Notes under the pieces: model-generated
What the model was told of the DNA's origin: nothing
The model's database searches: none
The model's input: only the letters and a program-made list of their open reading frames with translations
Part shown: positions 1 through 64,000 of the stretch, piece by piece
Layout of the letters: each line of letters starts with the position of its first letter
Position numbering within the stretch: position 1 is the first letter of the stretch
Made by a program: the position numbers and the translations under genes
Origin: Naegleria gruberi
Taxonomy: Eukaryota
NCBI GenBank assembly: GCA_000004985.1
Contig: GG738909.1
Direction: 5' to 3' (one strand)
Length of the DNA: 64,000 bases

Positions 1-1321
1 CGATTGGGAATTTCCAAATGTTCCTTTCCGTAAATGTATTCAATAATGAAAAGAGTTTCGTATGGAAAGATTTCACTAGAATTCCAAGTACCATTCTCAC
101 TTGAGAGAAATGCTTCAAAAAATAAGCTTTTTGACATGAGAATTGTTTTGTGACATTTCACGGTGAATGAAGTGAGGCCATCTTCTGATGTAATTGAAAT
201 GTCAATGTCAGAATCACATTCTTTGGTGAATAATTCCCATAGTGGATTAGAAATGTCCTCTTTTTCTGTAATATCCAATTCAGTTATTGAGTTATTGGAA
301 ACTAGAAGATTGTGTAAATTATTCAAATAAATTCCACATTCGAAATTTTCAATATAATACGCAACTTTTTGTTTTGCCTTTTCAGTAAAACCAAAACTTT
401 CCAAATATCCCAAATTAACACCTTCGAATAAAATTTTCTTCCAATAAGTCAACTCATTCTCATCAGCTTTATCCAATAGAAAGAGTAATGCAAGTTTCCT
501 CTCCAAAATAATCGACTCCTCCTCATCCAAATCATCAGGCAACACTTCAATACTATCATACATTAGCACATCCACAATAACTTGCAATTCTTCTCTTTCC
601 AATTTTGACAATTGACTCAACAATTTCTCATTCAGAAAGACATTTTCAAAAAATGTTGGAAACATTACTTTCAATAAGGGAATAAAGGCAGTAATTTGAT
701 TATTCGAATCATGATTGAACTTTTTCAATGAAATTCCAGATGTATAGTTTAGTATTTCGTAATGTTTTCTTTCGGATAGTTCATCATCATGAGGATCGAA
801 ACTAGGATGCAGAGAAATGAGTTTGATGATCAATGGATTGTCGGCTATTCCAATTGGATACAAATAATCCCACTATTGATTATTGAGCTTCTTTGAAAGA
901 ATCGAATACTTACTGTGTACTATTAATTGATGATAAATATTATTCGAAACAAAAACTTACTGGCTAATATCATGTTTTCCAATTTCCGATTTTTTAAAAT
1001 TTACTTACAACTACAACCTAGATTACAATTTACCAATTAATTAAATTTTCACAATTAAAATTATTCGAAACTTACACCAACATTAACATTCACATTCGGA
1101 ACACTTGCCAAAACTTTTGCCATTTCAAAATCATCCGAAACACAAGCATGCATAAATAATGGACAATAGGAAAAGTATGAATTTTCACAGGTGAAGGAAC
1201 GAATTTCTTTGTTAATTATTTCTTTGGAAAGTTTAGTTTTGAGCCATCTGAGTCCTTCTACATTCTTCTCACTAATAAAATTGACGCCTTTTAGTAAAAT
1301 CTCATCAAAGTTTGTTGACAT
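1..1321 (-). CDS. Ankyrin-repeat / BTB-like protein, multi-exon, 3' end runs off the window
   Basis: ATG at 1319-1321 on the minus strand. Exon 1 is 1076..1321 and ends at a GTAAGT donor (1075..1070). Several tiny exons and introns lie in roughly 840..1075 and are not resolved. A continuous minus-strand reading frame then runs from about 875 to position 1 and beyond. It contains an ankyrin-like motif (CVSDDFEMAKVLASVPNVNVN) and a BTB-like segment (SFTVKCHKTILMSKSLFFEAFL). This region is absent from the ORF track because it has no stop before the window edge. Confidence 0.5.
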
Positions 1322-1552
1322 TTTTTTTTGATTTTAACAAACAGTTGACATTTGTTGGGTTAGTACCAACATTTACAACATTTGCAAATTGTTCAGATAT
1401 AATAAAATATTCACATTTCGAAAAATCGAATAAGGACGAGAAAATTCTTACAAATTTCAACACTTTTATTCTCTCAAGAAATATATTAAAACACTAAAAA
1501 AATTAACACCAAATTAAGGAGATATGGATGAAAACATCTGAACTTGGATCCT

Positions 1553-1960
1553 TTAACACCATCTAACACCTCCAACACAACCCAATCCACCACCATAACC
1601 AAAACCACCACCGTATCCAAAACCACCTCCATAACCACCATAAAATGGAATTCCATATCCTCCGTATCCACCATAGAATGGCATTGAATAAGCACTTCCA
1701 TAATTAGTTCCATAACTACTTGGTCCAGTATATGAAGATCCATAACTTGAGTATGGTTGTGAATTGACTGCATTCACTTGATTCAAATAGGATTGAGAAT
1801 TTTGTCCATATTGATTGTAATTTCCTCCAGTGACTCCATAGTTAGAACCAGCGCCTCCTGATGTACCATAATTAGTACCGTAATTGTTGCTATATTGACA
1901 GTTGACCAAGCAAGAAGCCAAAAGTAAGGTTGCCACGAGAGCAATGATGAATTTGTTCAT
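1553..1960 (-). CDS. Secreted Gly/Tyr-rich low-complexity protein (135 aa)
   Basis: ATG at 1958-1960 (minus) and TAA at 1553-1555. N-terminal signal-peptide-like hydrophobic stretch (MNKFIIALVATLLLASCLVNC). The remainder is Gly/Tyr/Ser/Asn-rich, e.g. YGGYGGYGIPFYGGYGGGFGYGGGFGYGGG. The overlapping ORF at 1486..1773 in another frame is an artefact. Confidence 0.65.
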   Translation of the reverse strand: MNKFIIALVATLLLASCLVNCQYSNNYGTNYGTSGGAGSNYGVTGGNYNQYGQNSQSYLNQVNAVNSQPYSSYGSSYTGPSSYGTNYGSAYSMPFYGGYGGYGIPFYGGYGGGFGYGGGFGYGGGLGCVGGVRWC

Positions 1961-2415
1961 TGTTTTTGAGATGTTTTTTATGTTTGAATTGAATTTGAAT
2001 GAGGATGTTGTTAGGTGGTTATTTATATGTTTGAAAGATTGTGTTTTGAGTACTAATAGTTTGTTTCCAAATGTAAAATTGACAAAAAAGGAGTGTCTGG
2101 TTAATTTGGAAAGGTTGTTGAGTAAAAATGGAGTTGACTAAAATGTAACATTTCATTTATGTTTAATAATGGAATAAGAGGTTTGTTAATCATTTTTTAT
2201 ATTGTTTGATGAAATATTTAAGGATAATAGCGAAAATGCCTCTTATTTAGCCAAGTATAGTGAAAATCTTAAATATGGAATCTCAATAAATTTGGATAAA
2301 AGAAGGGTTGGATTTGAATTCTTGGAGAGATGATACCTTTCGGATAGGTATCGATTTAAATAATAACCAGCACAATGGGGAAATAGTACATATTTCACAT
2401 TTTAAGTAATTGAAT

Positions 2416-2533
2416 GGCTACGGCCATATCACGATGAATGCACCTCATCCCGTCCGATTTGAGAAGTTAAGCATCGTCGAGCCACATCAGTACTGAGGTT
2501 GGAGACAACTTGGGAACCTGTGGTGCTGTAGTC
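2416..2533 (+). rRNA. 5S ribosomal RNA, copy 1
   Basis: ggctacggccatatcacgatgaatgcacctcatcccgtccgatttgagaagttaagcatcgtcgagccacatcagtactgaggttggagacaacttgggaacctgtggtgctgtagtc. This is the canonical 5S primary sequence, including the box A/C region and loop E, and it is followed directly by a Pol III T-run terminator (tttttt, 2534..2539). Confidence 0.9.
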
Positions 2534-2539
2534 TTTTTT
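2534..2539 (+). terminator. RNA polymerase III T-run terminator of 5S copy 1 (the equivalent at 13356..13360 follows copy 2)
   Basis: TTTTTT directly after the 5S 3' end. T-runs likewise follow tRNA-Leu (17861..17866) and tRNA-Ala (13585..13590). Confidence 0.7.
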
Positions 2540-3128
2540 ACTTTAACAGGTTTTTCAACATTAGCTGATTTTATGTTACGGTAGTCTTTTTGTCAACAAT
2601 GAAGTATTTGGTTATACCTAATTAGATGTTTTTGATGGTGATGATGCTGAAAGTCGCTTTTGAGTTTGAACTTTGTTAAACTCTTGAATGGAACCAGGCT
2701 TGAAATTTATTGAAATTAATCATTTCAACAGTTTGCATTTGAAATTTGCTTTGAATTATAATCAAGATTCTTTAATTTGTTGCTCCACAACTTGTCCATA
2801 TAATGAAATATCATGATTTGGTTGATATCAATATTTCAAGGAGATTGAGTGGCTCTTTTATAACATTCAATGATTTAAGGTTGGGAAATTTAAAACTGAA
2901 TTAATTCAGTGAACAAAGATAACGTTTGATGTCATCCTCGTTAACAAAACAAATTACAATAATAAATAATAATTGCACCACGTTACCCTTATTACTCTTC
3001 TTCCTCAAGGAGTTTTTCTATCCAATCGCGTAGAATATAGTCGGCATTCGGATACGATCGGTTTTAAGTCCCGCTCTAAGCAAGAACGTTCTATCATCAA
3101 AAAACTTCAATTTTTAAATTTAAAAAAA

Positions 3129-3512
3129 ATGTCCAGAATTATCACCAAGAAGGAATTGGAAGAACACGACGAAAATCACAAGGATCAATGGATTGCTGTT
3201 GATGGAAAGGTTTACACAATCACTGAATATAAACATGAACATCCAGGTGGTGAAGATATTTTGCTCGAACACGCTGGTGCTGATGCCAGTGAAGCTTTTG
3301 AAAATGTCGGACACAGCAAGGATGCCAGAAATAAGTTAAAGTCATTGCTTGTTGGTGAATTGGAAGGATACAAATCATCAGGAGCCAAGGATGAAGTTTC
3401 ATCATCAACAACAACTTCTGCATCATCAGGATCATCAGTTATGCCAATTATTGTTGGTCTTGTTGCTGTTGTTATTGCAGCTGGCGTTTACTTTACTAAA
3501 ATTGCACAATAA
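3129..3512 (+). CDS. Cytochrome b5 (tail-anchored, 127 aa)
   Basis: ATG at 3129 (MSRIITKKELEEHDEN...). Heme-binding motif HPGGEDIL...HAGADASEAFENVGHS. C-terminal TM anchor IIVGLVAVVIAAGVYF. TAA at 3510-3512. The longer ORF start at 2973 is an upstream extension without ATG support. Confidence 0.9.
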   Translation: MSRIITKKELEEHDENHKDQWIAVDGKVYTITEYKHEHPGGEDILLEHAGADASEAFENVGHSKDARNKLKSLLVGELEGYKSSGAKDEVSSSTTTSASSGSSVMPIIVGLVAVVIAAGVYFTKIAQ

Positions 3513-3671
3513 ATTAATAAACAATTAAATATTTAAAATCTCCTAAAATTTATCTCCATTTGTTAAAATTGTTTGAATTGCTCAACAACAAGCTTTTTCA
3601 ATCTAAATAAATTTAAAATTCACTTTTTTTTAATACAAAAAACCTTGGAAGAATATGTGTCCTAAGTTAAA

Positions 3672-4800
3672 TTATTCCCTGAAAATAACAGTTCTATTCT
3701 TAATAGTACTCCACTTGAATCTCTTGTGAACCCATGAGAGAGCAATAACAAGTGACAATGAAGCCAAAACCTTCAAACCCATCTTCTTTCTTGGTTCAGT
3801 ATCTGGAGCAGCACAGTAAGTCAAATATGTACTGACGTCCTTAGCCATTTGTGAAACTGAAGCTGGAGTACCATCATCGAATTCAATAGCACCATCAGAG
3901 AGTGGAGGAGCCATACCAATAGCACCACCTGGGAAGTAAGCATTCCAATAGAGACCTTCTCTCAAAGAAACACCAGCAGGAGCATCCTCATAACCAGTCA
4001 ACAATGAGAAAATATAATCTTCATTATGTGGACGACCCTTGACAATGACTGACAAATCTGGTGGCAAAGCACCTCCGTTCATAGATCTAGCAGCTTGTTC
4101 GTTTTTGTATGGTGATTGCATGTAATCGAAAGCCTTGGCCTTACGAGTTGTTGGTTCTCCTTGGGAGTCTGGTTCACCTTCAACATCAACAGCAGCAGCC
4201 AAAACTTTGATTTCAGCATCAGTGAAAGCAACATTGAGATTACGGAAAGCAATTTCATTCATACCGTGGCAAGCACTACAGATTTCTCTATAAACTTTAT
4301 AACCTCTTCTAATGGAGGCAGCATCGAAAGAACCAGCGAGTTCCTTGTGTGGCCATGGTTGGGCTGGAGGAATAGCAGTACCATCAGAAGCTTCAACACT
4401 ATTCACATTGTTAAAGACGAGGAAACTACCAGCTGATAATCCAGTAGCAGCCATAAGGAGCTTTGGATTAGTGGCAAACTGTAGTTTAAAATTCCAATGT
4501 ATTAGTTATATCAACATTAATATTTGTCGTTAAACAAGACAAGAAGGAATAATATTATCGTTAACAAATATGATATCATTTAAAAGAGCAAATTGTTGTT
4601 TCATCATAATAAAAATTTGGAGCGTATTACATGTTGATGAGAATGTAGAGAGAGATGAAGAGATGAGTACAAGATGATGAAAAAGTATGTTATCATTCGC
4701 ACCGAGACCAAAACGAGACAATAGAGAATTTTAAAACAATAACAAGAGTTTAAACACACAACGCGGCAAATAGGCTACTAACCTTCTTGAAAGCGAACAT
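3672..4800 (-). CDS. Cytochrome c1 (complex III), probably 2 exons: 4783..4800 and 3672..4478
   Basis: Main exon carries the CSACHG heme motif, the cyt c1 core (GYKVYREICSACHGMNEIAFRNL...), and a C-terminal TM anchor. An acceptor (ctacag) lies at 4479-4484 immediately upstream and in frame (FATNPKLLMAATG). A candidate first exon ATGTTCGCTTTCAAGAAG followed by a GTTAGT donor sits at 4783..4800. That gives a 304-nt intron and a predicted N-terminus MFAFKKFATNPKLL. The exon-1 assignment is an inference. Confidence 0.75.
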
Positions 4801-5303
4801 TTTTTCTGGTTAATTTTTTTATGTATTACAAAGTTGCAATCACAGGCACTTGCTGGTGTTTTTCTTCTCACCAAAAATGCCTTTAGATGAGCAAAAGGAG
4901 AATTATGATCATCAATTCAAAAGGACACACTGCTTTTAATTCTACCTTCTCAAGAAAATTGTCATGAAATATTAACAGAATGATCAAACTTTTATCATCA
5001 CCTTCATCATGTAAATTAACCCATTCAAGATATGATTTAAATTTTTAAAAATTAATTTGATATTGAATTAAAGTTTACGATTGGTGATGAGGTTTCAGAC
5101 TAACTGCACTACCTTTCAAACATTAATTTATTGTTCGTTAGAGACATTTAACGACAGTTGTCATACTCAATTATTCTCTATTGTCTCTCAATGCATTACC
5201 GCCAATATTTGAATGGCGCCAATAACAACTAGAAAAAAAAATTCATCATCTTACTTTGTGCTAGTAAGGAGGACGTTATAAAAAGAGAAAACTTTGATGA
5301 CTT

Positions 5304-6757
5304 ATGCCTTCTAATAGGGATTATAAACCATCTAAACTTGATCAGAGTATTAATTCATCCGTAATTAATAATATTAGTACAATACCAATCGATACTACCA
5401 ACAAGAATAATATTTCAGCTACTTTCCTTAATAGCCTTACATTTGATTTTTTTCCAACAGCTACAACAACCACAACATCCACATCAACAAGAAAACCTAT
5501 GAGTAAAACATCCGTAAAAGATGCAGTGGCTGCTCATGTCATTGAAACCAAAGTTCAGGAGATGGAATCAGAGCGAAGAAAGCTCTCACTAGAATGTGAT
5601 ACTTTGCGATCCGAAAATAAGTGGTATAGAAAGAAGCTCACCGAGACTGAACATAGCTTAAAAACAACTGAGGAGAAATTTGAAACGATTAAGAGTAGGT
5701 TTTTACTAATTTTCAAACATCATATTGATGATCAAAATATTTAGAATCATTCGATGAACAGCAAGTAATACTCTCAAGTTTGGAAAAGACTCTTTGTGAT
5801 ACGAAAAAGAAGGAGAAGAAGAGACAACAAAAACAAGAACAAAAGAAATTATTACTTCAACAAACATCAGATGAAGTGATCACACTCAGAGAAAAGGTAT
5901 GTTCATCCTTAATTAGTTATTCGCTTATTATGTCATTATTCAAATAATAGCTCGAAAGGAAAGAAACTAGAGCAAAAGCATTGGAAATTGAAGCTGAATA
6001 TCTTCAAAAACAATTAGGGGAGATACGAGACAAGAATTTGGATGATAAGCTAAGACAATATGAAAGTGATTTGTACAATGAAAGATTGGAGAAGGATATG
6101 GCTCAGGATCGAGTAAAGACTTTAGAGAAGGAAAAGGAAAAAGTTGAACACGAATTATTCGAGCTGAAAATAAGAGTTGAAAAGAGCTATGGTGATCTCG
6201 AATTTTGTAAAAAGAGAGAAACTGATCACAATTCTCAAATCAATATTCTAACAGTAGAGAACTCATCGTTCAAGGAAAAGATATCCTTCTTGGAACAAAA
6301 ACTGTTAAAATACAAACGAAATGCTAAGCAACAATCTCAAACAATTGAAAAGTTACAACAAAAACAGAAAGACCCCCTAAGTTTTAATGCCTGGGTTCAG
6401 ACAGAAGAATCATTCCCTTCGTTTGAACATTTAAAGACAAGAGACGAAACAATAACGTCACTAAATTCTGAACTTGATTCACTAGAAGATAAGAATAGAC
6501 AACTAAGAGCTCAATTAGAATATTATGCATCACATGCTCACAATCATTCCGAATACAATGAGGAACTGTTGAGAGAAAACCAAAATTTAAAGAATATCCT
6601 AAGTGAAATGAACAGAGGTAGAGCCAAAGATGAACAAAGAGTCCGAATGTTAGAAAGAGAATTGGAAATTAGAGATGTAGAAATTGAGAAGAGAAACAAA
6701 TTCATCAGGAAAATGAACGAATCATCAATGCATTATGTCAGAAACGAGTATGATTGA
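5304..6757 (+). CDS. Coiled-coil protein, 3 exons (5304..5694, 5745..5896, 5951..6757)
   Basis: ATG at 5304. GTAGGT donor at 5695 with a ttag acceptor at 5744 (50-nt intron). GTATGT donor at 5897 with an aatag acceptor at 5950 (54-nt intron). The splices restore a single frame. Heptad-rich sequence (LEKEKEKVEHELFELKIRVEK, LRAQLEYY...). TGA at 6755-6757. Confidence 0.7.
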
Positions 6758-6929
6758 ATGATGCAAAAATACCAATAAAATTTTTTGTAAAGTGTAACGG
6801 TTGGAAAGTGGATCCAAATTTTTTATGGCCGAGTTTTAAAAGTTGAGCCGTTGCGTTTATTTAAATGAAAAAGGACTGATCCAACACATTTCCAATAATA
6901 ACATTAACAAAAAAAACAACTCAACAACA

Positions 6930-7548
6930 ATGACTGCCAGAAAAGCCTCTTCTTCCTCTAAGAAAGATTCTTATGATCACCCAAAGTACACTGACATGGT
7001 TCTTGAAGCCATTATTCAATTGAGAAAGAGAAATGGTGCCAGTTTACCAGCTATTAAGAAGTACATGGAAGAAAAGTATGAACTTCCAGAAACCTACAAT
7101 ACTCACTTGAAGTTAGCCATCAAAAAGTTGGTCGAATCTGAAAAGTTGGTCAAGGTCAAGGGTTCTTACAAGGTTGAAGCTGATTACAAGAAGTCTTACA
7201 TGAAGGAAAATAAGATTGTCCTCGAAAAGAAGGAAAGTGATGATGAAGATGAAAAGGAAGATAAGAAGGACAAGAAATCCAAGAAATCGAAGAAGGAAGA
7301 ATCCGATGAATCATCTAAGAAGAAGAAGAAGATAAAAAGAAGAAGTCTACCAAGAAGACCGAAAAGAAAAAGTCCAAGAAGGATGAAAAGACTGCTCCAA
7401 GAGTTTCCAAGCCAAAGAAGACTACCAAGAAGAACTTGAAGGAATCTGCAAAGGTTGATGGTCCAAGAACTGAATCAAGAGTCAAGAAAGCCGCTTCTGC
7501 TACTAGAACTGCTAGATCCAAGGCTAAGCAAGCTGCCAGAGATGAATA
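6930..7548 (+). CDS. Linker histone H1; reading frame is broken as sequenced around 7319..7331
   Basis: ATG at 6930 (MTARKASSSSKKDSYDHPKYTDMVLEAIIQLRKRNGASLPAIKKYMEEKYE = H1/H5 globular domain). Lys-rich tail. After the (aag)n run at 7317..7331 the H1-like tail (KKKKDKKKKSTKKTEKKKSKKDEKTAPRVSKPKKTTKK...SKAKQAARDE, preferred codons, TAA at 7546-7548) continues in the +2 frame. The sequenced frame instead gives an Arg/Pro-rich, rare-codon tail ending at 7439. A single missing G (aagaag[g]at) would restore the frame. Confidence 0.8.
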
Positions 7549-7901
7549 ATTCTACTTCCGATATGATATGAACAACAAATACCTGTGTGAATGCAAATTG
7601 CAACACAACCCTAGGCACAATAGCATTGTAAATATTCCTCTAAGTACAACTCCTAATCATCACAAACAAACAACAATAAATATTTATTATCATCATTAAA
7701 TTAAAATTCACTGAGGGTTTTGAAAAGCATGTATCACAATATCATTTGTTTCTCTATTGTATCAATCAAATCATCAAAACTTATCAACCAACTTGTTCCG
7801 AAGAACAGACCTTGATTAATCAAGCATCAAATGTTCCCGCCTTATTATTAAAATAAATTTACGTTAAAAAAACATCTTTCGTACTTTAAATAACTGAAAA
7901 A

Positions 7902-9711
7902 ATGTCTATACGGGCCATGTCTACAAATGAGTTTGGCTCTCCAAGCAATATGAAGATGGTAGAGCCATCTTTAGGTTCTGTTAATAAGAGAACCTCAACA
8001 GCAAAACAAGGAGCACTTATTAAGAATGTCTCTGGCCGAAGATTACCTCACTCTTTTAATCAAATGAATATTCAACATCAACTCAATGTTCATACAGCAA
8101 AATTTGGAGTTATTGATGATGACGATGAAGAGGAACAGGAAAAGAAGGTTGTAAAGAAAAAGTCTAAACTGAAAAAAGAAGTACCTAGATTGCCTTCCGA
8201 AGAGTTAGCTTCTTCAAGTTACCTCAAATCACGATTAAGTCCAATCAATCACGAGTCGGAACAATTAAGTGGAAGAAGTAGTGCTTCTTCTGTCAGTTCT
8301 AGGTCTCACATTAATCCTCTATTGACTCCAATTTTAGATGAAGATTTTAAAAGAGAGAGATTTGAGGAAACATTAAACAAATCACTTAAAGAAAAGAGTT
8401 TTGAAGGTGAGCGAAAATCAGGACTCAGTTCTTTGAGGAGCAGTAATGATATGGATCTTGCTCCAATGTCGACAAGAAAGAGGGATGAAGAGTTACAGAG
8501 ATCTACATTGGAACCAATCAAGAGACCTCTTTCCAGAACATCGGATTCAAAATTGTTGGGAGCAAGCGTAACAACTACCCATTCTAATAGAGCCAAACTG
8601 TGCATTCAATCGTTGGCTGAGGGATATGTAGATGCTTTTGAGGAATTATTCTTATTGGCCCATAGAGATCCAGTGGTAAGTTTTCTAAAATATTGAATGG
8701 GGTGAATATTCTAATACTATACAATTAGCTTGTGGATGATATTACAGATACCTATTTTACGTTAACGGACGATAGACTCAGATCTATTAAGGAAATGCTT
8801 GTGAAGGCAGAATCTTATAAGAGAAGAGGAAAATTCGAAAAGGTTTATGATATTTTCAAACAAATTGCAGACTATTTTGAATCAGAAAGAGATTATAATA
8901 CAATGTACTATTTCTATGAATTGGGTGAAAATACAGCAAGGAGAGTAAGTTGTCAAACCTAATTGAATCATAACATTTTTCAAAGTCTTCAAATTCACAA
9001 TTAGAAGGACTATCAAAGGAAAATGCTGGTAAAATGTATGAAAGAATGGGGAAGGTCAACATGGCTGTTAAATATCACGAAGCTCATATGAGTTTAGCTC
9101 ACTCAGCAGGCGATCAAGTCCAAGAGGAGAGAGCAATCAATCAATTGTGGAGAGTGTACATGAAGATGGGAGAGGATTCAGAAAATCAATCGGATCTTCA
9201 TAACGCTTGTCTTTTCTATGAAAAGAGTTTAAAGAATGCAAAAATGCTGAAAGATAAGGAAATGATTTCCAATTCTTTATTCAAATTGGGAAATGTATAT
9301 AAATCTCTACAGGACTTTGAGAAGGCAATTGAGTACCAACAAATGTATACTACCGTATGTGAAGACATTGAGGATAAGAAGGGAAAGTCAGATTCATTTT
9401 GTGCTTTGGGAGAGCTTTATGAACAAACAAACGAAATCGATAAGGCAATCGAAACATATAATCAATTTTTATCTAGTGCAGAAGAAGCACAGGATGATGA
9501 CAGAATTGGTACAGCATGTATTAAACTTGGTATGGCCTTGGGGAGTAAGGGCCAACATGACGAAAGTATCGCCTTTTTTGAGAGAAGTTTTGAACTTGCC
9601 AAGAAAACCAAAGATAATGCCAAGATTGGTGAAGCCAAAGTGAGATTGGGTTTTGCAAAAGGTAACGCCTCGATGCAAAAACACATGATGTCTCTGAATA
9701 AAAACTTTTAA
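7902..9711 (+). CDS. TPR-repeat protein, 3 exons (7902..8675, 8729..8944, ~9019..9711)
   Basis: ATG at 7902. GTAAGT donor at 8676 with a caattag acceptor at 8728 (53-nt intron, phase 0). GTAAGT donor at 8945. The second acceptor is ambiguous: AG at 9004 is out of phase, AG at 9018 is in phase (74-nt intron). Exon 3 encodes TPR-like repeats (MYERMGKVNMAVKYHEAHMSLAHSAGD..., FKLGNVYKSLQDFEKAIEY...). TAA at 9709-9711. Confidence 0.6.
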
Positions 9712-10697
9712 TTATTATGTACATTATTTTGACCTGTTTCTTGCATGGCCTGATTCATTAAGCCAGCAACAATTTTTTCCAACATTGGATTTCCTCCATT
9801 GATATCTTGAATTAATTTTACAAGTTCTATATGTACAAGCTTTAGCTTTTCTACTGTTACAGAGAAACTGTTGGTTTCTGTCATCAGTTCCAAAGCATAA
9901 TCCTTTAAAATTTTGTCTGATGATTTTTGTTTCAAAATGTTGAGAAGACGAGTGTCACCTGATTTGAATTGTTCCAAAATACAGTGAATAATTGGGTAAG
10001 AGAACTTTCCCTCTGTTAAATCTTCACAATAACTCTTATTTGTATGATAAATATCACTTTGCAAGTTCAGATAGTCATCCAAAATTTGGAAGAGAACTGA
10101 CAATGAATTAACAAGTGGAGTAAAATCATATGTTTTGCTATCCTTCTGGGTTGAACTTGCTTTCATCAATCCAACTCCAAGTCTAAACAATCCACCAGTC
10201 TTATTTTGCACCATTACAAGATAATCTTGTTCCGAAGGACAAATTCCATTGTCTCTCCAATAAATATCACAACCTTGACCTTCATGTAATAAGAGCAATT
10301 CATCCATAAAGACAGTGATTGCCTCGGAAAATGATTGTTGGTCACTAAAGCTTGAATTTAACTTTTGAATATCCTTCAAAGCTTCAAAATATACATAATT
10401 TGCACAATTGATGGTTGCAGGAGTGCCATAGATGAGGTGAGCACATGGTTTTCCTCTTCTCAATTTACTATTATCTTCAATATCATCAACTAGTAAACTG
10501 GCATTGTGCAATTTATCAATAATACTCTTAATTACATTCAATTCATCTTCGGAAAGTTTAAACCACTCATTAAAAGCATCAATTAACTTGGAACGAAAAC
10601 CCTTTCCATTAGTATTATTAATCAAATAAGAATATGGATCCAAATGAGGCTTTACAGTTCCATTCTTTAATTTCTCATGATGGTCATTCGAATTCAT
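9708..10697 (-). CDS. Geranylgeranyl diphosphate synthase (type III short-chain trans-prenyltransferase)
   Basis: ATG at 10695-10697. First Asp-rich motif LLVDDIEDNSKLRRG. Second motif FQILDDYLNL. Fungal/animal BTS1/GGPS1-like length (329 aa). Its TAA (9708-9710, minus) overlaps the TAA of the convergent TPR gene. Confidence 0.85.
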   Translation of the reverse strand: MNSNDHHEKLKNGTVKPHLDPYSYLINNTNGKGFRSKLIDAFNEWFKLSEDELNVIKSIIDKLHNASLLVDDIEDNSKLRRGKPCAHLIYGTPATINCANYVYFEALKDIQKLNSSFSDQQSFSEAITVFMDELLLLHEGQGCDIYWRDNGICPSEQDYLVMVQNKTGGLFRLGVGLMKASSTQKDSKTYDFTPLVNSLSVLFQILDDYLNLQSDIYHTNKSYCEDLTEGKFSYPIIHCILEQFKSGDTRLLNILKQKSSDKILKDYALELMTETNSFSVTVEKLKLVHIELVKLIQDINGGNPMLEKIVAGLMNQAMQETGQNNVHNN

Positions 10698-11219
10698 TCT
10701 TTTCTCTATACACTATATTTTACACTTCCGATAATTGTTGTGAAAAATTCTCTCTCTTCTATTTACAAAGCCACACACGTAAAACAAAGACTAAATCTCC
10801 CCTTTACGTTTTGATGTTTTTTTTTTAATTTTTAATTAAATAAATTGGTGGTTCCTTGTTCACTCGTCCAAATAGTTAATTTTTGACGTGATTGAAAAAT
10901 TGAAAACACAAGTTGTTGCAACACGTTGGATGGAAACGTTGAACAATGTTCGAACGTACTTCTTTTTTTAATGGTTGGCTAGATGACGTTTTAGATTCAA
11001 TGGAAAATGTTTACAATGGATAATAGAATAATACTTAAATGTATTATATTAAAATAGACCTATTTTGGTGCTTGCAAATTTGCAATGATGTTTAATTAGG
11101 ACCTTGTAGTGCTCCATATTCACTCAGATTGATTCTGTTTCTTGCAAGAAAAGTAATTTACCTGCTCTATCGTGTTGGGCCTTTCTTATTCTTTTTACAA
11201 TGAATAATTTCTCTTTTGG

Positions 11220-12704
11220 TCACTCAATAAAACCATAATTTTTCTTTTTCAGTTGCTTTTTCATACGTTTCAGATACTTGTTTCCATTGTCTATTCCATT
11301 ATCATATACATTTAAATGTTTTAATTTCTTCATTTTGGATAGGTATTTCACTCCTGAATCTTCAATAAAATTCTCAGAAATATCCAGACGTGTTAAGTGT
11401 TTCAATTTAGATAAGGATTTAGCACCTTCAGTTTCAATACTATTTCTATGAACATCAAGTTCAGTCAATTTTTCCAGCTTGCTTATAGATTCAGCTCCTT
11501 CATTTCCAATTGAAATTTCAGAAATCCAAAGTTTAATCAATTGATTCAATCCACTTATTAGTTTTGCCCCCTCATCTCCTAAATTATTAGCTGATATATC
11601 TAAAAAAGTTAAATTTGTCATTTCACTAATTGATTTGGTGCCATCTATTCCTATTAAAGTTGAGTGCATATAAAGTGTTTTCAATTGTTTCATTTCACTT
11701 ATTACCTTTGCACCAGCGTCACCAATCCAGTTGTCACCAATATTCAGACTGATCAGTTGTTTCAAAGAGGTTATTGATTGGACTCCATCAACTGAAACAA
11801 TTTGTATTGCATGAGCTGACAAATTAGTTAATTGTTTCAATTCACATATAAACTTAATTCCTTCCTCATCAATTCCATTTAATCCAACACTCAGATCAGT
11901 CAAATTTTTCATTTGACTAATACATTTGCATCCTTCTGTCCTTATTTCGTTATGATCTATGTCAAGTTTTGTTAGTTGACTTAGTTCTATCAAAGATTTT
12001 ACACCACTATCATCAATACCATTTTCACTTATTTCAAGGCTTGTCAATTGTTTCATTCCAATCATTGATTCAATACCCAAGTTTGTGATCTTACACTTAC
12101 TAATATTTAGAATAGTCAGTTTTTCAAGTTTTGATAAATATTCAACAGCCTTATAACCAATATCATTATAGCCAATACTCAATTCCGTAAGATTAATCAA
12201 ATTACCAATTGATTGAGTTGCTTCCGAACTAATCACATTACTTATCAGATCAAGTTTCTTCAATTGGTCCATCTTACTAATAATTTTAGCACCATCATCA
12301 TCAATTAAATAGGAATCAAATACCAGAGTTTGCAAATTCTTAAACTTCCCAAATACCTTTAAACTTTCATTACATATTTTCGATTCCTCCGTAAAGTGCA
12401 CTCCACAAATACATTCCAAAAATTGGCTCCTTTCCATTAATTTAATTCTTTCCTCATCAATGGGCTGTTTAAATTTCAAATAAATTTCCGAACGTTCCTT
12501 GATTACTCTCATCCATTGTCTTGATATACGAGTGTAATTTTTCAAAACAAACCAATTTGAATATTTACCTCCTATAAGAAAGGAAATAATTTCAAAACAA
12601 ATGTCATCGGGAAATTCTTTAATTTCATGCTGATGACTGATTATTACTTGGTTATTCTCTTCTGTGAAGTTGGGATCAATTCCTGTTTCTCGTAATCGTT
12701 TCAT
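11220..12704 (-). CDS. F-box-like / RNI-type leucine-rich repeat protein
   Basis: Likely ATG at 12702-12704 (MKRLRETGIDPNF...). The ORF-track start at 12911 reads through the tRNA-Gln gene and is not credible. N-terminal F-box-like segment IKEFPDDICFEIISFL. About 12 RNI-like LRRs (LTELSIGYNDIGYKAVEYLSKLEKLTILNISKCKITNLGIESM...). TGA at 11220-11222. Confidence 0.75.
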   Translation of the reverse strand: MKRLRETGIDPNFTEENNQVIISHQHEIKEFPDDICFEIISFLIGGKYSNWFVLKNYTRISRQWMRVIKERSEIYLKFKQPIDEERIKLMERSQFLECICGVHFTEESKICNESLKVFGKFKNLQTLVFDSYLIDDDGAKIISKMDQLKKLDLISNVISSEATQSIGNLINLTELSIGYNDIGYKAVEYLSKLEKLTILNISKCKITNLGIESMIGMKQLTSLEISENGIDDSGVKSLIELSQLTKLDIDHNEIRTEGCKCISQMKNLTDLSVGLNGIDEEGIKFICELKQLTNLSAHAIQIVSVDGVQSITSLKQLISLNIGDNWIGDAGAKVISEMKQLKTLYMHSTLIGIDGTKSISEMTNLTFLDISANNLGDEGAKLISGLNQLIKLWISEISIGNEGAESISKLEKLTELDVHRNSIETEGAKSLSKLKHLTRLDISENFIEDSGVKYLSKMKKLKHLNVYDNGIDNGNKYLKRMKKQLKKKNYGFIE

Positions 12705-12811
12705 TTTTTTTATTGTAAAAACAAATCGACTCTTTCGCAATAGCAGCGAGCCAAAACCAAGCCTAACCTTAATTGATGTAAGATTTACTGCCTTTTTACA
12801 ATAATGTGCTC

Positions 12812-12882
12812 GTCTCGTGGTGTAATGGTAGCATAGTGGACTTTGAATCCATTGACGGAGGTTCGATTCCTCCCGAGACGGT
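12812..12882 (+). tRNA. tRNA-Gln (anticodon TTG)
   Basis: cgtctcg tg gtgtaatggtagcat a gtgga ctTTGaa tccat tgac ggaggttcgattcctcc cgagacg g. 7-bp acceptor stem, D-arm GTGTAATGGT, anticodon loop cttTTGaa, T-arm GGTTCGATTCC. The overall sequence closely resembles eukaryotic tRNA-Gln(UUG). Confidence 0.85.
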
Positions 12883-13237
12883 AAACGTGGCGAGCCATAC
12901 GAATTTTGCATGTGGACGATAACTATTTTTTTACTTTCCTGGTATAGCCATTTCTTGAAATACCATTAGAATCGAAAATATTAATTGGGTTTTTTGAAAT
13001 TGTTCAGATATTTATGTAATGTACAAAAGGAATTCAAAGAAGAGGAATATTAACTTTCTATTGGAATTCTAGTGATATTTTTGAGACTTTGCATATTTCT
13101 ATTGGGAATACTATTTTGGACGCTTTTCAGTTTAACAATATCTTTAGAAATTCGTTCCTATTGCGATAAAGGAATATTCTTTATATTCATTGTATTAAGG
13201 GAAAATTGTTCATATTTCACATTGTAAGTAACTGAAT

Positions 13238-13355
13238 GGCTACGGCCATATCACGATGAATGCACCTCATCCCGTCCGATTTGAGAAGTTAAGCATCGTC
13301 GAGCCACATCAGTACTGAGGTTGGAGACAACTTGGGAACCTGTGGTGCTCTAGTC
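13238..13355 (+). rRNA. 5S ribosomal RNA, copy 2
   Basis: Identical to copy 1 (2416..2533) except g->c 5 nt from the 3' end. Followed by ttttt at 13356..13360. Confidence 0.9.
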
Positions 13356-13504
13356 TTTTTATATTCATTTTGACTTTTGTGAAATTAGTCTTGGTTTTTA
13401 TTCATTTAATACTTGAATTAATACTATTGATAGCTATGTAAAAAATATTTTAAAATAATTTCCTGAAACATTCATGAATAGTGTATATTTACTTTGAATA
13501 TAAT

Positions 13505-13577
13505 GGGGATGTAGCTCACATGGTAGAGCGCTTCTTTAGCATGGAAGAGGTACGGGGATCGATACCCCGCATCTCCA
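13505..13577 (+). tRNA. tRNA-Ala (anticodon AGC)
   Basis: ggggatg ta gctc acatggta gagc g cttct ttAGCat ggaag aggt acggggatcgataccccg catctcc a. G3:U70 identity pair present. Anticodon loop ttAGCat. Confidence 0.9.
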
Positions 13578-13905
13578 CTTCTATCTTTTTTGTACTTTTT
13601 ACAGCACATTAATTATTTACTGTTCTTTGCATGTTCCTTGACCACATGAAACTCTACACAAAAACTATTTATTCGATTGAAAACCAATAAACTACCACAT
13701 TAAACTCTAAAAAAATGCAAGTATTTGAATTTAAGAAATCCATTAAGAACAATCCATTCGCCCTTACAACCGATTCCTTAACAATTTTGTTGAACAAGAT
13801 TATTTAGCAGAGGCGTTATTTGCTTTATACTTTTTAATAGAGAATGAAAGTTCATTTCCTATCACTATTACTTTCTTAAAGTTCCATGAATTGAATAGGG
13901 AAGAA

Positions 13906-14688
13906 ATGGATTATCTAAATGAGCACTGTCCTAGATTTGGAATTACTGACGAACACATTAGCATGTATTCAGATATTGCAGAGAGATACATTTCCTTTGA
14001 TAAGTATAGTACATGCCCAATTGTTTCTGTATTGCAAAAAGAACTTCCTTTCGTTCATAGTGTTTCAGCAAGTCCAAATCAATTTTCACATGGAAAGACA
14101 GATTTGGTTATTAAGAAATATTCCTTTGAGAAAAGTTATGAGTATGTGATTAATGAGCTAGAATTTCATAGAAAGTATAGTCATCCAAATATATAGTACC
14201 ATATTAGTTTAAAAAAGGATGAAATTACTCTGGTCATGGAATACAAGAATGGAACTGGTTATACACCAAAGAATTTTAAAGATATTCAAAGTTACATGAG
14301 TCAATTATTGAATGCATGTGCCTACATGAGACATAATTTTGTAACTCATCACAATTTGAAACCTGATAATATCGTTTATGATAGAAATGATTCAGTGCTG
14401 AAAATAATTGATGTTGAATATTGTAGACATGTTGCTGGACGATTTAATATTGGAAATCCATTTTACAAAGCTCCTGAAAAAGAGAATTACGGCACTGTAG
14501 GACCATCCTCTGATATGTACAGTGTTGGAATTATTTTTCGAAATATTGTTAAATCTAATTATTATGAAAAGACAAGAGAATCAGGTCAATTAGCAGATGC
14601 TTTGATTTTGAAAATGCTTTCGAAATATAAGGAGGTCAGAATTGATCCATTAAGAGCACTTGAACATGAATTTTTTACAATAAATTAA
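13906..14688 (+). pseudogene. Protein-kinase-like gene with degenerate catalytic motifs and an in-frame TAG (14194..14196)
   Basis: Kinase fold is recognisable (…HRKYSHPNI | YHISLKKDEITLVMEYKNG…, HHNLKPDNIVYD, IDVEY, YKAPE, DMYSVGII). No Gly-rich loop (GKTDLVIKKY). HRD becomes HHN (catalytic Asp to Asn). DFG becomes DVE. One in-frame TAG interrupts subdomain IV-V at 14194-14196. No GT-AG intron of length divisible by 3 can remove it. TAG is used as a true stop elsewhere in this window (TPS and SMYD genes). Confidence 0.6.
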
Positions 14689-15129
14689 TTTGATTGAAGA
14701 CCAATCAGAGCAGCTGCAGATTGTTATACGAGAAGGAGTTCTTCGGGATGTTCTGTTGACTGTGCTTGTTTTATGTGGAAAGGAGTGAGTGAATTCAATT
14801 TGAATCATGATTTGAAGATTTACACAACAAGTCATAATCATGAAGGTATTGGTTTTGTTGGTGGATTCATGTTAATGTTAGATAAGTATCAATTCACTCA
14901 AATTGGAACCTTGTCTAGAAGTGAATTTCCCTGCAGGAGGAACTAGTGCAATAATTCCATCTGGTGCGAATATTCTCAAGAATGATTATACACTTACTGC
15001 ATTACTATTTGGAAAATTGATTTATTTGTTTGAATTGAATGAGAAAAAGTTTGTGAATCTCCATAAATATGAAGATTGCCAAATCGAAAAAGATGTAAAT
15101 TAAAAAGTGTAAACTATTCTAAGAAGAAT

Positions 15130-16176
15130 TTATTGCTTTACAAAAAGTGCCCAATCAACTCTTGGAATGATGCTGTCATTTGAGTTATTGTGCAATCTGG
15201 CACACATATGTCCTGCATACAATTCAGTCTTGTAAATTGTTCCATTATCATCAACAGTTACAGGAACAGATACGTAACCTCTTGAAATATCTTGCATGTC
15301 CATGATTGGCCACTCACTTTTAACATCTTTAGCTGATTTTACATCTCCTCTCCAAACACCAGCATCAGAAAATGCAGAAAAAACTCCAATCCATCCACTG
15401 ATATAGGTTGGTCCTGATCCTCCTCCAAATACATGAGCAATTCTGTTCCACCACTTGGTATCTGGATTACCAGAGGCACTTTTAACAAATTGCTCCAAAA
15501 CAGGAAGCAACATGTCAGACCACTTTTTCATAAGTTTGGCCTTTGTATCAAATTCAATTAATCTCTTTGCCCTTTCGTACAAATTTTGCCAATCTTCTTT
15601 CTCTCCCAATAAGGTTACACTTGGTAAGCCACAACGCAAAACATACTTGTAATCAAAGTAGTTCTTGGTTGTTGACATTAACACAACAGCACCAACCATT
15701 TTTTCCAAATTTGTTGTGGTAGAAAAATCTGGCATGATCCAATCTCTCACTGATGGATCTTTGATATTCTTTGCAATTTGTTCAGTCATTCTCAAAGTTA
15801 AATCCGCACAATCGGCAGTGAAGAGAGTTCCACCTCCCACAACAACCAATTCCTTTTTACCATCAAAGTCAACAAATTTGCTTCTCAATTCTTCTGATTT
15901 TGAGTTGACATAATTAGCAAATTGAGTTGCAATTGCAATCCAAACATCATCAGGTCTAATGACTAAATTATGATGTTCTGAATATGCCAAAATTGCTGAG
16001 TGAATAAATGAATTATTTCCAACTGTCAGGAAATCAGGACTTGAGCTACAGCTTGATTTTACCAAGGTGAATTTTTCCTTGGTTTTTGTTGGATCGGGAA
16101 GAATCTGCTTGATCTCAAAAGCTGGAAGGGAAACTTCGTTTGGTTTCTTTGTGGAGACAGTAAATGTGATGGGCAT
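15130..16176 (-). CDS. Conserved protein of unknown function (348 aa), possibly DUF4419-like
   Basis: Intronless ORF, ATG at 16174-16176, TAA at 15130-15132. No recognisable catalytic motif. Segments such as [27 protein letters not shown] and [19 protein letters not shown] recall the fungal/protist DUF4419 family. That family assignment is from memory and is unverified. Same strand as the terpene synthase, 198 nt downstream of it. Confidence 0.55.
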
Positions 16177-16373
16177 ATTTTTTTTCAGTGTGTTGTTTAA
16201 CCAAGTTCCAAATCACAAGTCAACCAAAAATTGACATTCAAAATTGAAATGTTACTGAATTGACATTACAAAGACAAAGGAAGAAGAAGTATTGATAAAA
16301 GTTATTAAAAGGTACTACTTCCATTCATATTGTTATTTAATTTTGTGAGGAATTTACATGAATTTATTTACAA

Positions 16374-17543
16374 CTAATTAGTGAGTGAAAAAGTGCAAAA
16401 TTTGCAGATCGAGTAAGCAAATGAGTCCAATATGCATGAAAAGGAGGATTTCTTCATGGAATTTTCAATATCATCAAGATAGGTGAGCATATCATTATCA
16501 GACCAAGGTTTGAGGAATGGCATTAACACAGTTTCAATCATTGTCTTGATTACTGATTTCTTGGAGTGGTATTCAGGAAGGAGGTGGTTGGAATGTTGAA
16601 ATCTCTTTGAAATGATGCACCAAGTACAATATCCATTCATTACTTCATCGATGGATTCAAATTGTTTGGAATTGTCTGGGTTGGAAGATTTGATTGTTTC
16701 CATTCGCTGCAATTTCTCTTTGATTAATTCCAATACTTCATTGAGGGATGACTCAAAATCTTCAACTGGGAGTTCTTTTAGTTGGCTGTATGACAAGCCC
16801 TCCTTGAATCCCTTATTCAAAATGATAAAATTGTTAACTACCTTCTTGGCATCTTTAGCGATTGAGGCAACATCATTGAACAAACTGATAATGTCACAAG
16901 CCAAGTGGTTATATTCGATTACATGATCACATGTGTCGATTTCTGGAATGCCTTTAAAGAAATTATTAATTGTAAAGAAAAGAGAGGACATTGAGTCGAC
17001 TCTTCTCTCTTCCAAAAAGGCAAGTAAGGTTTCTTCTGAGACTAGTCCATTATTTTCACATTCATTCTTTGCCTTCTCTATGAGATTGGTTCCAATAGTC
17101 AAGAATTCCAAAACCTTTCCTCTGATACCATCGAATCTACTGTCTTTGATCAGATTATAGACGAGCGTCCCCATCTTATGAGCAGGATTTGTTGCTTGTA
17201 CTGATTCACCTCTGAATATCTTGCAATGTGATTTCATCTCTTCAATAGAAATGTCTGTAATCTTCTCGTCACATGCATCATCAACAATGGAAATGTATGC
17301 AACCAAAGGAATTACAATCTCTGCAAATAACTTTTCGTCTTCTTTGACCATAGTATTAAAGCAGAGAACCAACCACTGTGAAAGATCATATGATCCACAG
17401 TATGTGTACTTGTTGTCTCTGAATTGTAAATCGTTACCAATTAGATTGCTGAAAAGGAGAGAACAATGTTGATCAGATTTCTTCTTATCCAAAGGAACGA
17501 AAATTGCTGACTTGATTTGATTAAAATTGACTTGGGCTTGCAT
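16374..17543 (-). CDS. Microbial-type class I terpene synthase (389 aa)
   Basis: Likely ATG at 17541-17543 (MQAQVNFNQ...). The ORF-track start at 17651 is a GTG. Asp-rich motif IVDDACDEK (DDxxD/E) about 90 aa from the N-terminus. NSE/DTE motif FNDVASIAKD about 140 aa downstream. Length and spacing are typical of fungal and amoebozoan sesquiterpene synthases. TAG stop at 16374-16376. Confidence 0.75.
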   Translation of the reverse strand: MQAQVNFNQIKSAIFVPLDKKKSDQHCSLLFSNLIGNDLQFRDNKYTYCGSYDLSQWLVLCFNTMVKEDEKLFAEIVIPLVAYISIVDDACDEKITDISIEEMKSHCKIFRGESVQATNPAHKMGTLVYNLIKDSRFDGIRGKVLEFLTIGTNLIEKAKNECENNGLVSEETLLAFLEERRVDSMSSLFFTINNFFKGIPEIDTCDHVIEYNHLACDIISLFNDVASIAKDAKKVVNNFIILNKGFKEGLSYSQLKELPVEDFESSLNEVLELIKEKLQRMETIKSSNPDNSKQFESIDEVMNGYCTWCIISKRFQHSNHLLPEYHSKKSVIKTMIETVLMPFLKPWSDNDMLTYLDDIENSMKKSSFSCILDSFAYSICKFCTFSLTN

Positions 17544-17768
17544 TTTGGTTGTTGTTGTGTGAAATATATTATTGTTTGGTTGTTTTTTTTTGTTGTGAAA
17601 TACAGCTATCTGATCGTGTGTTAATAATAGCTTAATGCAAAATATTTTCACCCACTTTTGCTTGAAGCAAGTTTTTTTGCGACGGATGGTATCTTGCTAC
17701 AAATATCTTTGCTTCAAAACCACCCGAAAATATTCAATCATATGTTGTTTAAATTTTATTAACCAGAT

Positions 17769-17859
17769 GGTGAGTTGGTCGAGTGGTCTAAGACGACACG
17801 TTAAGGTATGCCTAATACCGTGTTCCGCAAGGGCGTGGGTTCAAATCCCACACTCATCA
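17769..17859 (+). tRNA. Class II tRNA, probably tRNA-Leu (anticodon AAG), with a probable 11-nt intron
   Basis: ggtgagt tg gtc gagtggtctaa gac ga acacg ttAAGg [tatgcctaata] c cgtgt tccgcaagggc gtggg ttcaaat cccac actcatc a. 7-bp acceptor stem with one G-U pair. 3-bp D-stem with the GAGTGGTCTAA loop typical of Leu/Ser. 11-nt variable arm. The anticodon stem acacg/cgtgt encloses 18 nt, consistent with a 7-nt loop plus an intron after position 37. Followed by a T-run (ttttttatct). The anticodon and intron assignment is an inference. Confidence 0.7.
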
Positions 17860-18035
17860 ATTTTTTATCTCATCTCAAGCTGATCAATTTGAAAAGTGAA
17901 GTATTCAGAATATTGTATTTTATAGAGCAACTGAACTGAATGAAGAATAATGATATTAGTGTTCGTAGGTGATTGGTTTCAAAGATTAAGAAAGGTGAAA
18001 TATTCCAAAATGAAAAAACTTAAATACTTTTTACT

Positions 18036-19709
18036 CTACTTTTTCTTGTAGTTTTGCATCAACTTTGTCTGTATTTTGTTACAACCATCCTTTTCACACT
18101 TTTCACATTCACAAACAAAAATATAGGGAAGAATAGACTCTGCTCTCTTCTGGGCACTCAGTGAAGGATTCACATAGGAAATAAACAATTGTTCACCTTT
18201 CTTAATCTTTCTCAAAGCTACCAAAGAGCATTTTCCATTTTCGTATCTATATTCCACATTTGGAACACAACTGTGATTCGTGTATACAATTGTTTTTGGA
18301 AGTGTTGAACTAAGAGCAACACCATTAGACATTGCATCACCATATTTAAAACTGTTATTTCCAATCTTATCCAATGATACATGATAGCTCAGTTTTCCAA
18401 TTAAATCATTTAAAATATTTGGCCAAGCAATTAAGCATTTAAAACTTGAATTATTTTCTTCTAATTTTTCAATAAACTGAACATATCTAATCTCTTGTTG
18501 TTTTAATTCACCTTGTGGATAAACTATCTGCAATAACATCCCCAAAAACTTGATAGCATACAAATGATTCTTTGCTGAATTAGTGCTGCCACTGACAATC
18601 ATCTTGTTTATATTCCTCATATCAAAGCCACACAATTTTCTATGATATTTATCCCATGCTTCACTTCTACATTCCATTGAACAATAATATTCCATTCCAC
18701 AATTGTTTTTGCATGGTATTTTCTTTTTAAGCTTATTCAAGCAATTATTGCAAGTATTTTCAGTGTCCAATGTAACACATAGAAATGGTTTCTCAGAAAG
18801 AACTACTTGCCCAGATTTCAATTCACTCGATGCATACATGCCTCTGCCATATTGTTCAGTAGTTATAACATGTGCATGGAGGGGTGAGCACTCTTTCAAT
18901 AGACCTTGTACAACTTGGTCGTCTGTTTCAGTTCGATTGCCAAGAATGTTTTCTAATTTTCTTTTGAAAGTTGGAATTGGAAATTTAAAATCAAGAGGTT
19001 GAGATGGTGTTTGATCATTTTGATTTGTTTTAATTTCATTGAGTATCCAATCTTTCTTTTCGTTCAATTGTTTTGTTTTTTCATTCTCAATCGATTGGAT
19101 TTGATAATTTTGAATTTGAACATTGATGTTTTGAAGAGCAAGTGTATAATTTTTCATTGCTATAAAGGCATTAATCATTCCATCAACTGCATCATCACCT
19201 TGTTCCAAACTTTGTGGGAATTCCAGCTTTTCCAAAACAAAAAACGAATCCAAAAGTGCCATTGCTGGATATCCTAAAGCAATTAATATTTTGGCTCTAC
19301 AATTTAAGGCCATCTTTAAATGTTCATAGACATAATGTGGACCAATCGAATCATTAGTATTGGAAGAATCACTTGGACTATCTGTTGATTGTAATTCTCT
19401 GTATAGAAATTTACTATATTTAACAATTCTTCGTTGAAAGAATGTTTGTTGTTGATTGACCCTCTTGAGAGTTAAATCGGTTGTTTCTTCCTCTTCTTTG
19501 ATCATGGTTTTCATGGCTTTGGATTGAGCTTGTTCTACGAGTATTTGGATTGCCTTTTCAATTTCCTCATAGGCTTCAGGAAAAGATCCACTTTCAAATA
19601 GAGTATTCCCTTTAGTGAAGAAGGTCATGTAATTATTTTCTTCATCTTGTTGTTGTTGATTGGAAGGTTCAGTTGGAGGCAGATTTGTTATTGTTTCCAT
19701 TCCTTCCAT
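18036..19709 (-). CDS. SET and MYND domain protein (SMYD family lysine methyltransferase)
   Basis: ATG at 19707-19709. MYND zinc finger CNNCLNKLKKKIPCKNNCGMEYYCSMECRSEAWDKYHRKLC. SET core YTNHSCVPNVEY and post-SET Cys cluster FVCECEKCEKDGC. TAG stop at 18036-18038. Confidence 0.85.
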   Translation of the reverse strand: MEGMETITNLPPTEPSNQQQQDEENNYMTFFTKGNTLFESGSFPEAYEEIEKAIQILVEQAQSKAMKTMIKEEEETTDLTLKRVNQQQTFFQRRIVKYSKFLYRELQSTDSPSDSSNTNDSIGPHYVYEHLKMALNCRAKILIALGYPAMALLDSFFVLEKLEFPQSLEQGDDAVDGMINAFIAMKNYTLALQNINVQIQNYQIQSIENEKTKQLNEKKDWILNEIKTNQNDQTPSQPLDFKFPIPTFKRKLENILGNRTETDDQVVQGLLKECSPLHAHVITTEQYGRGMYASSELKSGQVVLSEKPFLCVTLDTENTCNNCLNKLKKKIPCKNNCGMEYYCSMECRSEAWDKYHRKLCGFDMRNINKMIVSGSTNSAKNHLYAIKFLGMLLQIVYPQGELKQQEIRYVQFIEKLEENNSSFKCLIAWPNILNDLIGKLSYHVSLDKIGNNSFKYGDAMSNGVALSSTLPKTIVYTNHSCVPNVEYRYENGKCSLVALRKIKKGEQLFISYVNPSLSAQKRAESILPYIFVCECEKCEKDGCNKIQTKLMQNYKKK

Positions 19710-21361
19710 ATTTGTGAAGATTTGGTTGTTATTGTAAAGGTATTTTGTTGTTATGGTTGTTCAGACACAAAGATTGAAATATTATTGATCAATTGTTGAT
19801 GACGGTATTTATTTGCGTTGGAAATGATCTATTTCACGGGTGGATTTGTTTATAGTGTTTTTTTTGGAAAAACAAGCAAGACTTTGTTCTTCAAGATTGA
19901 ATCTAAAATACGTGGTTAATTGTTAAAAGGAATCTTTTTGTTTGAATCTTTTTAGCGCCCAATCTCAAATATTTGAGAATATTGGAATAAACAGTTAAGT
20001 GAGTTTTTTGTTGTTATTTTAATTTTTCATCACGAAATTTTGCATCGCCAACCATGATTCGTTATTCTACTATTCTAATAGTGTTAATTTTTCTAACAGA
20101 ATTGTTTTATCCGCCTAAATGTTGCCTGTTTGTTTTGTTGGATTAGGAAAAGGAAATGGTCTACTGCACAACCAAGCCACAGGTTGAGTAACTGTAAATC
20201 GAGTTCAATATACCTTAGTCATAAAAACATCATATCAAAATCAACAAGAGGGAAAACTTGATTGTAAAATCACAATTAATCAATATTCCAGGTTAATTCT
20301 ATGTAAAAAAGCTGTGGCCTCATTCAAGATTAATTCGTGTAGTGCGCATAAGAATCCCACAAAATTCTTAACAATGTGGATTCTCGAAACAAAAAAACAA
20401 ATCAATAGTATTGGTTGTGCTGCCGACATTCACAATCATTATCAAATTCATTATCTTTTGATCATCCTCGGATTTGTGTTTTTTACATTCCCATTATTAT
20501 ATAAATAGTATTATCCTAATAGTATTTAAATAGTATTATTAATCTAGTGATAGTATTTTGCCTCTAAATTGTTCATCAACCTAAATATTAATATTAATTG
20601 TTATTACACAACATCAATAATATTGCCTGGCAGCACAATCAATCATATTCTAACCAATATAATTATTTGCCTCATATTCCTCCATTGTACCAACACTACA
20701 AAGAATCAAATCCAAAGCCTAATATTATTATCTAACAGACAATATTAATTCAATTTCTAATCCTCCCTCAATCCAACCCAATCTAATAACCAACCCAAAT
20801 CTCAAAAGCTTTTTGGTCATCCTCCAGAGTATTGATTTTGATCTTTCATTCAATCAAAATCCTGCACCTCAGTCAAAATCCCATACAACCTCATTTTGTG
20901 AGTTTTCTTTTTGATTGAACCGATTCCAACACCGCTACTTGGCGCCAATTTTTTTTGTCCAAATAAGTTGTGGTTCGTCCCTTATTATCCAGCCTGTTTT
21001 TCTACACTACCATAGAAGAGCAAAACAAAACTTGTTCTAGAATATTCATCCGGTCTATTCTGATATCAATATTTGTGTAATTTTACCTCCTCGCTCACTT
21101 TTAAACACTGAACAAAAATCAGAGTTCATTTGGCAAAACTTGGCTTCTCCTCTCTTACTTGTTCATAACTCGATTGGTGTTTTTTCATTCAGATATATAA
21201 TCCACTCACCAAGACACACAGAGATTTTGAACATTCCCCATTATTACTTCCCTATCCTTTCTTTAAAATCCAATCAAAAACCACTATCCGATCCAATTGA
21301 CGATAGAAACTTTTCCATAGCAAACCAACACAAGCTATTCTTAAATTCAGCAAACAAAAAA

Positions 21362-22786
21362 ATGGATCAGCGCAGAAACGTCCAACCTTGCGGAAGTTTT
21401 ACATCAACTTCTTCCCATCTTTCCTCTGCTCCCCTGATGCCATCATCAACCAGCAGCTGTTCAGGTATTGCTTCGAGTAGTAGCAGTATGGGAAACAGCC
21501 AAGGTTTAACGAGTTGCCGTGTCAATAATTCTTCTGGTAATACCGATGCTAATAACATGATGATGAATATGCCTTTAGGATTGGCCCAACGATCAATGCA
21601 ATTTGTTCAACAAAAGAATGACAATATACGTAAAGATTCAATGAAGAGTGTCATTACAAAGCAAAGGAAGACAAAGGATTTGAATTTAGGTGGTTCCTCC
21701 TCCTCTTCAGAACTTAAAAACAGATTATCACCTTCTAAACATTCAGATTCTTCTATCAACATTTTGAATTATCAATATAGAACACCCTTCTCTCTCTTAC
21801 AACTTGATGAAGACATTAGGAGTCGATTGGTGGTTAAGAAGGCTAGTACGCCACCAATTTTTGACTTTATCAGGGGATTAAACAATTCCCTGTTTGAAGA
21901 ACAACAAGCAGATGTAATGATGATGGATGATGAATTTCGTTCAGTTGATATGATTGATACACTTTCTCCTTCTGTTACTTCCTCTTCTCCTGTAAATTAT
22001 CCAACTTCCACTAAACCATCAAGTCCTTCCTCCTCGACACCAATAACTTCTGGTATTATCCTAAGTGATGATGAAGAAGAGTCGTCTTATTCTCTCCTCC
22101 CTCTCAAGAAGATGATTAACCACCAACAAGATGTACATAATGAGAATAAGAAGGTTGACCCAACCGAAGAGAAGGATAAAAAGTTGTATCTTTCCATTGA
22201 ACAAAATCTTCCTGCAATGGTTGATATTTTCACGTTAGATCACCACCATTTACTTGATAGTAGCATTGTTTTCTCCATTCAAAATGTATGCAATAGAAAT
22301 TCAATCAGAATTGATCCATGCTTTAATATTCCAAGTTTAGTGAGAGGAGAACAATTTGCTCTCAATGTACAAAACAGACATTCAAAGTCTGTTAGATTTT
22401 GCATAATGTTTAGAGATCCTTCAGGTACTCATATTTCAGTCTATCCAAAGAAATTAAAAGTTTTGCAATCAGAGAATGACTTGGAATTACTCCCTTCCAA
22501 AGAACAAACCTGCCAAGTATTCGATAGTGCTATGCTACCAAATGTTAACGAAGTAGATGGAGCTTGTAGAGTTTCTCTTATTTTAATGGCCACAACTCAT
22601 GTAAAGTTCAATAATGCAATCGCTGAAATATGCTCAAGAATTCAAGGTATTGAGAAGAATCCAAACTCTTTGAAGGCTTCAATTATGGACAGAGACTTAC
22701 ATCAAAATCATCCTCTGCTTGAAACATCTTCTTCATTCAAAAGAGTTTCTCTCAAATCAATCGAGCTAATGATAAGGAATAGGTAA
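21362..22786 (+). CDS. Ser/Thr-rich protein of unknown function
   Basis: ATG at 21362 (MDQRRNVQPCGSF...). N-terminal half is low-complexity Ser-rich. The C-terminal third is non-repetitive (…IRIDPCFNIPSLVRGEQFALNVQNRHSKSVRFCIMFRDPSG…). Preceded by about 800 nt of G-depleted sequence. Confidence 0.5.
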   Translation: MDQRRNVQPCGSFTSTSSHLSSAPLMPSSTSSCSGIASSSSSMGNSQGLTSCRVNNSSGNTDANNMMMNMPLGLAQRSMQFVQQKNDNIRKDSMKSVITKQRKTKDLNLGGSSSSSELKNRLSPSKHSDSSINILNYQYRTPFSLLQLDEDIRSRLVVKKASTPPIFDFIRGLNNSLFEEQQADVMMMDDEFRSVDMIDTLSPSVTSSSPVNYPTSTKPSSPSSSTPITSGIILSDDEEESSYSLLPLKKMINHQQDVHNENKKVDPTEEKDKKLYLSIEQNLPAMVDIFTLDHHHLLDSSIVFSIQNVCNRNSIRIDPCFNIPSLVRGEQFALNVQNRHSKSVRFCIMFRDPSGTHISVYPKKLKVLQSENDLELLPSKEQTCQVFDSAMLPNVNEVDGACRVSLILMATTHVKFNNAIAEICSRIQGIEKNPNSLKASIMDRDLHQNHPLLETSSSFKRVSLKSIELMIRNR

Positions 22787-22841
22787 ACCAAAAGTCACAG
22801 GGAAATTACAGACTGGGTACAAATAAAATTCCTTAGATTTA

Positions 22842-25800
22842 TTACTCTTGAATACTTCTTAGTTGTTTGATACTAGATTTCATTTCCTTGATTATTTCTT
22901 CACACTTTGTGAATTTGCTTACTGTATCCTTTTGTTGTTTGACTGAAGGAACAGCACACTTCCATAATTCTAATTCTTGTTCAAGTAATTTGCAAGTCTT
23001 CTTGTAATGATACTTTTCTTGCTTTGCCTTCTCAATAGCATAGATTAATGTTTGAATATGGGATAGAATCTTGTCCTTTGATGGTTTGACACCAATATCA
23101 GAAATAATTTGATTCTTCTTCTTTTCTTGTTGCAATTCATTGAGCTTTTCTCTGAGGTCAGAAATTTCTGCCTTACCCATTTCGAGTTCATTCTTCATCA
23201 TTGAAACTTCGATTGAAGGTGTTTCACTTGCAGCTGGGGCTTCCGTCAATTCCTTAACTTGTTGTTCTAAGGTTTCCTTCTCCTTTTGTAATCGTTTTAC
23301 AAGTTCGTTATCTATTGCAGGCTCTTGCTTAGCTGTTTTTTCTAATAAAGCAATTGTCTTCTTTTCCAATTCCTTCTTCAGTTTAATAATTTCCTTATCT
23401 TTTTCTTGAGATGTAACCTCCCAAGATTTACACTTTTTAGAGAGATCAATTGCATCCCTCTTGATTTCCTTCAACTCGGCTTCCTTTTCCTTGAGTGTTT
23501 TAAGAGACTTTTCAAGAGTATCTTTCTTTTCTTGGGATTCCTTTTCTAGAGATTTGTGTTGTTTTTGCAAGTCGTGGAGTTCCTTTTCAATAGAGCTTCT
23601 CCTGGAAATTTCCTTCTCAATACTATCCTTACTCTTCCTCAGATCTTCAGATAATTGTTTAATCTTGGATGATTGATTACTTGTTTGAGAGTTTAGTTGT
23701 GAAATTTCCTCTTCAGATTTTTCTTTTAGAATATTAAGCTCAGTTTCACAACTTTCCTTCATTACTCCAATTTCATCTTGATAGGATTTTTTAACACTTT
23801 CCATTTCTCTTTCATATCTCGTTTTTAGTTCATTCAAATCAAATTCGTATTTTTCCTTTTGATTAATGATTTCTGTTTTGCTTGCTTCTTGGAGTTTCTT
23901 GATTTCACTTTCATATATTTCCTTAAGTTTTTGAATTTCACTTCTTTGTTCTAATGTTGTTTTATCCAAGTTTGAAAGCAAGGTGTTTTCCAACTGAGAT
24001 TTGTTTTCCATTTCTGTATGTAATTGTTCATGCAAATTATCTTTTTCTTCAGTTAGGGAATTAACAGTATTATTCAAGTTATATACAATTTTAAGAGTAT
24101 TTTCCAATTCTGATCTTGTAGAATCCCTATCTTGTGTTGTGTTTTGTAATTCCTCTTTTAATTTAGAAAGTTCTTGATTGGTGGTATTCAATTTCTCGTT
24201 CAATTTTTTGCTTTCTTCCTCTAAAGTAATTTGGGCCTCTTTCTCCTTATTATATTCAGCCAATTCTTTGGTCATATCATCAGTCTTTTGCAAAAGAGTT
24301 TTCAAGAGACTTTCTTTATCTGTTAACTGTTGAGTAAGATCGGACTTGGTTTCTTGTAAAGTTTTGGATACATCTTCGAACTTTTCTTGCAAATCATTGA
24401 ATTTTGAATTGAGGGAAGAGTGTTCTTTTTGTTTTGCCTCTAATTGAAGTTGCAGGGAAATCACAGTTTCATTCGAGTTTCTCAACTCATCTTGAATTTT
24501 CTTGATGGTTTCTAGAGCTTGTTGGTAATTGTTGTCAAGTCTATTCTTCTCTTCTTCAAGCTTGTTATTTTCAACAACCAAAGTCTCGTGGTTGGAGGAG
24601 GCATCATGCTTCATTTTCTCCAAAAGAGATTCAACATTATTCTTTTTTTGTGTTAAATGAGAGATTTGATCATCTTTTGTTGTAATTACTTCATCTTTAG
24701 ATGTAATAATTGATCTCAAGTCTTCAAGCTCTTTAATTCTCTCCTCCAATTGATTCTTATGTTCATTTAGCGCAAGTTTAAGTTCTTCTATTTGTTTTTC
24801 TGAAGACATGTAATTGGATTCAATCAATTTTTTAAGATTAGCAACAGTTTCATTTTCAGAATGCAATTCGTTAGTGAGGTCCAAAATAGTATTACTTCTT
24901 TCTGAAAGTGTGGATTGCAATTCAGCAAACTGTGAGGATATCTTTTCATACTTCTCTTCAGATTCTTTAACCATTTGTTGCACGTCATTGGAGCTCTTGT
25001 TCATATCTATTTGATTTTGATTGACAATATTTGTCAATCGGTCAATTTCTGATGTTAATTTTAAGGATTTTTCTCTTTCTGAATGCAAATCTTGGGAAAT
25101 TTCATGAATTGAAACCTTCAATTCAGACTCTGAAATTGAAAGTTGTTGAATTTGGGATTCCTTTCCCTCAACTTCTTTTTCCTTCGTCTTAATTCGATCT
25201 TCAACCTCTGCCAATTTCTTATTATGTTCTAATTCTGTTTGCTGGAGTTGTTTTTCAATTTCTGTCAATCTTTGTTTAAGGTCTTCTTCAGAAGCTGTTG
25301 ATTTTTCTTTAAAGATATTGAATTCATTTTGGAAAGATTGTTTCAATGATCTTTCTTCCTCTATTTGAGATAAAAGTTTTGTTTCTGTTTGCTCGTGGTT
25401 TAGAGAAAATGTGTTTTTAAGATCGGCTATTTTAGACTTGTAATTTTCTCTTTCGAGAGAAAAAGTTTGATTATATTGAGCCATCTCTTTCTTCAAACTT
25501 TCGATTTGATGCTCCAAATCATCCTTTGTTCTTACCATTTTCTTTTCTAACAGTTCTTTTTCTTTTTGAGAATTCAGCAACTTTGTTTGATCCTCTTTCA
25601 AAGTTTCTTTGAGGGTAATGATTGAATCTTGTAATTGCATATTTTGATTATTTGTTTCTTTTAGTTTTTCTAATGTTGCATCTTCATTGTTCTTTGATTC
25701 AATTAGAGTTTGTTCAAGAAGAGAAATTTGCTCTCTCATTAAATTGTTATGCTCTCCAAGTTCTGACTTTCCTGAATGTTCAACCTTTAACTTATCAGCT

Positions 25801-27598
25801 AAATCTTTGCATTCCTTTTCCAAGGAATGTTGCTTTTCTAATGTCTGCTCGAGTAAGGTTTGTTTTTCAGCCATTATGTTGTTAGTATTTTGTAATTGTG
25901 ATTCGAAAGAGGCCTTTTCATCCTGTAAGTGGTGTACTTCTTTTTGAAGTTTACGCTCCAAATCCGCTCTCTTTTTCTTTTCAACCTCGATACTATCTAA
26001 AAGCTCTTCCATTTGGCTAGCATGTTTAATGGTTAGATCTTCAATGATTTTTTGATATTCCTCTTCTGAAGATTTAAGAACCTCTTCAGATTTAACCATA
26101 TCATTCTTCTCCTTTTCGTGTTGATCACGTAAGTTTTCTAAATCTTGTTTTAATTGTTTCTCTCTTTCTGTTGTTACATTCAAACTGGTTTGAAGGGTTT
26201 CCATTTGATGCATCTTTTCATTTAATTGTGATTTAAACTCAGTAACAATCTTATTTCTTTCCTCAATCAAATGTGATGATATTTTTCCAATTTCTGTGGA
26301 AGTGAACGATCCTAAGGTAGATCCAGTCTTTTGAATTTGTTCCAAATATTCCGTTCTGATGTCTACTTGATTTTTCTTCAAGTCTTTGAATTCCTTGGAT
26401 ACTTTTAACAGCTTTGATTTAACAGATTCATTATTGGATTTAAGCTTGAAAATTATTGTTTCATAGGCTTGTTTCAACTTCTCAATCTCTTGTGTGTCAA
26501 TTTGGGGTTGCTGGACTGGAGGAACCTCTGATGGTTTTGATGGTTGTGGTGTGACAGTTGCTGGTTGTTGTGGTTGTTGAACTAGTTGGGCGGTTGTTTG
26601 TGATTTTGGTTGAGGAATCTTTTTCAAAATACAAGACGAAGTTTGTTCCATTGTTTTCTTGGCTGCTTCTGCTGCCGAAACATGTGGAGAACAGTTGGCA
26701 AGTATGATTGCTCTAAAGTCATCAGTTAATAATTGAGAAAATACTGTCGAGAATAAGGTATTGGCATCATTTCTGATTCCCTTTAAATAATCTGATAATG
26801 GAACCATTTCTTCCAATCCAACATCTACAAAAGACAAGTTTGAAGTGATAACTCCTTCTAATCTGAAAGTATAAATTAGTGTTCCTGGAGAGGCATCTTG
26901 TTGGTCTTCTTTCAAAACAATTTTCATTGCTTCATTCAGGTCCTTCATATTACGAATAACACTATTATCTGATATTGTGTTCATATCCCAAATCCTTATT
27001 AAAACTTACTCTTTGATAATTCCACCAAACCATTTTGTTTTACTTTAATGACTAAAAGTCTCAAAGTTGTTCCTAGCATCACTTGGTCAATAATATGTTT
27101 GAAACACCTGTAGAGGAGAGCATCATTTGGTCCAATTTCTTCCGAATCCCAATTTCTCGTTCCAATAATTGAGAATGATTTTCCACTGTATTTTGCACCA
27201 CAACTCACAACTACATTGCTGCATCCGGATAGAATATCTATATTGTTCGATAACATTAAGTGTTAAGGTAACTTAGTACTTACCTGCAACAATTGAAGAT
27301 CCAATGGCATCAAATATTTGTTCTGGAGTTGTACTCATTGGGAAAACCTTATCAAAATCAAACTTTACAGGTTTATCCACTCCGTACTTTACATTTGATT
27401 AACAATTAGCCTTAATTTCCAACTCACCTTCAAGAGAACATTCTTCAAAGACTTGTGGAAGGCTACACTACATTGGGCCTTTTTATCAGTTTCATCACTC
27501 ATTTCAAACTTAATAAAAGGCCTAAATCTACAATATTTGACCAAGTCAGCCCTTGGTTCGTCGACTGCAGAAGTAACCTCACTTTCAGTAACAGACAT
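22842..27598 (-). CDS. Kinesin-like protein with about 1100-aa coiled-coil tail, 4 exons (27428..27598, 27284..27386, 27010..27237, 22842..26968)
   Basis: ATG at 27596-27598. Exon 1 ends at a GTGAGT donor (27427), followed by a 41-nt intron. Exon 2 ends at GTAAGT (27283), followed by a 46-nt intron. Exon 3 ends at GTAAGT (27009), followed by a 41-nt intron. The splices join kinesin motor segments in frame: VKYCRFRPF..., KFDFDKVF...EQIFDAIGSSIVADILSGCSNVVVSCGAKYSGKS (P-loop GxxxxGKS), ...LSFVDVGLEE (Switch II-like). A continuous coiled-coil ORF then runs to TAA at 22842. Confidence 0.7.
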
Positions 27599-27936
27599 TT
27601 TTTTAAAGGTGAGGGCAATTTGCTTTCTGAAACTGGCGCTGCCGTAAACTCACTGTTTTTTGCAGTGAAGAATCAGAACTAATAATATTTTTCTAATAAT
27701 GATGAATATTGTATGGCACAGAGTATTTGTTCCATCTTTCTGCTGTGTTGTTGCTATTAGTGTAATCTAATTATTATTATTTGTTGTCATAGCAATTTCT
27801 TTCGGATGCCAGCAAAATCCATCAAGAAGAAAAATTAAAATATTTATCAACCGCCAAAAAATCATCAACTTGGCGAAATTTTTTGATAACGGCAACCTAG
27901 GTTAAATAACACTTCTTATATCGTCATCATATAATT

Positions 27937-29577
27937 ATGAAACGAAAACATCAAGCAACTATTGTAACACCAACCCCAGTTGAAGATGATGGTCATCGTG
28001 TTCCTGATCAACATGTAACAAACTATGATATTTTCGAACACTATTCAAAGAAAGCTAAAAATTCAATTTTTCAGAAGGACGACCTGGAGACAGATCGTTT
28101 CCACTGCGATTATTGCAAGAAGGACATTTCATCATCGTTGAGAATACGTTGTGCTGAGTGTGATGAATTTGATTTGTGTGCTGATTGCTTTTTTGTTGGT
28201 GTAGAAACAAAAGAACATAAGAATGATCATGCCTATCGGGTGATGGAATATTTGCAAGCTCCTCTCCTATCTACAACATGGACAGCTGATGAAGAATTAC
28301 AACTCCTTGAAGGAATCTCCCAGAAGGGTCTAGGAAATTGGTTAGATATTGCCGAACACATAGGCAAGCAAAAATCAAAATATGAATGTGAATATCACTA
28401 TTGGACACTCTATGTAGATAGGCCAATTGCAAAGAGAAGAGCCTTATTGGAGAAGATTAAAACTCAGAAAGTTGTTGATGATTCAACGGGTTCATCAAGT
28501 GAAGACACTGAAATTTATGTACCTGTTCCAGATACTAAAGCTCCAATTCAAAATGAAAAGATGAACATTTCCAAGAAGGATCTGAAAAAAGATGATGATG
28601 GTATCATTTGGTCTGTAAGAAAGGAGTTATCCCTTCCACCAGTGAATATGCAAACTATTTTCAATGAGAATGTAAAGGCGCATCCAGAATGTGCCAAGTT
28701 TGTGATGGGAACTCTCCTTTCTAGGGAGCCAATTATTGTTGGTAATAGAAAGAATGTTCAGCAATTGGGTCAAGATATAGGTTATCTGCCTCTGAGAGCA
28801 GATTTTGAGACAGATTTCGATTACTGTGCTGAAGATATCATTGCAGAGTTGGAAATTCTCCCTACTGACACACCTGAAGAAAAGGAAAAGAAACTAGATT
28901 ATTTGAGATTATACGAATTTAGATTAAGTGAAAGAGAACGAAGAAAAAAGTTTGCTGTTGAAAGGGGTTTATTCGATTGGAAGAGAATCAGTGCTGTTGA
29001 AAAGAAGAGAAACAAGATGGAAAAAGAATTGTATCAACGATATAGACCATTTGCCAGATTCCTGGACGATCAAGATGAGTTTGACTCTTTCATGGCTGGG
29101 GTTATTCAAGAGACTAAGATAAGAAATAGAATTCAACAACTTAAAGAATATAGAGCTAATGGTTTAACATCTTTGGAACAATGTGACTTGTTTGAATCTG
29201 AAAACAAAAAGAGAGAAGCAGATTTTGACCTGAAGAAAGCTAGAGAGGGTAATATCAAATCTCCTTCAATTAAGAGAAATGCAGAGGTAATTACTGGTAC
29301 ACCAAAAGATCCAAACATGGTTGGTATTGAAATGTTGTCAAAGAGGGAACGTAGTTTCTGTGTTGGTTTACAACTCTATCCAAAGCATTACATACTTATT
29401 AAGGATGTTTTGATAAGAGAATCGGTGCAATTAGGATTTGTCTCAAAGGCAACAGCTTGTAAATTATTTACTGATTTTGAAAAGGACGTTATTTCAAAAA
29501 TTCACGACTTTTTTGTTTCAAATAATTGGATTCTTGGTGCTCCACAAGCTACACAAGAAGGCAGTTCAGGTAAATAA
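27937..29577 (+). CDS. ADA2: Transcriptional adaptor ADA2 (ZZ finger + SANT + SWIRM)
   Basis: ATG at 27937. ZZ finger FHCDYCKKDISSSLRIRCAECDEFDLCADCF. SANT domain WTADEELQLLEGISQKGLGNWLDIAEHIG. C-terminal SWIRM-like region. TAA at 29575-29577. Confidence 0.85.
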   Translation: MKRKHQATIVTPTPVEDDGHRVPDQHVTNYDIFEHYSKKAKNSIFQKDDLETDRFHCDYCKKDISSSLRIRCAECDEFDLCADCFFVGVETKEHKNDHAYRVMEYLQAPLLSTTWTADEELQLLEGISQKGLGNWLDIAEHIGKQKSKYECEYHYWTLYVDRPIAKRRALLEKIKTQKVVDDSTGSSSEDTEIYVPVPDTKAPIQNEKMNISKKDLKKDDDGIIWSVRKELSLPPVNMQTIFNENVKAHPECAKFVMGTLLSREPIIVGNRKNVQQLGQDIGYLPLRADFETDFDYCAEDIIAELEILPTDTPEEKEKKLDYLRLYEFRLSERERRKKFAVERGLFDWKRISAVEKKRNKMEKELYQRYRPFARFLDDQDEFDSFMAGVIQETKIRNRIQQLKEYRANGLTSLEQCDLFESENKKREADFDLKKAREGNIKSPSIKRNAEVITGTPKDPNMVGIEMLSKRERSFCVGLQLYPKHYILIKDVLIRESVQLGFVSKATACKLFTDFEKDVISKIHDFFVSNNWILGAPQATQEGSSGK

Positions 29578-30284
29578 ACCTTGATTTCATGGTCAACATT
29601 ATCCCACCAAATTTTATTTTAAAAAAAATAATTGAAAATATTTTTAGAGAAATTAATGGAAGTGCCTCCTTTTAGAATAAGGGTAGAGTATGAGCAACAC
29701 GAAATAGTATCTCATCCATTGGTGCAATCTATTTACCAACGAGTGGATAGAAAAATTCGTATTTTAAGGCTTGGCCAATCTCGTATGTGATCTACCATTA
29801 AAATTGTCAAAATCATGACTGACACTATGAACATTATTCCAATCAAATGGAAAAGGCCTGTATGTAAGGTCAATTTACTGTGACCTATTGAATCCATCTC
29901 TATTTTGGTGAAATGGGAATCATGAGACTCAATACCTTGCTAAAATTAAAGATCTTTGAATCGTATACTGCTTTCGTATTAGTTGACTACTTGGATATGG
30001 AAAGCCCTTGTTAGATTCATTTTAAATGAATCAACATTAGACTGTAGTTTGAACATGAATCAATTTTGGACTTCGCTCAACATTCCAATTATGGTTTTTG
30101 TTAAATCAATTAATTTCCCAAAACAACATAATACACTCTCAAACTCATTGGCGGATTAATAAAAGGAATTTTAAACACACTTTCATTTCATTTATCAATC
30201 CATTCAAGTCACATCGACCAATAATGGTTCATACCATAAAACCATCAATAGAAATTGATCTGTGTTCAACAAGAACACTAAAAA

Positions 30285-31517
30285 ATGTCGCAATTCAAAG
30301 CACTTGTTTCAAACATTGCTGTTTTATTGATTCTTTCATTGAGCAGTGTTTTGATTCTTGCTCACAATGGTGAAGATCATTCACTCCCAAAACCAAATCT
30401 ACCTGCAGAGAATAATCTTCCTTCCAAGTATTTCCATTTCAAGCCAACTCGTATTAGACGTTACTATATTCAAGCTGAGAAGGTTGAGTGGAATTATGGA
30501 CCTTATGGAAAGGACATGTTCATGGGAATGGATTTTTCAGCAGACAATCGTCCATCCAACACTACCATTGGTCTCAAATATCTCAAAGCAAAGTATATCG
30601 AATATACTGACAAGACTTTCTCCACAAAGAAAGCTCAAGCTCCACATTTGGGAATTGTTGGTCCAATTATAAGAGCTGAAGTTGGTGAACAAATTAGAAT
30701 TCTCTTCAAGAATGCTTTGGAATTCCCAGCAGGTATCCATCCACACGGAGTTCATTATGATAAACAATCTGAAGGAGCTGCCTATGTAGATAACGATAAG
30801 GACATGTCATTTGCAACTCCTGGAAGTGGTGATGCTGTAGCTGCCGGAGCAACTTTCGAATATATTTTCAATGTACCAGATCGTGCAGGTCCTCTTGATA
30901 ATAGTCCATTAAGCTCCATTCCGTGGATGTATCACTCCCATGCTTTGGATGAACCAGCAGAAACTCAAGCTGGCTTGATTGGTTTCATTGTCATTACTAG
31001 AAAGGGATTTGCTAGAAAGAATGGTTCTCCAAAGGATGTTGACAGAGAATTCTTTGTCATGCCTAAAATATTTGATGAACAAACAAGTTTCTTTTTAGAT
31101 CAAAACATTCAAAAGTATTTGAATGCAAGTGGTCAATTGACTGAAGCTCAATATAAGGCATTTAAGGCAGGTGGTTTAACTGCTAGTAATCAAAAGGATT
31201 CCATCAATGGCTACATGAGTGTCAATAATATTGGAGGATTTGACATGTGTCAAGGTGAAAGAGTTAGATGGTATGTTGGTACAATTGGTAATGTTGATTT
31301 GCATCCTGTCCATTGGCATGGTAACGTTGGACTCGAAGATGGCATCAGATTGGTCGACACTGTCTTTGTAGGCCCTGGAATTGCAAGAGCTTTGGATATG
31401 GATGTTGATAATCCTGGAAATTGGTTATTCCACTGTCACATTGATAACCATCATATGGATGGTATGGTTGATATTTTCAAAGTATATCACAAACATTCTG
31501 ATTTCTGTAAAAAGTAA
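30285..31517 (+). CDS. Secreted ceruloplasmin/hephaestin-like multicopper oxidase, single two-cupredoxin unit (410 aa)
   Basis: ATG at 30285 with a signal peptide (MSQFKALVSNIAVLLILSLSSVLILA). Ceruloplasmin A-domain-like segments LGPIIRAEVGEQIRILFKNALEFPAGIHPHGVHY and INGYMSVNNIGGFDMCQGERVRWY. All four copper-ligand motifs are present: HPHG, YHSH, HPVHWHG, HCHIDNHHMDGM. TAA at 31515-31517. Confidence 0.8.
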   Translation: MSQFKALVSNIAVLLILSLSSVLILAHNGEDHSLPKPNLPAENNLPSKYFHFKPTRIRRYYIQAEKVEWNYGPYGKDMFMGMDFSADNRPSNTTIGLKYLKAKYIEYTDKTFSTKKAQAPHLGIVGPIIRAEVGEQIRILFKNALEFPAGIHPHGVHYDKQSEGAAYVDNDKDMSFATPGSGDAVAAGATFEYIFNVPDRAGPLDNSPLSSIPWMYHSHALDEPAETQAGLIGFIVITRKGFARKNGSPKDVDREFFVMPKIFDEQTSFFLDQNIQKYLNASGQLTEAQYKAFKAGGLTASNQKDSINGYMSVNNIGGFDMCQGERVRWYVGTIGNVDLHPVHWHGNVGLEDGIRLVDTVFVGPGIARALDMDVDNPGNWLFHCHIDNHHMDGMVDIFKVYHKHSDFCKK

Positions 31518-31691
31518 ATTCTCCAAATATTCTAATCCAAGAAGAATGAAAATTCATCTTATTGTTTGATTTGAATTGCTACTAAGCACTGTACAATTTC
31601 GTATTGTAAAGAATGCAAGAAGCGATGGAATTGATACATTTTCAATTTACAAGCAAATTAGTGTGATTTAGCTTTATATTATTACAAAAAA

Positions 31692-32669
31692 ATGGAATCA
31701 CAAGAAAGTGCAATTTCGGAGCAGAAGCAGAAAATCGAATCAATATCATCAGAAATAACATTGATATCAACACCATTTCCATACCGTGATGTCACCTTGA
31801 AAATATTTAGTTATTGCTCTCTGGAAAGTATTCTCTTGGGAGTACAATTATTGAATAAGGATATGCAGAGTGTAGTATTGAATCAATCCGAGATTATCTG
31901 GCAAGAGAATTTAGATCGATTGGAGGAGAGAGAGAAAATTAAATATAAAAACAAGGCCTTTGAAAAGGTTGAAAAAGGCTCGGAATTGAGAAGTCAGATC
32001 ATGTTGAGAGTTTTGAAACAACAAGTAACTTATAGAAAACAGAAAAGGCTTAAGGAAATTATTTTCAATAGTGGTAAGGATAGATTGGAGATTTTGAAGA
32101 TTTGTCAAAAGTATGCTGGACAGAGTAATATTTTGGCTGGATTTGTGGTTTTGAATTTTGTACGCTTGTCGAATGTGCAATCTTTGGAAAAATTGGATAT
32201 TGATTCATTTGAATTCATGTATGATATTGATCCATTCTTTTATATGAAGTGCAGAGCAGAATATCCTATAGGCTTGTTATTCATTTGTTGTTTTAAATCA
32301 AACCAAGTCAAGAATGTTAAAACCAAGAGTTTTACACAAACTAAATGGAAACAAGTTCAGGAAAAAATCTCCTCTGCCACTCTCCAAACCATTTCACGAT
32401 TCCTGAGAGAGTTCTACAAGATATCGAAAAGTGCAGCCCTTTCTGTTTCTTTGATTCACTACTATCAAATGCCTTACAAAATATTAGATGGTCAATACCT
32501 TACTGCTCATGAATACTTTCAACAAATCAATTCTGGAACTGTACCAACCGATGAAAATATCCAAAAATTCCTCCAATCTCAAATGTATCATTTCCTTACT
32601 GAATACTATGAGAAATTCAAATTAATTGTATCTTCCAAAAAGACAATTTCATATTCCACAACAAACTAA
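31692..32669 (+). CDS. F-box-like protein of unknown function
   Basis: ATG at 31692. N-terminal F-box-like helix ISTPFPYRDVTLKIFSYCSLESILLGVQLLNKDMQSVV. No other recognisable domain. Confidence 0.5.
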   Translation: MESQESAISEQKQKIESISSEITLISTPFPYRDVTLKIFSYCSLESILLGVQLLNKDMQSVVLNQSEIIWQENLDRLEEREKIKYKNKAFEKVEKGSELRSQIMLRVLKQQVTYRKQKRLKEIIFNSGKDRLEILKICQKYAGQSNILAGFVVLNFVRLSNVQSLEKLDIDSFEFMYDIDPFFYMKCRAEYPIGLLFICCFKSNQVKNVKTKSFTQTKWKQVQEKISSATLQTISRFLREFYKISKSAALSVSLIHYYQMPYKILDGQYLTAHEYFQQINSGTVPTDENIQKFLQSQMYHFLTEYYEKFKLIVSSKKTISYSTTN

Positions 32670-32846
32670 ACCAAATTTTTACCTTTCAACTCTTGCATTA
32701 CTCAAATACTTGTAAAAATTGAACATTTGTCTTTACAGTTTGTCAAAGAACGTTTGAGTTAACACTCAATGGTTCAAAACTCCGTAAAATCATACAGGAG
32801 TTCAGGTCACACTTCTCACACAACCAACTGAACACATTGTGAAAAA

Positions 32847-35276
32847 ATGGATCAACAACAATCTGGTGAGGATATTCACCTCCTAGCCAAGACAGTGCTG
32901 AGTAGTCAGGACCGCAGTGAAAGTTTGGTCGGTATTAGTAATTCTCGAGATGTTTTGGAAAATTCACATCATCACTATAATAACGATGATGACGATACAC
33001 AACATGAAGTTGATGTTGATGATATGGTAACCTATCGACACGGAAAGCCAATTAAAAAACCACTTTTACCTAATTTTTCACAGATGAGTAAGAAGGAGGT
33101 GGCCAAATTATCGTTGAGAACTTCAAAGATTTTGATATTATCTGTTTTATTTGTGGTATTCGGAGTTGTTTATAGTGTTTTTCATAGAAATCCAGTGGAA
33201 GATACTCTTCATTTCGTTTCTATTGGAGAAGCAGAACCAAAATATATTGAATTCAGTACAAGTCAACCTCGTGATATTTTGAGTATTGAAGTTGAAGTGC
33301 CAATTGTTGGTAACGATGTAATTTATAATTTGAGAAAACAAGCCACACATAATGAGGAAAATCATGATTGGAATTTAGTTTTTCAAATTCAAAAATCAAT
33401 GTTTGACAGTGAATTTATTAACTTGTCTGATCAAAATTATACAATTGATTTCCTTCCAAATTTCCCAAGTGTGAATCATACAGAAGTGAATCAAACTGAT
33501 CATCACACAAGTAATCATACTGAACCACATGAGCCAGAACAAGAAAATGTTGATGAAGAGGAATCTGAAATTCAAGCTATCAAGGGATCTTACACATTCA
33601 GCACTGATTTATCCACTCTCAATCAAGAGGAAAAGAAAAATGTTACCTACAGATTGCTTATTACCACCTCATTCCCACAAAATTATACCAACTCATTTGC
33701 AATCAAGGTAAATTTCAAGCAACAACCTGACTATGCCAAGTATAAGGTTATTTATGCTGCATTGGTGTTGGTGTTTGTCTATATTTTGATTATTTTCGAA
33801 TTGGTTCACAGAACTGTTGCTTCCATGCTTGGTTCGTTTATAGTTTTGGCTGTTATGGCTTTTATCAATCAAAGACCAACTTTGAAGGAAATTTGTGAAT
33901 GGATGGAATATGATACTCTTACCTTGTTGTTTGGTATGATGATCATGGTTGGTATCTTTGCCAATACTGGGTTCTTTGAATGGATAGCCCTTGTGGCCTA
34001 CAAATTATCAAAGGGAAGCGTTTGGAGATTGACAGTCATTTTGTGTTTATTCACTGCTGTTGTTTCAGCTTTCCTCGACAATGTCACAACAATTTTGCTT
34101 GTAGTTCCAGTTACTTTGAGGTTGTGCAGTGTTGTAAATGTTTCTCCAATTCCAATCGTTATTAGCGAAGTAATTTTCAGTAATATTGGTGGTGTAGCAA
34201 CAGCTGTCGGTGACCCTCCAATTGTCATTATTGTAAACCATCCTGCCATTAAGGCTCTAAATATTGGATTTTTGGATATTTCTATTTATTTGGCTCCATG
34301 TGCTGTCATTATTGGTGCCTGTACTATTCTTCCAATTCGTTTATTGAACTGGAACCTTTTCAAGACAAAGCCAGATATTGATAATGAAAAGCTTCAAAGA
34401 GAAAAGGAAATTGAAATTTGGGAACAAACTTTGAGAAAGACTAGAGGAAACGGCATTGAAGAAATGAAAGTTAAAGAAAGCTTGCAACTTCACATTGTCA
34501 ACTTGAAAAGTCAGTTGGAAGAATATTTAACATCAAGAGGATCCAATGTCAATAATGGAAAGCTAGGTGCCAAGGAGATGAAGGAATTAAGTGAACAATA
34601 CTTTATTCACAATCCTCGTTTATTCATTATCTGCAGTGCCATTTTGATTATTTGCATTATTTTCTTCTTCTTGGAAAGTTTTATTCACCATTATGTTCAA
34701 ACTAGCTTGGCTGAGGTTGCCATTATTGGAGCTATTACAATGTTATTGCTTTCTGGAATAGACGATCTTGAAGAAGTAATTGAAAAGGTCGAATGGACAA
34801 CTTTACTATTCTTTGGATCACTCTTCATTCTCATGGAAGGATTAACTAAACTTGGATTGATTGATTTTATTGGCACTTGGACTTCATATGTTATCTCACT
34901 TGTACCTGCTGGAGATTTGAGATTATTTGTTGCCATTACTGTGCTTGTATGGGTTTCAGGAATAGTTTCTGCCTTTATCGATAACTTACCATACGCCTCA
35001 GCAATGATTCCAATTGTTTTGAAATTAGCTGAAGAACCAACCAATTTACCTGTTAGACCAATCTTGTGGGCTCTTGCCTTAGGTACATGCTTAGGCGGTA
35101 ATGGTACCATTATTGGAGCTAGTGCCAACGTTGTTGCAGCAGGTATTTGTGAAAATAGTGGACACAAAATGGGTTTCGTTCAGTTCATGAAATACGGCTT
35201 CCCATGCATGCTTCTTTCATTATTGATTAGTAATATTTATCTTGTCATTTTGCATGTTGCCATTGGTGTGAGATAA
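32847..35276 (+). CDS. OCA2/P-protein-like permease (ArsB/NhaD anion-permease superfamily), 809 aa
   Basis: ATG at 32847. Long acidic cytosolic N-terminus. Two 6-TM halves separated by a charged loop. Conserved permease segments such as DNVTTILLVVPVTL, IFSNIGGVATAVGDPPIVII, LGTCLGGNGTIIGASANVV. Confidence 0.75.
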   Translation: MDQQQSGEDIHLLAKTVLSSQDRSESLVGISNSRDVLENSHHHYNNDDDDTQHEVDVDDMVTYRHGKPIKKPLLPNFSQMSKKEVAKLSLRTSKILILSVLFVVFGVVYSVFHRNPVEDTLHFVSIGEAEPKYIEFSTSQPRDILSIEVEVPIVGNDVIYNLRKQATHNEENHDWNLVFQIQKSMFDSEFINLSDQNYTIDFLPNFPSVNHTEVNQTDHHTSNHTEPHEPEQENVDEEESEIQAIKGSYTFSTDLSTLNQEEKKNVTYRLLITTSFPQNYTNSFAIKVNFKQQPDYAKYKVIYAALVLVFVYILIIFELVHRTVASMLGSFIVLAVMAFINQRPTLKEICEWMEYDTLTLLFGMMIMVGIFANTGFFEWIALVAYKLSKGSVWRLTVILCLFTAVVSAFLDNVTTILLVVPVTLRLCSVVNVSPIPIVISEVIFSNIGGVATAVGDPPIVIIVNHPAIKALNIGFLDISIYLAPCAVIIGACTILPIRLLNWNLFKTKPDIDNEKLQREKEIEIWEQTLRKTRGNGIEEMKVKESLQLHIVNLKSQLEEYLTSRGSNVNNGKLGAKEMKELSEQYFIHNPRLFIICSAILIICIIFFFLESFIHHYVQTSLAEVAIIGAITMLLLSGIDDLEEVIEKVEWTTLLFFGSLFILMEGLTKLGLIDFIGTWTSYVISLVPAGDLRLFVAITVLVWVSGIVSAFIDNLPYASAMIPIVLKLAEEPTNLPVRPILWALALGTCLGGNGTIIGASANVVAAGICENSGHKMGFVQFMKYGFPCMLLSLLISNIYLVILHVAIGVR

Positions 35277-35683
35277 AACTTCATGGAGTGATGATAACAG
35301 TTGTTATCGAAATCTTAATAAAGCATTCCTCACCTTTGGTTAATACACCCCATTCTGCATTAGAAGAATCTGGCTATGGAATATTACATGCAGTATTATT
35401 CGCCCGTGAATTCATCCAAAGTTGTATCATTTCCTTATTAATATATACAACTGCTTTTCCAACGCAAATATTCTCTTAAGATTTCTTATTGCCAATATAA
35501 ACCACGAATCAACCTTTGAACTTGGCAAAAAAAAAGGTTCATTCGCTCGCTCTCACATAAATAATAATTATCGTGCTGTCTGTTGGGAGATATAGTTATC
35601 ACAACCATCAACACAACTCGGCTTGATATTTTTTTAGTCTATCAAAGGTATCATCAATCATTGTACATTATTATGAAAAAAAG

Positions 35684-36835
35684 ATGGGAAGCGCAATCTC
35701 TCATCAACCGACAAGTAAGGAAGATAAGAAGATTAAAAAGAAGGTTAAAAAGAAGAAACAAAAGGATGTAAGTATTTTACTTTTGGAAATTTGGAAAATC
35801 ATAATTAAATAGCTTCAAAAATCATTAGAAGCCTCACTTGGAAATCTTGTTTCACCCGAGGAAATTACTCAATTTTTTAATTTATATTCATCTCCGAAAC
35901 TATTGGAGGAATGTTTCTTTGATTTTGAAACATTATATGAAAAGCTATTGGATAATAATGGAGAGGTGAGAAAACTCAAAGTTAATCTAGCTGTTATCAA
36001 TATTCAAAAGTGGTGTGAGAGTCGATTAAAAACGAGACTTGTTGCCAATGTATTACGAGTTACAGAGAGAAAGAAATTGGGATTTGGTTTGGTTCATGTT
36101 GCAATTCTGTTGGGACAATACATTATTCATTGGTTTGATGACGGATTGGTTCATCTGACTCCTATTAAATCCTCACATCCAAATCTTGCTGTTGAAGTTG
36201 GAGAGCTGGATATTGAAGAAAAAAAGGATCAGGAGAAGATTAAACAATTATGCTTTGTGATTTCAGAATATAACACCAAGATGGTGTATAATAATAGGAA
36301 TTGTAATTGTCATCATTTTGTTAGAGATTGCATCAGTGCATTGGATTTGAATTTCTCTTCAATAATGAAAGGACAACTTGGAAATTATCTAAGGAGAATA
36401 AGAAATGGAAAATTACTTACAGAAAGAGAATTCTGTAATCCTATCACTCAAGAAAGAGTGCTGTTTAATACTCACAAACAATTAGATGAATATGTGATCG
36501 ATCTGTTAACAAAACACCCATCTTTCAAAGAAGAGCATCCCTATGATTTTGAGTTATTGAAAGCGTTTGATAGAGGATTCTGGATGGGACATCTCAAAGA
36601 CAAACATGAAAAACTCAAACAAGCAGAAGGACTTCATTATACGTGGAATGAAATATTTCTTCCTCTCATCAAACAAGAAGAGAAAGAGGAAATTGAAAAA
36701 CTTCCTGATGTTGAGGAAACTGCTGAAACTGAAACAATTGTATGCTCTTCTTTTGTGCATTCCATAATTTTTCATGAAAATTATGTCTGTCCATTTGGAG
36801 ATCCACATACTGTTGGATGCTTTTTAGATGTCTAA
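35684..36835 (+). CDS. N-myristoylated PPPDE/DeSI-like (DUF862) putative peptidase, 2 exons (35684..35767, 35813..36835)
   Basis: ATG at 35684 gives MGSAISHQP (Gly2/Ser6 myristoylation consensus). Exon 1 ends at GTAAGT (35768). The aaatag acceptor at 35812 defines a 45-nt intron, phase 0. PPPDE dyad: His in GFGLVHVAILLG and Cys in YNNRNCNCHHFVRDCISAL (compare DeSI HLMHKNCNHFSSALSEIL). Conserved C-terminal module LLKAFDRGFW...CPFGDPHTVGCF. Confidence 0.65.
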
Positions 36836-36951
36836 GATATTGTAAATATTGGCATTTATTTATTCACTTTAGTAACTCGAGTTGTAAACCATTTTTCCAA
36901 ATTAGTCACTTTCAATAAATTAACATTATTGAACACAATTTATCAAAAAAA

Positions 36952-38784
36952 ATGCGCAAACTCATCAGACAAACACTTCAATCATCAACTACCACTGGTA
37001 ATTTGTTAGCCAAGACAAGTTGTTCATTACGTTCAACAAGATTAGTACTTCCATTCGGAATGACATCAAATAATAGTGCAAGTGGAAGTTTATTCAATCA
37101 TTTTGGTTCAACTTGTTGTGGAAATTTGATTAGGTCAAATTATCACACCAATAGAATTTCTCTAAAGAATCTACAACAAGAATGTACTGAAAAATTGGAA
37201 AGTCTTGAAGAAAAGGTTTCACAATTGGTAGTTGCTTCTTTGGCTAACAATTCTGATGATTTGTTGATAAAACAAAAGAAACAAATTGGAAATGAAGTTT
37301 ATTTACTTCTCGGGAAGATAAATCAAGTTGCACAATCAGGAGAAAATTCTGCTCAATTTTATTTGAATTATATTAGAGCTGTTAGATTGTGTGTCAAATG
37401 TTCATTGAAAGGTTTTATTAATCTTGAAACAACTGATGACTTTTTGGCATTCTTGATTAGGGAAAGAGAAAGATTGACTGAAATCAAAGATCCTTCACCA
37501 GCAGTTCCTCACTTTGTTGTTGAATTTATTAAGAGAGAAATTACAGAACAAGATGTAATTGTTGAGAATGAAGATTGGCTCTTTGATTACACGTTCAATG
37601 CATTCAAAACAAACCCAGTTCTTATTGCATATGCTTCAAATATCAATTTGTGTCAATTCCTTCAACAATACTTGTCTGAATATGTTTCATTAAATATGAA
37701 CATGATTGGAAATACTGAATTGGAATATGAAGATCAAGTTATTGTTGAAAAGGAATTTTTCGAATCTGTATTCTATTGGGCTTATTATGTTGCCAATGTG
37801 AACTCATTTGTTGTGGAAGAAAACTCATTAAATCACATGAAGAAGATTTGTGAACAATACGATGCATGGAAAGGAATCAATAAGGATGTAACAATAACTG
37901 ATTTGGAAACTGGACTCGAACTCAAGCTCGACTCTTGTATGGAAGTTGTCAGAGGATCTATTTATGTCTGTGAAGGAAACTTGAGAGAAGCTGAAAAGTC
38001 ACTTAATAGAGCAATTGAAATTGATCCAAACAATGTTCATGCAAGTGGACTCTTATTGAGGGAATGTACTTTGAATTTATATCCAGAAAAGTTGGAAAGT
38101 CTCCAAGAAATTAACAATACCATCACAAGATTTAATCGTGTCCTTGATACTATGAGAAATAAGGAAATAGGAGGAGAGTTGCCTACTTCTGAAATTCCTC
38201 TATTCTCAGCTGATACCAATGTAAAAGCCAGTATTTTATTACATGCTGCTTCACTTGTCAATAAGGAAAGCAAATCTTATGGAGAACTCATCAAGAAATC
38301 AAAGGAATTTTATGACTTATCAGACAAGTTCATCAAACTTCCTTACAATATTTTGAATCTTTTTAATAGAGCTAGATTATATTACAGTTTGGAAGATTAC
38401 ACCAATGCAGTTGCCACAGTTGAGCAATTGTTGTCAATCAAATTTAAATTAACCGAAGACCAAATTAGAGATAGCGTAATCATCATGAATTTATCTCTTA
38501 TTAATTCTTCCCAAGCCAAGGAAGCAATCACAAAGATTGAACCATATGTCAGAGGAATGGCCTATGATTTGGAATTGAGATACTCATGGTTATTTGCCCA
38601 TGAAGCTCTCATCGAACAATCAAAAGATCAAACAGTTGCATTACACAAGTGTATCGAAGAATATCAAAAATTATTGACACCTCTTCAAAAATCTCACAAG
38701 GAAAATGGAAATAAGAATTTGATACCTCACATTTCACATCTTGAGAAGAAGATTGAACAAATTCAAGCCAAGTATTCAAAATAA
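36952..38784 (+). CDS. Helical-repeat (TPR-like) protein with Ser/Thr/Arg-rich N-terminal presequence-like region (610 aa)
   Basis: ATG at 36952. N-terminus MRKLIRQTLQSSTTTGNLLAKTSCSLRSTRLVLPFG resembles a mitochondrial targeting sequence. TPR-like repeats near residues 330-420 (GNLREAEKSLNRAIEIDPNNVHASGLLL). Intronless. Confidence 0.5.
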   Translation: MRKLIRQTLQSSTTTGNLLAKTSCSLRSTRLVLPFGMTSNNSASGSLFNHFGSTCCGNLIRSNYHTNRISLKNLQQECTEKLESLEEKVSQLVVASLANNSDDLLIKQKKQIGNEVYLLLGKINQVAQSGENSAQFYLNYIRAVRLCVKCSLKGFINLETTDDFLAFLIRERERLTEIKDPSPAVPHFVVEFIKREITEQDVIVENEDWLFDYTFNAFKTNPVLIAYASNINLCQFLQQYLSEYVSLNMNMIGNTELEYEDQVIVEKEFFESVFYWAYYVANVNSFVVEENSLNHMKKICEQYDAWKGINKDVTITDLETGLELKLDSCMEVVRGSIYVCEGNLREAEKSLNRAIEIDPNNVHASGLLLRECTLNLYPEKLESLQEINNTITRFNRVLDTMRNKEIGGELPTSEIPLFSADTNVKASILLHAASLVNKESKSYGELIKKSKEFYDLSDKFIKLPYNILNLFNRARLYYSLEDYTNAVATVEQLLSIKFKLTEDQIRDSVIIMNLSLINSSQAKEAITKIEPYVRGMAYDLELRYSWLFAHEALIEQSKDQTVALHKCIEEYQKLLTPLQKSHKENGNKNLIPHISHLEKKIEQIQAKYSK

Positions 38785-38829
38785 ACAGTACTGAGAATTC
38801 AACCAATCACAACAGTCCTTTACAATAAT

Positions 38830-40195
38830 TTATTCATCATCTTCGTCTTCTACATCAGAACTGGTGTCTTCATATCCACAAACGGTTTCATATTGTTCAT
38901 ATTCAAGAATTAAATCTTCGAAATTCCACTCAGCCTCATCCATTTCCATTTCGTCCATTCCTTCATTAAGGAAGTGTGAAAGATATGCCTTTCTTTTTAA
39001 TTGGTTTTTAAATGTGTCTCTAATTCTTTTGAAAGCCTGAGTTATGAAAGTAGCATTTGAAATCATTGAAGCAGAGCTGTTGAATTTACAGACAGGTGAA
39101 ATTGTTTCACATAAGGATGTATGAATACTGCTATGTATCCATTTGGAGAATTGAGATTCATTCTGTATTTTGATTTTTCCAGCACATTCTTCTATCATTG
39201 AAATATTCGAAATGGTACCTCTATAACAAATATTGCTAGTCAAGTATTTACCTTGTTGTGAATTGAGAGTAAGGAGATTATTTGATGAATCAAACAGATT
39301 TCTGGTTAAGGTTTCCAGAGTCGACTTGATTCCATTTTTCACATTCACTTCCATTTGTGATCTAGATATTGAGAAAAAGTGAAGCCTAGGATACGTAACC
39401 AGATTTGTTGCCAATTTTCTGTATGAAGAATTAAGACTCTGAGAAAATCTAAAAGGACTCGTGTACTCACACACCGATTGTGCTATTAAATCATTCAAAT
39501 TCTCATAGCCACAACTCTCCAGTTTAACTTCCTTCCTACAATACTGTTCCAAAGCCTGATTATCAAATAAAGTAACAAAAGTTGAAGCCAATAATGATTG
39601 AACTGAAAGTACAGAATTATAATAGGAAAGGGATCTACCTCCAAAACATTCTTCTGATGGCAAAACTGAAGTTGTGCCTATAAACTTTGATGGATAATCA
39701 TCAGAGAGGTGAGTAAGAATTTTTGAACCGAGTCCTGATCCAGATCCACCAATTATTGAATGAAAAACCTGAAATCCATCCAAGTAATCACATTGTTCAA
39801 TTCTCCTTCTTACTTGATCCATAATTTTCGGCTCAAGTAAGGATCCATCAGTGTAATATCCATTTCCAAATGAATTTCCATTCCCACAATTACCAAAGGT
39901 TGCAAACTTTGATTCCAATAACTTCTCATTAGACAGCAGTATCGAATTGATTGCCTCACTCTCCAAATCAGCTCATCACCACTCTCGGCACAAATTTACC
40001 ATCCTCTTTCTCATGAAGGAAAATATTACAATGTTCTTCAGCTATAGCTTTTAATTGATCGGATGAGGTTGCTGAATCAATCTTCTCTCCTGTAAATATA
40101 TTGAGGTGATGTTCCCTCATTAAATGTTTCCAAAATGATGACCCGATTCTATTACCACATCCTCCTATACAAATACTAACAATATCTTTCATCAA
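38830..40195 (-). CDS. Epsilon-tubulin; single-base frameshift as sequenced near 39968..39972
   Basis: ATGATG at 40190-40195 (MMKDIVSICIGGCGNRIGSSFWKHLMREHH, the tubulin GQCGNQIG N-terminus). After ...KFVPRVVMS a TGA occurs. The +1 frame continues ADLESEAINSILL...GFQVFHSIIGGSGSGLGSKILTHLSDDYP. Joined, PRVVMADLESEAINSIL matches the epsilon-tubulin signature (ARAVLIDMEEGVVNEIL in human TUBE1), and GGSGSGLG is the tubulin GGGTGSG motif. One extra nucleotide (atgAgct) breaks the frame. Confidence 0.75.
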
Positions 40196-40829
40196 TTTTT
40201 GTTGTTAAGGTAATTTTTAAATAATTTGTATCTTAACTCTTTAAGATCTCGGCGTCTGTGTAATTACTGTGTTACTACCTGTATTCCCTTGTGTTCCTCT
40301 ATCCAACCAATCACCTAATATTCGAATTTAAAGGTGTTGCATTAGGAAAGAACGTTCGTAATTATTGTGCTCGGCATGGAAGAATACAGGAAAGAACCTA
40401 GTTACAATTGCATTAGTTTTGTACATATTTTCTGAACTGTTTCTTCAGTACAATCACCATCGCGTAGAGTTATTTAGAAAAATCAAATCCTTATTAGAAT
40501 CTAGATTACAAGCAGCTTGTAATTCTTCATTAAAATGTAATTTCTCAGTTTCATCCATCAACACTAGTCCCAACTGAATAAACTTCACATTTTAATATTA
40601 GATGATATTGTAGCGTTATTGTTCCCTCACTTTACCATCACAAAGGCTTTCTCATCAAGACACCTCAATCCATCATCGCGCCTCAATTTATAAAAAAAAA
40701 GAAACAACACCTTATACATTACTACCTTGTAGATAAGAGGTTTAGTAGTAGTAGTTGATTATAAGACTATTTGAATAGTAAATTAAATAATTACCGGGTA
40801 TTTTAAAGTGATTATAAGAAGGTTGAGTG

Positions 40830-42921
40830 ATGGGAAATCTTAGTTCAAGTCGATTGACTGAGTTTGATTCTGCTCAAACTCAGCAGCCCCAACCTCCAAA
40901 TACCAATAATAGAAAGAGTGATGCGAGTAAGAAAAAAGACTTGACGCCTGATACTATTGTTCTAGGAAAGATTGAGGCTAGCAAATTAATTTCATCTAAA
41001 TTTAAGAAACAATCGGAAAAGGAAGCTTTTGCTAGACAACTGGCATTTGAAGATGAATTGAAACGAAATTTCCTCAATATGGAATTCGTACAACAATATC
41101 TAGAGCGAGAATACTATAGAAAACAACAGGATTTAAATTCATTGAATAGAGCTAGAATGTATCAGAGAGCTTCATCAATACCTGGGATAAGTGTGTCACC
41201 TCCTATTGTTCCTACCACTTCCCGAGGATCAGAAGCAGAAGCATCAGAATCAACTGGAGATGCAGATCAGGATGATGATGAGGAAGTTGAGCCAACTGTT
41301 GTAGCAAAAGCAACAAATTTGTATAGAGCTTTTAGAAAATCAATTGGAAGGTCTATTGGTTCTGAAGCTTCTTCTAGTCAAGATATATTCTCAAATCCGG
41401 CTGGACCTTATACTATAGATACTTTCTCTGCAGGCAATACCTTGACAGTTGGTGATGTCAATAATATTCTTTCCAGTGAAACTAAGCAAGAACAGGAATT
41501 AGATCCAATGCAAGATATTACATTCAAAATCAAATTGATTTTGGTGGATACTTTGAAGAGTGACACTCAAAAGAATATGAGACAATTCATTTCTCCAATT
41601 TTGGCAAAGATGGACAAGTTACCAAACCATGGTATTTTCCATTCTTCTATTAGTTTTGGACCATGGATTTTAGAATTTACAGACTGCGGTCTGTGTATTC
41701 CAAGAAAAATAACGAGTAAGATGGCTCTTCTCTCAATAGACATTAGTGAAATTAAGGGTTGGGATAACATTCAACAAGCTGTAAATAGAATTGCAAAAGT
41801 AGTCTGCAGATATAACACTCAAGTCACCTATTCTAGAAGTAGTACTAGAAGAGATTCGGTTATTTTTTCAAGTCCATCATCCCAATTAGCAATTGAAGGG
41901 CAAAGAAGATATTCTGATGCCCTATACGGATCCCCATATGGTACTCCAACAACTCCTGATTGTGTTTGTTTGAGTCCTCCAATTGGTGGTAGTGCTACTC
42001 TGACAGCTGTAGCTCAAACATTCGGTTCAGGATCTTCATCAGGTCTTGGTGCTGATTCAGGTAAATCAAATAATGGTGAAAGGTTTAGTCATTCTTTCCA
42101 TTCTCAGCACTCAGCACAAAATAAGGATCCTAAAACAAATGGAAACTGTCAAGATTTTGGTAAGTGAATTATCATTTTAGAATATTTTCTATATTTTCTA
42201 TATAGTTGATGAAATCTTGGATAATCTTGAAGCAACACCGGTATTTTCAGAATCTATGCATCAATTCCTTCGAAATTTGAGAAATAAGGGTGACAGTAAT
42301 CTTACTATTAAATTGGATGATCAATTTTTACAAAAGTTTGGTTTGGAGAATAATTCCTTTAATAATATCAAGGAAATGCTCACTCCAAAAAACCCTCTCA
42401 GCAGTGAGGTTAAATCTGTTCACTCAGTCCCAGATAATATGCTGACTACAGAAGCAGTGCAGCAGACATCAAGGAAAAGAAGTAAGAGTGAAGGTGTTCC
42501 ACGAGAAGTTGAAACTAATCCAATGGCATTCATTGAAATTCAAAATTATTGCATTACTTTCAACACCCATGAACAATTGGATTTGTTTGTAAATTTGTTG
42601 CTCACCAAAGATCCAATCTTTCCACGTACCAATCCACAAACCTATGAATTACTAAAGGCGTTTGATAGAGCTTTCTGGATTAAGTACAAATCAGCCCTCC
42701 TGTACAAACCAAATAACTTTAATCACAACCACCAACATGACCCACAACTTGAAATATTATCCTGGGCTCCTCTAAATATGCAATCCAAGACAATAGAAAT
42801 TGCAAGCAATTTAATGATTTGGAATGGAGAGAGAAAAAGAGTTCCGATAAATCAAAACCAACAATTGGGATGTCCTTTTGGTGATCCATTTTCCACAATG
42901 TCCTTCATTCACATTGAATAA
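40830..42921 (+). CDS. N-myristoylated paralog of the PPPDE/DeSI-like gene, catalytic Cys motif lost; 2 exons (40830..42159, 42206..42921)
   Basis: ATG at 40830 gives MGNLSSSRL (myristoylation consensus). Exon 1 ends at GTAAGT (42160). The tatatag acceptor at 42205 defines a 46-nt intron, phase 1. Retains the His region NHGIFHSSISFGPW and the YNTQVTY segment. Where the paralog has NCNCHHF this gene has SRSSTRRDS. Shares the C-terminal module FNTHEQLD...YELLKAFDRAFW...GCPFGDPFSTMSF. Confidence 0.6.
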
Positions 42922-43027
42922 TAAATCATTATCGTCATGCAAAATAATATTAAACACAAATCATTATTGCATTATTATAATTCATAAAAAAGTCTGTGCC
43001 ATTTTTTTCCTTTAAATAACTCATTTA

Positions 43028-45293
43028 TTAATATTTAACCTTCTTATTTGGAGGTGCTAATTGGTTATTTCTTTGAGGAGGATCATGGTGATGCCTATTG
43101 TCACGATGATAATTATTGGAATGACCTGAACCAGTTGAGCCATGATGTGAGCTACTAGAGTGGTGATGTGATGATTGGTGATGGTGGTGACTATTATGAT
43201 GTGAGCTACCATTATGGTGAGAGGAGCTAGTGTTCGAATGATGACTGCTATGGTGTGACGATTGATGATGGTGAGAGGGATTATAGGAATGTCTGTTACC
43301 ATTACTACTACCAAATGGTGGATGAGAGGATGATGTAGATGAAACACCATAGCTCTGATTAATATTGTGTGGCAACTGTTGGACACTGGTAGAACCTGGT
43401 AATTGATGTGAAGGTGCATTTGGTTTGTTATCACCCTTCTTTCTTGTAAGGAATTCATTAGTAGCTGTTGAAGGAAGATTTTTGAGTTTGATATTGGTTG
43501 TGGAACCCTTTTCCCAGAACCAGTCGTGATTTAAGCATTCATTGGTTGTTAATCGTTTGGCAGGATTAAGCACAAGAAGCTTATCAAGTAAATCTAAAAC
43601 CTTCTTTGAGCATGATTTCAAGTTTGCAAATCTTTCCAAGAGTCTTCTCTTCTTTGATTCTTTTGGTTTAAGAGCATTCCAATGAGCAAGATTTTCAACC
43701 TCAGCCCATTCTTCCGTTGAAGGAGTACCACACCATTCAAATATCTTTTCAAGCTGATTCACATCATCTGAACCAGGAAAGAGTGCTTTTGGTTCCTTTT
43801 CACCAGCAAAAGGTAAAAGCATTTCACCAAGAATACATCCCACTGACCACATATCAACAGCATAATCATAAGTTGTTGCTCCTAACAGTAATTCAGGTGG
43901 ACGATACCAACGAGTTACAACTCTATTAGTATATTCTTGTTTGTTTTTCTGTGCAATTCTTGATAAACCACTAACAAGTGTCATTGGTCATTGTTTAAAT
44001 GGTAAGGTGTTGAGCGGCAGGAAATAGGAGAGTATGATTTAAAAAAAATAATTGTTGGTTGAAATGGTTCAAACAATATGGATTTGATATTGTTATAATT
44101 AAAAATTGAAATTCAAACTTACAAATCGGCAAGCTTCAAAGTACCATCCTTCTTGATGAGAACATTTGATGCCTTTAAATCTCTGTGCATAATATCTCGA
44201 GAATGGCAGCAATGAAGAGCATTTAGGAGTTGATACATGATAGAACGAAGTTCGTCTTCATCGAATCTGTGTCCTTTAGCATTCAATCCTGCCAAATCAT
44301 GATCCACGTATTCAAAAACCAGGAAGAAGGTACCTTTTGAATTCCACGTAACATCAAGCAATTTTACAATGTTTTTATGTTCAATTTCCTTCAAAATTCT
44401 AATTTCACGAATGGATGTGATTGGAAAACCTTCCTTCTCTCTTTGTGGATCAATTCTAATCTTTTTAATAGCTACCAAACTGTTATCACGCTTATCAACA
44501 GCTTTGAATACTTCACCATAAGTGCCTTCTCCTACTTTACCTTCACTATTGTAGTAGGTATCAATACTAATGTTATTATAAAGTTAGATGATGATGATAA
44601 AACAGATTGAACAGAAAAACGTTAGCGAACATGTTGAGACAAAAAGAACACTTACTCTTTTTCAATATGTTGAAACCTTTCAGCGAGTGGATTTCTAGGA
44701 GGATTTGGTCTAGTAAAGTTATTGTTGTTAGGTTTAATAGTTGTAGTATTATTATTATTATTTTGTACACGTGTTGTTGTATTATCGGTTGGATGAGGCT
44801 TTTGAGTACCATTTAAAACTACTGGAGGAGGTGGAGGATGAGAAGATGAATCCTTTGTTGTTGTAGTTGTTGTTGTTGGTGGAGGAGGTCTTCTTTCTCC
44901 ATTCTGAGTAGATGATGATGTATTATTTGATGATGATGATGTACTATTGTGATGAGTGGTACTATTATTGCTTCTGTGGTGATGATACGAAGAGTTACTA
45001 CTGCTGCTAGCGTTAGAATTACTGCTAGAAGAATGATGTTTACTAGAGTGATAGTTATTTGTAGAATTACCACCTGATGATGTAGATCCATTTGCAGAGG
45101 AGTTATAGTTATTATAATTACTTCTTCCACCACTGTGTCGTCTCTCTCGGTTATCTACATCGTCTCGAGACCTTCTATCATTATAGTCACCATGATAATT
45201 TCTTCTGGAGTGATTGCTCTCCTTATTGTTGTGATCATCAAAAGTGCTTCTGCCTCTATCCTCTTCCATTTGCAATGATTTGTTATTGTTCAT
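43028..45293 (-). CDS. Cyclin-dependent kinase, CDK11/CDK12-like (PITSIRE), 3 exons (44656..45293, 44123..44566, 43028..43970)
   Basis: ATG at 45291-45293 (MNNNKSLQMEEDRGRS). The N-terminus is Arg/Asp/Ser- and Asn-rich. Exon 1 ends at GTAAGT (44655), followed by an 89-nt intron. Exon 2 carries the G-loop GEGTYGEVFKA, VAIKKI, EGFPITSIREI and HRDLKASN. Exon 2 ends at GTAAGT (44122), followed by a 152-nt intron. Exon 3 starts by completing DFGLSRIA, then WYRPPELLLG. The C-terminus is a His/Ser-rich tail (SSHHNGSSHHNSHHHHQSSHHH). Confidence 0.75.
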
Positions 45294-46659
45294 TTTCTTC
45301 TTTTCCGTCAACAAAAACTGGGTGATAATTTTTGGAGGAAAAAACAGAGGGATGGTTGGGATATTTTTTAAGGCTCTTGTCGCCACGCGTTTTACAATAA
45401 ATGAACGTCTAATTTTAGAGCGGTTTTTATCAAAGGCTGGAAAAAAATACTCAACAACAATTGTGATTCTCGGAATGGTTTAAATAATACATCATCAGGA
45501 AGGTGAAACATCATATTCCCAACAATGATAATGGCACTTTCAATTCCCTTTCATTTAAATGGTTGTTGGTTCTCCTAAAGATGGTTTCCTGGAAAATGTT
45601 TGTAACGAGTGCAATGATATCCACGAAAGATAATAAGTGAGTTGTGACTTATTTCGAACGATGTAATTTATGAAATTTTATCATTTCATCATGATGATTT
45701 TAAATTTATTGTAATGAATTGTGCATTGGTTTCAAAACAGTGGTTCAATGCTATCAACATGTCATCTTTCCGTTAAATGTAAAGGCGAAGGAATAACTGG
45801 TCCATATTACAAAATATTATAATGTGTAACATTTACATGATTGCAAAATTGATTTGTAGTATGGAAATGTGAAAATTTTTATAGAGAAGAGAAATTTGGA
45901 GGATTATTTTGATGGAAAGTGCTTGTTCTTATTCTCAAAGATATGTTACATTACAATCCAGACAAAAGGCCATCTTGTAATCCAAGACATATTAAAAAGT
46001 GTATTTTATTAAGGATATATTCATGGATTGACTACATTATCTCACCAATACTATTTTGAATGATTCATTCAAGAGCTCTATAACAAAACGCTGGGCTATT
46101 TTATCTGAAAAGTTGTGCTTAACCGAAACCAGAAAAGCCCTAATATATTTCAAAGGTTCAAGACACTGAATTGTATCCCATCTGTTTTGGATGTGAAGCA
46201 TCTTCTCTGAAAAGGAAGAAACGTCTTGTCTAATATTATTATCCATTTAAATATTTTGATGAAAGTCTAATTTACTCTGAATTAAGTTCAGTTTATAGAT
46301 TCATTTCTGTATTCAGTCCATTTACTATGGCAGCAATTTTGATTTGAAATTTTAAGGGTTTTCCCAATTCTGTTGAAAACAACCTATCCGTTCTAGTAAT
46401 TTTGATGGGAGAATTACCATGCAATAAGATATTGTTCAATAAATTCATATATTAAAAATTCATCAATTATTAATTTCAAATCAAAACAAAATTCAACCGA
46501 AACAAACAATATTTTATTGAATCACCCAATCAAATAGATAACACAAGCAAAATAAATAATTTTGACCGATTTGCCCACATCAAAAGCGAATATTTTTTAT
46601 TCAATCAAAACGATAACCGCAGACTTTGTAATTTTGCTGAAAAAAAATTCTCAACAACA

Positions 46660-46947
46660 ATGTCTTCATTCAACAAACTCGCTAGAGTCTTCGTCTCCAA
46701 TCTCACTTACACTGCTAAATGGCAAGCTGTTAAGACTCACTTCTCTCAATCTGGTAACGTTACCTTCGTCAAACTCATTGTTGACCAAGCTACTCAAAAG
46801 CCAAAGGGTATGGGTGTTGTTACTTTCGAAAAGCCAGAAGAAGCCGAACACGCCATCAAGACTTTGAACGGAAGCGACTTCGAAGGTAGACAAATCAAAG
46901 TTAGAGAATATGTAGAAAGAGCTCCAAGAACTGAAGAATCACAATAA
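46660..46947 (+). CDS. Small single-RRM RNA-binding protein (95 aa)
   Basis: ATG at 46660. RNP2 RVFVSNL. RNP1 KGMGVVTF. TAA at 46945-46947. Confidence 0.7.
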   Translation: MSSFNKLARVFVSNLTYTAKWQAVKTHFSQSGNVTFVKLIVDQATQKPKGMGVVTFEKPEEAEHAIKTLNGSDFEGRQIKVREYVERAPRTEESQ

Positions 46948-47057
46948 TTAAATTTATAAAATATTAAACTAGGCTCTGTTCATCTTTTTGAATTTGAAAA
47001 TAAATTAATAGACTTTTTTTGATGAATAATATCATTAATAATAATGAAGTAATTTAT

Positions 47058-49499
47058 TTAGCTCCAAACTTCTTTCAAATATCTGCCTTCTGATTGCCAT
47101 TGTTGAACAACTTTCTTTGCTTCTTCTGATGAATAACCACATTCTTCTTCTATAATTTGATGAAGTACTCTGTTAACTTGTGTAGCCATACCTTGAGCAT
47201 CACCACAAACATATAAACAACCCTTCTTCATAATCATAATTTCAGCAATGTTAGATGAATATTCTTTGAGATAATCTTGAACATAGCTGCCTCCATACCA
47301 AACACCTCCTCCAGAGTTTGCTTCTCTACTACAAGCAACAAGTAAATTCAAGTTTACAAAACTTTCAGTTTCAAAATCTCTCAAATCATCACGATATAAA
47401 AAGTCTGATCTAATACTTCTACATCCAAAGAAGAGCCAGTTAGTACCATCAGATTGCTTCTTATCAAGTTGACATTCACGATGTTGCAAGAAAGATCTGA
47501 ATGGAACAACACCAGTACCTGGACCAATCATGATAATTGGAGTATTCAATGATTTTGGAAGTTTGAATGATGGAGATGGTTTGATAAATACTGGAATGTT
47601 GACTTGTTCTTCACTAGACCAGAACTTCTTTGCCTTATTTTGTAACCAGTGAGTACAACATCCAACACGAGTTGTACGGTGTGGAGGTGGAGTTTCGAAT
47701 TTTACAACACTGAAAGCAATATGTACTTCATCAGGGTGTTTGATTGGAGAGGATGAAATTGAGTAGAAACGTGGTTGAAGAGGTGACATTTCTTGTAACA
47801 AGTGATTCAATGGTGGTTTACATGATGGATACCAGCACAAAATGTCATATAGATTAGCTCTTTGCTTTACAATCTGGGTATTATACATATTGGTATCAAA
47901 AGTCAATTTTAACAATGCTGACTTTTCCAAAAAGTTGGTACAGTATTTGGCTAACATTTGGAGCATTGGAATAGTAACAGGTGACATGATATCTACGCGC
48001 TTAGTAAAGATTGTTCTCAATCTAATAGCTTCATCTTCACCAGCCAAGAAATGATTTGGGAATAAACACTTCTTTGATTCATCAATGCACTTGATAGAAA
48101 TCAAGTCATTTTCTCTGAGAGGTTCACTTTGAATTCCCTTCTTTCCATTTGGAACTTCATAGTGTTTCAATGAGCCAATTTCTTTCAACTTTTCCAAGAG
48201 AGCATCAACTTGGTCTTGGTCGTTTTCACAGAAAACACCCAATGAATCACCTGGCTCATATTTGAATGTGGCATCATCACTGATTGGAGCAGAGTTGATA
48301 TCAAATTCCAAGTGGAGAACTTGCTTAGAGGATTCAGTTGTGGTAAGGTAACGAGCACCATGAACGGCTGCAGAGAAAACACTAGGACATTCTGGAGCTT
48401 TCTTTTCGTTTGATTCTTCGTTTGACTCCTCGTCACAAACAGCTTCACAACAGTCTCCATACATACTCTTCAATCTATTGTTGTAATAGGTCATGTTATC
48501 AACTGGTTTGAACTTGTTATCGTTTTCTAAACGAATGATGGTCAAGTATTGATTAGCTGATGATTGAGAAGCAGAAACAAGTGAAGATAGAGCATCTAAT
48601 TGTTGTAATCCCCCAGCAGCAGAAAGCTTTCTAATTGGGGTGACATCCGTTGGCTCAGTATTTCCATTGTGTGAAGATGAAGTAATGGAGGAGCGGCCAG
48701 CACCACTCATATGATTATTATTTGGTAAATTGGATTCTTGCTTTTCTGATACAGGAGAAGGAAGGGTGGTTGGAATTGTAGGATTAACAGGGGTTGGATT
48801 GGATGGTTGAGGGATCCCTTGAGGGATACTTTGAGCACTAGATGGCTCAGAAACAGGTGGTTCAGCAATAGGATTTGCAACAGGAATATTTTCAACAACA
48901 GTAGATGTTGTTTGAGGAGTAGCGAGTGAAGCATAAATCTTTCTTAATGATTGGAATGTTTGTGCAATGAAAGGCTCTACAGCAACTTCTAAACCTACAA
49001 CTTCATCAGCTTCACCTCTATTTGAAAATCTATCAGCTCCCAATTCAGTTAATCTCTTATCAATATTTCTTGCAGCATTACAAAACATATCATAATTACT
49101 ATCACCTAAACCAAGAATAGTGTAGGAGAGATTAGAGAAAAAGTTTGCTGGTGTTGATTTTAACTTGATGAAACGATAAAAGTTATCACCATTTTGTGGG
49201 ACATCACCATTTCCTGTTGTTGAACAAATAATGATCATATTAGCTTTAGAATCCAAAATATGACCATTGGTTGTAGTTGTAGTGTTATCCATAGCTTGCA
49301 AATTATTTGAACTTGGTGATTGTTTTAAAGTTTTAGCACGATCACGAAGCTTAAAATTGACTGAAAATTCGTTTAAAGAGAGGAGTTGGGTATCTTTGGC
49401 AAATTGTTGGTCCACACATTCCTTGAAAATACGGGTTGCAATTGCTTTAGAATTACCAGTCTCCGATCCATAACAAATCAACAAGGGTTGAGATGCCAT
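47058..49499 (-). CDS. Diflavin reductase, methionine-synthase-reductase (MTRR)-like, 813 aa
   Basis: ATG at 49497-49499. Flavodoxin-like FMN domain LLICYGSETGNSKAIATRI. About 130-aa Pro/Ser/Thr-rich hinge. FAD motif RFYSISSSP. NADPH motifs IMIGPGTGVVPFRSF and GCRSIRSDFLYRDDL. A long interdomain hinge is characteristic of MTRR rather than NDOR1/Tah18. Confidence 0.7.
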   Translation of the reverse strand: MASQPLLICYGSETGNSKAIATRIFKECVDQQFAKDTQLLSLNEFSVNFKLRDRAKTLKQSPSSNNLQAMDNTTTTTNGHILDSKANMIIICSTTGNGDVPQNGDNFYRFIKLKSTPANFFSNLSYTILGLGDSNYDMFCNAARNIDKRLTELGADRFSNRGEADEVVGLEVAVEPFIAQTFQSLRKIYASLATPQTTSTVVENIPVANPIAEPPVSEPSSAQSIPQGIPQPSNPTPVNPTIPTTLPSPVSEKQESNLPNNNHMSGAGRSSITSSSHNGNTEPTDVTPIRKLSAAGGLQQLDALSSLVSASQSSANQYLTIIRLENDNKFKPVDNMTYYNNRLKSMYGDCCEAVCDEESNEESNEKKAPECPSVFSAAVHGARYLTTTESSKQVLHLEFDINSAPISDDATFKYEPGDSLGVFCENDQDQVDALLEKLKEIGSLKHYEVPNGKKGIQSEPLRENDLISIKCIDESKKCLFPNHFLAGEDEAIRLRTIFTKRVDIMSPVTIPMLQMLAKYCTNFLEKSALLKLTFDTNMYNTQIVKQRANLYDILCWYPSCKPPLNHLLQEMSPLQPRFYSISSSPIKHPDEVHIAFSVVKFETPPPHRTTRVGCCTHWLQNKAKKFWSSEEQVNIPVFIKPSPSFKLPKSLNTPIIMIGPGTGVVPFRSFLQHRECQLDKKQSDGTNWLFFGCRSIRSDFLYRDDLRDFETESFVNLNLLVACSREANSGGGVWYGGSYVQDYLKEYSSNIAEIMIMKKGCLYVCGDAQGMATQVNRVLHQIIEEECGYSSEEAKKVVQQWQSEGRYLKEVWS

Positions 49500-50358
49500 T
49501 ATTATTATAGTTGATATTTAGATTTTGAAAAAATCCTCTATGATGATGATGCTATTATGAGAGTCAAAATGATGACGTCTTCTTTAGATCGTTTGTTGTT
49601 GTCTTGATGAAAAGGCTAAAAGGCTTTCTTCTATTTTTGCTTTTTTTTCGTACAGTTCGGCATTTAAATTCGCTTTGATACGCATCAAAGATTTCTTGAA
49701 CAATGGACAGCGAAGTGGATTAAAGAATCCATTTACAATTCGCTTGTTACCTGAGAAATTTGAATTGTGTACGTGGCTGTCAACTGTTTACATAATATTT
49801 CAAAAAGAAGTTGTCTGGGTTATGAAGTTTCATTGAGAAGAATAACATGTTGGTCAAACTGCAATAAGTAAAAACAACAAAGATGCTCCATTCTCTCTCA
49901 CTACTAAAAAGGTTGAATATCCAGTTTAAGTTTCCCTCCTTTTGCTCTTAAATTTCATTTAACCTCAAGTTGTAAGGTATGATGGAATACAATAACAGAA
50001 TGCAAATGGATGGCAGTTCAGAATGAATCAGATTCATGCTGATTTTCGTTACAAGTCATTCGACTATTTACTGGAAACAATGATTCTGCAAAATCAATTA
50101 TGTTTGGGTTATTCATTGTATTGTCTCCATCTTCGTAATTTTACAAACTATTGCTTTAGTTCATTGATAGAACTAATATGTTATTAGTAATTGAGAAAGT
50201 CTCAAGACAAGAACTCATACATAAAGAATATTGATTCATAGCAATTATTAAGTATTTAATAAGGCAATTTTTACAAAAATGATATCTACAATTTTTTATT
50301 GGCTTAGTTTTTCTGTTGTAAGGGAAAAGTTAATGGTCAATTAATATTGATCAAAATC

Positions 50359-51050
50359 TCAATTACTTACTTGGATTGGCAAGAAAAGTCTGAACTCATC
50401 TGGAAGATCAGATTCTGAATACAGTCTGTCGGAGAAGTAAATTCTTCTAATTCTACAGTTGGCATGGATTTGAACTCTTAATGTCTCTATATAATTTGTT
50501 CCGTAAGCTCTTCTCGTAAAGTCGGCAAGATTGAACTGAATTTGATTCCAACCTTCATCCAAACGCATTGGCATTGTACAAATAAATGGTTTCACTCTTG
50601 TTGTACTCTGATAGTTCGATGCTCTAAATCTTCTTTTAATATTTTTATCATCCAAAACTTGAACTTCGAAAGTAAAATACTTTTTCAACTAATTATTGTT
50701 GATGTATCCTTATTCATCATCCGATTCTTACTTACATTTTTAATAACCATGACAAGGAAAGGTAATTTGATTCCTAGAGTTTTCTTTGCGCTGGCTGGGC
50801 AAGTAATATATGTTGTGCTAACATTTGTCCCGATAAGTTCAAGAACAGAGGATTGAATATCTTGATCGGTAATACGTTTAATGTGTCCATTCTTTACCTG
50901 TTTGTCCCAAATTTGTAAGGGTTTACTTCTACTCAGGTAAAACAAGAACAATTTGTTGTTGTATTAAAATCATCACCCATTTGCAATTAATACATACCCT
51001 ATTGAATACAATATAGAGAGAAATCCACTTTGAAATGTATTTTTGAACAT
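50359..51050 (-). CDS. CFAP20: CFAP20 / Bug22 (cilia- and flagella-associated protein 20), 3 exons (50998..51050, 50736..50928, 50359..50688)
   Basis: ATG at 51048-51050 ([17 protein letters not shown]). GTATGT donor at 50997 with a 69-nt intron. Exon 2 encodes [27 protein letters not shown]...[16 protein letters not shown] donor at 50735 with a 47-nt intron. Exon 3 encodes [54 protein letters not shown].... The joined 191-aa protein is nearly identical in pattern to the known CFAP20 sequence. Confidence 0.85.
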
Positions 51051-51613
51051 TTTTTTCTATTTTGTTTTTCCCTCAGTAACGAAAATACAGTAGATTTTAG
51101 TTGTAATTTAAAATTTGGCGGGAAGTCAAAAAGAAACGTTAACCACCACAAAATTTACGAAAACCATTGAGTGAAGTCTTACGCTAGAAAATTTACAAAT
51201 AATTGTAAATATTCATTACTCTCTTAATACTTGAGAAGTTTAATTTTAAATATTTCACTTGATTGTGTGTAGGTATTCACACCACTACTTTTCATCTAAA
51301 TGGTGCTTAGTAAATCATCTTCTCTTTCAATGTTGTTTACCTGCTCTAACTGACAAATTCAAAGAAGAGACCAATTGAATTTGGTTTAACCACGACCTCC
51401 ACTAAAACTCCAGATTACACTGCGAATAATCTTTTGAATTCAATTGATTTCTATTACAAAATAAGTGAGAGATGATAATAAAACATTCAAATTTATAATT
51501 TAAATGATTTCAAATTGTTTGAATCGAAATTGTTTCCAACAAACATCCTTGTGTAAATTTCAATATTACCTTCCTTCAATTTGAGAGTGATATTTCTCCA
51601 AGAGTTTAAATTA

Positions 51614-53331
51614 TTAGAGTTGCTTTTCCTTGATGTAGACTTCTGCAAATTTCTCGATAATTCTTTCTTTTGCTAACATGAATTCAGCAGCTTTGGCTGT
51701 TAAAGTTTCCGATTCCTTTCTCTTTCTATATTCATCTATTTAATTATCATCAATTATTTAATTATTTAATAAATATTATCATGCAAATGAACATTTACCA
51801 TCCAATCCAATAAATAAATTATTATTTAATAATCATCACAAGAATTAAAACACGTACAAAATCCAGTTTTTACCATGAAAACTTCCATTGAAAATCCGAC
51901 ACCAAAAAAGAATGGAACAATATACATGACATCATTCATTATTGATTTCTTTCCGATTTGTGCTTTTTGCAAGACAAAACTAACCAAATGAAGTGGCTTT
52001 GCAGAGTAATAAATAATCTTTTCAAGCATTTTTTATAATTTTTGTTTTTTGTTTGGTGATTCATAGGCAGAAGAGGATGCTTCACCTTGATTGGAATTCG
52101 AATTGAGCATGTGATGGAAGGGACATACTCTATTTGAGGAATTTGAATGATGAGTACTCGATGTGCTAATGTTGGAAGATGATGGCTCTGAATTTGCATG
52201 TTCACTACTAAGGGAAGGAGATTCGAAAGTGGCTATGATACAGTCCGTAAGGATAGTGGTTTTGGAAGTACAATGTTTGAGATTGGATTTGAGGAAAGAG
52301 TTTGATTTCCTTCTCGCAAGGTAAAATAAATAATCAAAATTTGAAAGATAATGAGAAATTTCAGTAAAACCTTTTTCAGTCAAAATATTAATTGGTGATT
52401 TTCCAAGCTTTTTGAAATTCCAATAAATATTAAAATATTAAAAACAAACCTTATTTACATAATCTTTTTGAATTCCAGCTTTCAATAATAATTTAACCAT
52501 TTCCAAATTCCCTTTTTTACACGCCTTATGAAGTGCTGTTTCTCCAGACTTTCCAAGTTAGTATCTATGAATTTAAATGGAATACATACCACATCAATTA
52601 AATTTACATTTGCATTCTTTGAGATTAAATACTTTACAATTTCAAGTTTTCCTCCATTTACAGCAAATTGCAAAGCAGAACAATTATACTATTACATGTA
52701 AGAAATAAGTGATCATCAAAATGCATACTTACTCCAAATCTGTCAATTGTGTCGACATTGAAAAACTTCACTTCCACTAATTCTTTCATCTTTTCAAGAT
52801 TTCCGTTTATGGCAGAATCAAAAAAATAGCAAATGTCACCTTGTGGTTGATCAGTATTTCTGTGATCCATTATAATATTTGCATTTGGAAGAGCATTTAC
52901 AGGTGGCCTTTCTTGAATTCCTTTAAGTAGAGATTCATAATTCTTTGGTATTCTTAATGTCCCTTTTGAAAACAATGATTTTGGCTTGTTGTTGGAAGGA
53001 TCAGTAGTGGATGCATGCATTGATGTTACAGATGAAGATGTGGTTGTTGTAGTTGTGTGATGAAAAGGACACTTATTAACTTGCTTCTCTTCCAACACAG
53101 TATTGAAGGATTATCAGAGGCAGCATGGTCATCACTGTTGGAGTTTTGGGATTCTCTGTTAATATTATTGGATACTGGCATCATGGAAGATGCATGCGGG
53201 CAGTATTGAGAGGATTCTCCCCCCACTGCACTCAACTCGCTTACATGAGAGTTTTCCTCCTGTTGTTGTTGCTGATGAAATGGACAAACAGAGAGAGCCT
53301 TCTTCTGTTCTTCCTCTGATGGTTTTTGCAT
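51614..53331 (-). CDS. Ankyrin-repeat protein with three CPFH motifs; structure unresolved (frameshift about 53098, in-frame TAA at 52033..52035 followed by a TM-segment-encoding region)
   Basis: Upstream part: MQKPSEEEQKKALSVCPFHQQ... (ORF 53026..53331). A 1-nt frame change follows into EEKQVNKCPFHHTTTTTT...DICYFFDSAINGNLEKMKELVE (ANK1). Introns follow into ALQFAVNGGKLEIVKYLISKNANVN (ANK2) and GKSGETALHKACKKGNLEMVKLLLKAGIQKDY (ANK3). The C-terminal exon ends ...SNRVCPFHHMLNS...PNKKQKL-TAA at 52033. Exactly 3 nt later, in the same frame, ATG at 52027-52029 opens MLEKIIYYSAKPLHLVSFVLQKAQIGKKSIMNDVMYIVPFFFGVGFSMEVFM. A final exon ends ...TAKAAEFMLAKERIIEKFAEVYIKEKQL-TAA at 51614. Whether this is one gene or two is unresolved. 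Confidence 0.4.
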
Positions 53332-53580
53332 GTTTAAATTGAATAAAAATTAGTCGCACTATTCTCTACTAACAAAGCTATAACAAAACAAATATTCGAA
53401 TATTCAAAATTTTGGGAGAGAGATAATAATGACGTATGGTATTTTTTTTTGTTTTGAAATAAGCGAGGAGTTATTCAGTTAATCGAGGACAAAACAGAAT
53501 AACTGAATTCACTGTTTTGTCCTCCATTTACTACGAAGGTTGTGATTTGTGAAGGAAAGAATGTGTTTGTTCTAGAGACC

Positions 53581-54468
53581 TTAAACAAAAAGTGGCGATT
53601 TATAGTCATGTATTTGAAGTAAATCTCTCTCGTGGGAGTTTTGAGAGGCGTTCAGTTTGCTTTTAAATGCTTTAACATTGCTTTGGAATGACGATGGAGA
53701 TTTACAAAAAATGTTTGGAGAACTGAGACTTGATTCAAAGACTGGTTTCAGTTTTGTTCTGTTTGGACTAAGTGTTTCAACCTTAACTGCAGATGGTCTC
53801 TTTTTACAATGTGCAGGAGGAGAATTAACTCTAAAGTCAAGGAAGGAAGCAGAGTAGGACTTGGCAAATTGTGGTCTTGGTGGTGTTGATGGGGAAGATG
53901 GAATTGAATTGCTATTGGTAACTGTTATGGAATAATGACTTGTTGTTTCAGCATGGTCAATGGAATTAAAATCCACAGAGTGAATTTGGAAAGGTGAAGA
54001 AGGCATTGAAATGGATTTTGGTGTTTTACATTCTGTAATGTTGTTTTTAGCCTCTGCAGCCAAGCTTGATGATCGTCTTCTTTTAAGATTATCATAATTA
54101 TCAAATGAAGCCAAAAGAGAAAGTGGAATTCTGGTTCCTTTTTTCAACATTTCTTTTCTATGCGAAAGATCAGGACCACAGTTATCTTTAGAGTTGATTT
54201 CAAAATGCTTTGGTGGAGAGGATTGTATGAAAGTGTCATTCTTATGGTGGTAGGAAGAAGTATTTGGTGAGGTGGGGCTCATTAAACCTCCATGAATGGC
54301 ATTAAGGCGCTTATGATGTGATCTAGGGGTTGTTACTGGTGAAGAACAAGTTGAAGAGGTATTGGAATCAACTTGTGGTAATTCATCATTCTTCCATAGA
54401 GAATGAAATCTTGGAGGACTAGTCGATCCGATGATCTCTGCTTGGAAATATAATGTCGATTGATCCAT
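53581..54468 (-). CDS. Ser/Pro-rich low-complexity protein of unknown function (295 aa)
   Basis: ATG at 54466-54468. Continuous ORF. Composition Ser/Pro/Thr/Asn-rich with no recognisable domain. Confidence 0.45.
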   Translation of the reverse strand: MDQSTLYFQAEIIGSTSPPRFHSLWKNDELPQVDSNTSSTCSSPVTTPRSHHKRLNAIHGGLMSPTSPNTSSYHHKNDTFIQSSPPKHFEINSKDNCGPDLSHRKEMLKKGTRIPLSLLASFDNYDNLKRRRSSSLAAEAKNNITECKTPKSISMPSSPFQIHSVDFNSIDHAETTSHYSITVTNSNSIPSSPSTPPRPQFAKSYSASFLDFRVNSPPAHCKKRPSAVKVETLSPNRTKLKPVFESSLSSPNIFCKSPSSFQSNVKAFKSKLNASQNSHERDLLQIHDYKSPLFV

Positions 54469-55207
54469 ATTAATAATGAAACTGTTGTTTGTTGGTGAAG
54501 ATTCTGCAAAATTGTTTTATCTCTCAAAGATCTTTTAAAAGAAGATTAAAGAGTGGTGGATTAAGGAAGTGCTTTGTTTTACAACCGAATTCTGAAGTCT
54601 AGAAGGAAGAATACTCAAGTTGCAAATATAAAGAAAAGAGGTAGGGAGGAATGTAAATCGATTTTTTAAGATGAAGATGTTCAATAAGATACGCATGAGA
54701 TTGAGAGTTGAAAGCGTGGTTTCCCTCCTGTTCAAGAATACATCAACATCAAGGCGCCATCAATTAACCTCCTTGTTACTGTAATGAACATGCTTGTTGA
54801 TTGTGACTCAACCAATCGGAGACGCTTGAAGATGCTGATGCGTCCTTAATAGTAAACATGTACCAAAATGAATGCTTAACATGTGGCTCACTTCAACAAG
54901 TAGTCGTTGGAAGAACCTTAATACGTCTAACACTATCAAATTGGTATGTTTTTGCAAATAAGGATATTATCTTTGCATATACAATCATTGAAAGTATGGA
55001 AAATCAAACCAAACATTTCAAAAAATTTATATACAACAATTCAACAGCTTAATTAAGGTGTACCTGTTAATTTCTTCTCCTCCTGCACTTTTCCTCGCAC
55101 TCTCATATGAATTGTTATCTTCCACATATCATCCATGTATTGATAGTTCATTCACTGTTTGTCCCGATAGAATAATCAGTCAAAAATCCAACTTTATAAA
55201 CACAGCA

Positions 55208-58095
55208 CTAAACATGAATAACTATAGAATTGGGAGAATTAACATTATCTGAATTATCATTTTGTTCCTGTTGTGATGATTCCAATATTCTTGAGGAGAG
55301 AGAAGACGAAATGTTCAATGGAGCAACTCTACTTGTTGGTAACGTTGGGGAACTGTCATTGAAGGAATTGCTCGATCCTATTATTGAGTTACCTCTCGTT
55401 GATGAAATTAGAGAAGCTGAGGAAAGAATGGATGGAGAATCCAATGATGATTCAATACTACTTGATAACTCTGAATTGTCATGACAAGAGCTCAGTAAGG
55501 TCTGATCATTGGATAAATCATATTGAAGTGAAAATCGAAGGAATGTATCTTTTAAGAGCATGGATTTTACAACCTTTTCTATGCTTATGAAAAGATCTAT
55601 TTGTCCGTAACCTTCTGCAATGTTTTTAACTTCCTTTTCTCTGACTTTTTGAGAAATGTTGATTGCATAAGGTGAATTATCACACAAATACTTGTTGAGA
55701 ATCTCTGCTTGCTTCTTTGCTCTATCTGATGTTTTCTTAATCGACTTGTATAGTAATATATCTTCCAAAAAGAGAATATTCTCTTCAGAACATTCCTTTT
55801 CACAGAATTTCTTTCATCATGTTCAGATTTTACAAATTAATAAACAGGACTTACCTTAAACATTTCTCTTCCGTTCGAATTCATCATTACCCTTTCAAAT
55901 TCCATACCCAACTTGAAATCTTGCATTCGTTGCTCTTGAACTTTCACGGCTTGTCTCAGTTCCACTTGTTCACTCATATTTCTGGCCACAATAACATAAA
56001 CCTGATGAATATTTCCCTCGTCCAACATGATATCCACTTTACTGGTCGATACACTCACTGGAATTTCTGAGCCAAGATTGGAGAGTATGGTGGTGTCCCA
56101 TCTAGACTTGGTCTCTGCCATATTTTCCAAATATTTCAGAATTTCATCATTGAGATGATTTGGATTTTCAATGGAATTGTATAGAAACGCCATATCACTA
56201 CCATTATTTTGTGAATCCATCAGAGGTGCTTTCTGTAAATACTGGCTCACCAAATTGAATTGTTTCTTTAAAATTCTACTCTCAAATATTGTATTGAAAT
56301 TCACAATTTGGGCGGTCTTTGAATCGACAGAGAATATGAAATCATCGATAGAGTTCATGATAACTCTAGATTTTTGCTCAGATAGTGATGTCTTTTCCAA
56401 TAATCGTTGCATGAGTTCATTGTCCTCACTGAGAATGGTCTGGGTGGCATCGAGGGCATCCAACATGTTATTGACATCTTCACATAGCATTCCCAATTCA
56501 TCAGAACCAACATTTGGAACTCTTTCCTTGATATTTGTCGAATTGGTTATAATTCTTACAGCATTTGTCAATTTTAACAATCTTTTCAACACTACAATTT
56601 CCAAAAATATAATTAATCCAATAGAGAGGAGAATAATCATTACTGTCATTACAGACCAAGTAATTAGAAATGATGTAATACCAAGAGTATAGACCTCTCT
56701 ATCAAAATCTGTTCTTATAACCATCGATCCATCACTAATCAAATCATAATACTCTTGAAATATTGAAATCTTACTTCCGTATAGAATGGCCTTATTGGAA
56801 CAGAGTCTATTCTCGAATAATGGTAGATTGAGATCATTCTCATCAACAGAAAATTGTTGAATAAACTGTCCAGTATTATTCGACCACAAACTCTGTGAAG
56901 AAACTCCCTCAATTAAAGTTTGAGTCCAGGATGAGGTTTTTTCTGAAATTATTTTCGAAGTCTGCTGACTAGTCAACTCTGTTTTTGATTTATCACTTGA
57001 CAGAGACTTGGCAAATAAATATCTGTCTCTACTACTCCTCAAATTATATGGTGTTAAACAATATTGACTTCTGTCTGACATGTCAGTAAAAAATTCTCTA
57101 GTTTGATATCTTCCAAATATCATAATTCCATAAGTCTTTTGATAATCTGTATCTTGAATTGGCATTGCAGATAATAGCAATAAATTTAACAGTTTAGTCT
57201 GAGTGGTAATGTTGAAATTTTGATTCAATCCTGAAACTGTTATATTCGAAACAATTAAATCAAATAAACTCTCTGAAGGTGAATAAAATCCAACATTTCT
57301 AGTTGATGGATTTGACATACCATCCATCAAAACTCTTCCTATTGAGCTAGCTTGAAGATTTATCAAATCATTTGGAATCTTATCTAGTCTATATCCATCA
57401 AAACATCCCAATCCACTCAAATAAGTTCCATTCATATAATAAATCAATGCAAAATTAACTCTACTTGTCAATTGATATTGACAATGCAAATAATAATTTA
57501 AAAATTGATTTGCCAAAACAGTTGCATTAGAATTCGTATTCGTTACAACATCAATTGCATCTTTGAATGCACCATATTCGAATAGACGTGATGTTAGAAA
57601 GTAAAAATCATCAAATAAAGTTCTACTTGTTCGTTTGGCTGATTCCATGGCCATTGAATTTTCCACACTTAAAAAGGAAATATTAAAGGCTGTCAATAAA
57701 ATTGCTAAACAAGTTGCCATCAAGAGGAGAAATAATAAGATTAGAATAATTGTTATTTTAAATCGAAGACTTTTGTGAATTAAAACTGATTGACTGTCAG
57801 GTGTCTGAGCTGAGGAGGATGGATCCATGACATTTAAATTATTGTCATCATGATTATCTAAATGTATGGATTTTTCTATTAATTCTTCCGAGAATTGAGT
57901 TAATTTTTTAGAATTTCCAAATAATTCAAAACTATTCGAATCGTTTTCATTAGAATATTTTATATGATGAACATTTTTAATTCTTTTCAAAGAAAGTAAA
58001 TTATTCTTGAAGGTTTTTCGAAACTTCGTACTGTTAACTGTTGTTGGAAGAATTGTTTCTTGTTGGTTCTTTTTACTTCCTTGTTGGTTTGACAT
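55208..58095 (-). CDS. Receptor-like RGS protein: 2-TM extracellular sensor + HAMP + PAS-like + RGS domain; 2 exons (55855..58095, 55208..55810)
   Basis: ATG at 58093-58095 (MSNQQGSKKNQQ). TM1 is ITIILILLFLLLMATCLAILLTAF. About 335 aa follow with many N-glycosylation sequons (extracellular). TM2 is ITSFLITWSVMTVMIILLSIGLIIFL. HAMP segment LKRLLKLTNAVRIITNSTNIKERVPNVGSDELGMLCEDVNNMLDAL. PAS-like block RVIMNSIDDFIFSV...NIHQVYVIVARNMSEQVELRQ. Exon 1 ends at ...REMFK|GTAAGT (donor 55854). A 44-nt intron ends ...gaaag. Exon 2 is in frame: KFCEKECSEENILFLEDILLYKSIKK...YAINISQKVREKEV, the RGS-domain signature (compare RGS4 [21 protein letters not shown]). Ser-rich C-terminus. TAA at 55208-55210. Confidence 0.7.
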
Positions 58096-58267
58096 TTTTT
58101 TTGACTCTTCGATTGCCAGGTCAGACAAGTGACATACACTAATGTAATTGTACGTTTATTACTATTCTTAAACTATTGATGATGAATTGAGAGACTAATG
58201 GATTCCAACTTATCATAACTCATTGATGAACTTGTATTTACAATTTATTTTCGAACTTTTAATTCAT

Positions 58268-60919
58268 TTACTTCTTATTCTTCTTCTTTGGATCAACATT
58301 TGATTTTTGATCTTTCTTTCCACTATTTGTATCAACTTTTAAATGTTTAGTTTGTGGAGCAGATGATTCACTTTTTTCAACATCTGATTGTGGAATTGGA
58401 GTATTTGGTTCGTCCATATTAATGTGATTTCTACTAGTTCTCAAACTACTTGCAATCTTTTCATAAATCTTCAAATCCTTAGAAGAAACTGAAGGTGGAA
58501 TCTTCTTTAAGGCAATCTTGAAATGTTCTCTCGTTACAATCATTTCACCAATTGCCTTATTTGGAGTATTAGTATTAGATCTTCCTTTCAATAAATGTTC
58601 TTTCAAACATGATGTTGCAGCTTCTCTAACCAAAGCAGCCAAATCAGCGCCTGAAAAGTTTTCACACAATTTGGCAATTTCTTCCAAGTTTACATCTGAA
58701 GCAAGAGGTGTCTTTCTAGCAATGGTTTTCAAGACACTGATACGTTCTTGTTCGTTTGGTAATTTAACGTAGAGAAGTTTGTCCAAACGACCTGGACGTA
58801 ACATGGCTGAATCGATCATGTCAGGTCTGTTGGTTGCTGCAATGACAAATACCATTCCTCTCGATTCTAAACCATCCATGGCAGTCAATAATTGATTTAC
58901 AACACGTTCAGAACTTTGTGAGCTAGATTCATTATCTCTCTTTGGACACAAGGCATCCATTTCATCAAAGAAAATTACACAAGGTGATGAAGCAGCAGCA
59001 CGACTGAAAACTTGTCTGACAGCTCTTTCAGATTCACCAACATATTTGTTCAAAAGTTCAGGTCCCTTAATTGAAATAAAGTTAGCACCACTGTCGTTTG
59101 AAATGGCCTTAGCCAACAATGTCTTACCACAACCAGGTGGACCATAAAGTAAAACACCAGCTGGAGCTGTAAGTCCAAGTTTCTTATAATGATCTGGATT
59201 CTTAATTGGTTCCATAATGGCCATTCTCAATTCTTCACGAACTTCTTCCAAAGCACCAATATCATCCCAAGTAACATTTGGAACTGTTGCAAAACCTTCA
59301 CGTTTAGCACTTGGTTGAACCTTCTTAATGGCCTTTTCAAAATCGTTAAATGTTACATAAAGATTGGCTAATTGTTGTTCTGTTAATGGTTCCTTCATGG
59401 AACGAAGAGTTTCAGAAATGATATTTCTACGCTTAATATCCTCTGGTGAATCATGTGAAACAGTTGAAGTGACAGGAGTAGTAGGTGAAGCAGCTGTATC
59501 AACTGCCATTGGATCATCCCCTTGTTGTTGCTCAGTTCCAAAGACAATATCACCAAATATTCTGTGAATTGCAGCAATAGCAGCTTCATTAACAAGAGCT
59601 TTCAAATCAGCACCAACATAACCAGGAGTATTGTGTGCAATGGTTTTAAAATCAAAAGTATCATGTCCACCATCCAATTTTAATTTTCTAGTGAGAATGT
59701 TGAGAATTTTCATTCTGGCCTTCTCATCTGGAATACCAAGTGAAATTTCTCTATCAAATCTTCCAGCTCTTCTCAAAGCATCATCTAATGAATCAGGTCT
59801 ATTTGTGGCACCAATTATAATTACTGTTTTACCTCCAGTTTTTTCCAATGTTAAATCATCCAAACAAGTAATCAATTGAGCAACGATACGTTTTTCCATT
59901 TCCTTTGAAGCATTATCTCTCTTACTTAAAATTGCATCAATTTCGTCAATGAAAATAATACTTGGTGCATTGGAAATTGCATCACGGAAAATTTGACGAA
60001 TCTTGGCCTCAGATTCACCACTCATACCACTAACAATTTCAGGAGCTGAAACTTTAAGGAATGGAATTTGTAATTCACCAGCAATTGCATTAGCCAACAT
60101 GGTTTTACCACAACCAGGTGGACCATGAAGTAAAATACCACGTGGTGGTTCAACACCCAATGTTGAGTAAATTTCTGGATGCAAAATTGGATATTCAATC
60201 AATTCACGAATATCTTGTAAAATATTATCAATACCTCCAATATCACTAAATCTAATATTTGGTGTTTCAACAATAATCTTTGGTTTTTTGGAGGAGCCAC
60301 TACTTGGATCCGATTTGGTCTTTTTCTGAGGTGGAGCTTCTTTCACTTCCTTTGATGATGAACTGGATGAAGCAGTATTCGAATTGGATGAAGCAGAAGT
60401 ATTATTAGAGGAAGAAGATTGAGAATTGGAAGGAGTAGTATTGGTAGTAGTTGAAGAAGAATTTGGTTGTTCTCTCTTTCTCTTCAAGTCATTTTCATTA
60501 TTTTCAAGAGAAATGTTAGTTGATTGTTCCTTATAGACATTTTGTAATTGGTAATTCATTGAAGTCTTTTCATTATTAATAACTTCCTTGAGTTTGGCAA
60601 CTTTTTGCATTCTCTTTTCTAATTCTTCTTTTGAAATTTGTTCTTCTTCCGATGATGATGATTCATCTTCTCCGAGAAGTCTATCAATTGCTACTAGACA
60701 AATTTCTTTAAAATCCAATAAAGGAATTTGTTTATAATCCTTTTCATGTGATTTTCTCAAGTATGTACAGAGTGGTAATATTTCCTTTTCCCCAATTGAT
60801 GTTTTATCATGTGATTCCATGTACTCTTCAATACGTTCAAGAAGAGCACTCTCATCAATTTTAGGTCCTTTAGAAGATGCTTTACGATTATTATTGTTAT
60901 GTTTTTGTTGTTTACCCAT
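58268..60919 (-). CDS. Nuclear AAA+ ATPase NVL/Rix7-type (two AAA domains)
   Basis: ATG at 60917-60919 ([15 protein letters not shown]). The ORF-track start at 60934 is TTG. D1 Walker [16 protein letters not shown], Walker [10 protein letters not shown]2 Walker [16 protein letters not shown], Walker B VIFFDEMD. Arginine fingers and SRH regions present. Asn/Ser-rich linker between the N-domain and D1 typical of NVL. Confidence 0.85.
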
Positions 60920-61064
60920 TTTTTTTGAGTTCAATTATTACATTGAAAGTTTAATCTTTAAATAGCTATTATTGCGATAAGGCGATTGTTGAATATTATG
61001 TACAGTTTGATGAGAACAAATAGTAAATATTAATTATTATTAAATAATATATTTTTTTACTTGT

Positions 61065-61922
61065 TTACAACTCGTGTGAAGTGGTGGTCAATTGTTCGTT
61101 AATCTTCAAGTTTTGTTGCAAGAGGTGTGATAAATAGACAATCATTTGCAAGTCCTTGTTGTGTTGACCAATAGTCTTATCAAAGTCATCAACTGGCTTC
61201 AAGAGTTGGAATGAAGACAACAAAAAGTGGTACAATTCAAAGTTCTTCTTGTTCGAAGATTGCAAATACTTGCCAATTTCTTCCAAATCCTTCTTCAATT
61301 GTTGGATAGTTTGTTGTAAAACAATATTGCTTTGCAAATACTTGTTGGTTTGGAGGTAGTTCATTGACAACTTTTCATTATCAGTCATAATGTATTCAAC
61401 TCTAACTTGTTCAAACAATGTACCAACAACTTTGTCCTTGAATTTCAATTCTCTATTCATGTATCCTTTGAAATCTATTAATCTTCCGGTGACTGTTTCG
61501 TTACCTTGTGGAACATTGATAGTACAATCAAGGACGAGTGGGCTCTTCATGATGTTATCACTGAAAGATTGATAGATTTGTTTATCAACTGTTGTTTTCG
61601 ATGTTGAAATGGTGTAGAAACCTATAAGTGTATCATTAGAGTAGACACGATGATGAAGGCTTTCCATCTTTTTGTAATAGGAAACATCAATATCGGTAGT
61701 ATTTTCAGTAAATTTCAAAGGAATAGTATTCTTAATTTCAAAGTATCCTCCTTCTCTGAACTCTCCAAATAAACATCCAATAATATCAGTCTTTGAATTA
61801 AAAGCAACTCTTTGATAATGATCCAAAATATTCAACATTACCAAAGGATGGAGTTTATAAGTAGAAGTGGTTGTACCATTGTTTTTCTCGTTGATGAGAA
61901 GACAGCTTGTGCTTCCTTGCAT
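61065..61922 (-). CDS. MPN (Mov34/JAB) domain protein lacking the JAMM metalloprotease motif (CSN6/eIF3f/Rpn8 family)
   Basis: ATG at 61920-61922. MPN signature YKLHPLVMLNILDHYQRV...DIIGCLFG. No HxHx7Sx2D motif. Among MPN-minus family members the motif pattern is closest to CSN6. Confidence 0.6.
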   Translation of the reverse strand: MQGSTSCLLINEKNNGTTTSTYKLHPLVMLNILDHYQRVAFNSKTDIIGCLFGEFREGGYFEIKNTIPLKFTENTTDIDVSYYKKMESLHHRVYSNDTLIGFYTISTSKTTVDKQIYQSFSDNIMKSPLVLDCTINVPQGNETVTGRLIDFKGYMNRELKFKDKVVGTLFEQVRVEYIMTDNEKLSMNYLQTNKYLQSNIVLQQTIQQLKKDLEEIGKYLQSSNKKNFELYHFLLSSFQLLKPVDDFDKTIGQHNKDLQMIVYLSHLLQQNLKINEQLTTTSHEL

Positions 61923-62633
61923 CTTTTGTATATGATGATGGTGTGATTAATATTCGGCAAATAGCAAGGCAACAAAAAGCACCGTGATGATGAGAATATT
62001 TTTTCAAGTCAAAAAAAATTTACAAAATATTTTTTATTTTATTTTTAAAAATGTTTGCTTCAAGATTCTTCGCATCATAAACAAGGTGGTTGAGAAGAGA
62101 ACAATGGAAGCAATCTGAGTTTTACATTTAATTTTGGCTCATGAAAGAAAGAATTAATAGAAGTAATTTTGGTGATTGAATTCAACAGAGAAGTTATTTT
62201 CTTCAATGAAGATTAGAAAGCCTAATGATGAATAATTAATATATATTCTTAATTTAGGCAATGAGGTTGTATCTTGGTAATCAAGATTAATGAACCAATT
62301 CATTCTTAAAGAAATATTAAGGGATTAATAACAAAAGGTTGATGATAATGGATTTTAGAAAGCTACCATATGATATTGTGAATTATTGAATGAAACACCA
62401 AGTCGAGATGAGCCTTTGTTCCACTTCATGAATTTCAGCATATTACCCATCAGAATAAATCGGAGCAATCTTACCAACCATTTTACCATCATGCTGATTA
62501 TAATAACAGCCCAAACTCGATTCTTGTTAATCTAATGATGAGAAGTATGATGGAAGATGATAATCAGAATCACATAAACGAACACCTCACCGAGAATCAA
62601 GTAGAAAAAGGCTTTGAAAATTGTTTGTAAAAA

Positions 62634-64000
62634 ATGCAACAAAATACGCTGTTGCCAAATTCTTCTCATAAGAACAATACGACAAACAACAATACCACAA
62701 CAATGGAAAATTGTTCAGCATTGGACTCATCGAGTAATGCAAGTAGTGTAGAAGGTAAATGTTCAGCTACGACAAATTCTGCTGTACTTTCATCAGGAAT
62801 TAATCATTCGGATAATTACAGTGCAAGTCTTCATCATCAACCAGAAGAAGAAGAAGAAATTTTACACTTTGATTCCTCTGCTTGCTCTTCCTCAAAACAA
62901 AATAGTAGTGAAAATAATGCATTACTCTCTGCTGGGGAGAATGAAAAAAGTAGTCAAGCTAATTTTACAGCTTCATTATTGTCTTCTTCATTAAATAATT
63001 ATTCTGAAATTAATTCTTCTGAATTGAATGAAGTTGTAAATAATAGTAGTAGTACTAGTTGTAGACTAAATAGTCATATAGGAACTTCCGAACCTATTGA
63101 TGAATCAACAAGTTGTTTTCGGAGATGTAATTCTCTTATTCAACAATTGTTATATAGAATTCAACCTTCTTCCGAGTCTGAAAAACACAGAAAAGAAGTG
63201 TTTGATATTATTGCTGCAGTGCTAGAGTTAGCCAACCTGAAAGTAAATATCAAATTTATTTACATTTTAATTAATGAATTTTAAATTAGACATATTTATA
63301 TGGATCAGTAGCTTTTAAAACTTATTTACCTGATGGAGATATAGATTTAAGTGTGTTTGTGAGTAATGAAGAATACTTGGAGCTTTCATCACAGAATGTA
63401 AATAATTTGTTAAGTCATCAACCTCAAGTTAATGATTCAACAATTTCTTATGTTCATAATGTTTTATTAAAGAATATGCATATTGGATTAAAACAACAAT
63501 TAGCAGACCCATCAATACCATGGTACAACAAGGCAAGAAGTTTATTTTCAGAAATTCAGAGAAATAATCTTGCTTATATTGAGGATATGACATTTATTAA
63601 TGCTGAAGTTAAATTAATCAAATGTACGGTTAACAACATTCCTATTGATATGTCATCAGGTCAAATTGGAGGTTTATCCACTTTATGTTTTTTGCATGAA
63701 GTTGATGATAAGATTGCTGATAATCATCTATTTAAGAGGAGTATCATTTTAATGAAATCATGGTCTTACTATGAAAGCAGAATTCTGGGATCTCATCATG
63801 GTTTAGTATCAACATATGGATTAACTGTCTTGTTAATGTATATGTTCCGTTTGTACAAAATTGAAACACCACTTCAGGTGAGTAATTTATTATTTCATTT
63901 TTAAATATGAAATGTTAATTATAGGCACTTTATAGATTTTTAAATTATTATAGTACCTTTGATTGGACTAATTTTGGTATTAGTATTTATGGTCCAATAC
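62634..64000 (+). CDS. Cid1/GLD-2 family non-canonical poly(A)/poly(U) polymerase, 3+ exons (62634..63242, 63290..63877, 63925..>64000), 3' partial
   Basis: ATG at 62634. Ser/Asn-rich N-terminus. Exon 1 ends ...HRKEVFDIIAAVLELANLK|GTAAAT (63243), followed by a 47-nt intron. Exon 2 opens TYLYGSVAFKTYLPDGDIDLSVFV, the nucleotidyltransferase G[S]x9-13Dh[DE]h motif. Exon 2 ends ...IETPLQ|GTGAGT (63878), followed by a 47-nt intron. Exon 3 opens ALYRFLNYYSTFDWTNFGISIYGPI, PAP/Cid1-like, and runs off the window. Confidence 0.65.

Follow-up and report, generated by a model that had tools for sequence, protein, structure and literature searches.

Four genes in a 64,000-nucleotide stretch of the Naegleria gruberi NEG-M reference assembly (the whole stretch that was analysed, called here the window, which is part of a 250,472-bp contig) carry one single-nucleotide defect each, and are otherwise open across 206 codons in histone H1, 260 in a kinase-like gene, 453 in a tubulin and 391 in an ankyrin/CPFH gene. 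The defects are a missing base in H1, a TAG-creating substitution in what we recognize as a pseudokinase, an extra base in the tubulin and a missing base in the ankyrin/CPFH gene. On balance we favor a technical origin for all four, as consensus or base-calling errors of the draft that would not exist in the DNA of the amoeba, because the genes are otherwise intact and three of the four keep their frame in relatives (the H1 orthologs, the tubulin paralog and the kinase ortholog). The original prediction had counted five independent disruptions; the fifth site is the boundary between two genes. The features concerned are the following.

6930..7549, plus strand: linker histone H1 gene (Pfam Linker_histone, PF00538, 2.2e-21)
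7317..7338, plus strand: lesion (a), one base missing in AAGAAGAAGAAGAAG-ATA-AAAAG, the conserved frame being lost within (AAG)5-ATA-AAAAG
13909..14688, plus strand: conserved pseudokinase gene (Pfam Pkinase, 4e-23)
14194..14196, plus strand: lesion (b), in-frame TAG within HPNI*YH of the kinase domain
38830..40192, minus strand: highly divergent beta-like tubulin gene (Pfam Tubulin 2e-42, Tubulin_C 3e-18; 453 codons after removal of the extra base)
39968..39973, minus strand: lesion (c), one base too many in ATG-AGC-TGA-T, so that a TGA interrupts the conserved PRVVMxDLE segment
50304..51050, minus strand: CFA20/BUG22 flagellar gene, four exons, intact (Pfam CFA20_dom 1.8e-93, profile positions 1-184 of 185)
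51614..52029, minus strand: small SMIM4/UQCC5-like (UPF0640) gene, 97 aa (exons 52029-51858 and 51735-51614; intron 51857-51736, GTACGT..AG)
52033..52035, minus strand: site (e), a claimed lesion, in fact the TAA at which the ankyrin gene truly ends; the next ORF belongs to a separate gene
52033..53331, minus strand: ankyrin-repeat gene with three CPFH motifs (Pfam Ank families; ATG at 53331)
52732-52689, 52589-52549 and 52449-52408, minus strand: the three real introns of the ankyrin gene (donors GTAAGT, GTATGT and GTTTGT)
53072..53110, minus strand: lesion (d), one base missing in a 39-nt interval in which the frame must change

Gene content and genetic code of the window

About 29 of the roughly 33 genes in the window are intact, so that the density is four lesions per ~33 genes. 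The exons of four RefSeq/JGI protein models (P0001, P0091, P0102 and P0222) map to it at 100% identity, and the assembly is one that we take to be an unfinished whole-genome Sanger draft from JGI, at about 8x. The use of the standard genetic code is confirmed, because TAA, TAG and TGA all terminate genes here (23, 3 and 2 times, respectively, among 28 gene-end stops). Reading frames as long as 1380 codons are free of all three; stop-codon reassignment is therefore ruled out, as had been correctly argued before.

Around 20 real introns are present in the window, with donors that are mostly GTAAGT or GTATGT and a few others. When all same-strand ORF junctions were scanned, a short canonical intron was present at every break besides the lesions, and none was found at sites (a), (c) and (d). 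Short introns are numerous in the N. gruberi genome, and had not been considered in the original prediction.

The interrupted genes and their public models

The H1 reading frame opens with the ATG at 6930 and encodes in frame 0 the globular domain and an acidic/basic linker, after which the conserved Lys-rich C-terminal tail is encoded in the -1 frame, between about 7334 and the TAA at 7549. The earlier claim that the frame is lost in an (aag)n run, and that one missing base restores a Lys-rich tail, thus holds in the sequence; this base could be the second G in AAG-GAT, or else a sixth A. Past the lesion, frame 0 stays open until a stop at 7437-7439, and the codon-usage score of the tail is +33.8 in the -1 frame versus -14.2 in frame 0. 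In the orthologs P0090 and P0092 a single ORF encodes the whole protein, with a tail corresponding to the -1 frame of N. gruberi H1, and in an alignment with locus L001 the differences sit at third positions of that same frame. A winged-helix globular domain (PF00538) followed by a Lys-rich tail that is conserved in orthologs, albeit in the -1 frame here, identifies the product as a linker histone, the only one that our search found in N. gruberi. No GT..AG intron was found at the lesion, not even a candidate, and the RefSeq model P0091 (169 aa) simply stays in frame 0, ending in a spurious Arg-rich tail.

The kinase-like gene had been noted for an in-frame TAG at 14194 and for degenerate HRD and DFG motifs. 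Both are there, HHN replacing HRD and DVE replacing DFG, and only the view of the motifs as a sign of decay has to be given up, as they are shared with the ortholog P0223 (locus L002). The latter is 57% identical over 180 aligned residues spanning the lesion, has HNN and DLE at the corresponding motifs and is without about 50 residues of the C-lobe. Because the degenerate motifs are conserved between species, the sequences indicate a maintained pseudokinase. As in other conserved pseudokinases the kinase fold is kept while the DFG motif and the catalytic Asp of HRD have given way to other residues, here alike in two Naegleria species; what sets the N. gruberi copy apart is the additional TAG. 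This position is a Leu in P0223 (HPNIL), and a single substitution, TTG to TAG, would suffice to create the stop. The RefSeq model P0222 omits 14142-14207, a 66-nt in-frame GTATGT..AG stretch coding for residues conserved in P0223, and loses with it 22 residues that include the HPNI motif and the Glu of INELEF, which we take to be the alpha-C Glu.

On the minus strand, positions 39982-39967 of the tubulin gene read ...GTG GTG ATG AGC TGA T.., and dropping any single base of AGCT restores PRVVM(A/S/T)DLESEAINSIL. The paralog P0002, which is 51% identical to the lesioned gene, has an uninterrupted PRVVMADLEAETIES at this position and keeps PRVVMADLE. The extra base lies outside any homopolymer. 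The gene had been described as an epsilon-tubulin with an extra base at about 39968..39972 that brings a TGA into its signature; the lesion is as described and the epsilon label is wrong. Of the non-Naegleria matches listed with a named source, nearly all are beta-tubulins, with ~35-38% identity for the best of them, and all 60 PDB matches listed are beta chains (~296 bits). Within the homology search made, the lesioned gene and P0002 form a pair found only in N. gruberi, at 36% and 45% identity to canonical beta-tubulin, respectively. The RefSeq model P0001 excises 39979-39925, 55 nt with a GTGATG donor, thereby deleting 18 conserved residues around PRVVMxDLE.

In the ankyrin/CPFH gene, a 1-nt change of frame had been placed near 53098, and it does occur, between 53110 and 53072. 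Upstream of it, frame 0 alone is open and has a positive coding score, and contains CPFH motif 1; downstream the same is true only of the -1 frame, which contains motifs 2 and 3 together with the ankyrin repeats. A search of this lesion for an intron with a consensus donor gave none. The RefSeq model P0102 removes 53080-52953 (128 nt with a GTTAAT donor, ~42 codons), deleting CPFH motif 2. This 557-aa 'predicted protein' is a chimera of the ankyrin gene, the small SMIM4/UQCC5-like gene and, in part, the flagellar CFA20 gene. Site (e), presented as an in-frame TAA within the ankyrin gene, is not a lesion: TAA 52035-52033 is the natural stop of that gene, and the ATG of the SMIM4/UQCC5-like gene follows 3 nt later, with CFA20 further downstream. 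The splice of the small gene is the one used within P0102, and its UPF0640 assignment relies on a weak match to PF15114 (E 0.0087, 16.4 bits versus a cut-off of 27, profile positions 22-64 of 67), the sole Pfam family that matches the product.

Origin of the lesions

In the scenario that we favor, errors of base calling or consensus, probably in thinly covered stretches of the draft, would have produced the four defects, which automatic gene prediction then masked. The predictor ran H1 on in the wrong frame, elsewhere invented GT..AG 'introns' cutting 18 codons from the tubulin, 22 from the kinase and ~42 from the ankyrin gene, and joined the latter to its two downstream neighbors. The searches gave no ortholog of the ankyrin gene; here, the recurrence of the CPFH motif on either side of the shift supports conservation of the frame. 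Three indels in ~45 kb of coding sequence amount to ~7e-5 per base, which would be within reach of an unfinished 8x Sanger draft, and it would be extraordinary if a free-living organism had fixed or heterozygous null alleles in ~12% of its genes. Also, other assemblies of the Naegleria group (heteroloboseans) needed similar read-based frameshift correction. As in other unfinished shotgun drafts whose errors are masked by artificial introns, a lone single-base defect interrupts each intact ORF, with conservation in three of the four, and is hidden either by a run-on in the wrong frame or by a short GT..AG gap, at the cost of conserved residues or of a recurring motif. Our case differs from these in that a technical origin has to be deduced, and in features that speak against such an origin: three indels and a nonsense substitution in 46 kb are at the high end for a Sanger consensus, and no homopolymer surrounds the base inserted in the tubulin. 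Also against it, NEG-M is reported to be heterozygous, so one allele could truly carry the lesions, and the tubulin has diverged more from canonical beta-tubulin than its paralog has, which would fit relaxed constraint.

The main alternative, possible if rather doubtful, is that the lesions are real and very young, that is, loss- or altered-function alleles on the haplotype picked by the assembler, with an intact second allele covering each gene in a heterozygous clone long propagated axenically. One isolated lesion per intact gene suits a recent mutation as well as an error; the frameshifted H1 tail is still basic (AAG Lys being read as AGA Arg) and could be tolerated, and the lesioned tubulin is the faster-evolving member of its N. 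gruberi pair. The likeness to heterozygous loss-of-function alleles of clonal diploid or polyploid protists, by which the lesions here would be young and one per gene with the functional frame perfectly preserved, ends with the second allele, which is not seen here: protein searches gave no second allele or homeolog, each lesioned gene forming a one-member cluster. Four disabling alleles in ~33 genes would moreover be far above what decades of culture should accumulate, and exceed typical natural null-allele loads. Long-standing pseudogenes, meaning duplicates or ohnologs decaying without function, are an unlikely source, despite a kinase that lacks both the DFG motif and the catalytic Asp of HRD, an ortholog of it on L002 that misses part of its C-lobe, and a highly divergent tubulin. 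Indeed, at ~34% G+C a neutral ORF would soon gather stops, and exactly one defect per gene is seen; relative to its ortholog the H1 tail varies at third codon positions, and our search found no other linker histone in N. gruberi, while the degenerate motifs of the kinase are kept across species. Several lesions per gene and a loss of purifying selection, the marks of old pseudogenes, are thus not what we observe. The likely cause, either consensus error or very young lesions of one allele, was among the options of the original prediction (error, pseudogenisation or recoding); degenerate ohnologs are at odds with a single defect per otherwise open ORF and with conservation in relatives for three of the four.

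That the breaks are real short introns, as the RefSeq models have it, is very improbable. The best candidate is in the kinase, where 14142-14207 has a consensus GTATGT donor, an AG acceptor and a length of 66 nt that is in frame and falls inside the size range of real introns here; it encodes, however, residues conserved in P0223. One of the three 'introns' codes for the recurring CPFH motif and the others for residues that the paralog or ortholog conserves (VVMADLE..., YVINELEFHRKYSHPNI), the GTGATG and GTTAAT donors of the tubulin and ankyrin models are unlike the GTAAGT or GTATGT of most real introns, and H1 lacks any candidate. Programmed recoding seems to us the least probable explanation of all. 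Ribosomes would have to make a stop-triggered +1 shift at AGC-UGA-U in the tubulin, shift by -1 both in the ankyrin gene and within the AAG/A-rich run of H1, and read through the TAG of the kinase; Naegleria would then use site-specific translational recoding to make full-length proteins from a genomic sequence that is correct as it stands. Stop-triggered +1 frameshifting is known from the antizyme site (UCC-UGA-U, a sense codon followed by UGA-U) and from the AAA-UAA/UAG motifs of Euplotes, and the tubulin site has the former arrangement, a one-base skip giving the conserved PRVVMSDLES. In contrast to those systems, the tubulin paralog P0002 is without the site and the H1 orthologs P0090 and P0092 are likewise unshifted; the other shifts are of opposite sign, with neither an X-XXY-YYZ slippery heptamer nor a 0-frame stop in H1 or the ankyrin gene. 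The 88-94 nt that follow the tubulin, H1 and kinase TAG sites are no more stably folded than shuffled sequence (z = +0.90, 0.00 and +1.11), the three stop codons are ordinary terminators here, and literature searches turned up no recoding of these kinds in Naegleria.

Consequences for Naegleria gene models

The value of our results lies mainly in curation. The caution that the original prediction urged for gene models in this window was justified, as all four of the affected public models are wrong: at these sites, four RefSeq/UniProt entries of N. gruberi contain between them an erroneous H1 tail, three spurious introns and one fusion of three genes. Phylogenies, proteomics databases and structure predictions built on these models inherit the errors. 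If the lesions were instead real, the region would show young null alleles at an unusually high density in an amoeba that is clonal and heterozygous, a finding of moderate interest for research on asexual propagation.

Reading frames across the window

Lesions (a) to (d) of the original prediction are present in the public sequence, while the fifth, (e), is a gene boundary. The window is gene-dense, with a G+C content of ~34%, and roughly 29 of its ~33 genes are intact. We considered introns, which the original prediction had not, listed all adjacent same-strand ORF pairs and tested each for a joining splice; apart from the claimed lesions, each ORF break is closed by a short intron (41-203 nt). 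These introns have GTAAGT or GTATGT as donor, occasionally GTAGGT, GTAAAT, GTACGT or GTTTGT, and the spliced products run without interruption, with full-length domains where the family is known.

Introns whose splicing joins adjacent ORFs
5695-5744, plus strand
5897-5950, plus strand
8676-8728, plus strand
8945-8985, plus strand
35768-35812, plus strand
42160-42205, plus strand
63243-63289, plus strand
1075-873, minus strand
44655-44567, minus strand
44122-43971, minus strand
55854-55811, minus strand
Ankyrin gene, minus strand, three introns
Small gene after the ankyrin gene, minus strand, one intron
CFA20, minus strand, three introns

At sites (a), (c) and (d) the splice search gave just weak GT..AG pairs, none of them with a consensus donor, and introns were rejected as the cause. 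Genes here end on TAA, TAG and TGA alike, so the genetic code is standard and codon reassignment was rightly discounted from the start. The exons of the public models of the tubulin (P0001), H1 (P0091), ankyrin/CPFH (P0102) and kinase-like (P0222) genes are 100% identical to the window by tblastn, which makes the window part of the NEG-M reference assembly, an unfinished JGI Sanger shotgun draft of ~8x.

Two neighboring genes (35681-36835 and 40830-42921, both plus strand) have in common a C-terminal region without a Pfam match, with the motifs F(x)THxQLDxxVxxLLTKxPxF, ELLKAFDRxFW and, at the end, CPFGDP. The pair would seem to be paralogs belonging to an undescribed family. ARAGORN also made three calls:

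12810-12882, plus strand, tRNA-Gln(TTG)
13505-13578, plus strand, tRNA-Ala(AGC)
17768-17860, plus strand, odd 93-nt tRNA-like call with a two-base anticodon

Since the tRNA-Gln call overlaps the 5' end of an opposite-strand LRR ORF (11220-12911) over its whole length, one of the two must be wrong, the tRNA call or the start of the ORF.

Histone H1 and a divergent tubulin

6930, plus strand, ATG of the H1 ORF, which encodes a linker-histone globular domain (PF00538, 2.2e-21)
7317-7338, plus strand, lesion (a), a frame break within AAGAAGAAGAAGAAG-ATA-AAAAG

Past this break, frame 0 runs into IKRRSLPRRPKRKSPRR... and stops at 7437-7439, whereas the -1 frame reads DKKKKSTKKTEKKKSKKDEKTAPRVSKPK...AARDE and ends at 7549. 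Two orthologs from metagenome-derived Naegleria, P0090 (204 aa; 76% identical by BLASTP, 79% in the alignment) and P0092 (192 aa), are each encoded by a single ORF, and their tails match the -1-frame tail at nearly every residue. At the nucleotide level, many of the differences between the tail and the P0090 locus (L001) are at third positions of the -1 frame, and a codon-usage score trained on the long ORFs gives the tail +33.8 in the -1 frame, versus -14.2 in frame 0. This conservation and the codon score indicate that the functional frame has been maintained until now and that the assembly is short of one base, bearing out the proposal that a Lys-rich tail lies one base away from the frame lost in the aag run. 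RefSeq P0091 (169 aa), the sole N. gruberi linker histone returned by our H1 search, reads straight on in frame 0. Scans of JGI metagenomes with a 25-nt H1 block identical in the window and L001, or with the H1 protein, returned nothing, or a relative at 44% identity. The frameshifted tail (7332-7439, plus strand; IKRRSLPRRPKRKSPRRMKR...) is still strongly basic, since a one-base shift turns AAG (Lys) into AGA (Arg). If the frameshift were real, the tail would be shortened and altered with its charge retained.

In the tubulin gene, the minus strand at lesion (c) reads ...CCG AGA GTG GTG ATG AGC TGA TTT GGA GAG TGA..., and removing any single base of AGCT restores PRVVM(A/S/T)DLESEAINSILLSNEKLLESKF. 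The N. gruberi paralog P0002, on another contig and 51% identical, carries PRVVMADLEAETIES unbroken. The public model P0001, named 'beta-tubulin [Naegleria gruberi]' and 96% identical to the frame-corrected query, cuts out 39979-39925 (55 nt, GTGATG donor) and thereby deletes 18 conserved residues. The extra base and the TGA in a conserved segment were thus correctly predicted, but the epsilon label was not: the protein (38830-40192) is beta-like. Nearly all non-Naegleria matches listed with a source name are beta-tubulins (best ~35-38% identity), as are all 60 PDB chains listed. Identity to a canonical beta-tubulin is 36%, versus 45% for P0002, and we found no homolog above ~38% identity in other organisms. 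Human beta-tubulin is 74-75% identical to the flagellar class and 57-58% to the mitotic class (Velle et al.). That study describes four mitotic tubulins; the window does not contain their qPCR primers, and its tubulin was ruled out as a member of that set. Together with P0002 it seems to form a third beta-like class of N. gruberi, and a very divergent one.

The pseudokinase and the ankyrin/CPFH gene

14194-14196, plus strand, lesion (b), an in-frame TAG within HPNI*YH

This TAG, as predicted, interrupts a kinase-like gene. Searching exhaustively without a profile recovered its public model, P0222, and a single ortholog, P0223, which comes from a different metagenome (locus L002) and is 57% identical over 180 aligned residues spanning the lesion. 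Where the window has TAG, P0223 has Leu (HPNIL); a single TTG-to-TAG substitution thus suffices. HRD is replaced by HHN in the window and HNN in P0223, and DFG by DVE and DLE; the motifs first called degenerate are therefore conserved pseudokinase features and not decay. P0222 omits 14142-14207 (66 nt, in frame, GTATGT donor), which is exon sequence because the YVINELEFHRKYSHPNI it encodes is conserved in P0223 as DVISEIEFHRKFFHPNI. The altered motifs are conserved between two Naegleria species (13909-14688, plus strand, and L002:373-1150). The L002 copy is without ~50 C-lobe residues; its frame may be preserved by a 40-nt intron (GTAAAA..ATAG).

In the ankyrin/CPFH gene (minus strand), the one frame that is both open and positively scored is that of ATG 53331 upstream of 53110, and the -1 frame downstream. 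A C-P-F-H motif occurs on each side of the shift (SVCPFHQ upstream; NKCPFHH and RVCPFHH downstream), so both frames encode parts of one protein and one base is missing within 53110-53072, in agreement with the change first placed near 53098. As our search found no ortholog, the evidence for lesion (d) is internal. The three motifs (53290-53279, 53071-53060 and 52126-52115, minus strand) sit in low-complexity regions flanking the ankyrin repeats, and presumably resemble Cys-Pro heme-regulatory motifs.

The TAA at 52033, once counted as lesion (e), is the natural ankyrin stop (52035-52033), and a separate gene follows.

52029 (ATG) to 51614, minus strand, small gene of 97 aa with one intron (51857-51736, GTACGT..AG)
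51050-50304, minus strand, CFA20, profile matched end to end (1.8e-93)

The sole Pfam match of the small-gene product is UPF0640 (SMIM4/UQCC5 family), weak and below cut-off (E 0.0087). P0102 (557 aa, 'predicted protein'; 53331-50304, minus strand) is a chimera of these three unrelated genes: it invents a 128-nt gap (53080-52953) in the ankyrin part, skips the ankyrin C-terminus and TAA, enters the small ORF and then CFA20, whose true N-terminus (from 51050) it lacks. The small-gene ATG lies 3 nt past the ankyrin stop on the same strand and frame (52035-52027, TAA AAA ATG), so that any separate promoter or 5' UTR must overlap the upstream coding region. A bicistronic transcript or reinitiation after termination is a possibility.

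Origin of the lesions

Programmed recoding, one of the options initially put forward, finds no support: neither the H1 orthologs nor the tubulin paralog show an interruption, H1 lacks a slippery heptamer, and shuffled sequence folds just as well as that downstream of the tubulin and H1 lesions and the kinase TAG. One defect per gene in an AT-rich genome, together with sequence conservation in relatives, rules out old pseudogenes. This leaves two readings, errors in the draft consensus or very young allele-specific mutations in a strain that is heterozygous according to a published report. We favor errors: three indels in ~45 kb of coding sequence (~7e-5 per base) are plausible for the thinly covered parts of an unfinished 8x draft, null alleles in ~12% of genes would, we infer, far exceed culture-time mutation or ordinary genetic load, and similar frameshift repairs from reads have been reported for other heterolobosean assemblies. 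The literature searched reports no frameshifts, pseudogenes or assembly errors specific to N. gruberi.

The observation largely holds for the public sequence, and is ordinary in kind. The early caution about gene models in this region was warranted, and the main value of the finding is that it pinpoints four wrong public protein models.

Follow-up and report, generated by a model that had tools for sequence, protein, structure and literature searches.

The window, the whole stretch of 64,000 nucleotides analysed here, comes from Naegleria gruberi, a heterolobosean amoeboflagellate, and not from a ciliated opisthokont as the original prediction had assumed. A class I microbial-type terpene synthase (TPS) is encoded on the minus strand (16374..17543) by a single intronless open reading frame (ORF) of 389 aa counted from the first ATG, and the open frame continues upstream as far as a GTG at 17651. 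Downstream and co-oriented lies the gene of a 348-aa protein (15130..16176, minus strand), identical to XP_002671047.1 (NAEGRDRAFT_73972). Its tentative description as DUF4419-like proved right (PF14388, E = 6e-107), and the gap from the TPS stop codon to this gene is 197 nt instead of the 198 nt given earlier. The type III geranylgeranyl diphosphate synthase (GGPPS) placed about 5.7 kb away on the same strand is also present (329 aa; 9708..10697, minus strand; PF00348, E = 1e-64), at a measured distance of 5,676 nt from the TPS. It carries the FARM motif DDIED (residues 71-75) and the SARM motif DDYLN (residues 207-211), its closest solved structure is human GGPS1 (2q80, E = 4e-81), and its codon usage does not stand out in the window. 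We regard it as a canonical housekeeping enzyme of the human GGPS1 or yeast BTS1 type.

Between the GGPPS and the DUF4419 gene, a mechanically called ORF of 563 aa (11220..12911, minus strand) encodes a leucine-rich-repeat protein with Pfam matches to LRR_6, LRR_8 and LRR_4. The repeats bear out half of the proposed F-box/LRR assignment; in the N-terminal 133 aa no F-box matched in Pfam at E ≤ 1. The 5′ end of this ORF overlaps a tRNA gene on the opposite strand, and the true start is therefore probably an internal ATG. That tRNA, tRNA-Gln(TTG) (12810-12882, 68.8 bits), belongs with 5S rRNA (13238-13356, 98.5 bits) and tRNA-Ala(AGC) (13505-13578, 53.6 bits) to the predicted Pol III cluster, all on the plus strand and all recovered by Rfam, the tRNAs also by ARAGORN. 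A fourth Pol III gene had been missed: an intron-containing tRNA-Leu(AAG) with a long variable arm (17769..17859, plus strand; ARAGORN, Rfam tRNA 47.4 bits), whose anticodon was read off the sequence, lies 225 nt upstream of the TPS ATG on the opposite strand. The kinase gene described as decayed (13891..14688, plus strand) consists of two ORFs in the same frame (13891-14196 and 14236-14688), broken by a single in-frame TAG at 14194-14196. Read through this codon, it gives one Pkinase match of 82.6 bits across the stop, with degenerate catalytic motifs (HHN for HRD, DVE for DFG); it is a pseudogene or a pseudokinase. Housekeeping genes, namely those for cytochrome c1, ADA2 and a SET-MYND protein, surround the locus.

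Motifs and predicted fold of the terpene synthase

The TPS matches PF19086 (Terpene_syn_C_2) with 27.1 bits, just 3.4 bits over the Pfam cut-off of 23.7, and the same family was found above the gathering cut-off in all seven Naegleria relatives. Both motifs named in the original prediction are in place. DDACDE (residues 88-93; 17265..17282, minus strand) aligns as the Asp-rich metal-binding motif corresponding to the class I DDxxD; it is kept in eight of eight Naegleria TPSs and pairs with FDDQFDE of the fungal enzyme BcBOT2. NDVASIAKD (residues 223-231; 16851..16877, minus strand) aligns as the NSE-type second metal-binding motif with a terminal Asp where Glu is usual, as in its counterpart NDVLSYRKD of BcBOT2, and N223, D224, S227 and K230 are invariant across the Naegleria family. 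Within RRVDS (residues 180-184; 16992..17006, minus strand), R180, D183 and S184 are likewise invariant in the family alignment. R180 stands 43 residues before the NSE motif, and following the motif pattern published for bacterial class I TPSs we take it to be a candidate pyrophosphate-sensor Arg. KRF (residues 313-315; 16599..16607, minus strand) aligns with GRY of BcBOT2 as the counterpart of the class I C-terminal RY pair, and the position reads RY in the paralog P0133.

Although the clades are only 22-29% identical to one another, the eight Naegleria proteins keep DDxxD, R..DS, NSE and R(F/Y) as invariant or conserved features. A profile built from these eight sequences found BcBOT2 (E = 1.3e-6), pentalenene synthase (E = 1e-5) and also trichodiene synthase, and it aligned its DDxxD, NSE and Arg motifs with the corresponding ones of BcBOT2. 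The AF2 model of the TPS (pLDDT 79, pTM 0.79) has low confidence in the C-terminal ~45-60 residues. Searched against the PDB with Foldseek, it returned 138 matches at E ≤ 1e-3 (best E = 9e-7), and the best 50 of the 138 were without exception class I terpene synthases. The family profile, the motif register and the predicted fold agree with the original assignment and suggest that the 389-aa protein is a functional-looking microbial-type class I terpene cyclase. The solved class I synthases suggest by analogy that two sets of residues, D88, D89 and D92 in the first metal-binding motif and N223, S227 and D231 in the second, would bind a trinuclear Mg2+ cluster. Along with R180 and R314, this cluster would hold the diphosphate group of the prenyl substrate (FPP or GGPP); this grip would lead to ionisation and then to carbocation cyclisation within the alpha-helical barrel.

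Linkage of the terpene synthase with its neighbours

The three genes had been proposed to form a terpenoid module. In such a module the TPS would make a hydrocarbon from the GGPP of the nearby GGPPS, and the DUF4419 protein would act as an enzyme that modifies or handles the product. The head-to-tail, co-oriented arrangement with its 197-nt gap and the GGPPS on the same strand speak for it, as do the presence of both TPS and DUF4419 genes in dictyostelids as well as in Naegleria (PMC6156593) and the amoeba precedent of the two-gene cluster DdTPS8-CYP521A1 (PMC6524965). DUF4419 is conserved at 45-60% identity across Heterolobosea, dictyostelids and oomycetes, and this strong conservation with its many invariant polar residues may point to an enzyme. 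However, DUF4419 is distributed far more widely than microbial-type TPSs, occurring also in Tribonema and bacteria, and giant viruses carry it (PMC7125106). Its predicted fold had no relative among solved structures. We found no functional link of this widespread protein, which has no assigned role, to the TPS.

Comparison with other loci also argues against a module. Fifteen other distinct DUF4419 loci were compared, 11 of them bacterial and the rest from N. fowleri, N. lovaniensis, D. discoideum and an environmental eukaryote. None had a TPS or polyprenyl synthase within 6-10 kb, and the DUF4419 genes of the 11 bacterial genomes had no conserved neighbour. Likewise, neither DUF4419 nor GGPPS was found at any of three other Naegleria TPS loci (one from N. 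fowleri, two N. gruberi-like), where the neighbours differ and, in one case, an unrelated gene follows 145 nt downstream. The other annotated N. gruberi TPS genes lie on scaffolds unlike, by their differing lengths, those of the DUF4419 paralogs among the best 120 of 1,139 DUF4419 matches, and for P0003-P0005, the three closest paralogs of the TPS, scaffold length is the only measure of this separateness. Ten of the 26 gaps between window ORFs of at least 200 aa are 200 nt or shorter, and the spacing of TPS and DUF4419 is therefore ordinary in the window. Five unrelated genes, one of them a pseudogene, part the standard housekeeping-type GGPPS from the pair, and the 16 ORFs scanned (3.7-32.7 kb of the window) included no P450, methyltransferase or other tailoring enzyme. 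We consider a functional module very unlikely. Most likely, the neighbourhood is incidental: in a gene-dense genome the TPS would have come to lie beside DUF4419, 5.7 kb from a housekeeping GGPPS, other than as part of a co-inherited module. By a rough estimate assuming ~15,700 genes, 7 TPS genes and ~20 isoprenoid-pathway genes, each specific pairing (the TPS by DUF4419, or less than 6 kb from GGPPS) has an a priori chance well below 1%, and a TPS near any isoprenoid gene has one of roughly 5-10%; coincidence is therefore less than proven.

Integrity and origin of the terpene synthase copy

The TPS is one of four copies of an N. gruberi-specific subfamily, its paralogs being 93, 68 and 70% identical. 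A profile search of 1.84 billion representative proteins gave five matches at E ≤ 1e-3, all five from Naegleria; the detectable relatives there were the TPSs of N. gruberi, N. fowleri and N. lovaniensis, with no bacterial, fungal or amoebozoan protein at this threshold. A word-indexed search of 5.8 billion proteins matched the N. gruberi paralogs only. Outside the subfamily, the best matches were N. gruberi 52878 (E = 2e-12) and an N. fowleri protein (E = 4.5e-9), and the Naegleria TPSs have in common the motifs Y.S.VDDACD, ND..S..K(D/E) and G(Y/F)..WC..S.R(F/Y).H. The exact 389-aa protein was not found in protein collections, and this copy is probably unannotated. Chen et al. (2016, PNAS 113:12132; cited in PMC6902781 and PMC6156593) had already reported TPS genes of N. 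gruberi; because of its absence from the collections, the present copy probably stands outside their list. In the literature we found no Naegleria TPS that had been characterised biochemically.

The ORF could instead be a decaying paralog or a helical protein without catalysis. The Pfam score barely over the threshold, the missing annotation, the weak codon bias, the low-confidence C terminus and the clear pseudogene two genes away would fit such a reading. Against it, the reading frame of 389 codons is unbroken, and all catalytic motifs are preserved with the same sequence as in the 93%-identical P0003, from which the TPS differs by scattered substitutions without a frameshift or stop. The core fold is also predicted with confidence. 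We therefore judge inactivity very unlikely.

Codon usage was compared as the original prediction had proposed. Of 27 window ORFs, the TPS has the highest GC3 (0.396; mean 0.286, s.d. 0.049) and fits the codon usage least well. This accords with low expression, but a foreign gene could look the same. Its overall GC of 0.359 equals the window mean, its GC3 is off by only ~2 s.d., and the DUF4419 gene is typical in codon usage. Recent horizontal transfer of the TPS, alone or along with DUF4419, from a bacterial, fungal or amoebozoan donor into an accessory region is the least likely of the readings. Besides the codon deviation, it could draw on the nearby pseudogene and dispersed Pol III genes and on the fact that neither N. 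fowleri nor N. lovaniensis has an ortholog of the subfamily over ~29% identity. But the best matches outside the subfamily are Naegleria TPSs with the same idiosyncratic motifs, the search of 1.84 billion representatives brought up no protein from such donors at E ≤ 1e-3, core eukaryotic genes flank the locus, and DUF4419 has clear orthologs in other Heterolobosea. The membership of the TPS in a four-copy subfamily whose detectable relatives are all from Naegleria does not support the suggested recent lateral acquisition. The most likely explanation is that a very divergent TPS family is common to the three sequenced Naegleria species, that the four-copy subfamily expanded in N. gruberi, and that this copy arose through duplication inside the lineage; an ancient acquisition by the Naegleria ancestor would be compatible with this course. 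As a whole, we put a real class I TPS, duplicated within the lineage and with incidental neighbours, at a probability of roughly 80%.

Comparison with known terpene synthase systems

The best structural matches of the TPS model are bacterial enzymes, hydropyrene synthase (8b4l), 1-epi-cubenol synthase (9hqa) and pentalenene synthase (1ps1), with TM scores of up to 0.76 normalised on the target and E of about 1e-6 (Foldseek). They have in common with the TPS the conserved Arg ~43-46 residues before NSE, at identities of only 11-16%. The fungal sesquiterpene cyclases BcBOT2 (presilphiperfolan-8-beta-ol synthase, 8h6q), trichodiene synthase (1jfa) and aristolochene synthase (4kux) likewise have the class I fold, with DDxxD, NSE and RY in register with the TPS and, in BcBOT2, the same unusual Asp-ended NSE. 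Their identity to the TPS is only 14-16% in structural alignments, and the TPS differs in having RF for RY and ~60 additional C-terminal residues, which the model predicts with low confidence. Nothing in these comparisons puts the TPS nearer to the bacterial enzymes than to the fungal ones.

The TPSs of amoebae (dictyostelids, Physarum PpolyTPS1/4 and N. gruberi) are likewise single alpha-domain class I enzymes of the PF19086 type from free-living amoeboid protists. A published phylogeny includes the N. gruberi TPSs along with those of dictyostelids and Physarum, nearer to fungal than to bacterial ones (PMC6902781). In our search of 1.84 billion representatives, the Naegleria family was too divergent for a HMMER link to any protein from outside Naegleria at E ≤ 1e-3. 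The DdTPS8-CYP521A1 pair of D. discoideum is also a TPS with an adjacent gene, the known example of a small protist terpenoid cluster. There, however, the adjacent gene encodes a P450 whose role has been demonstrated, unlike DUF4419, which has neither a catalytic precedent nor a conserved TPS linkage. In fungal fused prenyltransferase-terpene synthases such as fusicoccadiene synthase (PaFS; 5ern/5er8), a type III GGPPS works with a class I cyclase, and the Naegleria GGPPS matches the PaFS prenyltransferase domain with E = 4e-47. In contrast to the single polypeptide of fusicoccadiene synthase, the Naegleria enzymes are encoded by two genes that lie 5.7 kb apart and are separated by five unrelated ones. 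The Naegleria GGPPS is nearest to housekeeping human GGPS1.

The predicted terpene synthase

The 389-residue ORF at window positions 16374-17543 (minus strand) is, as far as its sequence and predicted structure show, a class I terpene synthase (TPS). It matched the Pfam profile Terpene_syn_C_2 (PF19086) at 27.1 bits, a narrow margin above the cut-off of 23.7, and all seven Naegleria relatives matched the same profile at 28-48 bits. The original prediction had assigned this class from two motifs, and the profile match above threshold, the motifs and the fold bear the assignment out. The Asp-rich DDxxD/E motif, DDACDE (residues 88-93), is in register with DDQFDE of BcBOT2, a fungal presilphiperfolan-8-beta-ol synthase of solved structure. 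NDVASIAKD (residues 223-231) represents the NSE/DTE motif, (N/D)D(L/I/V)x(S/T)xxxE, with a terminal Asp for Glu; the same terminal Asp is found in BcBOT2 (NDVLSYRKD), and the paralog P0133, another Naegleria family member, has Glu. The invariant Arg180 precedes Asn223 by 43 residues, and by the spacing rule of the literature we take it to be a candidate diphosphate sensor. Arg314-Phe315 aligns with the RY pair of BcBOT2, Phe replacing Tyr in seven of the eight aligned Naegleria proteins (P0133 has RY; P0005, one of the three closest N. gruberi paralogs, is divergent here). Across these eight TPSs, the columns DDACD (88-92), R180/D183/S184, N223/D224/S227/K230 and G304 are invariant, and between-clade identity with the window TPS is only 22-29%.

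A profile built from the eight Naegleria sequences and compared with solved class I synthases matched BcBOT2 at E = 1.3e-6 with the DDxxD, NSE and RY motifs all in register, as well as pentalenene synthase (E = 1e-5) and trichodiene synthase (8e-4). A weak alignment with trichodiene synthase had placed the NSE motif at NNFIILNKG; this placement was rejected, as in the richer profile the NSE motifs of both BcBOT2 and pentalenene synthase fall opposite NDVASIAKD. The AlphaFold2 model is an all-helical bundle (pLDDT 79, pTM 0.79) with low confidence in the last ~45-60 residues. A Foldseek search of the PDB with this model gave 138 matches at E <= 1e-3, with class I cyclases from bacteria and fungi at the top, and all of the 50 matches listed were class I terpene synthases with TM-scores of 0.62-0.76 normalised on the target. 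By analogy with other family members, the DDxxD and NSE motifs would hold a trinuclear Mg2+ cluster that ionises a prenyl diphosphate, and the resulting cation would then cyclise.

Residues ~330-389 of the TPS (16374-16550, minus strand) form a C-terminal extension of ~60 residues that ends in a hydrophobic stretch rich in Cys and Phe (FSCILDSFAYSICKFCTFSLTN). Among the Naegleria TPSs, only the window protein and its closest paralog P0003 have this extension, whose pLDDT in the model is <55. It may serve as a membrane or lipid anchor.

Neighbouring genes and the proposed terpenoid locus

All features that the original prediction listed were found in the window, and several of them could be defined more closely. 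The 348-residue neighbour (15130-16176, minus strand), which starts 197 nt downstream of the TPS on the same strand and had been called possibly DUF4419-like, matched PF14388 over its full length (358 bits, profile positions 1-303 of 303) and is identical to XP_002671047.1 / NAEGRDRAFT_73972 on a 250,472-bp scaffold. We detected 1,139 homologs of this DUF4419 protein. The family is multi-copy in N. gruberi and occurs also in N. fowleri, N. lovaniensis, Acrasis, dictyostelids, oomycetes, Tribonema and bacteria, with 45-60% identity across Heterolobosea, dictyostelids, oomycetes and Tribonema. Tandem DUF4419 copies were seen on an environmental eukaryotic contig (L004:4695-9071) and in Heterostelium (PPL_08782/PPL_08783). 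A confident structural model found no relative among solved structures, no conserved neighbour emerged at ten bacterial loci, where the scanned neighbours mostly lacked a Pfam family, and a comparison of the window with the DUF4419 loci of N. fowleri and N. lovaniensis showed no synteny past DUF4419 itself. DUF4419 is a conserved orphan family that merits its own study.

The polyprenyl synthase at 9708-10697 (minus strand), 5,676 nt from the TPS, had been named a type III GGPP synthase (GGPPS), and the comparisons agreed: PF00348 matched at E = 1e-64, human GGPS1 at 4e-81 and yeast BTS1 at 6e-63. Its FARM motif, DDIED at 71-75, is a DDxxD without insertion, and its SARM motif is DDYLN at 207-211. 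Judged by these features, it is a canonical enzyme of type III, with human GGPS1 as the best match. Any eukaryote requires a GGPPS of this type for protein geranylgeranylation. The convergent TPR-repeat gene (9034-9711, plus strand) overlaps the stop codon of GGPPS with its own by 4 nt (9708-9711), which shows how tightly genes are packed here.

Five unrelated genes stand between GGPPS and the TPS-DUF4419 pair. A 5S rRNA gene and a tRNA-Ala gene lie between GGPPS and the TPS. The supposed F-box/LRR gene (11220-12911, minus strand; 563 aa as a mechanical ORF) retained its LRR, and no F-box was detectable in it by Pfam. Because the 5' end of this mechanical ORF overlaps tRNA-Gln (12810-12882, plus strand) on the opposite strand, the true start is probably the internal methionine of MKRLRETG. 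At 13891-14688 (plus strand), two kinase ORFs in one frame are parted by a single TAG (14194-14196) inside the motif HPNI*, and reading through it yields a single hit to Pkinase, at 82.6 bits. Its catalytic motifs are degenerate, HRD having become HHN (HHNLKPDN) and DFG having become DVE, so that the label of a decayed kinase given previously is fair; candidate readings are a read-through gene, a pseudogene, and a pseudokinase combined with a sequencing error. On the other side of the TPS, 225 nt upstream of its start and before the SET-MYND gene, lies a tRNA-Leu(AAG) gene (17769-17859, plus strand) whose intron follows the anticodon loop and whose variable arm is long; Rfam scored it as tRNA at 47.4 bits, and ARAGORN did not name it. 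The window also carries a two-domain multicopper oxidase gene (Cu-oxidase_2 + Cu-oxidase_3; 30285-31517, plus strand) and the cytochrome c1 gene (3672-4454, minus strand), which have no connection to the TPS finding.

The TPS, DUF4419 and GGPPS genes had been proposed to form a terpenoid locus or module. Their co-location is mildly improbable a priori, and on that account we leave a real module a probability of about 5-7%. The linkage did not recur: no TPS or polyprenyl synthase was found within 6-10 kb of DUF4419 at 15 other loci (N. fowleri, N. lovaniensis, D. discoideum, one environmental eukaryote and 11 bacteria), and neither DUF4419 nor GGPPS was found at three other Naegleria TPS loci (one from N. 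fowleri and two N. gruberi-like). Linkage among the N. gruberi paralogs was assessed from scaffold lengths together with these three TPS loci; the scaffolds of the five other annotated N. gruberi TPS genes differ in length from those carrying DUF4419 paralogs among the matches listed. At one of the three other TPS loci, the gene 145 nt downstream of the TPS, in the same orientation, encodes an unrelated low-complexity membrane protein. The head-to-tail gap of 197 nt is the norm in such a compact genome, since 10 of the 26 intervals separating long ORFs in the window are <=200 nt long. No tailoring or transport gene (P450, methyltransferase, acyltransferase etc.) adjoins the TPS among the scanned neighbours, which comprised LRR, pseudokinase, DUF4419, SET-MYND, TPR, cytochrome c1, ADA2 and, 13 kb off, the multicopper oxidase. 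GGPPS, for its part, is canonical and typical in codon usage besides being five genes away, and the proposed module is not supported. A narrower version, in which TPS and DUF4419 would constitute a two-gene module specific to N. gruberi with DUF4419 acting on the terpene or its precursor, is very improbable; if true, it would be the first functional handle on DUF4419. The supposed DUF4419/GGPPS cluster should not guide the functional annotation of DUF4419.

Family, origin and annotation of the terpene synthase

Three N. gruberi paralogs are 93, 68 and 70% identical to the window TPS. A profile of the four copies, searched against 1.84 billion representative proteins, returned five proteins at E <= 1e-3, all from Naegleria: NAEGRDRAFT_52878 and NAEGRDRAFT_54762 (N. 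gruberi), FDP41_010467 (N. fowleri), and C9374_009223 and C9374_013610 (N. lovaniensis). No bacterial, fungal or amoebozoan protein reached this threshold in the same collection, these being the groups among which the original prediction proposed to seek the nearest relatives, and a further homology search with the broader eight-sequence profile gave no match outside Naegleria. The nearest relatives beyond the four-copy subfamily are other Naegleria TPSs with common idiosyncratic motifs. The flanking genes are core eukaryotic ones (cytochrome c1, TPR, SET-MYND and ADA2), and the source is a heterolobosean amoeboflagellate (Discoba), N. gruberi, not an organism akin to a ciliated opisthokont as the gene content had been read.

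Compared with the 27 ORFs of the window, the TPS has the highest GC3 (0.396; mean 0.286, sd 0.049; +2.2 sd) and the lowest codon-usage fit (-1.7 sd), while its total GC is average. The codon usage of DUF4419 and GGPPS is typical of the window. The high GC3 and weak codon fit are most simply read as a sign of low expression. Recent lateral transfer of the TPS, as had been suggested, is not supported by these sequence comparisons, with relatives all in Naegleria, no significant foreign protein, average total GC and core eukaryotic flanks. The notion of a lineage-specific element survives for the four-copy subfamily, which was found in N. gruberi alone, and has no support for the module.

The exact window TPS protein is absent from a collection of 15 billion proteins, and the closest entry, P0003 (93% identical), is a singleton cluster from a different scaffold, so the public N. 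gruberi gene set probably lacks an annotation of the window copy.

Naegleria terpene synthases and known enzymes

Members of the TPS family in N. fowleri (865 aa) and N. lovaniensis (891 aa) (P0126/P0131 and P0132) combine an N-terminal class I TPS domain with a C-terminal multi-pass membrane domain carrying three His boxes. The N. lovaniensis C-terminal domain scored 33.5 bits with FA_desaturase (PF00487), whose cut-off is 29.7, and the N. fowleri fusion is one uninterrupted ORF (L018:6001-8598). The N. gruberi-like counterpart (L019) has no such C-terminal domain on its 3-kb contig. A terpene synthase joined in one protein to a putative membrane di-iron oxygenase may represent a bifunctional architecture not described before; this fusion lies outside the window and is more striking than the finding within it. 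ERZ929261 (PRJEB11402, labelled metagenome), the source of L019, L020 and L021, has contigs whose encoded proteins cluster at >=90% identity with those of N. gruberi; among them are two TPS genes and a copy of the window DUF4419 gene with 99% identity. This sample evidently contains an amoeba of the N. gruberi group.

The gain from the window is modest: one apparently unannotated copy is added to the known N. gruberi TPS genes, which are part of a very divergent family common to the three sequenced Naegleria species. We found no biochemical study of N. gruberi TPSs in the literature. Volatile signalling is the role proposed for terpenes of free-living amoebae, as shown for dictyostelids, and the Naegleria TPSs are therefore reasonable targets for expression and GC-MS.

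As cited in PMC6902781 and PMC6156593, Chen et al. 2016 had already described TPS genes of N. gruberi, and PMC6902781 uses them again; its supplement gives no N. gruberi accessions. In the published trees, N. gruberi TPSs grouped with those of dictyostelids and Physarum, nearer to the fungal enzymes (PMC6902781). The window TPS adds to a type known from N. gruberi and is not a new kind of enzyme.

Follow-up and report, generated by a model that had tools for sequence, protein, structure and literature searches.

The closest described relatives of the proteins discussed here are DeSI-1 and DeSI-2 (PPPDE2 and PPPDE1; PF05903 Peptidase_C97, formerly DUF862; MEROPS C97; PDB 2wp7 and 3ebq). The catalytic residues of PPPDE1 are His38, Tyr101, and Cys108; the isopeptidase activity of DeSI-1/2 is weak or contested, and PPPDE1/2 and CLN5, each with a His-Tyr-Cys centre, act in vitro as efficient S-depalmitoylases (PMC9012467). 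RTE1/TMEM222, LRAT, and C97 have been grouped in one NlpC/P60 cluster (PMC10318531). The window analysed here is a stretch of 64,000 nucleotides from Naegleria gruberi (contig GG738909.1), and two of its genes are, we think probably, intact and part of a large, as yet unnamed family of peripheral-membrane cysteine hydrolases in protists whose permuted papain/NlpC-P60 core is closest to DeSI/PPPDE. What we observed, and what this reading draws on, are the gene models, the conservation of residues, the similarity of fold, the domain fusions, and the size of the family.

Both genes lie on the + strand, as do all features given below, at 35684..36835 (paralog 1) and 40830..42921 (paralog 2), and each carries one short GT..AG intron. 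They are real genes, and their spliced models equal annotated proteins: the paralog 1 product (368 aa) is 100% identical to the N. gruberi protein P0001, and that of paralog 2 (681 aa) is exactly EFC38269.1/XP_002671013.1, both bearing the label "predicted protein". Exon 1 of paralog 1 (35684..35767) translates to MGSAISHQPTS, an N-myristoylation consensus, followed by the polybasic stretch KEDKKIKKKVKKKKQKD; its N. lovaniensis ortholog, P0002, has MGSAVS and a polybasic stretch. Removal of a 45-nt intron (35768..35812; GTAAGT...TAG) yields the product identical to P0001, with residues 29-368 and the stop codon supplied by exon 2 (35813..36835). The latter encodes the permuted papain-like (DeSI/PPPDE-like) catalytic core (35966..36418; residues ~80-230), comprising the putative catalytic His123 (36095..36097), His134 as candidate third residue, Tyr187 (36287..36289), and the predicted nucleophile Cys194 in NCHHF (36308..36310), as well as a C-terminal module which starts near 36425 and includes the invariant tail Cys354 of CPFGDP (36788..36790).

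The motifs which the preliminary description quoted as shared were all found (GLVHVAIL/GIFHSSIS, YNTKMVY/YNTQVTY, FNTH[KE]QLD, LLKAFDR[GA]FW, and CPFGDP[HF][TS]), as was NRNCNCHHF in paralog 1. The paralogy it proposed goes beyond chance, because the C-terminal modules align at E=1e-13 (BLASTP) and a single family profile scores each protein at >400 bits. A recent local tandem duplication was rejected: the proteins are ~25% identical, belong to separate subfamilies (paralog 1 to the group with a third-residue His and NCHHF, 9/162; paralog 2 to the Glu/NCQDF majority), and are found as separate proteins in both N. lovaniensis and Willaertia. Between the two genes lie a TPR protein gene and a tubulin-family gene.

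Paralog 2 had been described as lacking the catalytic Cys motif, with SRSSTRRDS and not NxNCxxF directly after YNTQVTY, and hence as the dead pseudo-enzyme or regulator partnering an active DeSI-like paralog 1. SRSSTRRDS is merely the start of a ~100-aa insertion. Exon 1 (40830..42159) encodes residues 1-443 and the first base of codon 444, beginning with MGNLSS (myristoylation consensus) and including His271 (41640..41642), Glu282 as candidate third residue, Tyr334 (41829..41831), and a Ser-rich loop insertion that separates the Tyr strand from the Cys helix (residues ~335-435; 41832..42134). The codon of the predicted nucleophile, Cys440 of GNCQDF, follows at 42147..42149, with the 5' splice site 10 nt downstream. 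A 46-nt intron (42160..42205; GTAAGT...TAG), excised to give the annotated protein, splits codon 444 between NCQDF and VDEIL; exon 2 (42206..42921) then encodes residues 444-681 and the stop. There VDEILDNLEATPVFSESMHQFLRNLRNKG completes the Cys helix, and the C-terminal module reads FNTHEQLD...LLKAFDRAFW...CPFGDPFS, Cys666 being encoded at 42871..42873. The Cys440 motif had been overlooked because it lies past the ~100-aa Ser-rich insertion and is split by the 46-nt intron.

TNGNCQDF/VDEILDNLEA (slash at the splice junction) is thus the true counterpart of NRNCNCHHFVRDCISALDL in paralog 1. In the alignment, spliced paralog 2 TNGNCQDFVDEILDNLEATPVF...FLRNLRNKG pairs residue for residue with paralog 1 NRNCNCHHFVRDCISALDLNF...YLRRIRNGK, and BLASTP of paralog 2 against paralog 1 aligns NCHHFVRDCISALD with NCQDFVDEILDNLE. 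The invariant columns of the family are occupied in paralog 2 by His271, Glu282, Asn329, Tyr334, Asn439, Cys440, and Phe443. GNCQDFVD is kept in all of its orthologs (P0007, P0008, P0009, and P0010), and so in N. lovaniensis, in Willaertia, and in two sequences of metagenomic origin, despite insertions of varying length. The loop insertion accounts for the Tyr-to-Cys spacing of 106 in paralog 2; this spacing is 101 in the N. lovaniensis ortholog, 175 in that of Willaertia, and 7 or 11-17 in most family members. Blocks such as IFSSPSSQLAxEGQRR are common to the Naegleria orthologs at the protein level. We rejected an unrecognised intron as the source of the insertion, which has an open frame, shares protein-level blocks with N. 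lovaniensis and P0008, and is included in the annotated protein.

As the correct alignment keeps the Cys, His, and Tyr of paralog 2, the pairing of an active enzyme with a pseudo-enzyme falls; the preliminary description had itself named a Cys at this position as grounds for abandoning that pairing. Genuine Cys-to-Ser or His-less members do occur elsewhere in the family (P0128, P0135, P0145, and P0118), but with Cys440 in the family column we give a dead paralog 2 next to no credence. Judged by its residues, paralog 2 is not a pseudo-enzyme, and it differs from paralog 1 in two respects only: a longer N-terminal region and the ~100-aa disordered, Ser-rich loop adjoining the active site, which may act as a regulatory lid. 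A claimed Ser-rich N-terminal extension of 340 aa proved overstated, the region being ~150 aa longer than in paralog 1, given that the His is residue 271 versus 123; its Ser content is 12%, and that of the insertion 18%.

In both proteins the core residues run in the order His, Tyr, Cys (H123/Y187/C194 and H271/Y334/C440), with Tyr between the His and the Cys of the NCxxF motif. Across the family all three are invariant or almost invariant (151 of 162 sequences), and neither window protein, nor any ortholog of the two, lacks one of them. The Cys motif, N-C-[QH]-x-F, sits at the N-terminus of the helix which follows the Tyr strand, and a polar residue 11 positions past the catalytic His (His134 or Glu282) is conserved as His, Glu, or Asp across the family. 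In paralog 1 numbering, the invariant columns are H123, N182, Y187, C194, F197, F246, H249, D253, K278, D281, R282, W285, C354, and P359 (alignments A1 and A3).

Assignment of this core to a described family relies on more distant evidence. The preliminary description had offered a PF05903 search as a check by which its PPPDE/DeSI proposal might fail, and in Pfam hmmscan no PF05903 match reached even E<=10, whether with either full protein or with the paralog 2 core minus its insertion. Among 42 family cores, however, 13 matched PF05903 weakly (E<=1; best E=5.8e-6), six matched RTE1, and four LRAT, while the N. gruberi paralog P0048, recovered by the family profile at E=5e-57, exceeds the PF05903 gathering score of 29.2 bits (43.4 bits, E=4e-11). 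The only Pfam family touching paralog 1 is PF05608 (RTE1/TMEM222), at 14.4-16.2 bits (E=0.012-0.041) and below its gathering score of 29.4; the match covers residues 177-208, ~32 residues around the Cys motif. Four queries were run against PDB chains: paralog 1, profile A1 (8 sequences), profile A2 (42 core sequences), and the domain of P0048 that matches PF05903. Only chance-level matches came back, with DeSI-1/2 not among them.

With 8 sequences AlphaFold2 produced a poor first model (pLDDT 58), and a 29-sequence alignment gave a medium-confidence model of paralog 1 (pLDDT 71.5, pTM 0.71, core blocks 84-97). In the latter, strand 122-128 contains His123, helix 194-204 begins with Cys194, and the predicted fold is circularly permuted papain-like, with the beta-sheet before the nucleophile helix. 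Foldseek matched it to PPPDE1 (3ebq; E=4.9e-3, probability 1.00) and the poorer model to 2wp7 (E=0.019); structure-based identity to DeSI is ~18%. Despite the lack of a direct PF05903 match, a DeSI-like fold is still supported, by the weak PF05903 matches of the 13 cores and by P0048. Of the original proposal on the core, the permuted papain-like (NlpC/P60) domain stands, with DeSI-1/DeSI-2 as its closest solved relatives.

The extent of the family is visible only with exhaustive profile search, which yielded 1326 representatives (50%-identity clusters) at E<=1e-3, of which 248 reach E<=1e-30; word-indexed homolog searches gave only 4-26 relatives. Every named member, among the 30 proteins whose names were retrieved, comes from Heterolobosea. 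The N-terminal consensus noted earlier in both paralogs fits the PROSITE N-myristoylation pattern (Met, then G-{EDRKHPFYW}-x(2)-[STAGCN]-{P}) as MGSAISH and MGNLSSS, and is conserved in orthologs (MGSAVSQ, MGNISSQ, and MGNNSSN). It is enriched family-wide: of the 160 members starting with Met, 52 have Gly second (p ~2e-21 versus an assumed 7% background) and 31 fit the pattern. Domain fusions among 74 long members include SAM (14), PH (5), C2 (5), protein kinase (2), PX (1), and RGS (1).

The C-terminal module, already singled out as distinctive, is a hallmark of the family for which Pfam holds no model; hmmscan of both modules alone gave no match whatever. Its invariant residues are His249, Asp253, Lys278, Asp281, Arg282, Trp285, and the near-terminal Cys of CPFxDP. 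Of the 162 members, 128 carry C[PA]Fx[DNH]P, at a median distance of 10 residues from the C-terminus. In one relative (P0116) an intein sits exactly at this conserved Cys, hinting at a functionally critical position.

Whether these proteins are enzymes at all, and on what substrate they would act, admits several readings. One reading makes the proteins scaffolds without enzymatic activity and puts the DeSI likeness down either to fold convergence or to an artefact of AlphaFold; it might be argued from a model of medium confidence only and from window proteins above threshold for no Pfam papain-like family. We hold this to be very improbable. The His and Cys are near-invariant in >150 divergent sequences, at papain-like strand and helix-N-terminus positions, independent weak Pfam matches are confined to one clan (PPPDE, RTE1, and LRAT), and P0048 lies above the PF05903 threshold. 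A less remote, though still unlikely, reading takes them as bona fide deSUMOylases/deubiquitinases, functional DeSI orthologs that are merely myristoylated. DeSI-1/DeSI-2 do offer the closest fold, and the His-Tyr-Cys arrangement, with a Tyr-to-Cys spacing of 7 in paralog 1, is that of PPPDE1. Against this, PF05903 is unmatched and the structural identity is low, large extra modules flank the core at both ends, and a massive lineage-specific expansion is atypical for core Ubl proteases; isopeptidase activity is, moreover, in dispute even for DeSI-1/2 (PMC9012467).

Somewhat better placed, yet still tentative at less than an even chance, is the reading of the family as LRAT/PLAAT-like acyltransferases/phospholipases or S-acyl thioesterases at the membrane, as opposed to Ub/SUMO isopeptidases, with a Cys-His-His/Glu triad and a covalent acyl-Cys intermediate. 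We count in its favour the N-C-x-x-F-V motif, which we take to resemble the NCEHFV of LRAT/PLAAT, and the membrane-targeting devices found throughout the family (myristoyl, PH, C2, and PX). The set of features by which LRAT/PLAAT membership (PF04970) would be recognised, namely a significant match, NCEHF with a His-His-Cys triad, and a C-terminal anchor, was not found in these proteins. A His, Glu, or Asp 11 residues past the catalytic His is as in LRAT/NlpC-P60 C-H-H triads (PMC10318531), and the efficient in vitro S-depalmitoylation by PPPDE1/2 and CLN5 lends precedent to thioester chemistry (PMC9012467). Because this residue resembles such triads more than the DeSI dyad, the chemistry may differ from that of DeSI.

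Our preferred reading is that of peripheral-membrane cysteine hydrolases, under which both proteins are most likely active, membrane-recruited Cys-His hydrolases. An N-terminal myristate, predicted from the consensus pattern, would tether both to membranes, to which paralog 1 would add its polybasic patch. The family-specific C-terminal module would probably serve in substrate binding or regulation. By analogy with PPPDE1/2 and CLN5, our preferred guess is that they would act at the membrane on a lipid-linked bond, S-acyl (thioester) or other, with a ubiquitin/SUMO isopeptide bond as second choice. More speculatively, and with a low probability in our estimation, the family may constitute a new class of membrane-recruited cysteine hydrolases/transferases (e.g. 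protein S-deacylases) in which the C-terminal module is a second functional site, cooperating with or autoregulating the DeSI-like active site. If true, the expansion and the fusions to SAM, PH, C2, PX, kinase, and RGS domains would mark heterolobosean signalling by reversible lipid or Ubl modification at membranes.

The genus Naegleria includes the pathogen N. fowleri. The pairing of an enzyme with a dead paralog is not real, and its correction averts a false pseudo-enzyme annotation. More than 1300 clusters labelled "predicted protein" and lacking a Pfam domain become assignable to the permuted NlpC/P60 (DeSI/PPPDE-like) clan, and their catalytic residues can be named: His, Tyr, Cys, and probably a third. 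Membrane targeting recurs consistently through the family, and its conserved C-terminal module is new. No new principle emerges from this, which adds incrementally to an enzyme superfamily already known. Given the recent reports of PPPDE1/2 and CLN5 as S-depalmitoylases, the large myristoylated, signalling-domain-fused branch in Naegleria is one where acyl-protein thioesterases of protists, or Ubl proteases associated with membranes, may reasonably be sought.

Set beside known systems, the protist family shares with DeSI a strand His upstream of a helix-N-terminal Cys and the N-C-x-x-F motif. Unlike DeSI, it conserves a Glu, Asp, or His 11 residues past the catalytic His, bears N-myristoylation signals or lipid-binding domain fusions, and has undergone a huge lineage-specific expansion. 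The window proteins have, in addition, an extra helical N-terminal segment and a ~135-aa C-terminal module (FxTHxxLD, LLKxFDRxFW, and CPFxDP) absent from the 150-170-aa DeSI proteins. CLN5 (PDB 6r99), also a cysteine-based S-depalmitoylase, is a lysosomal luminal glycoprotein with other accessory domains; it has no sequence similarity to the window proteins and neither a myristoylation signal nor a CPFxDP module. RTE1/TMEM222 (PF05608) are integral membrane proteins, an architecture the window proteins do not have. LRAT/PLAAT (H-RAS-like suppressor, PF04970) is linked to the family by sporadic sub-threshold HMM matches, those of the 4/42 cores, and by a structural match to the model much weaker than that of DeSI-1; its members are anchored by a C-terminal transmembrane helix, whereas the protist family would rely on an N-terminal myristate or a PH, C2, or PX domain.

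The two PPPDE/DeSI-like genes of the window, at 35684..36835 (paralog 1) and 40830..42921 (paralog 2), had been taken in the preliminary description for an active enzyme and a dead counterpart, with SRSSTRRDS of paralog 2 replacing NRNCNCHHF of paralog 1. All motifs quoted there are present in the two proteins. SRSSTRRDS, though, only begins a Ser/Gly/Thr-rich insertion of ~100 residues (~335-435), and the Cys motif comes after it: the sequence continues to KTNGNCQDF, reaches a 5' splice site and resumes in exon 2 with VDEILDNLE. The intron follows 10 nt after the Cys440 codon (42147..42149), and an unspliced ORF would show only NCQDFGK and a stop. BLASTP aligned the two paralogs over their C-terminal module (E=1e-13), and a second local alignment paired NCNCHHFVRDCISALDLNFSSIMKGQLGNYLRRIRN with NGNCQDFVDEILDNLEATPVFSESMHQFLRNLRN. 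One invariant column of the multiple alignment holds both Cys194 (paralog 1) and Cys440 (paralog 2), and F197 and V198 accompany them. On the profile of the family, the large protist group of DeSI-like cores holding both paralogs, His271, Glu282, Asn329, Tyr334, Asn439, Cys440 and Phe443 of paralog 2 fall at conserved positions. GNCQDFVD is kept in all orthologs of paralog 2 – P0007 of N. lovaniensis (58% identity, full length), P0009 and P0010 of Willaertia magna and the metagenomic P0008 – despite insertions varying in length and sequence. Tyr-to-Cys spacing is 106 in N. gruberi, 101 in the N. lovaniensis ortholog and 175 in that of Willaertia, against 7 (49 sequences) or 11-17 in most of the family. 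Because alignment shows the catalytic Cys retained, together with His271, a catalytically dead paralog 2 is refuted by the very standard, a correct alignment, that the preliminary description had set.

Members with Ser for Cys, or lacking the His, do occur in the family (P0128, P0135, P0145, P0118), none of them in the window. Their nucleophile is changed to Ser (NSQDF, NSQHF, NSHQF) or their catalytic His to Asp, Gln or Tyr, the C-terminal CPFxDP motif being retained; such proteins may be genuine pseudo-enzymes or variants with a Ser nucleophile.

The extent of the family became apparent through an exhaustive HMMER profile search of 1.84 billion 50%-identity cluster representatives, which returned 1326 proteins at E<=1e-3, of which 778 reached E<=1e-10 and 248 reached E<=1e-30, whereas word-indexed searches had found a mere handful of relatives. 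Among 30 proteins looked up by name, all members with a named organism were heterolobosean (N. gruberi, N. lovaniensis, Willaertia magna); one more is a transcript whose accession prefix occurs in a paper on deep-branching heteroloboseids, and the rest derive from metagenomes or EukProt sets. Conservation was counted over 162 family sequences. The catalytic His lies in G-x-[FV]-H in 153 of 156 and is followed 11 residues later by Glu (128), Asp (17) or His (9); W/Y-N...Y is conserved, and the Cys of N-C-Q/H-x-F is present in 157/160. Paralog 1 falls in a small subgroup (9/162) with His as the third residue and NCHHF, and paralog 2 in the majority Glu/NCQDF group. With ~25% identity to each other, the two are ancient members of the family and do not come from a recent tandem duplication.

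The relation to PPPDE/DeSI proteins is clearer in structure than in Pfam. The PF05903 (PPPDE/DeSI) match proposed as a check was absent for both window proteins at E<=10, and for paralog 2 also after removal of its insertion; the only Pfam contact of paralog 1 was a sub-threshold RTE1 match (E=0.012-0.041), which spans 32 residues surrounding the Cys. Family profiles did not retrieve DeSI-1/2 from PDB sequences. Among 42 diverse family cores, 13 matched PF05903 (best E=5.8e-6), six RTE1 and four LRAT, three families placed in one permuted NlpC/P60 cluster in a published classification (PMC10318531). The family is linked to PPPDE by P0048 (N. gruberi XP_002668523.1, 893 aa), since this protein, the only member found to do so, clears the gathering score of PF05903 (43.4 bits, E=4e-11). 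It starts MGSSHSS, combines a protein kinase with two tandem DeSI-like domains and has an E-value of 5e-57 against the family profile; its PF05903 match (389-477) covers His394 and Cys466. An AF2 model of paralog 1 built from 29 sequences (pLDDT 71.5, pTM 0.71, core 84-97) places His123 in strand 122-128 and Cys194 as the first residue of helix 194-204, a predicted papain-like arrangement in permuted order. In Foldseek its sole confident match was 3ebq, the PPPDE1 structure (E=4.9e-3, probability 1.00); an earlier, poorer model had already matched 2wp7 (DeSI-1). The modelled structures thus make the link to DeSI/PPPDE clear and support a permuted papain-like, DeSI-type fold. We conclude that the family forms a group of its own in the permuted NlpC/P60 clan; DeSI/PPPDE is its nearest neighbour, but PF05903 as now defined does not include it.

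Both paralogs share a C-terminal module of ~135 residues without Pfam or PDB counterpart. Across the family this half conserves F-x-x-H-x-x-L-D and L-L-K-x-F-D-R-x-F-W, and C[PA]Fx[DNH]P occurs in 128/162 sequences, at a median distance of 10 residues from the C-terminus. In the paralog 1 model, a beta-hairpin, helices and a disordered linker precede the CPFGDP tail, and docking of this tail is suggested by its pLDDT of ~73. Inteins are uncommon in nuclear-type eukaryotic genes, and their usual locations are sites critical for function. Outside the window, P0116 (1001 aa, JGI metagenome; also P0159 and P0160) is a family member with a VMA-type intein (Hom_end_hint E=2e-30, homing endonuclease E=4.8e-18). 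Beginning CFAQGTLV and finishing VHN, it lies between RNCH and CAFQDPTSTKS, directly before the conserved Cys of C[PA]FxDP, which is thus the +1 residue.

Both window proteins match the PROSITE N-myristoylation pattern, on which their proposed consensus holds. Paralog 1 also carries the classical second membrane signal in the form of a polybasic stretch, as does its ortholog from N. lovaniensis. Of 160 Met-starting family sequences, 52 start with MG and 31 match the pattern (p ~2e-21 against an assumed 7% background). The N-terminal extensions of 74 long members contain SAM (14), PH (5), C2 (5), protein kinase (2), PX (1) and RGS (1) domains. Judged from these sequence features, myristate, PH, C2 and PX would be alternative routes to membranes, and the SAM, kinase and RGS fusions point to a signalling role; membrane tethering, proposed for the pair, is thereby supported for the family at large.

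Both gene models are the accepted annotation, as their spliced products equal annotated proteins. In this AT-rich window (GC ~34%), gene 1 (35684..35767 and 35813..36835, + strand; 45-nt GT..AG intron) encodes 368 aa, 100% identical to the N. gruberi protein P0001 from a 250,472-bp contig, and gene 2 (40830..42159 and 42206..42921, + strand; 46-nt GT..AG intron) encodes 681 aa, exactly matching EFC38269.1 / XP_002671013.1 (NAEGRDRAFT_81672). Their sole annotation is 'predicted protein', and neither P0001 nor any listed homolog has a precomputed Pfam domain. Between them lie a 610-aa TPR-repeat protein (36952..38784, +; TPR_8/TPR_2, residues 334-361) and a tubulin-family gene (38830..39966, -; Tubulin E=5e-26, Tubulin_C E=2e-18), its ORF lacking the N-terminal exon. 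Immediately upstream of paralog 1, a gene at 32847..35276 (+) encodes an 809-aa membrane protein with a strong match to a CitMHS / ArsB-type anion permease domain (E=6.7e-86). A protein kinase gene of at least two exons occupies 43028..44478 (-) and encodes a C-terminal tail extremely rich in His and Ser, with runs such as SHHHQSSHHSSHHSNTSSSHH. In N. lovaniensis, the paralog 1 ortholog, TPR gene and paralog 2 ortholog keep their order on one strand within ~12 kb; the TPR gene still adjoins the paralog 2 ortholog and other genes separate the two orthologs. The 22-kb N. lovaniensis locus around the paralog 2 ortholog gave no tubulin match. A 132-aa N. gruberi protein from another contig of 44,786 bp, P0183 (XP_002668731.1), shares a 90%-identity cluster with paralog 2. 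The N. gruberi assembly thus contains a partial and nearly identical second copy, which is a haplotig or an incomplete duplicate; in Willaertia, P0010 is also present in two nearly identical copies.

Of the preliminary description, the fold class, myristoylation consensus and novel C-terminal module stand; the dead paralog, its catalytic Cys retained, does not. The two proteins belong to a known enzyme superfamily, as an uncharacterised variant with lineage-specific expansion; this is useful in annotation and moderately relevant to specialists in papain-like enzymes or Naegleria. Both have, in a DeSI-like fold, an unbroken His/Cys pair with a Tyr and a Glu or His, and both bear membrane-targeting signals and the conserved extra module. 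They would be active Cys-nucleophile hydrolases on membrane-associated substrates. The insertion of paralog 2, whose blocks are conserved within Naegleria, sits between Tyr strand and Cys helix, probably at the active-site mouth, and may be a regulatory lid, possibly phosphorylated. By analogy, a thioester or lipid-linked bond is a tentative candidate substrate for both, placed above a Ub/SUMO isopeptide, itself rather unlikely, because of the membrane theme and because PPPDE1/2 and CLN5 act efficiently as S-depalmitoylases in vitro, their isopeptidase activity being weak or contested (PMC9012467); the remaining probability goes to something else. The centre of PPPDE1 is His38-Tyr101-Cys108 (PMC9012467), and its Tyr-to-Cys spacing of 7 is the same as that of paralog 1 (Y187, C194).
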